Source of the DNA: Bugula neritina
Lineage: Eukaryota > Animalia > Bryozoa
Direction of reading: 5' to 3'
Assembly: GCA_964035545.1 (NCBI GenBank)
Contig: OZ037767.1
Coordinates: 15,194,998-15,258,997, forward strand
DNA length: 64,000 nt
The notes under the pieces were generated by a model. It ran no database searches and was not told the DNA's origin. It worked only from the letters and a program-made list of their open reading frames with translations. Positions 1-64,000 of this stretch are shown in pieces. Within the stretch, counting starts at the first letter, position 1; every line of letters begins with the position of its first letter. Made by a program: the position numbers and the translations under genes.

Positions 1-409
1 ACCAACCGATGGAATTAGTTATAAAACTTCCCCCTCCCCTCTCCTGTACTGGAGTTACTATCACGGACCTGGACTTGCGCACAGGTGTGCTAACCATTAC
101 ACACCACAACTGCTTAGTTATCACTACACTACAGAGCAAGAATGTAATGACACACACTATGGTCTTAGCAGAAAAGTTAACTGAATTTACAGTCGTAGAA
201 AAATTCTGCAAATGTTTATTTTCGTTTTTTTTTTTCTTATTTCAATCTTTAGAAGTTATTTGTTGTTGCATTTCTTATATTCAACTATTATATACAATAA
301 AATCCACAATACTAGACTCTCATACTGGTTAGAAGATATGACAAGTTAGTTCAGAGTGATCAGTAATAATTTTTGCAGAAGCTTATTTCCAACGAAAATT
401 AGAGCAGCA

Positions 410-682
410 TGGAACATTTATAAGTTCAGCTTTGAATATAACTTAGTTCAGCATTGAGCATATCTAAGATCATCATTGAACAGAAAAAAGATTATCATTA
501 AACATATATAATATCACTATTGAGCATAAATAAGATCACCATTGAATATATATAAGCTCACCATTGAACATATATGATATCACTATTAAACATATATAAT
601 ATCACTATTGAGCATAAAGAAGATCACTATTGAAAATATGTAAGCTCACCATTGAACATATATAAGATCACCATTGAACATA
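410..682. repeat. ~22-bp tandem minisatellite (AAGATCACCATTGAACATATAT-like) with ~89-bp higher-order period; possibly subterminal repeats of the EnSpm-type end at 875
   Basis: About 12 degenerate copies are visible; the block starting at 502 recurs at 591. Confidence 0.85.
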
Positions 683-855
683 ATTTGGCTCATTGTGATA
701 AATACAAAGAATCAACTTCACAACTCTTTATATCAACATTGATCTAACATACTATTCACTGTGAACAGTACCTGACACTAATTTCTATTCACTGCTGGTC
801 AATTTAGGGATCCAAAAAACGAGAGGTTTTAGTTGTCAGCTTATGTTCACTCTAA

Positions 856-875
856 CACTAATATTTCTCTCTGTG
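856..875. mobile_element. Isolated terminus of an EnSpm/CACTA-family element
   Basis: CACTAATATTTCTCTCTGTG followed by TA is the exact reverse complement of 23001-23020 (CACAGAGAGAAATATTAGTG), the left end of the 11-kb EnSpm element. Confidence 0.6.
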
Positions 876-3537
876 TATATTGTAAATTTATAAGGCTTGC
901 ATTAGGAATAACGCAGCTAAAACATCATTTTCCTTAAAGTCTTAAAAATATATAAGTATAACATAATACACTATGCCAATAAACTTATTAAAGTACCAAG
1001 CAAGCTTAGCTAGTTTAAGAAAAATTACACTAGGTAAATTCCCATTATTTATAGAATGCTTGCTGATATTAGCTTTTGATGTAATTAAAGTAAATTATTA
1101 TTTATCTTTCTAGCTAAGGATTTCTTGCCGTAAGTTTTGCTTTTATGCATGGAGAAATGTCGTAACAAACGAGTTAAATTTTTATAGCACATAAAAATGT
1201 AATCTATAAGTCGAAGATATTTAAACTTAGCCATTAACTCATTTTAATTAGCAATGTAGCCTAAATCTAATACAATACAAAATATATACCAGTATATATA
1301 ATATATTTTTACCATGCTGTTAATTACAGTATTTGTAAAACAAATTTTATGCTCATTAATTAAATGCAACAAATATTTATAAAATACTAATAATGTTGAA
1401 TAAATAAATTCAATAATTCCTTTTCTATTTAAATGGCTGCATAATTTCTTGCAAGGTTGTATAAAGGAGTTGTGGCCCACAACTTATTATGTGTTCAATT
1501 GCCACATATGTCTTAGGAAGAAGAAAACTCCCCAAAAATTCTTGGTTTGAAAATTCTAGTATAATTAAAATCACTTAATATATGTCTTTGAAATGCATTT
1601 TGCCACTCTGCAAAGTTGCAGGAACAAATATTGCATGAAGTAATAAATGATTTATGAAGTAATTAACAAACCAATGTAAAAACTGTTGTTGTATATAGAA
1701 CACAACATATTGATTTTCTTCAATTTCCACATCAAATCTATATAATATTCAATTATATCTAACCAATGCTAATAAACTAAACATGCATGCATACAAATAT
1801 TTGCATCATATGCAAGTAATATTAGCTAATTAGCAACTATAGCATTTTTTTCATTATCTTTATTGCTTGCATATGTCTAAGTATTATTAAAATAAGGTTT
1901 TTATTTGCAACTTTGCACCACAAATTACATTAAATCTAAAAACTTGAGTTGTGACATGCATTAGGGCTACCTATACACAAATAGACCTTCATAAAACTCT
2001 CAATGATTTCATTCAACTCATGTATGCAAAAGTTTTGCATTAAAACAATTCTTCTAAATCACCCTAGAGCAGGAAATTATTACAAAAACAGCTTCTCATA
2101 TATAATCTTTCTCCAGAATAATTTTTTTTTCCTGTATTTAAACTAACTTAGCAAGTGAAGATTGTGATATCACTCAAGTAATCACATATATATTATTCAT
2201 AGCTGTAATACTTTAGCAATGAATAGATCATGTTTAATTTCCACTCTACCTAGCAGTTTTTCAGAATTATAGAGCTATGTATATCGTGAAATTGGAATAG
2301 CCTAATAGTTTTACATGTGTTTATAGCTAGACAAATTAACTTAAAAAGCTTACAATAATTAGATGATATTTGCATTCTTTTGAAGGTTATGGTGAAGCTA
2401 CTGCAAAACTGGCCATTAGTTTAGCATAATATGCAATGCCACGCAAAAGCATGCCAAACAAGCAATGTTTATTTACCTTACCAGTGCAATTTTATCACCT
2501 TAAACACAAAAGCAAGTATAAAATACACATCCATATTAGATTAACTGTCAAGTTAAAAAAAGACAACATATATTCATGAGCTGGTTCTGTTTGCACAAGT
2601 ACAATTTAGACCAGCTTATTATTTAGATTGCCACAAAAATATGACGTAAAATATGTCTTTAATCATTATTTTGATATTCACTGGTTGAAGATATTTTTTA
2701 TATCCTAATATGTAAATATTGTACATAAATCTTAAAAATTAACTAGGTGAATAAGGAAAACTGCTAATTTTATGAAACTGTTATGTTAATAAAGACAATG
2801 GCTATCAACAAATCCCACCAGACCGCAAACTAATTGTAAATACTAAAGCAATTATATAGTGCTATGTGTTGATCTAGCCTAGTCAATACACCACAAATAT
2901 GTATTATGACATACCACATTTTAAGTACTGAGTTACCATTTATTCTAATGGGTATTTGTTTAAACTGTTATATACAGCTTTTTGCACTACCAATATACAA
3001 GCCAGTTGTTATTCTGTCACTTTTTATCTACATCTCTTTTTAATGCCAGTTACTTGTTAGCTTCAGTACAAACAGCTAAACATTCTACTCTACAGCCAAT
3101 CTTACTGTTAACTCTTGTTTAACAATATTACAAGAATCTAAAAATTTGAGTGTGTTTTAAGTATAATATTCTATCATTATAACTTTTAAATGAAACAATA
3201 ATATGATAAATGCATTATAACTTTCTGAAAAGTTTTTTTGCAAAGTATATGTTTTTGGAAAATAGTTTTACAACATTTGCTAGGAGCATTATATTTATTC
3301 CTATCTAAAATAATTTTGTTTGAACTGCTATGTTTGTAATCATGTAATCAGAAGTAAAGCATCAGTAAAATGAGTATAAGTAGAAGCTTGACAGCTACAT
3401 TAGGCATTGCTACATAGTACATAAATATATGGCCATATTAAATACTTAGCTGCATTCACAGATAAATGCATGGCTTGGAATTACAATACCATGAATACAT
3501 TATTTATTTAGCTGGGTAACTATACAATTATGCCAAA

Positions 3538-3816
3538 GTGAAAAGCTTTTGGTTATTAATGCCTGAAATGTCTAACAATCTACTTGGGAGACCACCTTGT
3601 TGTTACAGAGTGAATGAGTTATTTGTTTGGCATTTGGATGATGGCACAAAGAAAGGCTATTTGGTTTGTTACTTGAGACTAGTAGCAAACTGCTACAGTC
3701 ATAGCATCTTAGAAGATTTTGCATCACTTGCTAGAATTGTACATTATTTTAATGTAGCTATTGAAATTAATATCGCACTGAAAACACAGTATTGCAAAAT
3801 CTTAAGCTGTACATAA
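3538..3816 (+). mobile_element. Possible highly decayed reverse transcriptase fragment (CRE-like non-LTR retrotransposon)
   Basis: The ORF contains NELFVWHLDDGT, resembling the ELNxWYLDDGT RT motif of CRE-clade elements. A KTAASVI stretch near 5173-5193 loosely resembles their C-terminal GNAASVL. Little other support. Confidence 0.3.
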
Positions 3817-5259
3817 TTATATTATGCATCAAAAAGTACTTCTGCTATTCGACTATCCCAGGTTTATTTTAAACTAGCACTGCCAAAGTGCCTTGACTCT
3901 ATTACAGTGTTTACTGGCTAATTTTGTTCTTCTCAATAGTGAAATAGATCTATTGCAAGAAATTAATGACTAGATATAACAATAATGATTTTTAGGCAAG
4001 ACTTTCGCATCTATATTGCTCATCTGCTAGCTTGAAATACCCCTCTCCTTGGACTAATCTCAGGCTTTTCATTGTTGTTTAAACAGTTTTTAAACTCCTA
4101 TTTCAATAAATCATTACCAACACTGCCTGCATGTATTAATATTCATTAGTGCCATCAATGCACTGTGGAGACAGCACCTGATGTTCTGTATATTACATTA
4201 TAGTACAGAGATACTAAATCCAAAACATCTAAAATAATTGATGATTCTACCAGATTTTTAGCACACCTATAATATGTATTCCTGTAGTAAATATTAATAA
4301 GATGTTTTAACTGATAATTTTTATGCCATTATAATAGTTTGATACTATAACTACAACTTGAAACTCCTTAACCAGCACATTGGTTAGTAATATTGCTTCT
4401 TGATACTTAATTGCTGGTTCACAAACTATCAATAATAGGGATGCATATCAAAACTTGACTGCATTCATAATATGATTTTAATGCTAGGTAATGACTAAGC
4501 ATGTCTGGTTGATATGAGGTGACTATTTTGTACACTGTTTAACAACATCAGCTTTTTGGGTTTATTTAAAGCATCTGCAAATCTGTATTATACATAATTA
4601 CTGTTAGGGCCAATTAATTAAATTGTTAACCCTGAAATGCTTTTTACACTGTAATACTAAGTAGTAAAAGACATGTATATATATATAAACTGATTGTAAT
4701 TTATACATAACATTGTACATTTAAAAAAAATCACAAAATACATAATTTATTAGCTAAATTTCAAGGCATTTTGTAGGTAGTGGGTTAATGTCAATAAAGT
4801 AGAATCCGGGAAGTTGAGTAGCTTTATTCAAGAGGAAGGCTCTCCAACAGTTCTACCAAAGCCTAAATAACATGTATAAAATAAAGGTTATATGCCCAAT
4901 TTTTTTTCCAAAACAGCCTGCAACTGTTTTGCTATTGCATATGCCCTATGCCATTCATCAAGTGGAACAATTTTAACCAGGATATCTAGAAAAGTTGACA
5001 CAAGGGCTTTATAAACTATGTAACAGTAAAACTGTGAGTAGTAATTAATTGACACTAATGAATAATGCTTTAGGTGCTGGCAACAACCATAAAAGAAAAG
5101 TTATATAACAAACAAATAGAAAAAGCACTAAACAAATCAACAGCATTATATACAATTGGGGCACATACATGAAAACAGCAGCTAGTGTCATTTTCTTAAG
5201 ACAGCACTATTTTAGGTGTAAATTTAAGAAGTATTAGAAAATGCAGAAATTTACTGCAA

Positions 5260-5660
5260 TTGGTTCATTTTATTTAAGTTAGTACATACTGAAGATCTCA
5301 AGTTTTTGCTAATGAACATGAGTTTTGGCCCGAAACTAAAAAAATATCAATAAATACACCTAGATAATCAAGGCTCTTTTTAAATTTCTTTGATTTCCTA
5401 TGCTTTTTTCTAATTACAGCAACTTCTGACTGGGGATCGCCACGGTTAGTTTGTAACAGTAGGCAATCCAAATGAAATGAATAAATAGGAAAAAACATGA
5501 GAAATCATGCAAAATTAAGAAGAACCTTGATTATTTAGGTGTATTTCTTGATGTCTCACTAATTTTAAGCAAAAAGCATTGTTCATTAGCAGCTAAATTG
5601 TAAAAATGGCTAAAAACTGCAGATTTCCAGTGTGTACTAAATTAAATAAAAGGACTCAAT
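5260..5660. mobile_element. Degenerate foldback/MITE-like inverted repeat with ~160-bp arms
   Basis: TAAATACACCTAGATAATCAAGG (5351) pairs with CCTTGATTATTTAGGTGTATTT (5525). TTTATTTAAGTTAGTACATACTG pairs with CAGTGTGTACTAAATTAAATAAA. Confidence 0.7.
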
Positions 5661-7724
5661 CACCTTTGCAACATAATTCAATAATTGCATGGTCAAGCAG
5701 AATAAACTACAATTAACAGCAACAACAGTGTAATAGTTGCGTAGAAAAGTTGTACAGCAAAAAACTAAAAGAATGCAAAATCTATAAATGTGTGCTACCA
5801 AGTAAATGCTGAACAGACATCATGAAATAGTGTACGAAATACAAACTATTAAACTTACCTGTTGATCTAATGCAGCCAAAACCTTAAGCTTAGAGTAGTG
5901 GAATGGTGCTGTTCGATGTTGATATGCTACAAATAGCTAAGATGACTCAAATTCTTGCCTTTAGGAGTAAGAGGCCTCAGCTCAGTTTCAACAAAACTTC
6001 CAATAATCTCAACGGATGCGCTCAATTAGGAGCCACAACAAAGCACACCCATGTCATTTTAGTAAACTCTAAAAAATGAACGGAAATAAAACTGTTAGAG
6101 AGTAAACAGAGAAACATATAGTGATGGGGGAAAAACCTGTCAGCAAAGGTTATATACACTCATAGTCATAACACGAAGAAAAAGATAATGAATAACAAGC
6201 TATTCAAGATGACACAAGAAACCAAACAAATTTCTTTGACTAAAAAATATAATTAAATACTATATTACTTGGCAAAAAATATTCGTTTTGAACAACATAT
6301 TATTGGGAAGAATTGCCAGTGTCTTAAATTTTGAGATTAAAGTTTCTGCCTTATAGCGGAAATAGAGAGGCAATCAATAGTGTACAAAACATGTTTTCAG
6401 TCATTGGCTGTTGACTAAATTGACAAAGGTAAAGAAAGCTTCCATATCATTATTTATTTTGTTCTCAAGTGTGTGGTTACAGTTTCATGAGTCAGAAATA
6501 TAATTATTTGAGATATGAAATCAAATGTAGTCAAAAGAGTGTCATACAATTTAAAATGTAGTAATAGAGCTTTGACAATAATTTCTTCTGCTAAGTAAAA
6601 CAGGTACCATTATGTGCTACTTATCTTTTAGAGATGAACATCAAGGATGTTGAAAACAAAATAGTTGTAAATTACAGCAAATACCTTTCTACTTACCTAA
6701 CCAGAGAAAATAAGTTTTCAACCTTGCATGCACTCAGCTGGTTTTCAATGTTTGGATCAGTGACATCTTTATAACTGATAGCAGCATTATGTGATAGCTT
6801 TAGGAATTGTTACCTTAAATCTAAATTATATAGAACAAGAAGTGCAAAAATATGGCATTAGTACTCATTGCACAATACACACTTGCTAGGGTAGCTAATC
6901 TAGCATCACATTAATTTAAGAAAGACAAAATTTTATTACTGTTCACAAACGATGAATATTAAAATTTGAATAATTAGACAAATTAACAATGATATTGATG
7001 TTAGTTCAAACATTACTAATGGTAAACACCAAAATACTAATAGGAATAGTCATGTTAACATCAATTAGAAAAGTAAAGATAATTTGAAAATGAGACAGTT
7101 TATAGGTCTAACTCTTGTAGTTGACAAGCAATTACAGGGCAGTCATATTGATGTAGGCTACCCTCAAAATGTAGCACTTTAAAAATATTAAAAAGACAGC
7201 ACATATAAGAACATAATCTTAAAAATAGGCATATGTGACACCTATATTTTGATTAACAAAGAAATCTTCTTTACTTTATTAATCTAGCTCATATAATGGT
7301 ATTCTGTCTTAGTATGTTATTTTAATACTTGAAATCTAATCAGCTACAGAAAAGTACTTCAATTCAAAGGCCTTCATAATTATTCTTTAGTTTGCTATTT
7401 AAATAGACAGTAAGGTTGATGAATAAAATAAAAGTTAGTAAAGTAAAAACTAAATAAATTGAGAATAATATCTCCACTCTAAGGTTATAATCCTTATAAA
7501 TTAACATTTTAATACTCCTGTTATCCTTAGGTATAGTTGTTAGCAATTTAACTATGAGCTCGAAGCCAAATGTCAGTATCAGCATCCCATTACATTGACT
7601 AAGACTGACTTTATAACCCTCAAGCTGTGGCACTCAATTTCTATAAGTAGTAACTAATAACAAATATAAAATTATTTATTTGCTACTGATAGTGATAATA
7701 ATAATAATTAAAATTAATAATATG

Positions 7725-10640
7725 ATCCATTAAAATAGAACTAATAAAGCCAACGACGTTAATGGTATGTCTAACTAAACATGGCATGTCTCGTCTGGCA
7801 GTGGGTATGTGGAGGGCCAGGTAACCTACGGCCGTCAACCCGTTACTGGCACAACTAGAAGAAGATACTCAAGAGAAGACAACAAAGTTGTCATGGAATG
7901 CTGCTTCAAAAGTACACCCAAATTGAGAGGTTATAGAAAAACAATGTATGAGCTCTGTAGACCGGGATTAAAGAATTATTTAAAAAGAATGTGCAAACGC
8001 TGGAAAAAAGAGGAGAGTTTAACATCAGCGAATAGAGACTAGCGGATTAAGCAAGAACTATGAAGAAACACAAGCATTTTATGGAAGAAGAACTCCATAA
8101 GATTGAAGAAGGAACCTTGCAAGAACTAGGCACATCAATTGGTGAAGAAGATAATGAAGAGATAAATTTGCAAATAGAGGATGTTATAGTACAACATGAG
8201 ATAGCATATAAATCAGCCATGAGAACTTTAAGAGTACCTAGTTCAGAGTAACAAACTATCTAATGATCGACCAACACTAAGAGCCCTTAGGCACATTGAG
8301 AGGGTCAAATTACTACAGGCAGTAAAACAGATTATTGATGTGCTAAACTGTGTTGAGATTATTAATACCATTGAGCTTAATAACACCCTTATGGCTTGTG
8401 CGAAAAATAGTAACAGAACAAGTGTGTAACAAAAAGGAAAAAGAAAAACTGACAATGTACAAGTATGGAAAATACGACTGCAGAAGAAATAAAAAAAAAT
8501 TAGATCAGACTTAAGTAAAATAGCAGAGTGAAAAAGTAGAGCTTACAATGATTCATTGAGAAGAATGGTTGAAGAAAAATATAGGATAAAGAACAAAGAG
8601 TGTGGTGTAGTGATTGAAAAACTGAAGCAAAACCTGAGAGCTGTAAGCCAGAAGATAAACAGATATACAGAATGAGTTGATCAATATAATCAGAACACAA
8701 TGTTTACAATGATAAGCGCTTTTATCAAGAATTACGAGGAAATGAATGTACATCTAAAGAGGCACCTGACAAGGAAATCAAAAGCATTCTGATAAAATAT
8801 ATGAGGTCATCCAACTAAAAATAATACCAATGCAGAATGACTAAATAAAGTTAGCAACAAATTGGAGCATATGTAAAGACAAGGAAATTAGATCTTAGAA
8901 ACGATGCAAACAACTGGAATAGCAATTAATGTCATAAGGTTGATAAGAAAAAGCATGAAACCTGGAAAACACAACTGAAATACCTGGAAGAAAAGATAGG
9001 AGAAATAAAGATCAAACTAAGAATTTTCCAAGGAGACTCTTTATCTCTATCCCTTTTCTCCAACTACCGATTCGCATGACAGAAGCGGCTCCATGATGCA
9101 AATTTCGACGAGACAGAAAACAAACCATCTCCTATATGTGGATGACCTGAAGGTAAATAGGAAATCAAAGTCAGAACTGGAAGCTTTGGTAAACACTGCC
9201 GGGATCTTCACAAGGAATATAGAAATGAAATTTGGATTAAAAAATGTGCCACACTGGTTATGAGAAAGGGAAAGAAAATCAAGGACACAGGAATCAGTTT
9301 GCCTGATGAACAGCTAATCAAAGATCTGGGTGAGAAGCCGTATAAATATCTAGGAGTTCTTGAGATTGATAGAATACAAATATATGAAATGAAAAATAAG
9401 ATCAAGGAGTACTACAAACAAATAAGAAAAGTTCTGGATTCAAAACTGAATGGTGAGAACACAATCAAAGCAATAAACACATGGGCAGTAACAGCAGTGC
9501 ATTACACAGCTAGAATACTTGACTGAACTGTTTCATGAGCTAAAAAATATGGACTGAAAGACAAGGAAGCTAATGACAACAAACCGTGCACCCTATCCGA
9601 GAGCAGATGTAGGCAGGCTGTATTTTAGCAGAAGGGAAGGCGGTAGAAGAATGTTGTCAACTGAAAAATGCATAAAGATTGAAAACTGCAGCATGTCAGA
9701 CTACAGAAATATAACATAGACTGATAGAAACACCACACTGAATACCTTCCTAAAAGACAAAACGGCGGTAGAACTAAATAATGATAAAGTGATAGAAAGA
9801 ACTGATGAGTGTTAAGAAAAGCTTCACGTGGTCAATACATCAAAACGGTGGAAGACATGAAAGCATTTTCCTGGAACTGGTTGAAGTATGGTTGGCTGAA
9901 AAAGGAAACAGAAGGACTGCTGACAGCTGCGCAAGATCAACTATTCACTACTAGAAATTATAAAGTGGCTATGAGAGAACAGGGTAGCAAGAAGTGTGGA
10001 ATGTGTAACGCAAGAGACAAAACTTCGATGCACGTATTGAGTGAGTTTGAGAAGGTAGCAGAAGGAGAATATAAGAAAAAACACAACCTTTTGGCATTGA
10101 TAATTTCAATAGTAGTTGTGTGAACTTCGTGGGTTTCAGAAAAGTAAGAATTAGTACGGCCATCAAGCAGAATCAGTACTGAAAAATGATAATGTAAAAA
10201 CCTTGTAAGATTTTAACATACACACTGACGTAGTCATCAAAGTTAGGAGACCCGATATATTAGTAGTTGACAAGCATAATGCTGAAACAACGATAATTGA
10301 TATCACAGTCCCTGTTAACTACAGAGTAAAAGAAAAAAATTCGAAAAGTTAGGAAAATATCAGAATTTAGCACTAGAATAAACCCGCCTTTGGAAAACAT
10401 AAAAAAAGTCATCCCGTTGTAACTGGAGCCTTTGGAGCTTTATACAAGATTGTAGACTGGCTGACACTACTTGGAGTAGCTGAAAACAAATGCTCATTAA
10501 TTCAGCAGACACCCTTACTAGGATCAGGATAAGCTCACATCCTGAGGAAAGTTCTATCCATTTCAACCTAGTATAACTAGGCCAATGGTAAAAGTTTACA
10601 CCAGCTAAAAAACTACGGTCAATCAACAATAATAATAATA
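7725..10640 (+). mobile_element. Decayed, internally deleted R4/Dong-clade non-LTR retrotransposon (RT, CCHC knuckle, restriction-like endonuclease)
   Basis: Frameshifted fragments in the expected order: RRRYSREDNKVVMEC..GYRKTM; IFQGDSLS; NHLLYVDDLK (~9123-9152); FGLKKCATLVMRKGK; YKYLGVLE; SKLNGENTIKAINTWAV; WLKYGWLKKETEGLLTAAQDQ; CGMC..HVLS; DFNIHTD..RRPDILVVDK..IIDITVP; KYQNLALE. Flanked by (TAA/AAT)n runs at ~7696-7721 and ~10628-10640. Confidence 0.9.
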
Positions 10641-10699
10641 TACAACTATATTAGTGCAGTTGGTTCTATTATTAGATTAGCATATCGATTATGACTTTT

Positions 10700-13600
10700 C
10701 AATTGCCACCCTGATACTATGAGTAAAATGTACAAGCATACGTGAAAGTATAGATATGATCATAAGTATAAAAATAGGTATAAGTATAAATATAAATATA
10801 GGCACAAGTATAAAACGAATGATTATATTATTAATAATATTAGTCAGTGATACCTATAACCGTAATGGTTTTTAGACTTACAGTTATCATTAACATTAGC
10901 TGAGTAATATGATTAGTTAAAATAATGGTATTCATTAATATATCATAGTTATAAGTTATAACTCTAGTCTCTAAAGAGCAACAGCAAGTGTAATTGGGAT
11001 ATTCATATTAAATTTCATATTCACATAGTGCAATGTTTATGTTATGAACTAATTTATTCCTTCAACATTTAACTATAAATATGATTAACACTAACTTTGA
11101 CCAGCAGTATTACTAAAAGAAGCGTATTACACATATAAGATAATAAAATTCTAGTAGTGGGACTAATAGTATTACTAGGTCCGGTATTATTCTTGTTATC
11201 TTATTCATCATTCATGAGTTATCAAATTTAAAATTACTACTTATTAGCATCAGCATATAAAAAGTAAGATCATTAGGAATAATTATTATGAGGTATGATC
11301 TATGATTTGCATTATCCATATATAGTTTAATACCAATATGATATATTATTATTGCTGATAGTCTATGTTATAGTTAAATTTATACTTATCTTTACAGTTA
11401 CCTATAGTAGCACTTATTAGTTATTTGTGGTAGCCAAACTAATGTTTAATATTAATAAATTAAACTGAGTATCATAAAAGTGTTACTAAGAATTTTAATT
11501 ATAATCGTAATGGTGATCATATTACTTTATTATAATTATTATATTTTATCACTAATGCTAAACTGAGTTAATGTATATACTTTGAGTTTTACTATTACTC
11601 ATTATATTTACACTTATAGTAAAACTAAATATGTAAAAGTTATACTTATACTATTATTATTCGTATTTCATTAGACTTACATCTAAGATCGCAGTCCTAT
11701 TACTACTACCACTGATACTAGTACTACAACTAGTACTAGTACTACTACTACTACTACTAATAGTACTGTTACTACTACTACTACTAGTACTACTACTAGG
11801 TCTACTACTAGTACTACTACTAGGTCTACTACTGTACTAGTACAACTACAAACTTTGAAAATAACTGCAAGAAAGGTATGACTTACTCTTTTTCTTACTC
11901 TTACTGTGACTCTCAGTCGTAATGTAAAATAAAATTGTGAACTGTAAAGTTAAACCCAAGGCTGAAATTTATTTAATTAAATTTAGACAATCTGAATCAT
12001 TGGCTCAATCCTTGAGTTTGACTATTACTATTATTATTAGTGTTACGATTGTGATTATCATTGGCATTATGCCATTATCATTATGATTGTAATTGTGGTA
12101 ATTCTAACATTAATTATAATCATAAATTAAAAGGTAATGATTAATGATAATTATTTTCATTTTGTAATCATAATGATAATCATAATGATGTAAATTTTGA
12201 TGTAAAACCAAAATACTAAAACTAAAAGTAATAGTTATAAAATTAAATGATAAAATATTATAATTATTATGATAATTATTATATTTATTATATTATTATT
12301 GAATATATTATTTCATTAGAAAATAGGTTGCAGCTTAGCATGATTAAAATTCAGTAAAAATTAGTTTACTAACAGCAAACATGCATGCGTCTTGTCAACA
12401 TTCAATTCGTAGTGCCATAGCGAAGCCAGATTACTGGTAGTACGACTACTAGAACTACTACTACTAGTGATGGATTACAGATCCTTGGCGATTTTAGCTG
12501 TGAGTGACCTTCACCTCACATTCTCGTCATGCGCGCGGCATTAGACTAAGTAGAGGGTATAAAGCACTGAGCTGGAAAAGAAATAATATATTTTAATTAT
12601 AGGTAATACTAATAGTAATATAATTTATGGTAATATATAGGTAATATTATTGAGTTCATTGGTATGGAGTATAGACCTATCACTGATAGTATCAGTATCA
12701 ACTACTACTTACGTACTACTTCAACTTATAACTTACCTTCAACTCAAACTGCTTGGAATCATTTGTCTTTGACCATATTGGCATTGTCATTGTGATTGTA
12801 ATAACTATTAATATTTTTAGTTCAACATCAATGCCGAACATATTGTAATAACTAATAAGATAACCATAAGGTTGATATATTTTGCTAATACTAATACTAA
12901 TAGTAATAGTTATAGTAATAGTTATAGTAATAGTAATTCAGTGTCACTCTCACTCTGGTGGAGTGAGACTCAGACTTAGAGTTAGAGACAGAGTGAGTCC
13001 GAGTAAGTCTGAGTGTTGGTAATAGTAATAGTCATATGAATTTAAATTATATTTACCTATTTCTAGCAATCACAATGGCAATAGTTATAGTAACTTTCAC
13101 TTACTCTTAAATCATTGAACCTGAACTAAAAGTAAAATTAAGCATTATGATTATCATTATCATTATGATTATACCTATGGTTTTATTATGTTTAAATTAA
13201 AAATCAATATCATGATAATATCATAGTGATAGAAATATTATTGATAAATGATAATATAAAAGTAATTTGATAAATTATACATTGATTTTGAATTAAGGTG
13301 ATACTGATACTAGACCGGTACTGAAAGTGATAGTAGGCTAATACTAATAGTAATAGTAATAGTCATATAAATTTAAGTTATATTTACTCATTACCGGCAA
13401 TCACAATGGCAATAGTAACTTAAACTGTAAAAGTAATGGTATGGGTATGTTTGAAATTGTCACTATCAATATTGCTATGAATCAAAATATAATGCTATCA
13501 TACCAATAATTTAAAATAGTATTACAAAGCTTCAGTAGCAACTTTTACTTGTACCAGTTTGGAATTTTGAATTATACATATTCTTAGTTAAAGTCTTCAA

Positions 13601-15400
13601 GTTTATTGTCAAAATGAACTTGAAATTAAAGACTTAGTAGTAAAAATTAAACTAAGACTGACTGTAAGTGACTAAGATTAAAAATAAGTAATTTTAAATA
13701 TCGATTTAGTATTTTTCTTACTCTTTGTCTTGAAATTGACTTTTATTTTGCACCTACTCCTGGTCAATGATTCTTTTTTCTATTTATATTACTATTGCTA
13801 TTAGTATAATTGACTTAAATTTAATAATAGATATGATTATATCTTTATAAATGTGATATTTGATTTTATGAATAGTAATTCGAAAACTCTTTGGTATTAT
13901 TTATTTTTGATCATTGTAGTTATTATCATTATATTTGTATAGTAATTATGATTATCAAATTCAATATCGATATTTGTATTATGGTATGGATATCTGCCTC
14001 CATCCCGTGTTCTGTTTTGCAGTGCCTTTTTACATTCACGTCTAGGTTCACATTGCGATGGTCATACTGATAGCACTTGGGGACAGTGATGAGCATAATG
14101 ATTATCACTAATATTAAGATTATCGTTATTAGGATTTAGAATAATTTAATAAACAAGAAACTTAAAACAAATGTTTTTACTAATATACATATTAATTACT
14201 AATATAAATATACTACTATGAATATTATAATTATTATACTTTACAATTCAAAGTAAGATAATCATAATACGAACTGGTAAAACTAAATATAAAGTAAATG
14301 TAATAATACTAATAGTAGTTATCCATTCCCCTTTGGTTTCACATACTAATAATTGGAAACCTCTGTCCTAATATTATTTCTATTAATATTGCTCAAAGTT
14401 TGATCCCTATTTAATTTTATAGTTCACTCACCAGCTACATAATTTTATTAAAATACATGTGGTATTGGTTATAGTACTAGTGAAACTTGAAGTTGAATAG
14501 CATGCTTATTACTCACTGCTCTTTGCTTACATTATTAGGGTTACTCTTTAGTCTTAGAGATACCCTAACATAAACTTGAAAGCTGGAGGTAGTACTAGTC
14601 TAGTGCTGTGTTAATCCTACACTGTTGACTTATCAACACCGTGACTATAATTATGACTCCTAAGTCAAAGTCATTTTCATATAGTAGTAATCACTATGAC
14701 AGACTGAAAGTCAGGAAGACTAAATATAATGGTAAAGTGTGTAAGAATAAATCATACTTAATCAATTACTTTTAGTTTTGTTACCAGTGTTGGGTCAACT
14801 TTCAGAATAAAGAATAAATATAATTATAAAGATAAATGGATAAAAATTCCAATCATGGTTTAATGTGCCTATTTTAAGCTGTTAATTTAATTACTATAAT
14901 ATAAGTGCTCAAAATACAACTTTTGATTTTCATAATTATGTTTTAATTTAATACAGATACCATAGTATCATATACAGTAGAATCAGTTGTATCTTATTTA
15001 ATAATAAAGTAACTTTTTGCAGCTTTCACAGTTATTAATTATTCACTTGTTAGTCTTTGAACTAGGACAATGTTAGAAACTTGAAGTAGAATGAAGTTTG
15101 ATTTCAGTTACCGCAATGGTATCTGCAGTCACAATAGGGATATGCATATAACTATGTTTATATTTGTGAAAAATATATAGTCAAAACTAGATAGGGTAAT
15201 AGTAATTATAGTTAGTTTCACTTTTACTATATTCCTATAAACTGGAAAATAGACAGAAGCATTTAATCATGAAAGTAAACCTAATGGAAGTAAATCAATT
15301 CACTAAGTATAGTAAAATATTTACTATTCAGTGAGTTTATTTACTTTAGTTAATTGTACTTGATTATTTCTGTTGGTTGGTTTTTCAGTTGGTTTTTTTG
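10700..15400. repeat. Long cryptic low-complexity tract with period-3/period-6 degenerate repeats, including (TAC/CTA)n at ~11700-11850
   Basis: Runs such as ATAAAA ATAGGT ATAAGT ATAAAT, TAGTAA TAGTTA and CAGACT TAGAGT. The ORF track lists nothing here. A ~70-bp direct repeat lies at ~13020-13085 and ~13350-13415. Confidence 0.65.
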
Positions 15401-16349
15401 CTTTTTGCTATAGCATATCAAACTACCACAAAGTCATTCTTCAATATTACAATGTTAATCATAAGTGTTTCTGTTGTTGTACTGATTGATAAATATTTTT
15501 TAGCTTGCATGGATATTTAATACCATCAAGGTGTCATTTGAACCGGGACTGGAATAAAGATGGCAAATCGAGAAGCTAGCTACAATTCTTCTGCAGAAAG
15601 AAACTTGGTAAGCAAAAATAAGCTGCAGCATAAAGCAGTAAGCGAAATGGCGATGAATTTTGCTTGATTTTGATTGACCTTAAAATGTCTGGTCACCTTT
15701 TACCGCCGTGGTCCTGCGCGGTTGGCGGGTGACCTTAAAATGTCTGATGCACGTAAAATAAATTTTGTGACAGTCAAAAGTATGCTGATCTTTTTTGTAT
15801 TTCAATGCATCGGTGTCTTAGCTTAAGAGCTGAACCCAACAATTTTGATCTAAAGCTGTTTTTTACGAGAAAGTGATTTTACTGTCTTTCTGATTATTCT
15901 TGGTTTTTCAGCTTGATGAATTGAATAAATGGAATTGATTTTGGATATTTTGTAATGGATGAAAGAAATTTTTCTTAAATTTGTACTGAGCAATTTTTGC
16001 TATTGCTATGATGTTAAGTGATAAAATTGCACCCTTAATAACCCTGAAAACTTTCATTACTAGCATTTGTTTATGTTCATTTTTAGGAAATAAAAACGAA
16101 GACACAACTCACCGATGCTATCTCACTGTGCCTGCATGCAGCTTATCTAAAAAGGTACTCCTATTAGCTGGCTCTTGCCCAATACCTGGTTGTCTCTGTA
16201 ACTATTTTTTGCTCGCAGATGAGTTTTTTGAACTTGACATTTTATTGATTTTGAAAGTTATAGTGAGCTTTGAACTTGCTAGCATCGTTTTTAAAGACTT
16301 GCTGCAGTTTTTATCAACATTTTTTAAGTCAATGGTGTTAGTTTGGAAG

Positions 16350-16608
16350 CTCTCTCACTCCTCTCTCTGTCTCTTTCTCCCACACCTTCCACTCAACCTC
16401 TCTCTCTTTCTCTCCCTCTCTCCCACCCTCCCTCTCTCCCACCCTCTGTCTCTCCCACCTTCTCCCTCTCTCTCCCACTCTCTGTCTTTCCCACCTTCTC
16501 TCTCTCCTAACCTTACTCTCCTCCCTTTTCCACTATCTCTCTGACTCTCTCCCTTTCTCTCTTCTACCCCATCTCTCTTCCATCCTCTCCCCTAACCTTT
16601 CTCTCTCT
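16350..16608 (+). repeat. CT-rich polypyrimidine low-complexity tract
   Basis: Almost entirely C/T (CTCTCCC.. repeats). Confidence 0.9.
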
Positions 16609-19600
16609 AGTTTGCATGGCTTTACCCAATTTTGGTTTATTTTTTTATTTTGTTTCAGAGTATCCAAAAGGAAAGCTAAAATTTATTTAATATATATTAT
16701 ACTAACTTGAGCTTTACATATAATATCAAATAAATGCTGTGTTTTGTTAAAACAATGTTTGCAACTTTGTAGTATATTCAAATTCATAATTTATTTGTAG
16801 AGTCACACAACAAGACACTACTCTGACACACTCACAAGTTGCCACTGATCCAGCAGTATAGATGATTGTTTTCTCCACTGGCTATGCTGTCACGCTTTAC
16901 TGATGTGGTGTTTGAAACAATCCAATTGTTTGCCTACGCAGACTAGGGTGAGAAAAAAAGTGAGAAATGAAAGCTGTTTTTAACACCAACTACACTTAGT
17001 TTTTATTGAATGAAAAACAAAGTGAAATCATTAGTTATCAGTTAAATGACTAAATCACTGTTTATAAAGATGAAACACAAATAATCTTATAATATGCTAA
17101 TGAAATTTGGCTTTCAAATAGCTTTTTTCTGTATATTTGTTGAGGAAGTTTATCTTCAACAAAACTTCGTAGCTGTTGAATATGTGGAGAGTATTTTATA
17201 TTGCATAAATTTATAGAGTAAAAGGTTCTCATCAAACTTTTACAACTTAGCTCATCGACGGTTTAAAAGTGTGAGTCACCCTTCACACTAGAGTTTTATA
17301 AAGTTTTAATGAATGTGCAGTATTTCATAAAATATTGTGTGTCTCGTAAATTTAGCTATTCCTACCTTTTCAGTGAGATTGGAGTAAACACACCTCAAAA
17401 TTCACATCTGGTATCACATTGATCTATCGCAAGTCAAAGTACACCTACTAACTCTTCCTTCCTTAATACCTGCTTGCTTTTGCACTTCTACTCATTTCAT
17501 ATACGTAACATTTCTCTTGCAGATGAATTACATCTTTTAAGTTGTAAAAGCCTTAAATAGCATGAAATTAATGAGGTTTAAACCGTGGCCACACTAACTA
17601 TTGATGCGTTTATTGATGGGCTAAATTACACGAAAATATTGTCTCTTTCTTTTTAGTTTCACCTAAAGTATTACATACTATTGATGGAGGCTTTGCTGAA
17701 GTTTTTGGGTGATGATTTGTCAATACTTTTCCAGAGAAGATGATGCCACGGTGGCTGGCGTCATTATGCAGTTTCCAAATTTCTTTCAGCTTTGCTCTAG
17801 TGAAAATGTTGGAAAACAATCAACAAAAAGGTTTGTACCATAAACGAAGTTATTGTGTGCATGTTGCCAAAGCATAAAGTGTGCCGGACATTTTTAAGTT
17901 TCTGTTGAGTTGCGTTGATGCTTTTCCTGCATGAAAAAAGTTCCAGTTTCAGTTAATATTACTTGCCGAGTACCCACCTATGTTTTAAATCATATTGATA
18001 CATACGTTCTTTTTGTAATATTAAAAGTATAACTTGCTAAATTGCTATTCAATGCCCATTGAAGTTTCCAACTGTAATTAATTAGTTGATTTGGCAGCAT
18101 AGTATCGATGATTGATGAAGGCAGCCGATATAATTATAAGCATAAATATCTATATCTACATGAAGATGTCATTCCCAATGATTGTTATTCTGAAGTCAGC
18201 TGATTAAGTTATCACAAACTAAACATTTTGACCAGCGGCTTTTACAATGCAACTCGGTGAAATTTTAGACCTAGATAAATTGAATTTCTTACTGAAAATC
18301 GTGAAGGTATTAAAGTTTAAAGTGAAAGTTTAAAGGGTCATCTCTCTGCGAATTCTAATAGCATGGTGCCAATTAGACTTGAAAAAATTTCAAGGCACTA
18401 TAAAGCACTAAGCCCATTCTTACAAGTAGTTTCAAAGTGCACTGGAATTTCAGTTTACTTGTCATTGTATAGAATCCTGATCTACACTATATAGCATTCA
18501 CTATTGCCTGCTTCTTCTAAGCATCTATAATGTTTGCTTTGAGAAGTGAATTTCTACTTGGTATTTTTTCCTTATCGTTCTGTTTGCCAGTAGTCTTAAT
18601 TTAATGGATTTTCCCTTTTCAAAAGTGGTTGTGACAATCAAAACACATCATGCAGCCTGCAACGACACAATCAGTCAGTAATTTCTTCCATTAAAGTAGC
18701 TCTTCTGGTTACTCTTACTCACCTAAAAGCCTGAGCCTCATTCAAATTGCAAGTTTTTAGAGTTGTTAATTTTTCATGCAGTCTTTCATTTTCTTTTGTT
18801 AGGCACAAAATTAGTATTCACTAGACCTAATCTTTCATCTGCATGTATGCCTATTGTTTGTTCATTAAAGAAAAATCTCTGCTGAATATTGAACTAATAG
18901 TGAAAACTAAAAGTAGCAGTGTGATTTTGGTATTACAATCAGTTGTTAGCATAGAGTCAAGTTATTGACAGGAATTTTCAAATTGAAATGAATGAATTTC
19001 ATTGTAAGTCAGCAAGATTTAGTCTAAGTAAACATAGCATTACATCATGTTCTTATTTAACATTGGTAGAAGGCAACATTTATTTTAAGGACTGTTGTAA
19101 ACTTAAATGTAATTTTAGGTACTTTCCATGTTTGTTATTGTAGATGGTCTTGTTCTTTGGAATGGATGTGACAACTCCTTGTGTCAAACTTAACTGATTG
19201 ACTACTGAATCCCAATCATGTTTTGCCAAAAAATGTGAAAATGGAGTGCATGTCTACTTTATTTGAGAAAATATTAAAAATACTTTTGAAACTTCATCTA
19301 GCCAAACAATACAACAGTTTCATTTTATTAAAAAACATCATTTGCCCAAAATGTATTATGTAATCGAACAATTTCTAGAAAAAACAGTGCTTTCCTCCAG
19401 TTTTGCTAATGAATTACATATTTCATTACATGCTTGTCTTTATAATTTTATTAATTGTTTTTTCTGGTGAGTCAATTCAACCTTGAAAAGTCTGAATTTC
19501 AGACTTAATTTCAAGCTAGAATATTCACATTTTTAGGTCTGCGTTTGCAAACATTGTTGTGTTACTTTACTTTTTATATTTTTTGAAATAGATATTTTTT

Positions 19601-19950
19601 TAGCTTGTGCCTATTCATGATTAGAAGAGTATAATAATATTTAATTTTTCTTCAATTTTAATAGATGAAAATGTTGATCAGTTGGAGTATTCAGTTTAGC
19701 TGAATTTTACTTGCTTCTGCGAAAAAAATCTTTTGGAGTTGTCTGCCCTCTCTTTAGGTAATTTTTTGACCTATGGTCAATGCAATAATTATAACTTTTT
19801 AAAGATGCTTGTGAACCTAACAATATAGCACAACTATCAAACCACATTATTTATTCAATATCTGCATAAAATTTAGCCAATAATCTGCCACCCAATGAGC
19901 TTGAAAAGATATTAGAATCCTAGCTCAGTGCTGCCATCAATGTAGATATT

Positions 19951-20040
19951 TATAATGATATAAAGCCAAAACTCATTATTTATAATGATATAAAGCCAAA
20001 ACTCATTATTTATAATGATATAAAGCCAAAACTCATTATT
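19951..20040. repeat. Perfect 30-bp tandem repeat x3
   Basis: TATAATGATATAAAGCCAAAACTCATTATT occurs three times in tandem. Confidence 0.95.
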
Positions 20041-20580
20041 GCATGAAATTATCTAACCATTCCTGACGAAGAATCGAGATAATAACTCCAAAGTTGGTCA
20101 GTTGAAACCACAGCAATAATACTTTAATCCTTATAATTGTCAGGTTTAATTTTATACCAAGCCCCAATCAGTACATATCACTATGACAACACAGCCTAAG
20201 CACCTCCAATGCAAGAAATTTAGTATTGTGGTGCTACAAATCCTCCAGTTGCAAATGAGTAGAGCTTTCATGATTATTGGTCTACCATAATGTTTATTTA
20301 GCTGTAGGGACCAGCATAAATGCTATTATATGTGGAAGGTATTTGAAAAGCTTCCAACTCCATCTTCAACTGCGGGCTATTATAATTATGCCGATAAACG
20401 AGATACTACACTCAGACTGCCCTGTTATAGTACTATGATTGGCTGCTGCAAAATTTTTGCCGATAAACAACATTTATTTATGATGTAATGTATCTCGTAT
20501 TGGTACATAAGTGTTATGTCTGAGGACGAGATACTGTGAAATTATGCCCTGATATTAATCAACCCTGCTGGTATTTCAAG

Positions 20581-22221
20581 GTCACCCCTACGCTGGTTTG
20601 CAGACGGATGACACTTGTTTCTGTGGAAGTGAGTACGACAAGTATGGAATCAGTGAAGAAACGAGCTGCAAAGACCCTTGCAAAGGAAACACTAGTCAGA
20701 TATGTGGTGGAGGCTGGAGAAACAGTGTCTATAAAATATCTGGAAAAGGTGCATAAAAAATGAACTCAAAATTGAAATTGAATAATTATACATTTCAATG
20801 CAAAAAAGAAAAATAAAAATATTGTTGATGCTTATTTACTATTATTTTATAGCCTAAAAATTTGTATATTTGCACCTAATTTTTCATAGAATTTTAATTG
20901 TAAAATATGCTTAGATTTAAAGTCACTTCAACAATGTATCAAACAGCTGAATTTTGTTTAAATATATACTGTAGAAAAGAATGAATCCAGCCAAAGTGTA
21001 CCAAGACCCATTCGCTATGTCGGCAAAATCGAAGTAGGAAAAATGACTGATGACATCATATCCTTTATTGAACATCCAACTGATTCTACTAAAATAATAG
21101 CAGCTACATCAAAACAACTTGTAGAGATCAATCATCATGGAGACTGTACAGTAGTAGCTGGTGTGCAGCTGCAAGGTTGTTTGCATACGCAAAACTCACT
21201 TTCATTTGCTTCCATCAGCCATACTGTTTATGCTCACTTCACTGATCTGAATATACATCACTTCCTGTTTAACAAGTCTGTCATCTTGGTGGCTGATGAA
21301 GGTGACCATTGCATTAAATTCTTTGAATTTCAACAGAAACCTTTGTTCTCTAATTTTCAAACCTACAAAATTGGCAATTGTGGAATTTCACAAGTATCCC
21401 CTCTGTTAGCTGGTAGGGTTCAACATTTCAACGAACCTCAAGCAATCAAGTTTAACAGCCCGAAACATCTTTCTCTGTACCATGACTCTGAAACTATTAG
21501 ACTGGCTGTTAACTGTGTACTGACTGAAGTATACTCTGTAATTATTAGTATCTATCCAACTCACACTGTAGCATATGAGTACAGTGGACACCCTGGGTAT
21601 GTAATTCACATGTTGAATTATTTTGATTTTCCAATGATGAAATCACAAGGATTTAGCAGTGTGGAGGGCAAAAGTGATTTTGCAAAAGTAGAATTGCATA
21701 TTGAGGATAATTTTGGTACATCAATTGAGGTTTATAGCTATACTTGTAAGTCAAATATCAGTTCAGAAGTTCCCAAAGTGTTGAATGATTTACCAACAAT
21801 ATTATTCAATGGTGAAGTTCGGTATTTAATTTACAATCATACTAGTCAGATACTGCTAATACCACCTATACAAGTTTTACATCTTCCTCTGGAAGCAGAG
21901 TCTAAACTGAGTCAGTATACTGTAGCACGTGATTCTCTCATACTCTACAGTCAAAGCCTGAAAACATTTTATTTCACAAAGAAATATTCTCAATATAAGA
22001 GAGTTAGTGAGAGTCAGTGTAGTCAGTCTATTATACAAAAGTTACAGGTGAATGGAGCTGAATCTTGTGCTTATGTCTGCTTTAAATATGGCGACCTTTG
22101 TGTTTACTTTTCATTTAATAGTGTAGACAACTTCTGTTATATTCATAATGAGGTCAGCAATACTAGTCTTATTACTACTCCAGGTTTCTACTGTTACACA
22201 TCTTTAAATTATATATTTTAA
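20581..22221 (+). CDS. WSC-NHL-PAN family copy A (5'-partial; signal/first WSC exon not found)
   Basis: Exon 20581-20748 (AG|..|GT; GHPYAGLQTDDTCFCG..C..PCKGN..CGGGWRNSVY, the second half of a WSC domain) and exon 20975-22221 (in frame with ORF 21043; VADEGDHCIK, FNSPKHL, ESCAYVC..C..FS....NFCYIH). Near-duplicate of copy D from ~20552 to ~22990. Confidence 0.75.
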
Positions 22222-25200
22222 ATGTTTAAACAATTTGTTTGCTCTTTTAACAACGATAATTTAGTAAGTTACCACACAAATAATAAATTATTGAATGGGT
22301 TTTCTGACAAAGAATAATAACTTATTAAATGGGTTTTCTGACAAAGAACATAATATCTTTCTGATGCTGGTAATATTTACAATTATATTTATGTTTACAG
22401 TATAATATCTATGTTTATTACAATATTTTAGTTATGTTGACATTTATACTATAGCTGCTGTGAATTTAATAAACAATAATCTCTATTCTACAATGTATTT
22501 TATCTCAATATATAAGTAAATATACCATTTTAATCAAAAAAGGAGAACAATAATCAATTAAGGTAATTGAAAGGGCACAACAGAAACCTATATTATATGA
22601 AATGGTCAGAAGAGGACAACTCTAGATAATCATAATATCCCAGTGATAATTTCAATTATTGACTGCAAATGCATATTATTTGTTTGATCAGACAATAAAA
22701 ATTCAATGACTATACGTTTTTAATATAAACAACAGCCATGTCTGTGTTTTACTAAATCAGCCAATCAAATAATTGCTAAAGTAACATTCAATTCTTTTAA
22801 CTAACTTATTATATTATTTCGTCAGTTTAAAACTCTAAAGAAGCATCCAATATTTTGAAAGACTAGATAATGAGTGCTTCTAGTAACATGTGACAGCATA
22901 AACTCTCATTGGTATCGCTGACTGTAGTATTATACTGAGTGAAAAACATTGAGGCACCAAAATAGTGAATTTTTTTACACTCAACTTTATTTGATATCTG
23001 CACAGAGAGAAATATTAGTGCAGTGCTTGCACTAAAATTGTTCAAAGAGCCTTTTATTGCCAGTATAGCCTGCACCACACCTCTAATATTTGTTAGACCT
23101 GCACTTATTTTGATGAAATTGAAAATTAATCCGATTAGTGTAAGCTGAAAAACATTTTGTAGTAGCTCTGAAACCACTTAGTTACTTTTCACAAGTATTA
23201 CGTAATTATCATCCCTAGGTTCTAATGAAGCTAAACAGTAATTGATAGGAGCAGAAAATGAGATCAATGCTACAACTACATAATGTTCAACTACATTATG
23301 TTCAAGCAAAATTTTATTTACATAAGAATTATGGAACAATCAGCAGTTGTTCACCTAACAACATTATTTGTTCACATTTACACTGATGATGATCACAAAC
23401 CTTTATAGGAAGCTAGGATAGAGTTGAACCCTACATTTGGGTCATTTCGATTGGTGCTTCCCAGTTAGATGCTATTTATACATTTTACGTGCAGTTTATT
23501 TGAATACTATTGAAATATATGTGCATTTAAATAAATTTGAGTCAATTGCTTTTTGTAATTGGCACACAAATAAATTTCTTTGCTCTGCATAAACCTATTA
23601 ATTTTGCATTTTCTATATTTTTTGCTTTTTGAAAAAATGTTATTATTAATGCATTTAATGCTTTTTTTCAACACAAATTTGGAAAAATTTAAATATTATT
23701 GCAAATATATCATATTAATGGTTATTTTATGTTCAGCAATGATATGAAAGTTATATAAGGGTATATAGGTATATAATAGTTAGCACCAAAACAAAAAATA
23801 CAACTTAACTGGGGAGCATATAAGTGGAATGCAACTCCATCAACCTACTGTTCATGATTTTGAAATTTCTATGAACCTAAGATATTTTCAAATAGCTTGT
23901 TACCAGACTACTATTAAACATTGCCCCATTCCGTTTATCAAAGACTAAGGCTGAAGTTGAATTTATTAACAAAAAAGTTCATCTGCACATATTATCTCTT
24001 GCATGGGTAGTTTAGGCTTCACTAGTCAATTTCATTCATGGAAAGGAAAGCCAACTAATTTAAAATGTGTGTAAAAGGGAGATCGGGGAGATGCACCATT
24101 AAACTCCAATGTACTCAGTTATTAGCAAATGTGTTTCAAACAAGAAGCTTAAAATTAATAACAAAACAAGCTACTGAATAGTCAAGTGTAGATCAGGTGA
24201 ACCACTTCAAAAGCCTAAGTAACTTGAGTAAATTACCTGGTGAAACAAAAGAAAACGTTGCATAACAAAGCTATAGTAAGGAAATATTTAAAATGTAATT
24301 CAAAGGCTAGAAACTGGCTTACCAAGCAGTAACAAAGCAAAGCAAAGGATATTACATAACAGCACATATTTTTCATTAACGGCTATTGACAGAAGAAACA
24401 TTCTGCAGGCATAGTGAACACCAGAAGCTCAGACTAAGAGGTTGTGCTTTGAGATTCAGTAACTTTGTGCTTCCAAACAACCTCACAACATGGAAGACAT
24501 TGAATCAGTTAATCACCAGGGTAAAGATTGCAGCTACTTCTCAGAGATAGAAGATGATCACTTTCTTTCAGAGTTAGAAACTAAAGCTGTTATTGCAATT
24601 TGCAGCAAAGGGTAAGCTCAATCATTTGCTTAACATTGTCGTTTGCTATCACAATGACAGTATGCATGAGTATGACTATTGCTATAGACAGATAATTGAA
24701 TTTGTGCAACTATAAATTTCCAGAGATCACATTGACTGATATTTCTCAAACTATTCTAATCCTATATCAATTTGATACGCCTGTTCCTGTAATCATTTAT
24801 TTCTAAAAAGTTTAGCGTTTTATTTCAACGTCATCTTCTAGCAATTTGTGCCAAATAATGCAGTTTAGAAGCCTACAACAGCTGCCAAGCTAACTTCTTG
24901 TTTTATACTTTATAGCTAAGTACCAAACTGAAAATGCCAAATTTAGTGGTGAGTTGGCAAAGTTCATAAATACAAGAACATTTTATTAACTTCCGTACCA
25001 CCAGTTTATTTTCTTATTTATTTTTGCACAGCACAATTAAATGCTGAAATAGAAAAAAGATGTTTGAATAACAATATTTTTCTTGGTAGTACTGTATTTG
25101 TTTTTCAGTTTATAGACATACTGAAACTTATTTCGATATAAGAGGCCCATATAAAATAATAAATAATCATCTTGAGTTTTATACGGGAACACATTTACTT

Positions 25201-28200
25201 TTTATAGTCCCAACTGTTTCAAAACATTCATTCATCGTAATGCAGTTTCCATTCAGCTAATGAGTTTTAAGTTTGCCATAATTCAAATTTGTCAGATGTA
25301 ATGGCTTATAAAAGCAATGCTTTATTTGGTCATAACTGTTAAGTGAAGCTGTTGAGTTAACTGTTATAACTGGACTGGTAAAGTAGCATTGCTAATCAAC
25401 TTCATGCTAGGGGTGTGTAAATAGTATCCACAAAATACTGTGATTGCTATTTTTTGGCATTCCTTGAACCCAATGTGCATTTGTTATGTCTGAAAAAGCT
25501 ATGGGCAGAGCGACAGACAAGTAATGAAAATCAGTGATTGTGTCGTAAGTGGTGGTATTTATTAAGGGATGGTATTCACTTGTAACTTTAAGACAAGATC
25601 AAATGCTGTATTTCAGGTGACCATTACAGCTTAATTAGTCACAATGTTACTCACTTTGTAAATCTTAATAGTGACCACGTATTCATCTCCAGCCATTGTT
25701 ATATAATGCCTTAAATACTGTATCTCCGCTGTGAGGCGGTTCAAAATGACATTTCTGAGACTTGTTAGTTGCCCAATTTCATGGACCAGTCATTTGCATG
25801 GGCAAGATTTCAAGTGTGTGCCTGTTTGTATACTAGTGTTCATTTTCTCTGGCCCATAGAGAGCAATTCATGTGGGTAAAGTTTATGCTTCTAACATTTT
25901 TGATTGTTGGAGTATTTAGGCTTTACAGCTATGAGCTGTTTTAAATCTGTCTCACTACAAACTGGTCAGGTGCTTATGGTTTCTTGCTGTAAGCATTATT
26001 AAACCTAGATATATCTCAACTCTCAACAATCGTGCCTACCTGTACAATACACAGCTGTTGGTTTTGAAAAACCCAGATGTATGTGAGTCATTTACCAGTA
26101 GTGCATTTGCACATAGAATTCTTGAGGTTTTTAAAGTCCAAGTAAGTGCCCGTTTTCGACCTACTGGTGTTGAGCTTCAGGTACATGGACATCAGCAATA
26201 GTTTACCACCTCTGTTATGCAACAATTTATGTTAGGAGTTAATCATATATATTTACTTTCCAGCTGCATTGCCTAAAGTTTTTTATCATTCCGCTGTACA
26301 AGTTATGGTATTGGTAAGCTGCAGAATAAGGCCGTCTAAAAGAAGTGCATATAAAAACTGTACACGGTATTTTACTAAAGCTAAATCATTGAATGATTGC
26401 TAGTTATTTTCTATGAGTGAAGGAGGGAGTTTATTATCTGCAGAAAATTGAATAAGTTTATAGGAGTATATTAGTAGTAAAACTAGGATGTAGACTTGCT
26501 ATTACAAGCTAAAATATATACAGCAGAGAGGGTTGGTAGTTCCCATGGCTTACATGCCATAAAATCCTTGCTGAATAGCTTATTTACTATTGTGAACAAA
26601 AGGTCTGTAAACAGAATGTTAGTATAATACTACCCTGTAGCTTGCTCCATGTAAATGTAAACAGAGTGTACACTATTTAGGCAATCAGATGTACCATGTA
26701 TTAGAAGACCATTCAAAAACCCAGCCAATCAGAGTTCTGTACCAAAATCTGGTGGCTCATTACTAGCTGGCATATTGGGAAACAATAGTCATTCATACTA
26801 GTATAATAGTGAACAAATAAAGCTAAGAGTTATGTAACAACTGGCCTTAAAGGATTGCTCAATCTTAGTTTATTACAATCACATTATAATTATGAACTAT
26901 AATCTCATGTGTATGCAAACAATTGTGACTTTGCAAAGGGATATGTGCCTAGAAAACAGCTTTTCAGAATTCAAATTTTGAGGGAGGTAAAATTTTCAGC
27001 CATGAAAAAGAATAGCCTAATACGTGACGTGTGAACGCCAGTAACTATGCTGCACGTGCTAACTATACGCTAGTATTCAAGGTTGCTGAGCACAACATCA
27101 ACCAATAACGCTCAAGCAGTTACAGTGCGCTATATAGGTCAGCTTTGGTGTGCCTGTAACATTGCACAATCTGACCTAGTTTAGATCGATCGCAGGCATT
27201 CATCCTAAAGAATGCATGTTTTTGCAATGCTTTTTTCTAATGTTTACAAGCAAAGTATGGTCTAATGTTATCACATAAATAAGACATTTAAAAAGTAGTT
27301 TTTGCTTTAATTTATTTATACACATAAAATAATTTTAGTTTTATGCCTTTAGGGGCCAAATAAATGTAGGCTCGGAGCCCTGGGGCGATGCAGCTGTCAG
27401 ACAGTATAGTAAAATAAACATTTTCACTCTACAAGACCCATACCAGTTGAATTCTGCTAACTAACTGAAGATGAATGTGATCCAACAACTACTGAATGTA
27501 CTTTATAGCAAGATAGAACACAAACTGTTGTATGCTGGAAAGGCATTTATACTATTCAGCTGCCCAGTCAACCAACTTCACAATGCCTTTCATATGTAAC
27601 ACATTTTTTCACACTATATATGCCCACTGTAGTTTTAATTATATACATTTTCTTTCAGACTGATCCTACAATAATCTTCAACTTCTTCACGTTAAGGAAG
27701 TGAAAACAAAATTTTGGAAAAACTATAAAACCATACATGTACAATTGATTTCAAATTTTCCATTTCCCTCAGGCTTCCTCCAAAGGCTACAAAGCAAGCT
27801 GATTGAACATTGCTTAACAGTCTCATGATTTAATACATCGATTGCCTTTTTAGATAATCTGTTGGAAGACTCTGCTGTGCCTATTCCTGTAGCTAACCCG
27901 TTTCAAGAGCCGTTGAGTGGTTAGTATTTAGGCTGGGAAATATACACATAGTGGCAAAGCTATTTTGTTTTAAATGATATTTAGTAATTGAAACAAAAAA
28001 TTTTGCAAAATACTTTCTGACATATATATGTGCTCTGGATGATTTATTATTATAGCAGGTATAAGAAGCCCCTCTGCTTGATTACAAGACTTCTTGTGCA
28101 TCAGCAATCAAATAATTTCCTTCCTAATTATTTCTTAGTTATATAACATTCACACTGCTATATATACTTGTTTACCAGCACTTTATATTAATTCACAGCT

Positions 28201-28522
28201 TAGATTTGATTTTAAATGGTGAAAGTGCCAATTATGTGTATATACCATAGCGTGTCATTTCAAAGCATAGTTCTTCTGAAAATAATAAAAGTTGCTTTAC
28301 TTGCAAGCTGGTGCAGCCAATGATGTGAGTCAGATGCCGCCAACTGTTCTGCCAACTTGTACCTCAGTAGAACAGAGATCCTGTCAATCAGAGGCAGCCA
28401 TTCAGTAAGTTGCTCATCTGAATATATACAGATAAAACTTTTATTCAGGCTTTCTCTTCAAAGTTATTTATTTTACACTTCATGCACTTAACCATATTCA
28501 GATATACAAACAAATTAATACT

Positions 28523-28582
28523 GCATTCATTGTATGGGGCATTCATTGTATGGGGCATTCATTGTATGGGGCATTCATTGTG
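28523..28582. repeat. 16-bp tandem repeat x3.7 (GCATTCATTGTATGGG)
   Basis: Units start at 28523, 28539, 28555 and 28571. Confidence 0.95.
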
Positions 28583-28595
28583 TATACCACATATA

Positions 28596-28840
<245 letters not shown>

Positions 28841-28844
28841 TCAG

Positions 28845-31800
28845 CTGTCTCTTGAACTGTTTGTAAAATATTTGTATGGGCTGTTTTAGATTCCTTCTCA
28901 AGTTGTATGAGAAAGGGGACGCCACCTGCACTCAAATACAACAAATAGTTGAATCATCTGAAGCTTTGTTGCAGATGACAACAGCCTCTATTTGTAGAGA
29001 TGTAAATGATTTAATTAGGGAAATTGGCACTAACCACACTGAAAAGGTCACTACTTTGAATGAGACACTCCATAGCACTGCACTGACATTTGAAGGTTCA
29101 GAGACAGATTTTAAAAGGATTGTCGAGTTTAAAAAGCGAGGCTTGATCATGCCACAGAGGTACCTGGTAGGTAGTAGAGAAGATTCTTCGAAAGATGGCA
29201 CTAAAATTCAAACTCCGTGCTACGCCCAGTATGTGCCTCTCATTCAAACCCTTTCTAAGTTAAAAGGTACATCACCAATTCCTACAGTTGATGGCGATAT
29301 AATAGGTTGGTAGTCTCTATAAGAGTTCTAACTTTCTTCAACAACATTCAGATGCCCTTCAACTGGCTCTATACAATGATGACATAGAGCTGGCAAACCC
29401 TTTAGGTTCGAAAGCTGGTATTCATAAGCTTTCCATGTTTTATGTCTCTGTCAAGGGTAGAACTCCTTCTTAGTTGAAAGATATTCATCTTGTCATAGCT
29501 GCTTACACATCTGATCTCAAAGAATTTGGTTATTCAAAAATTTTGAAACCTCTCTTTACAGACTTACAGAAGCTAGAGCAAGGTGTTCAAGTAAGCTCTG
29601 GTGATTCAGGTACAAGGACTATTCAAGCGGTGCTCGTCCAGCTTATAGGTGACAATCTGGCGGCTAACCAATTACTAGGCTTTGTAGCCAGCTTTTCCGC
29701 TCAGCACTATTGCAGATTCTGCTATATGGCTCTTGATCAAGCAAAACATGCCGTGGAAAGCTCAAAAGATTTGCTGAGAAGTCAGGAACAACACTGTGCT
29801 GATGTGGCTGCAGTGGAGCAGGACGTTGATAATTATAAACACACTGGAGTTAAGCGATCTCTAATTCTTGACCAGCTGCAGAATTTCTCATCAATAGAAA
29901 GTACAGTGCCTGACTGCATGCACGATTTCCTAGAAGAAGTTTGTAAAACTGAACTGTCACTTATTCTAACTGCTCTGGCTAAGGAGAAGCTGCTTTCTCT
30001 TGAAATGCTAAATTCACGGATTAAATTATACAATTATGGGTGAGATATCTCAGCTAGGTGTATAAATAGAAGAGAGAGCATTTTTTTATATAAGATGAGA
30101 ATGGGATATAGATCATAGGTTTCAGTGCTCAATTGTTTGAGTTATAAAAAAAAACTCTTAGCTGAATGGAAACTGCTCAAAATTGCACGTTGATATTTTA
30201 TGCACTTTTACTAATGTTGAGCTTTATGTAATAGGACGCAGTTAGAGTATATGGGCTGGCTATGTAATGTTAGGTGCATCATGTGTGTTGTAAGTTGGGT
30301 GTTGTAAGTTGGGTGTTGAAGGTGATGTTAGAAATTGAAAATAGAAGTATATAGTTGAAGTTTAGGCTCGCTGCTATAGGATAGGCTATAATTATAGATG
30401 AGTTTTGGGTTTAAGTTTTGTAGAGAGGAATATATTTCTACAAAAAACTAGGGATGGTTTGAGCTAGTAGAATGTTATAATTATATGTAGTTTTGGTTGC
30501 TTTCTTATCAGAAAAACTTGTTAGCACCATGCAAATGATTTTATTGTAAATTGTTTCTTTTAAAGTTGAAACTATTGACATTTTCTGAATTATTTTGTAC
30601 TATTTGTGCAAATCATCTGACCTTTCTAACAAGCCTATGACAATACTGTCTCTGGACAAAATCAAGCAGACAGTAGTAGCAACTTGGTGTTTATAAGACT
30701 GTTGCCATTTTTTGTTGGACACCTAGTTCCTGAAGAAAACAAGTATTGGCAACTATATCTCTTACTCCGAGATGTCATGGATTTGATTCTTGCACAAACT
30801 CTGACAATAGAGAGTACATATGCCATGGAAGCTACCATTGCACTCCATCATTCAGTTTTTCTTGAGATGAGGCTTCAGTTGTGCACATGAATGCATACTA
30901 AGGATTGATTAACAAATTTGCACCACTTCCATATATATATAAAGATGTGTAGAATATAAGTACTGAGCTTTTTGTTGTTGTTTAAAGCTGAAAATTTATT
31001 GATTATTGGTTTGCAGACTTTTCCAGAAAGAAATCTTTCTCCAAAACACCATTTTATGACACACTACAGATTGAGAAGCGGTCAGAAAGCATGGCCCATT
31101 GATCACATATTGGTGTATGCGCTATGAGGGAAAGCACAGGATGGCTAAATCGGTTGCTGCTACATCATGTATGCAATAAATAATATTTATTTGTTAAGCA
31201 CAATATAAATAGTGTGTGGCTTGTTAGTCATAAACTGGTGATGTTGTCGCATTCTCTTGTGTTCTATGAAAAGAATACTCTTTGACTTTTACTTAGTTTT
31301 GCAGAAGTCATGTGTGAAGCTCATGTTAAAATGTTTTTGGGTTCTTTTTGTGCAACTTAGTTTATTTTATAGTCTATACACAAATAGTTCTTGCCATAAG
31401 AAAAGCAGGGCTACATGACCACACTCCCACTTATAAAAAAGTTTAAATTGTTGTTCTTTTAAAGTAAAAGAAAGCTGATGCAACTCATAATCAAGAGAGG
31501 ATAACTCTAGGATATAACACTGATGGTGATCATATAAATTGAAAAAAGCTTTTGTGCAAGATGAAATATATTTTTTATGGACACATTGAAAAAACTTGGG
31601 CATATTGATGTGCTTTCCCCCACCTGATACAATAAATTTTATTGTCAAGTTCAATGGGTGGTGATATGCTTATGTGCTGAAAATGAAGTGACTTACTATA
31701 TTGCATGACCTGGTTTGATTTTATGCTCCCAGCAGCATGTGTTTCTAACACAGTTGAATAAATCGATCAAGTTAATGTCTTTGAGCAGTCGTCTAATAGT

Positions 31801-32441
31801 TTAGGCTTGTTATAGACCATGGAATTATAACACACTATACTACCTATAATATAAAGGGATAAAGCCTATCTAGTATCTAGTGAGGATTGCAAATGCACTC
31901 TCGTCTTTTTTTTACCATGCAAGTGCAGTTTTTTCAGAACTTGCATTATTTTGCATTTCTTGAACTATTGGGTCATCTCATCAGGGTGCATGATGCTAGG
32001 AGGATTTGCTAAATATTTACTAATATTGAGTTATTGATTTACTTTATTTGCAGGTAATTACCGAAATGTTGCCAAGACTGTAGTCAAGCGCTATCAGCTC
32101 CAGGCATTTGCAAAGGCTCATCTTTCTGATTATTCTAATGATAGTCGCCCTCCACGTAAAAGGGGGATGTCATCTTCATTGAAAACTCTAGAGGAGAGCC
32201 TTTATTTTGGTTATTGAAAAACTTCACCGAGCCTAGCATGTGTTTGGTTCAAATGCTGGACACTATAAATAACAGTCACTATCATGCCTATGTTTTAATT
32301 GAACATTTAGATGAAACAAGGTTAATATGCATCACTGATATTTCGATGCATGAACCATTGCAAATTCAAAAATCTTATGGGGGCAAACATTTTGTTTGTC
32401 CCAAAGGTGTACTTTGCTATAAGGTGTTATATTCTCTATAA
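28845..32441 (+). pseudogene. EnSpm/CMC-type DDE transposase, spliced and disrupted
   Basis: Motifs: LALYNDDIELANPLGSKAGIHKL; IHLV; GDNLAANQLLGFVASFS..YCRFC; TGVK; VPDCMHDFLE; LNSRIKLYNYG..SNKP; WCFIRLLPFFVG; FPERNLSPKHHFMTHY; YWCMRYEGKH; NYRNVAKTVVKRYQ. Frameshift near 29310 and stop near 29471. Confidence 0.85.
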
Positions 32442-32885
32442 TTTAAGCTTAGATATTAACTGCATCAACTTCATCAGAAAGCAAAATAATAAACAAAGCC
32501 ACTTCTATTCTATTTTATGCAGGTATATATGTATACTTATGCATATTTTGTAATTCAATAATTTATGGGATTTAATGCATAAAATAGAATGAAAGTTAGT
32601 TAATATTATAATATGCTTAGATGAAATTAATGTAAGCTTACTGTAAAATTAAATCAGTCAACCGAAGTTGTCTCATTCTTGTGAGGGGAAAATTTCTAAT
32701 GTGATGGATGGAGCCTCTCTCAACTCTGCTTTATCTCATACAGGCAATAATAGCTAATAATGTATTTACTTTATAGAGTGGCCATGGTGTCAAGTATAAT
32801 CTATATAGTAATCATTGACTGCTGTGTGTTTAAAATCTTGCTCAAAACTGTATGTAAAACTGTTTATTATAAGTAAATATTTTTG

Positions 32886-32887
<2 letters not shown>

Positions 32888-32961
<74 letters not shown>
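32888..32961. repeat. (TA)n microsatellite
   Basis: Pure TA run. Confidence 0.97.
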
Positions 32962-32966
<5 letters not shown>

Positions 32967-34412
32967 AGGAAAAGAGCAATTTAATTATATAGATGTTGTT
33001 TTATTGTGCTACTAATAGTTTCATGCCTCTTCGGCACTCCCCAGGCACAATATTGACGAATTTAAATTTTTACATATATATATATATAGAGGAGCATTTG
33101 TCAAAAAAATTAGTAAACTCCTATACACATGTCAAGAAGAAAACTCTAAATGATACTTTATATTACAAGCATGGCATATCTACAACCCACATTATACTTT
33201 ACCATTTTAACTGACTGCTAGTTTTTTTTGTCAAGCCGCAGAAAAGCAAATCAGTTGTGTTTTGGGTTGCAAGTTCAAAGTAAAATTTTGTGTTGTATGC
33301 TATTAGAAAAATTTCCCATCATGATTCTCTTAGTCAATAATTTATGAAGGGCTTTAAGGCTTGCTGGAACAATAACTTATCATTTCAGCTGCAATAAAAA
33401 CAAATCAATGTGCTGAATAAAATAACTGTAGTTGTGACCACTTTTATGACTTTCACTGATACTCGGTAATGGCCAGAGCTGCACTACAGACTATTCAATT
33501 TGGCTATAAGAGATAGTGCAGTCTGGAACACAATGTAGGGTTCAAGGACCACCACTTTATTGTTCACCTTACCCTAACTACTAATAGAGCTTTGTGACCA
33601 TCATTAGTGCACATATGAACGAATATTGTTGTTAGGCGAACAACTGTCAATGGTTCCATAACTCTTATGTAAACAAAATTTTGCTTGAACATATTTAAAT
33701 GTAGCATTGATCTCACTTTCTGCTCCCACCAACTACTGTTTAGCTTCATTCAGACCTAGGGATGATGATTACGTAATACTTGGGAAAAGTAGTGTTGACT
33801 TAACAACTAAATGGTTTCAGAGCTACTACAAAATGTTTTTCAGCTTATGCTAATCGGATTAATTTTCAATTCATTCCATCAAAATAAGTGGATGTCTAAC
33901 AACTATTAGAGGTGTGGCAGAGGCTATGCAGACGATAAAAGGCTCTTTGAACAACTTAAGTGCATGCTGTGCATTAATATTTCTCTCTGTGTAAGGAACT
34001 ATATATAGTATGATATATAGGTGCATTGTTAAACCAAAGGTGCTTCATTGTTACTCAAACAAATTTATTTCTATTTTTTAATGAAAATGATCAATAGAAA
34101 ATATTCAAATAGTTTACAAAAAGCAGCAAAGCTCAGAATAATATTTATATTCTATGCCAGATCCATTACATAATACTGTTTAATAAATATGCATATTGTA
34201 TGTCAAGTGTTGGTTACCAATATATATGGAATACAAAATCAGATTTATATATCATAGGCCTATAGCTAAATATTTAGAGTTATACACAGTTAGCTCAAAT
34301 GTATATAAAGAGATATTACAGAAGAATAAAATGAAACTTTGGTTTAAAGAGATTAAAAAGAACATTTCAATATATATTACTGTAAAAATTAGGTTCAAAT
34401 CTTAAATAAATT

Positions 34413-37400
34413 CTAAATGAGCCAATAGCAAGTGGAACTTGAAGAATTTTCAAACACAACTGAAACCTCATTATGAATATAACATTTAGCTGTAGAGGTT
34501 ATTGAAAATGCTCCGCAATTTTCATATTGCACACTGCAAGCGTAGGCACATGATTCTATTGAGAGCTGTTTGAAAACCCCAACAGATTTATTGCTGCACA
34601 TGCCATCAGATAACGCTGAGAATCTTTTATGCTTTGGATGACTCATGTAGTAAAAAGTTTGAGAAGTTTTGCTGTAGACAATGAAATTATTCTCAGTTGA
34701 TGTGGCGGATATGAGGTCAAGGTCAGTGTTCAGACCAGTCACCACAACATCTACTAATCCAACATGGCCGCTACTCACTTTAAATCTCTTCAGTTTTCCT
34801 TTGTTTACAAACAGCTGTTGTCCATCCACAACAATAGGTATGCAATTGTTGCTGCACTCAAAGCTAACAGTATGGTGTGTCTGTGGACTAGAGATTTAGC
34901 TTCACAGGTTTTAATTTCGCTTGTAAGTGAAACAACTCCAAATGATTGGACTGTTGGATAATGAAAGTTGTTGGAAAAACTAGTTACAAAACCAAACTGA
35001 AGACCGTAGTAGCCATGTATAATAAAATATGAGGGATAGATGTTTAAAATTACGGAGTAGACATTATTGTTCTTCACACAATTTATGATTAGCAGTGTGA
35101 CGTCTGCAAAGTATGAAATTGCAAGGTGAGTTGGTGAATCAAGTCTAATGTCAGAGATTCGAGAGTATGTTTGGTATGCAATGAGAGTACCCGCTTCACC
35201 GCATTGACCAATCATAGCATAGTTTACATTTAGTAGGTCATCAAGATTTACTGCTTTTATACAGTGCTCTGATTGGTCGGCTACAAAAATAAACTGTTTC
35301 TTGTGAGATTGTAAAAGGTTGAATTTTGAGAGGTTGGCAAATATAATATGACTAATTAAGGTGAATGTGTAGGAATTTTGCAAATAAGCACAACCTTGTA
35401 GCTGCACACCAGCTACTACTGTACAGTCTCCATGGTGATTGATCTCTACAAGTTGTTTTGATGTAGCTGCTATTATTTTAGTAGAATCAGTTGGATGTTC
35501 AATAAAGGATATGATGTAATGGTTAGTCATTTTCTTGACCTCAATGTGACTAGTGGCCTGGTAAGGAGTGTTGATTGGACCGTCTGCTGAATCAATTATT
35601 AACCTTTGACCTACAAATAGGTACACATTGTATAAAACTCAGGTAGATTTTATATATCTGTAAGAACTACTGATGGAAAGGTTTTTTAAACGGACTAAAT
35701 ATTTGCTTTTTATAATCAGGGCACAAGGGCAATTATGACTAACATATTACCAATACGGCATTTATAACAGAAAATTGCTGTTTAACTCATATATAATATA
35801 GTAAAACATCCATTCAACAATTTTAGCAATTTATGAAACTGTTCATGTAAAAACCAAATTGAAGAATTTTATCCAGTATTGCTGTAATTCTCCAAAAGTT
35901 TTGTTAGTTTGTTGAAACTTCATCTTTTTGAATACCTTTATAATACTTTAAACAGACATTATATATGACTTGAATATTGATTAGCGCTACATGAATTAGC
36001 TTAGGGCTTGTTTGACAAAGATCAAATTCAATAATTAAATTATAATTATGTGTTAAATATTGGACTATGGTATGTTCAAATTTGTTTTATTATTCTAAAA
36101 CTTGTTTGATTTCATGCAAGTCCAACATTCTGGCCTCTAATGTAAATGAACAATTTTTATCATATCAACAAAGCGCTTATATAATGCAATAACTACATTC
36201 TTAGCAAAATGGCAACTTTCGAACGTGAGAAAATGAGTTTATTTGATTTTTAAAAAACTGTAACAATAAACATTTCCTTGATAGCACTTTTGCAATATAG
36301 AATATTTAATTTAAATTGCGGTACCTTATATGGACTGCGGTAGGTATTGTATGAGTTAAGTTTTTTTTATACTTTAACAATTTCTAGTCAGAAATTCAAT
36401 GTTGCAGAGTTAAAATTTCTTCAAGTTGCATTGCGTTATGAAAGTCACTCGTAAAAAAACTTAATCGGCCGAGTTCAAAATAACAATCAAAAGGAGCAAT
36501 AACTTTTTGTAAACATCATTATTTAGTTATGACTTGAGCGACTATAGATGACATTCTAATATGTTTATAAATATATTGCCAACGCTTTCCCAATTATCAC
36601 TTTTATGCTGTCAGCTTTGTTAGTTCAGGACGTTTTCAAAGGAAGTGAAATAGCAACTTTCTTCTATAATATTATAGTAACATGCTCTGATTACAAGTCT
36701 ATGATCTAAACTGCGAAATGTTATGGTTACACAGATTGTGAATTTAAGTTGCATGGCAGGAACAAATATATAACAACTTTTAGAATATATGCTTGTCTAT
36801 TAATACTGGTCTTATAAAACACCAGTCTTATATTACTGGTCTTATAAAACACCAGTCTTATATTAATTACTGGTCTCATAAAGCTGGTCCTATTAAACTC
36901 CTCCTTTATTACTAGTCCTATAATATAATACCGGTCTTCTTAAAATGAGCTGGTCCATAATACTGGTCCTATAATATATACTGATCCTACATTACCAGCT
37001 ATAGGCCTATAGTAAACTAGTCCTATATTACTTATATAGTCCTACATTACTGGTCCTATATAATACAATAAACTGGGCCTATATAATACTAGTCCTATAG
37101 TGTTGGTGCTACAATACTGCATGGTTTTATAATAAGCTGGTCTCATAGTACTGGTTCTATTAAAATGGCTCCATAACATTGGCCCTATCACCCACAATAT
37201 ATCTATAAAAATAATTGATTTATATATTATATATAGCTGAATAATTAGTATATCATAGTTTATTATAAATAGAAACAATAACAATTAATTTGAAGGACAA
37301 CTGTTTATAAACCAATCACATTACCTGGGAAAGTCTTGTAGATACTGTTCCTCCATGTTCCACCACACATTTGACTACTGTTCCCTCTGCATGCTCTACG

Positions 37401-37909
37401 ACACTCAGTTTCCCCTACTTCACCATATTTGCTGTATTCAACACCACAGTAACACTGGTCAGTAGATTGTACTCCTGCATATGGCTGCCCTGAAATTAGT
37501 AATTTGCTAATTGATCTTTATAAATATAACAACACGATAAATCACAAAACACAATTTTTTTATAGTTCAGCTACAATTGGCAGATTCAAACTTATATGCC
37601 TTTGTCGTGTAAAATTGAAGAATACTGAAATCGATGAAAATTAAAAATAAACTTTTTCAAAGAATCAACATTATCATTATCAGGTATAGTAAGTTCTTAC
37701 ACAATATTTTTGGTATACTGCAGTTATTTTTGAAAACAGTTATGAAAAGATTTACCTTGTATAGTGCAGTAGCCAATACAAAGCTCTACGGTCATCAAAT
37801 GAGTTGAAAATCCTATGGGTAACGCTCTGTTCCTAGAGTCCTTGTAACAACCAATCAGCTGGTTGAGAGTGTACACCAGATTCCAACACAGCCACAGTTG
37901 CAGCAGCAC
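34413..37909 (-). CDS. WSC-NHL-PAN family copy B (one frameshift; start codon unresolved)
   Basis: Exons: ~37909-37756 (LLQLWLCWNLV..IGCYKDSRNRALP..MTVELCIGYC|GT); 37489-37325 (GQPYAGVQSTDQCYCG..CGGTWRNSIY); 35610-34413 (VADQSEHCIK, LDSPTHL, ESCAYACS..CGAFS..KCYIH). Adding one T to the T3 run at 34895-34897 joins ORFs 35626..34805 and 34829..34413. Confidence 0.75.
36800..37160. repeat. Degenerate ~16-20 bp minisatellite (TAATACTGGTCCTATA-like) in an intron of copy B
   Basis: More than 12 occurrences of a CTGGTCC/CTAGTCC/CTGGTCT core. Confidence 0.8.
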
Positions 37910-40900
37910 TTAAATTATACAACTAAATTAGTCAATGTTTTATAAAAAAAGTTTGAACTTACCGATGCAAGTATATTTAAAAGAAATAAAATTTAGAATA
38001 AAAAGTTTTGAATAGATAAAATTGAAGCAAAATATAAAAATATAAAATATTCACATTGTGAGTTAAAACATAACTTTTTAGTTTAGATATAAAAACAGAT
38101 ATAATAAACTATATTGAAATTAACCTTTGAAAATTTTTAAAGTTAATGAAAATGTTTTTCGTATTTTAGATCTTACGAAGCTAACTGAAGCAAAGCATAT
38201 CTTACCAAGCCTTAACTGGCAATATTTCATTATTACTATGTCTAGCCAATTCAACCTTTAACCATGCAGTAAATTGGCTTTGAGTTTGTAATAACTTTTA
38301 TTTCTAGATTAGAGATTTATTTTGGAATGCAAAATACTTTAATTAGTTTGCACATATGTAAGATACACAACTTGGTTTGCCTGTGAAATTGTAACACTAC
38401 TCCAACCTCATCCTAAAAAGCCGAGACTATATATTTATTTTATGAATTTATTTTCAAATATAAGGATACAACTTGTTTGGAGAAATAGATCGTATTGTTA
38501 ATGAATCGCAAAGTAAACGGAGAAATCTAATTGATTACAAATCGCAAACATCCCACATCCAATATATACTGCACACTTCCAGCCGCACAATTATAAATTT
38601 TGTAATTAGTTTTAATTTCAACTTTTTGTAGCAAAACAATTTTTTAGAGACATTTTCATGAATTAATAATTTTAGTCGACATGTATAATAATGAATGATA
38701 TATTTTGATGTTTTTAATAACATGTTACTTTATGTAACATTTCAACAACTCGTATACTAGTTTCTGTTGAATACGATCTGTCTATAATTTAGAATGAATC
38801 GGGATAAATTGTGCTTAATTAGATATGCTGTTTTAATATGAAGTTTCTATATTTTTTGCTATAGGTGGTGCTTATAAACAAAACATAATATTATTATGAT
38901 TATCAAAATAATAATTATTATAATGGTGTTATAACATTGACATATAAATTAATATAAATGTTGATTATTTACATTATTTTAGGTTAATGTTTAAACAGAG
39001 ATTACGTAAAGATAATACTTTTATAGTTGTTTTTCATTACTTAGTGTATCTATTATGACAACATGCATTGAAATTATTCGCCCACTCTCAGTTACACAAC
39101 AACTTTATCATAACAGCAGGAGAATCACAATGAAACAAGATACCAACATTTTATCGTCTATTAGCATGAAATATTTGACAAAGTTAAACATTATCTGACA
39201 TTCAAATGTTTACTGTCACTATTAGCATGAATATAGATTTTTCATACTTTTTATGACACTATAATAGCATGAATTATCTTTGTATTCTGTTTATTTATTA
39301 TAAATAATACATATACTTTACCAGTTTTCTATATTCGACAATCTTGCTCTTATAACACACTTTGTGTTACTTAATAATTGCAAAGTAAATATTATAAGTA
39401 TATCTCTTAAGTTGCCGGCACTTTAAACTGTAAGAACAAAATTTTCAACATGGAAATAATAAGGAGAAGTCTATAAATGAAAGTTTTGTTGTATGACGGC
39501 ATTGTTATAGACTCTTTCAATAAGTTTACTTCGTAGATGCAGCTACAACAGTAAGTTAGTAACAAACTTTAATCATTTTATAATAGAACATCATTTTCTT
39601 AAATTACATAATACGAACAGTTTTACTTTTCATGTGGTATATAGCTGATTAAAGGACTACATAGAGCTAACACAGCTTGATTAAGGTCATCCTTCTACTG
39701 AATCAGTAATTTCATTGCTCCATTATAATTATATATGAAACAGTGCCCAACTCATAACTCAATCAATTTTGAGTCTAGAAACAAAATTCAAAAACTATGT
39801 TGTATATCTCTTGCTGCTCTATTGGAACCTTTTTTAAAACTTTCATTTATGTCATCTGTTGCACTTTTATGCCCCAAAAACTACCAAATTTTGCCCATTT
39901 TTGCTCAAAAAAACATGGTCTCAGTGCCCAAAAAATAATTCAATCCCTAATTGATATATCTTTGTGAAAATTGACCTATGGAATGATAAGATATTTGTCT
40001 ATTGGAACCTTTTCAAATTTTCTGCATAGCTTCAATAGAATAAGTGTAAACATGTAATTTATACACTGGTTTTATTAGAAATTTTGCTTCTCACTTAATC
40101 TGCATGCTTGGCTGAACACGGTAGAGCTGCGCTGCATCGTAGCCATCATAATGATTACAGGGAACTCACGCGGCCCATGAGTCATGTTGTGCGCGCTAAA
40201 CCAAAGGGTTAAAGTTCACCTCTGCAGTAAAATAATTAGGTGGTATGAGACTGGTTATTATAATATTATAGTAGCTATAGTAGGTGGAATCTTGGTGATG
40301 GCAATGTTGTTGTACTGCCTATAACAGCTGATACCCTGTACAATGTGTAATCTACTTTGAATCTAGATTAATTAGTTGTACTAAAATGAAGCAATTTCTG
40401 AAGTCTAACTAGGAAGCAGAGCTTCCAAGCTAGTGGCGTTCAAGTGTATACTCTATAGTTTATATCCTATATATTTTTAGTCCAAAACAGCTTGCATGCA
40501 TGAGCGCCCAAGCACCTTATAATGCTAATGAGAGGTAATAGCCACTGAGTTTTATAGCTTTTGTGTGTGATTTCAAAGCACATTATTTTGTGGTTCTGTA
40601 CAGCAATCTAAATTATATTAATAATATATTATTTGTAACCAAGCTTATTGTATTGTTAATGCAAAATATTAAAAAAATTCAGAGTCTACAAAAATTGTTG
40701 GAGGGAATTTTTAATCAATTGAGTTGTAATTGCATAACTTTATTTTAAAAGTAATCTTATTACCAGGTGCATGAGTATACCAAGTATGATGTATGTGCAG
40801 TAGTGATGAGGATATTGATAAATTAGACCCTATGTTGAGATGCAGCAAAAAAAGTTTAGAGAGAATTTCAACCTGTTCTCAAATTAGCATCTTTTGACAA

Positions 40901-43900
40901 ATTTAGGCTGTTTAAGCTTTTCTACTATTGCTCCTATATATGTAGGCAACTTTTTATATCATGGTAATACAATTCTGGTATGCTTGCAATTGAATGAGAA
41001 GTTTCTGATTGATACATAATTCTTTCATGTAGCAGGCTTGCAATAGCTGTAAGCCATTTTGCTAATGGCTCAAACGGTGGCCAGCCATTCATGTGCAGTG
41101 ACAAGGTGCTGCTATTTTTAGCTGAAATGAGCTCATGGTTTGAATTTAAATGCTATATTACTTGTCACTGATAAGTAACTTAGTTAAGCTATTTTATAAA
41201 AACAGCTTTAAATAGTCAAATATGTAACCGGATTCAGCATGATGTAATGTCTATAATGAGTATTCAATTCACAATTTTTTTTTAATACAACTGCATCTCA
41301 AATAACCATAACTATGGTGTTCGTGTATTTGAGTACAAGTTTCTGTACACATATACTGTTCATTTCCTTTACTCGCTTATAACAATTTATAGTGTTGGTA
41401 GCTTACTAGGTTTTGCACTTTCAGTCTACTAATTCAGTAAGAGCTTCACTACAGTTTAAACTTTAAAGCTAATGCAGCAGTATACAGACATCAGAAATAC
41501 TAAGCCTAGCTTGTTTGTATTGAAGATGTGACTTCTAATCTAATTAGGTTACAACTAAAGGAGTGGAGTATAGTTGTGGTATTATTAAGGGTGTTCAAAA
41601 CTTTACCAATTATTTTTTTTATAAAAACAATAATAAAATAAATAAATAACTGTTTTTTTAAGTAAGTCATTATTTTTAAAACAATATGTTTAATTTTATA
41701 TCAATGACTAAATTGCATGCTATCACTATAATGCTTTCAAAAAGCACGTAGAACGTTTATAATTTACATCCACTCCTGGATAGGCTACCCTAGTCATTCC
41801 ACAGCTGCAGTGCGCTGCCTTCAAATAAACCGCTCTGTGTAATATAATACGTAGCTATAAGCGTTACTGATCTCGCCCAGATTGATCTGTTACTAGTAAA
41901 AGCTAGCTCAGTAAATAAAATATTCGATATTAAATTACAATCTGCAAAGTGAACGTGCCAACTGGCGATGGGATTATCATGATAAAATTGAGTGAAGAAC
42001 ATCTCTTACCTCTCGAACCTAGGATGAAGGTGTGTACTTTGATTAACTTTAGGAGTTTAACTTCAAGGGTAAGTGAGTACTATAAGTACTACTGCCTCCT
42101 TCAGCAAATTCACATAGTTTTAATTTATATTGCTTGCAAGCAATAATTTAACAATTATACTTAATTTTATAGTATTTGTATAGTTGTACTATTAATATAT
42201 TACAGTAGGCCTATACTGTGTATTACTATTACTATTATAACTGTATTATTATTAGCATTGTGCAGTATCACTAAACTTCAAGTTTGAGTTTTATGTTCAA
42301 TAAATGCATAGTAATACTAATAGTCATAGTGATGTAAAACTAGATCAAAATTGTCAGTTGGTTTTATTATTATAATTATGTAATGAACTTTAAGAAAATT
42401 ATCCAAATTTATTACTGGCCATAACTTTTTTCAAATTATTTAGAGTTCTGTGGTTGAGTATAGTCACATAGAAAATATATTTTTGCACTGAAGAGTTTCT
42501 GTTAAGTAATTCTAATTGTACTTATACTTGCAGCATACCAAATTACATTTACATTGAGTGACCAACTTAAAATATAAGCAATGCATATGTTTCAAAAGAA
42601 TTGTATAGTCATCATGTAGGCCATATATAATGGGGAATTATTTGAAAAATGCAATCTTAAGGGAGCATTCATCCTAATAATTTTAATTATGAGCTGTGTC
42701 TTTTAAACAGTTACCAGCAGCTTTTATGTAATTACGGTATAAGTAGACGTTACAAAATATAGACTATTATAGTACTAACTGTGGTGTATGAGCATGTTAA
42801 TTCAAATTGAAAATGTTGGAAATTACTTTTGCATGTATTGAGAAAACTGGTATTTGTATTTTAGATGAAGTGGACTACTAGATGATCAGGTTTTGTCAAA
42901 GAAATGCTAGTATGTCTTCTCAGGACATCCTTTCTATAATGTCAGCTGCAGCTCTTATAGGATCTTTAGATTCTCTACTTCACTCTACTCTTTTTTTTAT
43001 ATTTCAAAAAGGATAATACTCTACAATTGACACCTATATCTCAAGACTCTACCTGTGGAAATAGGACTTTTATCAAAGGATATAAAAACTAAAATTAAAC
43101 TTAAAATAATCGGTAGGACTAATCACCCTAGCAATGTGTCTTTTGGTTAGGCTTTTGCAACTTGATTTCCTATAGATTCTGCTTCTTTACAAAGTCAGTC
43201 TTGCCATTATTCATTATTTAACGTTTGAGAAAAACAATTAGGAAACTAACCAATTATTTCCCCCATGTTTGTAATATACGTATAGGATGTATTTCTATAA
43301 AAAGACCTGACTTGCTCCTTCACAATAGTTCACAGCTGTTATACCTTCTGCATGTTCAATTTATTTATTGAACTTGTTACTTCTATGCCTGATCATACAG
43401 ATATAAAATAATTATGTTATGCTGTAAGATCCACACTGATTTTTGTTGTGATCTTTAGTAATGGCTATTTAGTGTTTAAATAAATCTGGTTGATTTGTTA
43501 CACATGCCTAAATTCTTAAGTCAATTCTTGTTATGGAATATTATATCTGCAGTATCAAAATATGGCAGATAGGCTAATGCATCGCTAATATTTGAGCTGA
43601 TTTAATGACACCTATCAGACTGGAAAAAATCTGAATCCTCAATGGATATCTTTTATATTATCTTAAGGAGGCTTTCTTTTCAAAATCTCAATACTTGCCT
43701 AGCTAAGATTAAAACTTTTCATCTTGACTGTTTAACTCGGGCAAGCATGGTGTCAGTCAGTCTAACTAGACACAGCTTTTTCTATTAGATGCTAAATTTA
43801 GAAACATAAAACAGTTGATAATCTTAGCTCTGAGTTGGTATACAAGTCCATAATATCATGCTTGAGTGAACACTGCGTTAGCAGTTGACAGCAGTGCCCA

Positions 43901-45086
43901 GTAGCCCAGTGTTAAGCAACAAGATATAGCTCATAGTTAATTTGGACATTCAGCTAGAAGCCATGTAGGCTTGATTGGACTCTTCAGAGTTTAGACTGTA
44001 TACAACAGGAAGCAAATAGAATATTTATAGCACAGGCTCACGTTCTAACCTTTTATATATAAGTTCCAACTCACTTCAATGAGTGTTGATTAATGCTTGT
44101 ACTAGTACCAAAGGGACAACACGAGTACTATAGCTTTATTAGAAACTTGCAGCAATCAAATCCTTTACCCAAACTCAAAGCAGTCACACAAAATACTGCA
44201 TATCTGCCCCTTACAGCTACCAATAAATTCGCACACACATAACTATCTTACCTACACAAGTCTCTTTACTATGCTAAGCTATTGGGCCGTCTGTAACTGA
44301 TAGTAAGAGTCAGCACTAAGCAGTCAATTTTAGTTTTTAGTTAATGCAACTAAAAATGATTTTAATAATAAAGGTATTATTGGTTTAAGGTTAGTCAATA
44401 GTATTGAGCAGATATATATAAATAGTCTAGCCTGAAAACATTATGTTTTGAGAAGAGAGCATCTCTCTAAACTATTTGTTGCATCTGCATTCTAAGTTAT
44501 TTAAATAATATCTGCATTATCATTTCAAAAGTTATAGTCAATAATTATTTCATTAGACTAGCCAAATAGATAAATATTGAGTAAAAGTATAAACATTTAG
44601 CTTGCTTCCAGAATCTGAACTAGTTTTACATTGTTCGCTGAACAGAAGTGATGAAAATCATCTGTTTTTGTGCATCAAGTATATTATTGTACATGAAATG
44701 AACCATGCACCAGCCTGTTGTAACAATGTGATGGTGAGGCGTGCCACGATCACGTGCTTGCTCAATAGATAGTGATAATGGTTGCAATGGAAATATAGGC
44801 GCAGCCCTAGCTAATGTGTTGGTTTGTTAGCAATTGTTCAACCTCATGCTAAATTATAACAAGTAGGCAATACGCATGCCGCCCACAGAGCATTAGCATT
44901 AAGGAACTGAGACTAGATTATGAGATGATTTTTTGCTGGGGATGACCTTAACTATGCTGTGAAGAAGCTCTGAACATTAGTGAAATTAGTATTTCATTAT
45001 CAGAAGTGGTTGGTGCGTGTATATTAGTAAATGACTATACTGTATTCCATGTGTGCATATAACTATTCAAAAGACTCTCTAAAAAT

Positions 45087-45406
<320 letters not shown>

Positions 45407-45440
45407 AAGTAAACAAAGAATTTGTTATATCAGAGTAGAG

Positions 45441-48400
45441 ATGAAGAATATTCTAGAAATATACGCTTTGATTCTCCTGATACAACATGTGACTACTTCA
45501 GAATACATGGGATGTTATAAAGATAAAGGAGAGAGAGCATTGCCTTTAGTCACTAAAGTTACTAATATGACGATAGACTTTTGTATAGGCTACTGCATCT
45601 ATAGAGGTAAGGAGAATATGACGTAAGGCTGTTTTTCTATTTAATATATTATACCGTAATTATATAAACTTTATTACATATGTAATGTATTAAAATTGTG
45701 ATTTTTTTTACACCAATTATGTGACTAATATTACCTTTTTCCTAAACATAATAAGCATATATTAATATTATATTATATTCTCAAACAGCAATTATATTTT
45801 TATTATGTTGTTCTCATCCAGCTCTATAATACTTATGGCATCTTGATATTTAATTATTTTTGTACAGCAACTATATAAACATTATATAATTCTTGTATAT
45901 AGTAGTTATATAAATGTTACATTATTATTGTTTGTTTTTGTTTGTTTGTTTTCTTTATTTCCATCAAAAAAAAACAAAAGGACAAAAAAAAATACAAATA
46001 TACAACAGTAACACAAAAGGAGCTAAATTCAATTTATATATAATATCAATTGAAGTCAAGATGGGGGCCCATGTGCTCAGTAGCATAGCTATTCAAGGAG
46101 CGGGGCCCAAGTGGCAGTTGAAAAAATAGTGGGAACTATTTATTCAGATTAAGTTAAAGATTTTAGTAGGTGCTTTTTCAACAATATTTTAAATGTGGCA
46201 AAGCTTTGATGATGTCTTAAAGTCAGAGGTAGCTTATTCCAATTGCTAGACATCTGGTAGGACACTTGACGATGTATATTAGATATATAAACATTATATC
46301 ATTATTCTATTGTAATTATATAAATGCTATCTGTATATTTTAGGCCAGAGGTATGCTGGTTTTCAGGATGGCAGAGAATGCTTCTGTGGTACAACCTTTG
46401 ACCTCTATGGAGCTCTAGACGAATCAAGTTGTAGCAGTAGTTGCCCAGGGAATACGAATCAAAAGTGTGGGGGACGATGGGCAAACAGTGTATACAGAGC
46501 ACTGTCAGGTATGATGAGACATTTTCAAATAAAATGAGAAAGGTTTTTAGGTAATACATGAAATTGAATTTTTTTAATCTTCAAAAGACTTATCAAATTT
46601 TATTTAACCAAGTATTTAATTTCACAGACGATTGTTATTCTAAAAAATCGGCTGAAAGATATGGAGTGCCAAATGGTCAAAAATTGCTTATTATTGCATC
46701 TCATATGCTTATAATAAAGTATCTAACCATTATTCTCTCTCATATGCTCACAAAACGCTCTCATTGATCTATAATTTGCTCTCATACCCTTATTATTTGT
46801 GCTCTTAGGTCTATTATTTGGTCTCATACTGTCATTATTCATTCCCATACCCTTATTTCTCTTCCTTTTATGCTCATTATTCAGTCCCATACCTCCATTA
46901 TGCACTCTCATACCCCTATTATTTGCTCTGTTATAGACATTCATTCTCTTATGCTTATTATTCTCTCTCATACCCTTATTACTGTCTTGCTTTTGCGCTT
47001 GATTCTGACTCACTAGTATTCGTGTACACGTCACAATAGTTGAGTATATGCCAGTCTATTCGGGTCACACTACTAAGCTCCACCCCATTTATCAAATCTG
47101 ATTGGATAACTGCAATGACACTAAGCCTAGGGCCACACTGTGCGTATTTTCGAATGCGAAAATTAAAATCACAAGTAGCAAAGGTGTCCACTGTGCGCGT
47201 TGAGAAAACATTCGCACTTGTCGCTCTGCATTTTCAACGCAAGTGCGAATCGTCTCTGTCATCGTCACCTAATTGGCTGGTAGTTATTCAGCGAGCCCAA
47301 TTTCTTTATTTAGTGCTATATTCCAGTAAATTGCGTTTTATTGAAAGCTAGTGCGATTTAAAAATGAAAGCTTTATTTATCACGCATCACTGACGCTACA
47401 GTGGACACCTTTGCTACTTGTGATTTTAATTTTCGCATGCGAAAATACGCACAGTGTGGCCCTAGGCTTAGTGTCATTGCAGTTATCCAATCAGATTTGA
47501 TAAATGGGGTGGAGCTTAGTAGTGTGACCCGAATAGACTGGCATATACTCAACTATTGTGACGTGTACACGAATACTAGTGAGTCAGAATCAGGCGCAAA
47601 AGCAAGACAGTAATAAGGGTATGAGAGAGAATAATAAGCATAAGGGAATAAATAATGTCTATAACAGAGCAAATAATAGGGGTATGAGAGTGCATAATGG
47701 AGGTATGGGACTGAATAATGAGCATAAAAGGAAGAGAGATAAGGGTATGGGAATGAATAATGACAGTATGAGACCAAATAATAGACCTAAGAGCACAAAA
47801 AATAAGGGTATGGGAGCAAATTATAGACCAATGAGAGTATTTTGTGAGCATATGAGAGAGAATAATGGTTAGATACTTTATTATAAGCATATGAGATGCA
47901 ATAATAAGGGAATTTTTGACCATTTGGCACTCCATAGATAGAGAAATAGCTTTTAAAGGAATATTTAAATAATTAAACTCAATTAAGAAAGTTTGAATGA
48001 TTTGACCTTGCTTCTGACAAAAAATATTAATACCATAATTATTTAATTATTAACAAATAGTAATTTGTTTAATCTATAGCTACATTGTTTATTTTATTTC
48101 CACACTCTTGTAAGCAACAGTATGGTATAGTACAGTATTCATGTTTTTTGGTAAATTGTGTAAAATTTTTGTAACTTTATGGTAAATTATAATAACTTTG
48201 CTACTTTCAATATGCTAAATAAGTGTACATATCTTTATTATGTCCAAGTTTGCTGACTTAGATAATTATGTATGTTTTAAGATATATGTAATACATATAT
48301 AGTTTTAGTAATACTTTCTTCTGTGTTTTTGTGGGTTTCTAGAATCATACTTTTATTGTTACACCATTTATTATTATACTATTTTTAGAAAATGTCAAAA

Positions 48401-49632
48401 CACGAAAAAACAAACCCGCAAACTTAGTCCACATCAGAAATATTGAAGTTAGAGAAATAAGTGATGCCATCATATCCTTTATCGAACATCCGGCTGATTC
48501 TACTAAAATATTAGCAGCTACATCAAAACAACTTGTAGAGATCAATCACCATGGAGACTGTATAGCAGTAGCTGGTGTGCAGCTACAAGGTTGTGCCTAT
48601 CAATCGAATGAATTTTTTTTTTCCTCAATCGGTCATTTTATTTATGCCCATTTCACCAAACTGAAAGTCTCTCACAGTCTTTTCAACAAATCAGCCATTT
48701 TGGTTGCTGATGAAGGTAATCACTGCGTAAAGTTTCTCATTCTACAAGACTTATCATCTTTTGAGTTTGACAATTCAATAAATGACTACCATGTTGGTAA
48801 GTGTGGATCTTTTAAAAAAGAACTTTTGACTGAAAATCTTCAAAATTTAATTGATCCTAAAGAAATGGAGCTGAACAGCCCAAAACATCTTACTCTGTAC
48901 CATGACTCTGAGACTATCAGACTGGTTGTTAACTGTGTGCTGACTGAAGTATACTCTGTTATTGTTAGTATCTATCCAACTCACACTGTAGCATATGAGT
49001 ACAGTGGACACCCTGGGTATGTAACTGATGTTTCTGAAAATCTCTATTGGCCATTATTTCGATCAAAAGGATTGAAAAGTCTTTCAGCTGATAACAGCAC
49101 TTCATTAAACCAAATCCTTGTCGTTAATGGGAGTTACACAACTACTGCAAATTATTATTGTGATTCCAGGAACAGTTCTGCTATTCCCAGACTGTTTCAA
49201 AGTTGGCCTTTAGTAATTGCAAATGGTGAATTGAAATCCCTGGTTTATAATTCGACAAGCAGTGAAATCAAACTAACTAACATAAATATTGCTAATCTTT
49301 CTACAAAAACATCCCCTGAGTTTAACCTGTTCACTACAACAAAGGAATCCAATCATATTATTCTCTACAGTCAAAGCCTAAAGAAATTTTATTATGCAAA
49401 AGCATTTTCTCGCTATCGGAAAATTCTGGAAATGTCCTGTAGTAAATATGTTATAGAAAAAGCAATTGTGGGTGGACCTGAAAGTTGTGCTTACATCTGT
49501 AGTAAATATGGTAGTCTGTGTGTTGCTTTTTCTGTTAATGATTATGATAATTCTTGCTACATTCATGACCACTTCGACTTGGCCGATGCCTACATATCTA
49601 ATGACTCAGCTTGTTATTTATCTATATCATAA
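45441..49632 (+). CDS. WSC-NHL-PAN family copy C, complete, 524-aa secreted protein
   Basis: Exons 45441-45606, 46344-46508 and 48389-49632 (1575 nt, canonical GT-AG, phase-1 introns). Signal-like [20 protein letters not shown]; [37 protein letters not shown]...CPGN...[10 protein letters not shown]; NHL-like [10 protein letters not shown] and LNSPKHL; PAN-like ESCAYIC..CVAFS..CYIH. Confidence 0.9.
45925..46275 (-). mobile_element. 5'-truncated L2/CR1-group LINE 3' end in intron 1 of copy C
   Basis: The minus strand encodes [33 protein letters not shown], a typical ORF2 C-terminus. It is followed by a GGGCCCC..GGGCCCC stem, AATAAA and a (CAAA)n-like tail. Confidence 0.7.
46660..47936. mobile_element. 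1.28-kb non-autonomous foldback DNA element with ~535-bp near-identical TIRs, in intron 2 of copy C
   Basis: 46660-47194 is the reverse complement of 47398-47936 (TATGGAGTGCCAAATGGTCAAAAATT..). The arms contain ~21-bp subrepeats. Flanked by GA..GA (or a TA TSD if the element starts TGGAG). The mirrored ORFs in the track confirm the symmetry. Confidence 0.9.
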
Positions 49633-49793
49633 TTATAACATATAATTGCATAGTTGAACACCACTTTCTGATGACAACATTGATGATGCTTTACTCTAAC
49701 TTATGTTAATTTTTAATAATCATAATTATATTATTTTCATTCACTTAAATATTTTATGGAAATGATACACAGTGGTTTTTAAAAATTATATGT

Positions 49794-49795
<2 letters not shown>

Positions 49796-49863
<68 letters not shown>
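49796..49863. repeat. (TA)n microsatellite downstream of copy C
   Basis: Pure TA run. Confidence 0.97.
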
Positions 49864-49867
<4 letters not shown>

Positions 49868-50304
49868 TACTATATATACAGAGTCTATACTATTTATTAC
49901 AGACGGTAGATTGCTATATTATATTTGTGTATCAACAAATCAATAAAATAAAAATCGAAGATATTGTTTATTTGAAGCTTTTTTGGAAATTTATTATAAA
50001 TATTTGTAGGTTGTGTAATTACTGATCTATAAATAATATTTATAACAGATGGTTTTATTATAATTTTTAGGTGATATTGTTTTAAAGAACATAATATGTA
50101 TTAATTCAATCAAATTTATTTGACTCACAAGAAAATGCAGCACAATTATTTGTGAATTAAAAACTTCTTATTAAATAAAGATTGAGTAATAACCAAATCA
50201 GTATATTTTAACTATTGGTACTTATATAAGAGAGTAAGTTAAACAGAAACGTTCATCTTTGCACAGATACTTGCAAGAATATCTATATATAGTGTATATA
50301 GAAC

Positions 50305-50510
50305 TTTATAGATATAGAAAAGTTATAGATATAGAATAGTTATAGATATAGAATAAGTATAAATATTAAATAGTTATAAATATAGAATAGTTATACATTA
50401 GATATAAAATAGTTATAGATATAAAATAGTTATAGATATAGAATAAGTATAAATATTAAATAGTTATAAATATAGAATAGTTATAGATATAAAATAGTTA
50501 TAGATATAGA
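50305..50510. repeat. ~17-bp minisatellite (ATAGTTATAGATATAGA)
   Basis: About 11 degenerate copies with a repeated higher-order block. Confidence 0.85.
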
Positions 50511-52877
50511 AGTGCAGCAGTCAATAATTTAAACAACTTTACAAACACATCATTATATATTATATACACAAACATTCACCAGATATATTTAATACTTTAT
50601 GATGCACATGGTCAAACATGCAATTAATATTGCTAATATTTGCTTATAAATACAATCATACTAATATTGTTTACATGACTGCATTTGTTGAAAAGAATGG
50701 TAATAACAGTTATAAAAGACAATTAAAATTTTTTACTGGGTTATGTAATATACTTTGTTTATCTGTTGCTTTTAATTACCAAATATCTAAAATAATATTT
50801 TAATGAACACAAAGTTATTCACTGTTTTACAAATTTGTTTTCTTATGATCAATAGGTTTTTCCACACTTTTTAAATCTGTAAAACAAAAATTTTTTGATT
50901 TAATAACTAAATATTAAACAGTGTCTGTTTACTTTTTTAAAAATAGACAGTGTTTATTTTAATCATTCTCAAGAAACTTAATTAGGTAAAAAGTAAATTA
51001 TTAAAAATTGAAAAACAATTGCCAAATCCAAGATACATCAATTCAATATTACATTTAAATTTATAAGACAAATGACTTTTTGTTTTTGATGATAGATTTT
51101 TGTGTTTCATTATGCAAGCTCTTTTGTAAAAAATGTTTTTATAGTTATTAATATATTTTAAGAAATGATTACAGTTTCAAAAGTGGTCAAATTACTGCAG
51201 CTGTTTGGCTTCAGTGAAACGACTCTTGTTGCTTAAAGCTAATGGGCTTTGAAATTATGTTTGTTATAGAAGGATTATTAATATAAATATCTAAAGGAGC
51301 TTATAGACTAAAACTTAGTGCCTTGTAATTAAATATTATTTTACAGATATCCTATAAAGACTGACATATAACTCACAACAAAAAAGCTTTCATGTTTGAA
51401 TATTGGAACTGAAAATTATTGATTAATTTTTAATTTTTAATATATAAACAAAACATGGAAGTTTACCATACATTTAAAATTTTTAAGCTACAAAGCAACA
51501 CTAAGTGCAACAATTTCAGACCAGCTATAGAGATCAAATCTTGAAGACTAAAATTATCCAATCTTGTCAAGATACTAAAATCAGGTATTATGATAAATAC
51601 ATATATATATCTACATTTAGCTTTCTATGTTTCACCTTTTACATACAGTTTATAGGCTTTATGATTTATAAATTTTATATTATATTCCACATTTTACACT
51701 CTATATTTTATATTCTGATTTTTTGTATCGCATATTTAGTATTTTATGCTCTACGTTTCACCTTCCAGGTGTGACATTCTACATTTCAAGTTCTACATTT
51801 TGTATTCTAAATACCTATCGTATCATATTAGAGGTAATGTCTTATATATTTTAGTAAAGTGAGCGTAATATCACAGCCTCGCACTTGAAGTATAAATTTT
51901 ATAAGAATGTAAGATGTTATAAAATTAGTTGGGTGATAAAGTTTGAAAATGTACAATAGCATGAAGTTAATAATTATTCTAGTATTGATGAGCCATAAGT
52001 TTATTTTACAAGTTGTTTTTATTATGAGCTGATACGTTTATTCCTATATAAGCGTTACAAGTGTTAGGATTGTTAGAATAACAAAAAAATAGTTTTTCTC
52101 TGTAAATTATTAAAACGAGATCTTGAAATTATTAATTGAAAGTTTTTTAGGAGTTTATTCAAACTTAATATAGTTTTATAAAACAGGTTTAGTAGTTATC
52201 ATGTTTAACTTGGAAACCTAAGAAACTTTTATTTAATAATACATTTCAAAATGTTAAGATATTATTCTTTACTAAAATGCCTATATTGTATATAAGGCAA
52301 TAACATTTTGCAAATTTTTATTAGCAGATGACAATTTAAATACCAATACGTTCTTATTTACACTATAATGGTGCCATCCCAGCTAGGTAGACGCTATTTT
52401 TTATTTTGGTACCATATAACTATATATATAGTAATGTATCCCTATATAAAATATATACCTAAATAACTGTTGTATTGATTGCTAAATAGCTAAAATGCTA
52501 ATAGCCATACTATATAATAGGTAACATGAATTATCTGAAATAATATTCTAATTTTCACAGATTTGTGTGGGACAGAAAATAGTATAATAGACATTATAAT
52601 AGACATTACCTTTAATTAATGAATACTCATTAACATAATATCTGTTCAAACAAGGAGCAAAATATATTCAAAATTGATGTTAATGCAAATCAAAGAAATT
52701 AATAATGTGCTAAATATGTGCTTCATTTAAATATACATATATATTTCAATAATATTAAAATAAATTGCACATAAAATATATATTATACCAAAATAAATAA
52801 TTAGCGTCTAACTGAGAAGCGTCTATCTAGGATAACACAAGAACAAACTGTTTTTATTACTAGCAGCTGTCTAGAAG

Positions 52878-55874
52878 ATGCATCAATATTTGATGTGTAT
52901 AGCACTGGTTCCTATAGTTTATGGTTCAGTGTACATGGGTTGTTACAAGGACACCTCAACTAGAGCTCTACCATTGAGGTATGATTCTAATGACATGACA
53001 GTCGACCTTTGTATTGGCTACTGCATTTACAGAGGTTAGTATTCCATTCACTTACTAAGTTGATTTTTTACAATATAGTGAAATTACAACCTATGAAGCA
53101 GAGCTAATAAATTAGCCATCAATTTAGGAGTAACTCACAATATCTTGAAACTTCCAAAGGAATTGCAATTATCCTGACATAAGATTGCTACATACTTATA
53201 CGTAAAATTATTGCTGTGCTTGCTTTAAAATTTAGACATTTTACCTGAGCTACAGGTATTTAAATAGGGCCATGCAGTTGGTATCTATAGCATAGTAAGT
53301 CGCAGTGGTCTAGGGGTCAGAGCGTTTGCCTACAAGTAAGCACAAAGTAATGGGTTTGAGCCCCATTATAAGCCAGTAGCGATGTTAGGAAGAGCATCCA
53401 GTCATAATTGCTCCTGTGCCTCATATGAATAAGTCTTAAGCCAGCTTTAACAAAAACCCCTTCTATCAGAGATCTTCTCATAGGTATGGTGACTATAAAC
53501 TTGTGTGAGTTGGTATATATTAGCATGTGTGCACATAATAATATATCCAAGAAAATTTGCATGTCGCAATATATATTGAATATCTATATAACTTTGAAAT
53601 CTATAGCTAACTAGTTGTTTGATTGGCTATAAATATCATATTACAGTAAATTATTTAAAGTGAATTGATTATATCAAATTAATATGTTAGCAAGCATATA
53701 AAAGTCAACTAATATTAATAATCGCCTTAGTTGTAAACTGATTCAAAAAATGTAAATAAATCAATAGAGAAAGTTTATGCATACAAGCAATTAGCTGCTT
53801 GTTATATTTGTTCAGTAAGTGTAAATATTATACATGTTCAGAAACTGCTTGCTTAAATTTAGCTAATTAATAGCAAGTATAAACATTTTGTTATTTATAT
53901 AAATGCTATGATATTAAGTTTATCAGAGGAAAATTCAATTACACAATTATTTGACTAGTCCTAAAAAAGTTTATGAATATTAAACTTAATTAAAGAATGC
54001 TCAAATAATAGTTTTTTAATCAAAGTTTTATTCACATTAACTAGAAAGCCCAGCTCTCTATCACTATATAGCCATGATATATTTGCTAAAATTTTGGGAA
54101 AAAGTAATTATGTTATAATGGCAAAATTGCTACTTATGTTTTCTAGTACATATATATGCTCATTAAACCATAATTTCTATTCAAATAAAATGTTGACATG
54201 AATATTAATCAACCCTGCTGGTATTTCAAGGTCACCCCTACGCTGGTTTGCAGACGGATGACACTTGTTTCTGTGGAAGTGAGTACGACAAGTATGGAGT
54301 TGGTGAAGAAACGAGCTGCAGAGACCCTTGTAAAGGAAATACTAGTCAGATATGTGGAGGAGGCTGGAGAAACAGTGTCTATAAAATAACTGGGAAAGGT
54401 ACATAAAAAATCAACTCAAATTGAAATTGAACAATTACATTTCAATGCAAATAAGGAAAATAAAAATATTTTTGATGCTTATTTACTATTATTTTAAAGC
54501 CTAAAAATTTGTATATTTGTACCTAAATTTTAATAAGATTTTAATCGTAAAATATGCTTAGATTTAAAGTCACTTCAACAATGTATCAAACAGCTGAATT
54601 TTGTTCAAATTATATATACTGTAGAAAAGAATGAATCTAGCCAAAGTGTATCAAGACCCATTCGCTATGTCGGCAAAATTGAAGTTGGAGAAATGACTGA
54701 TGACATCATATCCTTTATTGAACATCCAACTGATTCTACTAAAATAATGGCAGCTACATCAAAACAACTTGTAGAGATCAATCATCATGGAGACTGTACA
54801 GTAGTAGCTGGTGTGCAGCTGCAAGGTTGTTTGCATACGCAAAACTCACTTTCATTTGCTTCCATCAGTCATATTTTTTATGCTCACTTCACTGATCTGA
54901 ATTTACATCACTTCCTGTTTAACAAGTCTGTCATCTTGGTGGCTGATGAAGGTGACCATTGCATTAAATTCTTTGAATTTCAACAGAAACCTTTGTTCTC
55001 TAATTTTCAAACCTACAAAATTGGCAATTGTGGACTTCCACAAGTATCCCCTTTGTTAGCTGATAAAGTTCGACACTTTAGTGAACCTCAGGCAATCATG
55101 CTGAACACCCCAAAACATCTTTCTCTGTACCATGACTCTGAGACTATCAGACTGGTTGTTAACTGTGTGCTGACTGAAGTATACTCTGTTATTGTTAGTA
55201 TCTATCCAACTCACACTGTAGCATATGAGTACAGTGGACACCCCGGGTACGTTATTACCGACATGTTAAATCATTTTGATTTTCCAATGATGAAATCACA
55301 GGGATTTAGCAGTGTGGAAAACAAAAGTGATTTAGCAAAGGTTGATTTGCATATTGAGGATAATCTTGGCAAATTAATCGGGGTTTATTTTTATTTTTGT
55401 GAGTCAACTATTAGTTCAGAAGTTCCCAGACTGTTAAATGATTTGCCAACAATATTATTGAGTGGTAAAATTCAGTATTTGATTTACAATCATACTAGTC
55501 AGGAGCTGTTCATACGGAATTTACAAATTTTACATCTTCCTCTGGAAGCAGAGTCTAAACTGAGTCAATATACTGTAGCACGTGATTCTCTCATACTCTA
55601 CAGTCAAAGCCTGAAAACATTTTATTTCACAAAGAAATATTTTCAATATCAGAGAGTTAGTGAGAGTCAGTGTAGTCATTCTATTATACAAAAGTTACAG
55701 GTGAATGGAGCTGAATCTTGTGCTTATGTCTGCTTTAAATATGGCAACCTTTGTGTTTACTTTTCATTTAATAGTGTAGACAACTTCTGTTATATTCATA
55801 ATGAGGTCAGCAATACTAGTTTCATTACTACTCCAGGTTTCTACTGTTACACATCTTTAAATTATATATTTTAA
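52878..55874 (+). CDS. WSC-NHL-PAN family copy D, complete, 524-aa secreted protein
   Basis: Exons 52878-53034 ([45 protein letters not shown]), 54231-54398 and 54625-55874. Total 1575 nt, GT-AG, phase-1 introns at the same positions as copy C. Confidence 0.9.
53299..53445 (+). mobile_element. tRNA-derived SINE fragment in intron 1 of copy D
   Basis: A-box-like TGGTCTAGGGG and B-box-like GGTTTGAGCCC, followed by GTTAGGAAGAGCATCCAGTC, which resembles a conserved central domain of invertebrate SINEs. Confidence 0.5.
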
Positions 55875-57356
55875 ATGTTTAAACAACTTGTTGGTTCTTT
55901 TAACAACAATATTATATCCCAATTTTAATTTAGTAAGTTATCACACAAATAATAACTTATTGAATGAGTTTTCTGACAAAGAATAATAACTTATTGATTG
56001 AGTTTTCTGTCAAAGAACATAATATATTTCTGATGCTGGTAATATTTACAATTATATTTATGTTTACAGTCTAATATCTATGTTTCGTACAATATTTTAG
56101 TTATGTTGACATTTATGCTATAGCTGTTGTGAATTCAATAAACACTAATCTCGGTTCTATAATGTGTTTTATCTCAATATATAACTAGATATACCATTTT
56201 AATCAAAAAAAAAGCCATAATCAAAAAAGGAGAACAATGATCAGTTAAGGTAATTGAAAGGGCACAACAGAAACCTATATTATATGAAATGGGCAAAAGA
56301 GGACAACTCTAGATATTCATAATATCCCAGTGATAATTTCACTTATTGACTGCAAATGCATATTATTTGTCTGATTAGCCAATTAAAAATCAGTGACTAT
56401 GTTTTCAACAGCCATGCTTGTGTTTTACTAAATCAGCCAATCAAATAATTGCTAAGGTAGCATTCAATTCTCTTAACTAACTTATTACATTATTTCGTCA
56501 GTTTAAAACTTCAAAGAAGCATCCAATATGTTATAAAGGATAATGAGTGCTTCTAGTAACATGTGACAGCATGAACTCTGATTGGTATCGCTGACTGTGT
56601 TATTACTAAGTGAAAAAACATTGAGGTAACGAAACAGTAAAAATTTTTTCACTCTGCTTTATTTAACATATTATATACTTATTTATATATATTTAGATGC
56701 TGAGTAGTGAATTTATCACTGGAACTCATGCATGCAAGATAACAGAAATATGTATGAGGCAAAATTTAAAAATATGATGAAGTAATTTAGCGAAGCAGTA
56801 ACAAAATTAGTATAATATAATAATTGATATATATAGTAAGAAATATTGTTATTGTGGGCTATAATAAACTATTTTAGAATTAAACTAATGCATGTAATAT
56901 ATTCATAAATCAATCAAGCTTTACATTATAACATATAACAGCCTAATTGTTACACATAATATTTCTATTCGTTATATAATTCAAGGTGCTTTCTTCGGTA
57001 ATTTCATGGCAAAAACGAACACTATATAATAATGCTATATGCTGTATCAACTGTTATAAAATGATAATAAAAACTGATAATATATAATATAAAGTAATAT
57101 AAATGCATAATCAAACAACTCAGGTAAAAACTAAACAATAATAAAGTCTAAAAAGTTTATCAAAATACAGCACAAAGCTATTACAAAGTATATTTCCTTG
57201 CTATATCACGATAGTACATGGCTGCATGAATAGAATCTATTACCAGTTATATAATTTACTTGATCATAATGTCTTAAAGCTAATAGTATATGCAGCTTAT
57301 AACCAGTTAGAATGTCAACGTAAGTGAGGTAAAGACATTTACTGTTGAAGAGCTAT

Positions 57357-60300
57357 TCACTTGTTTTTCTTCATTCCAAAAATGGTAAGCTTTCCATCAT
57401 TTGCTGCTTCTACCACTTTTGACCAATCAGTAGCTTCCTCACATAGTTTACCAAGTGCAGACAAGCCTCCTTTCTTTGCACTGTCCATCCATTGTCCAAT
57501 TATCTGAAATTTATATTATGAGGGAAATTTCAATGAAAATGCATTATATATAATACCAATGTTTATATATTATTATAAAACAAATATAAGAGTGTATAAT
57601 ACTATCCCATATTTTGAGGCTCCAATAAAACATATGATGTTTAGGCAACTGGTACTCAAAGCTTTTTATGCTATGGTCATCAAAAAATTGGCAAAAGAAA
57701 CAATTTTCTTCTGCATTTTCCTATATTTTGTACTATATGTTTTATAAACATGTAATACCTGATACACTTCAATTACAATACATAAGATGTTTATATGTAA
57801 ATACAACTCCAGTTTGTCACATGACAAAAAAGTATGAGCTAGTTTGAAATAAACAGTGTATAATTGTGCTATATAGCTCATGTTTGTAGTATCACAGTTT
57901 TATAATATCTTTCAATACACTAACTTGTTTAAATACAAGATTCCTGTGTTATTATAACAGCACAGCTTTTCATGTTTTGTTTATATACTACTTCAAAGAA
58001 CTCAAAATGAAAGAGTGCTCAAACAAAATGCTAGCAGGTGTGAATGCGCAGTCAATGCTTAAACAAAAGTGTTGATTTTGCTTTTATTATATAACTATAA
58101 TATAATATATTAGTTGAAATTCTACCTCATCTAGTTTATCTTTATCCAGTACATTCAGGTAGTAAATGTATCTGAATCTGTCAATAGTTTTACGACATTT
58201 CCCTGTTGGTTTAAGAGCATCATGTATAGACTTGGCTCTTTTACTAGCCAGTTGGTTATGTACGTGTTCCATCAACTGTATAGCCTGTTCTGGTGTTTGT
58301 ACTGCAAGGAACACAGGATAAAGCATGTACATATTAAGCTATGAGAAGATATGAGTATCAGTATTATATCTCTGCTATAGGAGATAGTACTGAGTGTAAC
58401 ATATAACAGTTAGTCATATATATCAAACTCTACAGTTGCCTCTTCATCTTATATATAGTAAGAGTTGTCTTATCTTATTGTATATAGTAAGAGTTGTCTT
58501 ATCTTACTATATAGTAGGAGTTGTCTTACCATATTGGAAACTTGTTGCAGCATTAGGAGCTGACAAATCTTGGCCAGCTTGCTTGTCACTGACTCTTTCT
58601 ACAAAATACACAAAAGTCATGCATGCTATCGTAATGGGTAGCCTCAATGTATATAGGAAACTTTATAAGCACATGTTAAATTAAAATGTAAATAGAATGT
58701 TACAATTTTATTCATGATTATTGTATTTTATTTCAACAAACCTGTAACCAGTGTTTCTTGGTTCTCAACAAATATTGAGAATGGCACATCTACTAATCCA
58801 AGTCTGAGAGAATCAGAGCATCTTGATTTATCTGAAATAATATAAAGCTTTCAAACAAAGGATTACCTACTGAAGATCCTCATTTATTCACTTTTACACG
58901 TTATGAAACAATTTTAAGTAATGTAATCAGCTGAATAATATGGTGATATTGAGATTTAGCAATATATATTAAAATATTGAGCACGGATACTATGCAATAT
59001 TTGCAGTGTTGGGTTTACCCAGTAGTCCCCTGTGATGTAATGGTAACAGTCTGTTGCAAGTTGGAGGTCTCAGGTTCGAATCCCACCAATGGCAAAAGTT
59101 TTATAAGCGAGTTCGGCCTTTTTTGTAGTATAGTAGCACTTCGAGTGAGTTGAGATGCCAAAGGAGCAATTGAAGACTGAAGGTGTAGAGGAAGGGCCAG
59201 TGGAGTTCTTGAGAACAAAATGGGAAGTAGCGCTCTAGTTTACTCAGGGCCCTCTGTGGTGTATAGTGGTTGCACGCCTGCTTGCAAGCTGGAGTTCTCG
59301 GGTTAAATCTTAGTGGGAGCAAAACTATTTTACAGTATTTCAATTTATAATTAAGTTTCTAGGCTAGTTTATTAGCAGATTATAATAAAATATTTTCAAT
59401 TTAAGAGTCTAAAATCTAACTATTTTTCTTTTAATATGAACCTATTTATTTTTATCTTTTTACTAAACAATCACACATATGCACATTACCTTCATCAACT
59501 ACACGACACAATACACCAGTTTCACAGTCTTCCTTTATGCAACGTCTGAGATCTCCGATAGTCATGTGATCTTCAAATGAGTAGACTGTGTTCTCTCCGT
59601 GAACTTTTACAGTTACTTTACAGTTTTTCACTTTACCTGCATGAAAAACCCATCACATGATCACAAAGCCAATTTTAATCCTAGCGTAATTACACATCAA
59701 CAATGTAACAAATAGGTATGTTTGGAGGCACACACGCAAGTAACTTACTCTTGAATGATTCATCTGATCTGGTAGGAAGTGAAACTGCTTGGTGTACCGC
59801 TACAGTAGCAGGTATATCTTGATGTGGGGCTGCAACCACTGCATCTATCAGAGAAGGAACCTCAGTTGACTGCGCCATGATCTCCATTGTGTTTTCTGCT
59901 GACACATGCTCATGTGGTGCTGCAACACTTGAAAAAGCTTGGTGTGGTGCCACAGTGTTTAACTGACTCAGTTGTGATGATCCTGTATCTGACGTTAAAT
60001 CATGTGAGAGAGTAGTCGACTGAGTTGGTACTTCAACTGTAAAGATAATACAAATAATATTATAGCTGTTCTAAATGTTGAGGACATTGATTCACAAAAA
60101 TAATTTATTCAGTAAAAAACATTAATATATTATGGCAGTCAATTACCGTTTGTTTAACAACTCAATAATTATTTTATAATTTTCAACATTTAGGGCAAAG
60201 AAATTTTTATAGTAAGCTGCAAGACTCAGCAAAAACTAAAAGACTACCAACTTATATAACTTACATGCAGTCCTTTGATATTTATTTGAGGGTAAAACTG

Positions 60301-62974
60301 TCATAGCTGGTTCTGCAGGTCTTTTGTTGTGTGAAACTTTGTTTGTTTGCTTTTTCAAGTCAAAAAGTTGAATAAATGAATTGCTTTCAAGTGCGAAATC
60401 AATAACAGGACAATTTGCACTACTTTTCAATTTCAAATCGGATTTGTGTTCATTTTCTATTTCCCTGCTTTTAAAACTTCCTTTCTGCATTGGTACTTCT
60501 GGTGGCGCATTGTTAGGAAAGTTGGAGATTGAAGGTGGTGGCTGTTTGAACTGAGTGTCTGCTTCTCTGTGAATGTTGCTGTCACCATTTAAATGCGAAG
60601 GGTTTGTAGAAGGCATGTTGAAAGATGGAGGGTTGAAGAGAGACCAGTCCTTTGAATGGTTGAAAGATGGGGCATTCAATTGAAGAGGCTGAGATGGTAA
60701 GTTGGTTGTGAAATTCTCTGATCTAGGAAACCACTGTGGTTTTGATGGTGTGGGTAGATACGGCATAGAAAAAGAACCATCAGTATTGTTTGGTGGCTGA
60801 GCATGCATGTGTTGTGAAGACAGTTGAAACCAAGGTGGCTGAAGATGGATGAACTGTGGCGCCGTTTGTAGATAAGATGGTTGTCTTAGGTGTGGTGGTT
60901 GCAGCCAGTGCTGTGGAGATGTTGGTTGATGTGGCAAACCTGGTGATGACTGTGGAAACTCATCACTCTGCAAAGGATGGTGATGTGTCTGCTCTTTCCA
61001 GAAATCTGCGTTTAAAAAAATGGTAAACATGTATAATAATAAATATGTGAACGGACCATATTGGGCTTTCAAATTTATAGATTATTGTTATAGGCACTTA
61101 AATAGTTTGAGTACAAAAATTAATTACAGTAAAATGTTACATACGATTAATTGTTTCAGTTTGTGAGATAAATATTTGTTATATAATTTATTTTTTAAAA
61201 TTTGTCAAATTAGCAGTTTCTTTGTAGGGGTGATGGGGGGGGAAGGGGGGGCACAACGGTCATAGGGTACAAAAAGCCAGTCAAATTGTGAGAAAACTTA
61301 TTGACTTAGAGTTGTGAGTTTTTTTAATAAAAAGGTATTGACATAATGGCCGGAACCGAGAAGTTGTGAAAGAGATAAAAACAATCAACTGATTTTACTT
61401 ATAATAGTCCACTGGTGTAGCATTTAGACTAGAGATTATTGAACTAGTTACTCAAAAAACAGACTAATGAGAGCGAAAAACTTAACAAGCGGCCGTTGTG
61501 TCCCCCTCCTGTAACCCCTATTCATTATGGAATATTAATTTCACTCTTTTGCATTATGCATCATATTTCTAAATTTCAGAAACGCATCCGTATTTGTTTT
61601 AATAATAGCCAAATTGCACTCTTTTATTGACCTGTTCTGTTTAACTTAAAAATGATCAATCTATTGTTACCTGTGACAAAGCATAACGAAAAAATTCCTG
61701 TCTTTATCCAATTTTGCTTTTTAGTCATTGGAAACATTTATTTAGCATGCTACTTAAATCATAGATGGGGAATATAAAAGCCTATCTTTTGAAACTTTAT
61801 AATTTACTTATCATTTTTGCATGAGATTTCTTTGTACTGCTAACATAACACAGTTTTTTTATTTTAAGGTTAGTTGACCTTAATTAAAATAGCCTTTTTA
61901 AAAGTAAGTAATTCTACCTGGAACTTGACTCGTTGCATCAGCTCTTTGTTCTGTAGAAGCAATTCTCTGGAGTCCAAATATTTCATTATTTACGCCAACA
62001 TCTATAGGTATTCTTTCTGCATGGTTTGATATATTGAAAAGTTTTAGCTGCTGCTCTGTTGTCAGCTGACTCATCAAAAGAGTGAGAATCTCTGTTTGGT
62101 TAGTCTTAGCTGCTTCCTGTATCACTGTATTACCATCTCTATTCTGTATCTTGAGTAGCTCCACCTTCTGTTCTACTGACACACCATCTAGTAGACATTT
62201 GATGGTGTCAGTATGTCCTCTCCATGCTGCACAGTGTATAGCTGTCTCATCCTCACTGCTCTGTATCTTGAGTAGCTCTACCTTCTGTTCTACTGATACA
62301 CCATCTAGTAGACATTTGATGGTGTCAGTATGTCCTTCGCATGCTGCAATGTTTATAGCATAAGACTCAGTTGTCTTGAGTAGCTCTACCTTCTGTTCTA
62401 CTGATACACCATCTAGTAGACATTTGATGGTGTCAGTATGTCCTCTCCATGCTGCACTGTGTATAGCTGTCTTATTAAGGGAACTCTGAGTCTGTATCTT
62501 GAGTAGCTCTACCTTCTGTTCTACTGATACACCATCTAGTACACATTTGATGGTGTCAGTATGTCCTTCCCATGCTGCACAGTGTATAGCTGTCTCATCG
62601 TCACTGTCCTGTATCTTGAGTAGCTCTACCTTCAGTTCTACTGATACACCATCTAGTAGACATTTAATGGTGTCAGTATGACCTCTCCATGCTGCACTGT
62701 GTATAGCTGTCTCATCTTCACTGTCCTGTATCTTGAGTAGCTCTACCTTCTGTTCTACTGATACATCATCTAGTAGACATTTGATGATGTCAGTATGTCC
62801 TCCGCATGCTGCCCTGTGTATTGCATCACACTCCTCACATAATAGTCTATATCTCTCTTCTAATGATATGAAAGGAAGGCACTTCTTCAGCTCAATCAGA
62901 ATATTTCCCTCTTTATCTCCACCTCTAATACTAGTGAGTATTTGAGTAAACTTTAGCACTTCATTCTGATTCAT
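57357..62974 (-). CDS. Ankyrin-repeat protein (904 aa) with P/Q/S-rich linker and probable C-terminal death-fold domain
   Basis: Eight GT-AG exons join in frame: 62974-61918, 61005-60265, 60036-59749, 59636-59490, 58831-58742, 58598-58530, 58301-58126 and 57503-57357 (2715 nt, TGA stop). Six strong ankyrin units (TAIHxAAxxGHTDTIKCLL) plus one degenerate unit. Confidence 0.85.
58445..58528. repeat. ~24-bp tandem repeat x3 immediately after a splice donor of the ankyrin gene
   Basis: TATATAGTAAGAGTTGTCTTATCT units. Confidence 0.85.
59024..59330 (+). mobile_element. Dimeric tRNA-like (Ala-TGC-like) SINE or pseudo-tRNA pair in an ankyrin-gene intron
   Basis: Unit 1 (~59024-59100): TGATGTAATGG..TTGCAAG..GGTTCGAATCC..GCAAAAGTTTT. 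Unit 2 (~59248-59330): TGGTGTATAGTGG..CTTGCAAG..GGGTTAAATC..GCAAAACTATTT. Acceptor stems are not intact. Confidence 0.55.
61225..61520. mobile_element. ~300-bp MITE with G-rich TIRs and TA flanks in intron 1 of the ankyrin gene
   Basis: TAGGGGT..GGGGGGCACAACGG on the left pairs with CCGTTGTGTCCCCC..ACCCCTA on the right. Confidence 0.55.
62100..62825 (-). repeat. Coding tandem repeat, ~117-bp units (ankyrin array)
   Basis: CTGATACA(C/T)CATCTAGTAGACATTT recurs at 117, 120-123 and 108 bp spacings. Confidence 0.95.
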
Positions 62975-63790
62975 CTCAACTGACCTTTTAGTAAGAACTC
63001 TCCATCTTTAGCAGCTCTTCAAATAGACTAATATTAATAATAATATGCTAGACTAGAAAACTCCACGATACACAATGACAATGTCTATCCTCAGACTATA
63101 TATAATATTATTACTAAATTATAACTTATTTTTTCATTTTAAGCTCTAAACTTTCACACGTGTATAACAGTAGTCGTTAACTTTCTGTAAATTACTAACC
63201 AGAATCTTCTCAATATGGCGTGCCTACTTGTGTAGCGCTTATCTATCAACTATAACTATAACTAGCCTGTACAATATGCAGTTCCGTAGTACAGGGAATT
63301 CACGACGAAATAGATGGGAAATTCCATTCACTCCCATTACTCATTTTAAATCGGCCTGTCAACAAACAATTGCGTTAGGTAACGCGTCAAAGTGGAGAAT
63401 ACTCATAGAAACTATTATAATTAATAGAATAAGACAACACAACTCATATTACTCAGCCTGTAGCATTCTGTAAATAATACGGCCTGACGCATCCGATGTA
63501 CTAACTACCAGGCAGTGGTTGTAGACAGTCATGCTATACAAAATTATAACATGATTACATAAGCTGTTCATAATATTATAATATTTGGAGTAATATAAAC
63601 TTTCAACTTCTTATATCTGAACTTTTGTACCATAAATGTAATTCTACATAAAATTAGGCTTAAGTGTTATAAAAATCCAATTGAAGTCAGTTATTGTCTT
63701 GACGCTAAATAAAAAGCAATAATTAATGGAAGACTTATAGAATGTTTACAGCCTTATGTTATTTGTACTATTGTGATATTTATGTTTCAG

Positions 63791-63965
63791 ACTATTATAT
63801 AATATATGGTGCAAATGTTAATCGGTAATTTAATTTTGCAAATGCGAGCAAACAAGCATGTGTAAGAGTAGTTTTCTCTCAAATCTACTCTTACACATGC
63901 TTGTTTGCTCGCATTTGCAAAATTATATTACAGATTAACATTCGCATCATATATTATATAATAGT
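63791..63965. repeat. 175-bp near-perfect palindrome (MITE-like hairpin) ~800 bp upstream of the ankyrin gene
   Basis: Arms ~63791-63871 and ~63885-63965. The inner ~40 bp are perfect (TAATTTTGCAAATGCGAGCAAACAAGCATGTGTAAGAGTAG) around a 13-nt loop. Confidence 0.9.
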
Positions 63966-64000
63966 TTTGCGGTGGCTTATAATATGTTAGCTTCATTCAA

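Follow-up and report, generated by a model that had tools for sequence, protein, structure and literature searches.

A tandem array of roughly 750 kb in the genome of the bryozoan Bugula neritina encodes a family of proteins in which a WSC domain, a beta-propeller and a PAN/apple domain follow one another, and this architecture is conserved in a second bryozoan, Watersipora subatra. Part of the array is located on the 64,000-nucleotide stretch of DNA analysed here, which we refer to as the window. On the basis of the domain identities and the modelled folds we consider it probable that the family members are soluble extracellular binding proteins, and not enzymes, that would bridge or coat carbohydrate-bearing surfaces.

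Results

Gene structure of the copies in the window

A tblastn search of the whole window with the last exon of paralog D detected four copies (D, 100%; A, 88%; C, 48%; B, 44% and 33% in two frames), and WSC-coding exons were found upstream of the last exon in all four of them. The genes follow a common three-exon plan: exon 1 encodes a hydrophobic N-terminus and the first half of the WSC domain, exon 2 encodes the second half, and a large last exon encodes the rest. Both introns are in phase 1 and are located at the same codons across the paralogs. The splice sites, read by eye, are of the GT/AG type, and the intron splitting the WSC domain falls at the G of CIGYC..(R/Q)G|(H/Q)(P/R)YAG in the copies in which exon 1 is present (B, C and D); paralog A keeps the matching acceptor. 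The tblastn matches, the upstream WSC exons and the splice sites therefore agree with a preliminary description of this DNA, which had claimed four paralogs with a shared exon structure and a WSC domain interrupted at one and the same codon.

Only C and D are intact in the window and, judged by their sequences, both look functional. Gene D comprises exon 1 with an ATG, a signal-like N-terminus and the first WSC half (52878..53034, + strand), exon 2 with the second WSC half including the CGG motif (54231..54398, +) and a last exon that ends in a stop codon (54625..55874, +). These exons of 157, 168 and 1250 nt sum to 1575 nt, corresponding to 524 aa. Within the last exon, residues 1-10 belong to the linker, residues ∼11-342 (nt 54657-55652) to the propeller and residues ∼347-411 (nt 55665-55859) to the PAN/apple domain. 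Gene C has the same total length of 1575 nt and 524 aa, made up of 166, 165 and 1244 nt: exon 1 with an ATG, a hydrophobic N-terminus and the first WSC half (45441..45606, +), exon 2 with the second WSC half (46344..46508, +; splice sites read) and a last exon, detected by tblastn, that contains the linker, the six-bladed propeller and the PAN/apple domain (48389..49632, +). The exon sums, the last-exon model and the hydropathy (see below) thus bear out the earlier claim that C and D are proteins of 524 aa with a hydrophobic N-terminus and no evident transmembrane segment. Self-BLAST revealed an inverted repeat within intron 2 of C (46660..47936, assigned to neither strand), whose two ∼540-nt arms are 97% identical; it is probably a foldback-type insertion and no part of the coding gene.

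The other two of the four window copies are defective on sequence grounds, A being 5′-truncated and B frameshifted. In A, exon 2 with the second WSC half (20581..20748, +; AG acceptor and GT donor read) is followed by a last exon encoding propeller and PAN (20975..22221, +) that is an open frame with the above-mentioned 88% identity to D, and no match to exon 1 was found anywhere upstream of exon 2. In self-BLAST the A/D homology block starts at 20552 in A and at 54202 in D. Exon 1 is missing from A because the duplication block begins ∼30 nt ahead of exon 2. The B gene is on the opposite strand. Its exon 1 is an open frame containing a hydrophobic stretch and the first WSC half (37756..37909, -), which lacks an in-frame ATG and has a TAA directly upstream; exon 2 with the second WSC half (37325..37489, -; splice sites read) and a last exon (34413..35610, -; acceptor read) follow. 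Alignment with three intact B-type copies revealed a 1-nt deletion in this last exon between 34874 and 34873; two ORFs that overlap in different frames cover the exon, and the frameshift cuts the propeller part short. Neither an in-frame ATG nor an upstream exon was seen for the B-type exon 1 in four copies (B of the window and three others). Since the B-type genes are without a visible start codon, part of the array may be dead. The only public sequencing run found (X1) gave short contigs over introns as well as intergenic DNA, with no splice joints among them; this coverage is DNA-like, and the run is therefore uninformative on expression.

The WSC and PAN/apple domains

The Pfam profile for the WSC domain (PF01822; gathering score 27.8 bits) matched both halves of the split domain, in agreement with the earlier assignment. 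The exon-2 pieces alone exceeded the gathering score in all four paralogs, with 37.4-41 bits (A, 39.8 bits, profile positions 40-82; B, 37.4 bits; C, 41 bits; D, 39.7 bits, positions 40-82), and the exon-1 pieces add profile positions 1-35 (D, 23.2 bits and C, 18.6 bits, both positions 1-35; B, 17.0 bits, positions 2-34). Eight conserved cysteines and a CGG motif are the hallmarks of WSC domains (PMC9024836); paralog D has eight cysteines, exon 1 contributing three and exon 2, with the C-G-G, five. Inspection by eye of the N-termini of C and D showed an M, a hydrophobic core and small residues at -3/-1 before the start of the WSC domain, and by this putative signal peptide the C and D proteins are probably secreted.

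At the other end of the protein, Pfam PAN_1 (PF00024; gathering score 21.4 bits) scored slightly under its gathering score in D (20.7 bits) and A (20.1 bits; E 5.8e-4) and above it in the family members P0009, P0026, P0034 and P0099 (22.3-26.9 bits). The family PAN profile matched the N domain of HGF with an E-value of 7e-6 and plasminogen with one of 4.5e-4. An AF2 model of the PAN region only (pLDDT 81) aligned with the plasminogen PAN domain at a TM of 0.73-0.74, and all 50 structural neighbours listed for it were PAN/apple-type or PAN-related. Together these results support the C-terminal PAN/apple domain that had been proposed. Six cysteines (C349, C365, C369, C376, C388 and C407) are invariant in the 20-sequence last-exon alignment; in a wider PAN alignment that also includes four distant members, four of the six are invariant and the other two are present in at least 90% of the sequences. 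The six follow the apple-domain pattern, and their pairing is inferred. As a PAN/apple-type fold has been described for the WSC domain itself (PMC9024836), there is some support for the idea put forward in the preliminary description of a 'two-ended' molecule, but the lectin-like binding that went with it we can only infer.

A six-bladed propeller

The AF2 model of the D last exon alone (pLDDT 76, pTM 0.73) is all-beta, and its leading matches in VIA-align were all six-bladed propellers, with NHL types first. The top match was 9ifo, a teneurin-like NHL propeller (Z 18.6, 267 residues aligned), and further NHL matches included NHLRC2 (Z 17.2 and 16.8), teneurins (Z 16.1-16.5) and TRIM71 (Z 16.2). 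Because six-bladed enzymes (lactonases, PAL and sugar dehydrogenases, Z 14-17.4) rank close behind these, the assignment within the propeller clan is soft. Foldseek, used on the whole last-exon model, returned generic propellers (WD40, BamB; TM 0.3-0.5), and it took VIA-align to bring out the six-bladed NHL class. At the sequence level, the best score with Pfam NHL (PF01436; gathering score 20 bits) was 12.6 bits (E 0.15), in C, and D gave no match. A single blade has a recognisable NHL motif, matching Brat with an E-value of 0.009 and, in hhalign, a true NHL protein with an E-value of 1.8e-4 (probability 49%). In addition, positions 98-160 of the family profile matched the NHL-repeat proteins P0027 (E 3.7e-13, 10 stretches), P0049, P0066 and P0070, each of which scores 99-977 bits with Pfam NHL. 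These analyses support the view that the middle region, described beforehand as an NHL-like propeller, is a six-bladed NHL-type beta-propeller.

The propeller holds six cysteines, four of them invariant in the alignment and two present in at least 90% of the sequences. The last exon as a whole has 12 cysteines, an even number, and 5-7 N-glycosylation sequons. In the model, its most hydrophobic 19-residue stretch (KD 1.77) forms two propeller strands and not a membrane helix, and no membrane-helix-like stretch was found in the last exon outside modelled strands. Across the family, blades 1-3 have been conserved and the most rapid divergence is seen in blades 4-5: averaged over seven subfamily representatives, identity is 0.54 for blade 1 versus 0.21-0.24 for blades 4-5.

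The structural matches raise the question of whether the family members could be targeted enzymes, in which a catalytic propeller of the lactonase, lyase or sugar dehydrogenase-like type would be docked on a polysaccharide by the WSC and PAN domains, as in fungal AA5 oxidases and WSC-GSDH. Enzymes matched by VIA-align include a quorum-quenching lactonase (Z 17.4), the lactonase RPA3624 (Z 16.7), PAL (Z 16.4), Drp35 (Z 16.3) and glucose dehydrogenases (Z 14-15). Moreover, a WSC or PAN_1 domain is placed ahead of the propeller in fungal oxidases (PMC11611005), and the ESM Atlas contains clusters in which WSC occurs together with glyoxal oxidase and others in which it occurs with GSDH. Conservation within the family, however, points away from catalysis. 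The invariant or nearly invariant polar residues lie in blades 1-2, mostly at NHL-motif or structural positions, and invariance is otherwise confined to Cys, Pro, Gly or aromatic positions. Neither an acidic/Asn tetrad nor a His triad is conserved across the blades, and H33, H82 and H164 each vary in some members. Sequence searches gave no enzyme family at significance, and non-enzymatic propellers of the NHL type top the structural ranking. We therefore regard a catalytic function as quite unlikely.

An intact member (C or D) consists of a cleavable-looking hydrophobic N-terminus, the WSC domain, a linker of ∼25 residues, the six-bladed propeller and the PAN/apple domain, and has no evident membrane anchor. 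Its WSC and PAN modules share the PAN fold and would serve to hold glycans or glycoproteins; chitin or beta-glucan-like polymers, as the best-documented WSC ligands, are candidate targets, and the propeller would supply a third binding surface. With these three surfaces the protein would be multivalent, and one molecule could bridge or coat carbohydrate-bearing surfaces, such as those of microbes, of the cuticle or of tissue nearby. Pattern recognition, agglutination and allorecognition are guesses at the role that such binding might serve.

The array, its subfamilies and selection

The window had been described as containing a four-gene cluster. This has to be corrected, since the window is a slice of a much larger array: the genome contains at least 43 matches, and about 31 loci are located within C3:15.148-15.897 Mb. 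They fall into three old subfamilies (B, C and D types), and a WSC exon was found upstream of each paralog examined, also where the paralog lies on another chromosome. Some 24 of the last exons have a frame that is open for ∼400 codons; at least five others, in addition to that of B, contain stop codons or are split. The family appears to expand and decay as a B(-)/C(+)/D(+) unit is duplicated segmentally in tandem and sequence is exchanged among the copies by gene conversion.

Decay of this kind raises the possibility that the array is mostly dead DNA, in which pseudogenes without a current function are decaying and open frames are young by chance. The frameshift in B, the truncation of A, the stopped or split last exons elsewhere and the missing start codons of the B-type copies would fit such a view. 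The number of open last exons argues against it, as does the fact that dN/dS is well below 1, also in comparison with the homologue of a related species, and that the related species and Watersipora retain both the three subfamilies and the exon plan. We consider it extremely improbable that the array is mostly dead.

Recent copies gave dN/dS values of 0.3-0.7, and values were below 1 everywhere; diversifying selection is therefore not claimed. A pN/pS window scan of eight D-type sequences (seven from the Bugula neritina genome and the homologue of the related species) reached its maximum of 0.77 at codons 121-150, with 0.67-0.76 at codons 241-300, and gave no sign of positive selection. Such values would fit a relaxed or an ordinary binder and are no positive sign of a recognition arms race. 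The highest amino-acid divergence among young copies is found at codons 241-300 of the last exon (pN 0.11-0.13).

These results bear on a role in allorecognition or symbiont recognition, in which the proteins would act as polymorphic labels that mark self and non-self when colonies fuse, or would select bacterial symbionts, with blades 4-5 as the specificity surface. A large tandem array with birth-and-death turnover and gene conversion in a colonial animal would fit such labels, as would the divergence peak at codons 241-300. Nevertheless, pN/pS stays at or below 0.77, also where divergence peaks, and the family proteins are without a membrane anchor, which known invertebrate allorecognition receptors have. 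A function of this kind appears very unlikely to us. A bolder proposal is that the entire array constitutes a diversified recognition system for non-self or symbionts, specific to bryozoans, in which blades 1-3 would signal or oligomerise, blades 4-5 and the two PAN-fold lectin modules would set the targets of each paralog, and gene conversion and birth-and-death would generate the repertoire; we mention it as a speculation that is unlikely to hold.

Bryozoan body walls contain chitin, and the family members could be cuticle or matrix proteins that build or organise the chitin-bearing wall of the zooid, or an adhesive of larvae or adults, with a structural and not a defensive role. The WSC and PAN domains would then anchor the protein in a chitin or glycoprotein matrix and the propeller would cross-link partners. 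Such a role would be compatible with the binding of WSC domains to chitin and beta-1,3-glucan (PMC11611005), with the presence of PAN among the domains in lophotrochozoan skeletal proteomes (PMC13425148) and with a high copy number under mild purifying selection. On the other hand, low complexity or repetitiveness is more usual among structural matrix proteins, in contrast to the compact globular make-up of the family proteins with their three domains, and no bryozoan skeletal or cuticle proteome naming family proteins was found in the literature searched. We judge a purely structural role, and likewise the proposed anchoring and cross-linking, to be rather unlikely, and retain the soluble, surface-bridging binder as our preferred interpretation.

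Discussion

Bryozoans are a large, little-studied phylum, about whose immunity, recognition of colonies and handling of symbionts hardly anything is known in molecular terms. The family described here ranks among the larger tandem arrays of its chromosome and brings together three familiar extracellular binding modules; we did not find their order described, and the family is conserved between two distant cheilostome lineages. If its members bind microbial or cuticular glycans, they would represent a new class of invertebrate lectin-like effectors and a natural case of a propeller placed between two PAN-fold modules; if they are enzymes, the fungal plan of a carbohydrate module plus a propeller enzyme would be extended into animals. 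Either way, the gene models of C and D can be used for expression and binding tests.

The preliminary description had recognised the architecture from no named protein and had suggested an undescribed system. In agreement with the former, a word-indexed protein search with the D last exon returned no more than three metagenome ORFs without a name, no further hits came from P0026 or the alignment as query, an ESM Atlas shape search gave only weak rows, and the literature searched contained no paper on a WSC-propeller-PAN architecture or on bryozoan WSC genes. The latter holds in part: the order of the three modules is new to that literature, but the joining of WSC or PAN to a propeller is known from fungal copper radical oxidases.

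These fungal AA5 oxidases (for example PorAlcOx and the Colletotrichum graminicola oxidase, 6RYV) are secreted proteins with an N-terminal WSC or PAN_1 domain, and share with the bryozoan family the joining of such a module to a beta-propeller; their WSC domain binds xylan, chitin and beta-1,3-glucan and docks the protein on xylan, chitin or beta-glucan (PMC11611005), and their PAN module is a structural neighbour of that of the bryozoan family. Unlike the family propeller, however, theirs has seven blades of the kelch type, is a copper enzyme, precedes a C-terminal beta-barrel and has no sequence relationship to it, and they carry either WSC or PAN and not a module at both ends. The extracellular NHL propellers of teneurins and teneurin-like proteins, together with NHLRC2, are the top structural matches (Z 16-18.6 over about 265 residues, six blades). 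The NHL sequence motif is shared by one blade of the family propeller, the other five blades not being recognisable by sequence, and teneurins differ in being very large membrane proteins with YD shells, in which NHL is not flanked by WSC or PAN. Kremen1/2 and other animal WSC proteins have, like the family, an extracellular eight-cysteine WSC domain with a PAN-type fold; Kremen, with the order kringle-WSC-CUB, is nevertheless a type I transmembrane protein that has neither a propeller nor a PAN/apple domain. Rotifers may have NHL+PAN proteins, since ESM Atlas clusters from rotifers, with proteins of 460-540 aa, combine NHL repeats with PAN_1 by automatic annotation, no WSC being listed; their language-model scores of only 0.79-0.86 make them a lead and not an established relationship.

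The sole named relative that we found, among thirty looked up by cluster, is the Watersipora subatra 'uncharacterized protein' XP_067941510.1. Its NCBI model begins at an internal Met, and the frame is open upstream through the GCY start of the WSC domain. Its locus has no tandem partner within 10 kb on either side, and identity to D in the last exon is only about 24%. It is nonetheless a true homologue (profile E 3e-44), which contains WSC, propeller and PAN and is encoded by three exons, with an intron at the same position within the WSC domain as in the Bugula neritina genes.

Exon structure of the four paralogs

The four large ORFs of the window (G000:C3:15194998-15258997, in an animal genome of 216 Mb), which is AT-rich with a G+C content of ~31%, are paralogs. 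When the last exon of copy D was compared with the window by tblastn, identities were 100% for D, 88% for A and 48% for C, and copy B was matched at 44% and 33% in two different frames. Short WSC-coding exons are located upstream of each of the four last exons: exon 2 is present in all copies, and exon 1 in B, C and D only. Reading of the DNA placed the exons of D at 52878-53034, 54231-54398 and 54625-55874, and those of C at 45441-45606, 46344-46508 and 48389-49632; all predicted introns in these two genes are GT/AG and in phase 1. Each model totals 1575 nt, in agreement with the 524 aa that the preliminary description gave for both proteins. The same reading bore out its claim of a shared intron splitting the WSC domain: intron 1 cuts it at an identical glycine codon in B, C and D, and the matching acceptor is present in A. 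Positions 1-35 of the Pfam WSC profile fall on exon 1 and positions 40-82 on exon 2, and the exon-2 pieces alone exceeded the Pfam WSC gathering score in all four copies. The domain contains eight cysteines and a CGG motif. The single sequencing run found for checking expression was DNA-like.

Several other features were observed in the window. Intron 2 of C contains an inverted repeat (46660-47197 and 47394-47936; arms of ~540 nt, 97% identical, spacer of ~200 nt), which is probably a foldback-type mobile element. Long (TA)n microsatellites are present at 28482-28944 and 45031-45438; the latter stops only ~35 nt before the ATG of C, and hence the proximal promoter region of this gene is almost pure TA repeat. 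Between A and B, two adjacent ORFs (28876-30043, forward strand; 145 and 189 aa) gave no Pfam match and may be what is left of an unrelated gene or a mobile element. Segments 23001-23429 and 33562-33991, also between A and B, form an inverted pair of ~430-450 nt with 81% identity, and may be two dispersed-repeat copies or mark the borders of one rearranged duplication block. Finally, an ankyrin-repeat ORF of 358 aa (61898-62974, reverse strand; Pfam Ank_2, E 2e-42) contains internal DNA repeats at 62137-62833.

Copies A and B are defective

The copies in the window are half decayed, two of the four being defective. Comparison with three B-type copies that are intact elsewhere in the array shows that B has lost 1 nt between 34874 and 34873, which explains its two overlapping frames. 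No in-frame ATG was found in exon 1 of B or of three other B-type copies. Homology between A and D starts at 20552 and 54202, respectively, ~30 nt before exon 2, and no exon 1 was found upstream of A; this indicates that A is 5'-truncated.

An NHL-like propeller followed by a PAN/apple domain

Searches and fold prediction were carried out on single exons. The last exon of D was modelled with AlphaFold2 from 20 aligned sequences, comprising paralogs and relatives. The resulting model is all-beta (pLDDT 76, pTM 0.73), and its most hydrophobic stretch corresponds to two propeller strands. Foldseek returned generic propellers only. An exhaustive VIA-align search placed six-bladed propellers at the top, with NHL types leading: the teneurin-like protein 9ifo (Z 18.6, 267 residues aligned), NHLRC2 (Z 17.2), teneurins (Z 16.1-16.5) and TRIM71 (Z 16.2). 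By sequence, NHL is recognisable in one blade only (Brat, E 0.009; hhalign against a true NHL protein, E 1.8e-4), and the family profile matched NHL-repeat proteins at positions 98-160. Thus, the NHL-like propeller proposed in the preliminary description was recovered, with six blades, and strict membership of the Pfam NHL family was not (best E 0.15); given this fold and the one NHL blade, "NHL-like six-bladed propeller" is a fair name. Six-bladed lactonases, PAL and sugar dehydrogenases came next in the VIA-align search (Z 14-17). The possibility that the propeller is an enzyme is weakened, because no constellation of polar residues is kept across the blades in the 20-sequence alignment and no enzyme family reached significance by sequence.

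The C-terminal domain is PAN/apple, as had been proposed. The family PAN profile matched the HGF N domain (E 7e-6) and plasminogen (E 4.5e-4), and for a model of this domain alone (pLDDT 81) all 50 of the structural neighbours listed were of PAN/apple type, among them apple lectins of apicomplexans and the PAN module from a fungal copper oxidase. The Pfam PAN score of D was 20.7 bits versus a cut-off of 21.4, and some relatives scored above it. The last exon encodes 12 cysteines and 5-7 N-glycosylation sequons.

Inspection of the N-termini by eye suggests that the proteins are secreted; they would belong to the secreted multi-module binding proteins. WSC modules attached to fungal oxidases bind xylan, chitin and beta-1,3-glucan (PMC11611005). 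Since the WSC domain itself adopts the PAN/apple fold (PMC9024836), a PAN-fold module would be located at both ends of the propeller. The protein would probably act outside the cell as a soluble and multivalent binder, bridging or coating surfaces that carry glycans.

The window is part of a larger array with probable gene conversion

Searched with the last exon, the genome gave at least 43 matches. Of the loci, about 31 fall within C3:15.148-15.897 Mb, where a B(-)/C(+)/D(+) unit recurs, and a few others are located on C1, C2 and other parts of C3. The reading frame is open in about 24 last exons, the remainder being interrupted or truncated, and every paralog examined has an upstream WSC exon. 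In a tree, D-, C- and B-type copies formed separate clades, each with one sequence from a related bryozoan metagenome as sister (P0001-P0003), and the Watersipora protein fell outside. P0001 is equidistant (82-85%) from all D-type copies, which indicates that these multiplied or were homogenised after the split from that species. A D last-exon copy ~628 kb away (L004, G000:C3:15877667-15878911) differs by one amino acid (dS 0.004), and either arose very recently by segmental duplication or is an assembly haplotype duplicate.

Short near-identical tracts shared by otherwise distant paralogs, such as 21053-21180 and 35517-35390 (98.4%), indicate gene conversion. Such conversion seems to have acted where the protein is best conserved, in a ~130-nt tract encoding blade 1 (IISFIEHP...GVQLQGC; 21053-21180 in A, 35390-35520 in B, 48468-48600 in C and 54700-54830 in D). 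DNA identity among the four copies is 95-98% in this tract; outside it, protein identity between the paralogs is only 35-50%. A and C share a second tract (21419-21604 and 48839-49024, 90% identical). Among seven subfamily representatives, identity was 54% in blade 1 and 21-24% in blades 4-5. For D-type copies dN/dS was 0.26-0.66; amino-acid divergence was maximal at codons 241-300, with a pN/pS of 0.67-0.76, and pN/pS peaked at 0.77 at codons 121-150.

The architecture is conserved in bryozoans

When 1.84 billion representatives were searched exhaustively with the profile, 34 proteins scored below E 1e-10, ~25 of which aligned end to end. WSC exons are also present in a relative on a contig labelled BRYA16, and were not detected in more distant metagenome members. 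ESM Atlas suggested rotifer NHL+PAN clusters, with scores under its own reliability line. No paper on the WSC-propeller-PAN architecture was found in the library searched. The sequence observation of the preliminary description is upheld, and the architecture is real and conserved in bryozoans. The sole named relative is XP_067941510.1, an uncharacterized protein of the bryozoan Watersipora subatra. In its NCBI model, translation begins at an internal Met, within the WSC domain; the frame is open 5' of that Met through the GCY start of the domain (L025:9941-10072, OY755164.1), indicating that the annotation probably lacks part of the N-terminus. The Watersipora gene resembles the genes described here in its three exons and in the position of the intron that splits the WSC domain.
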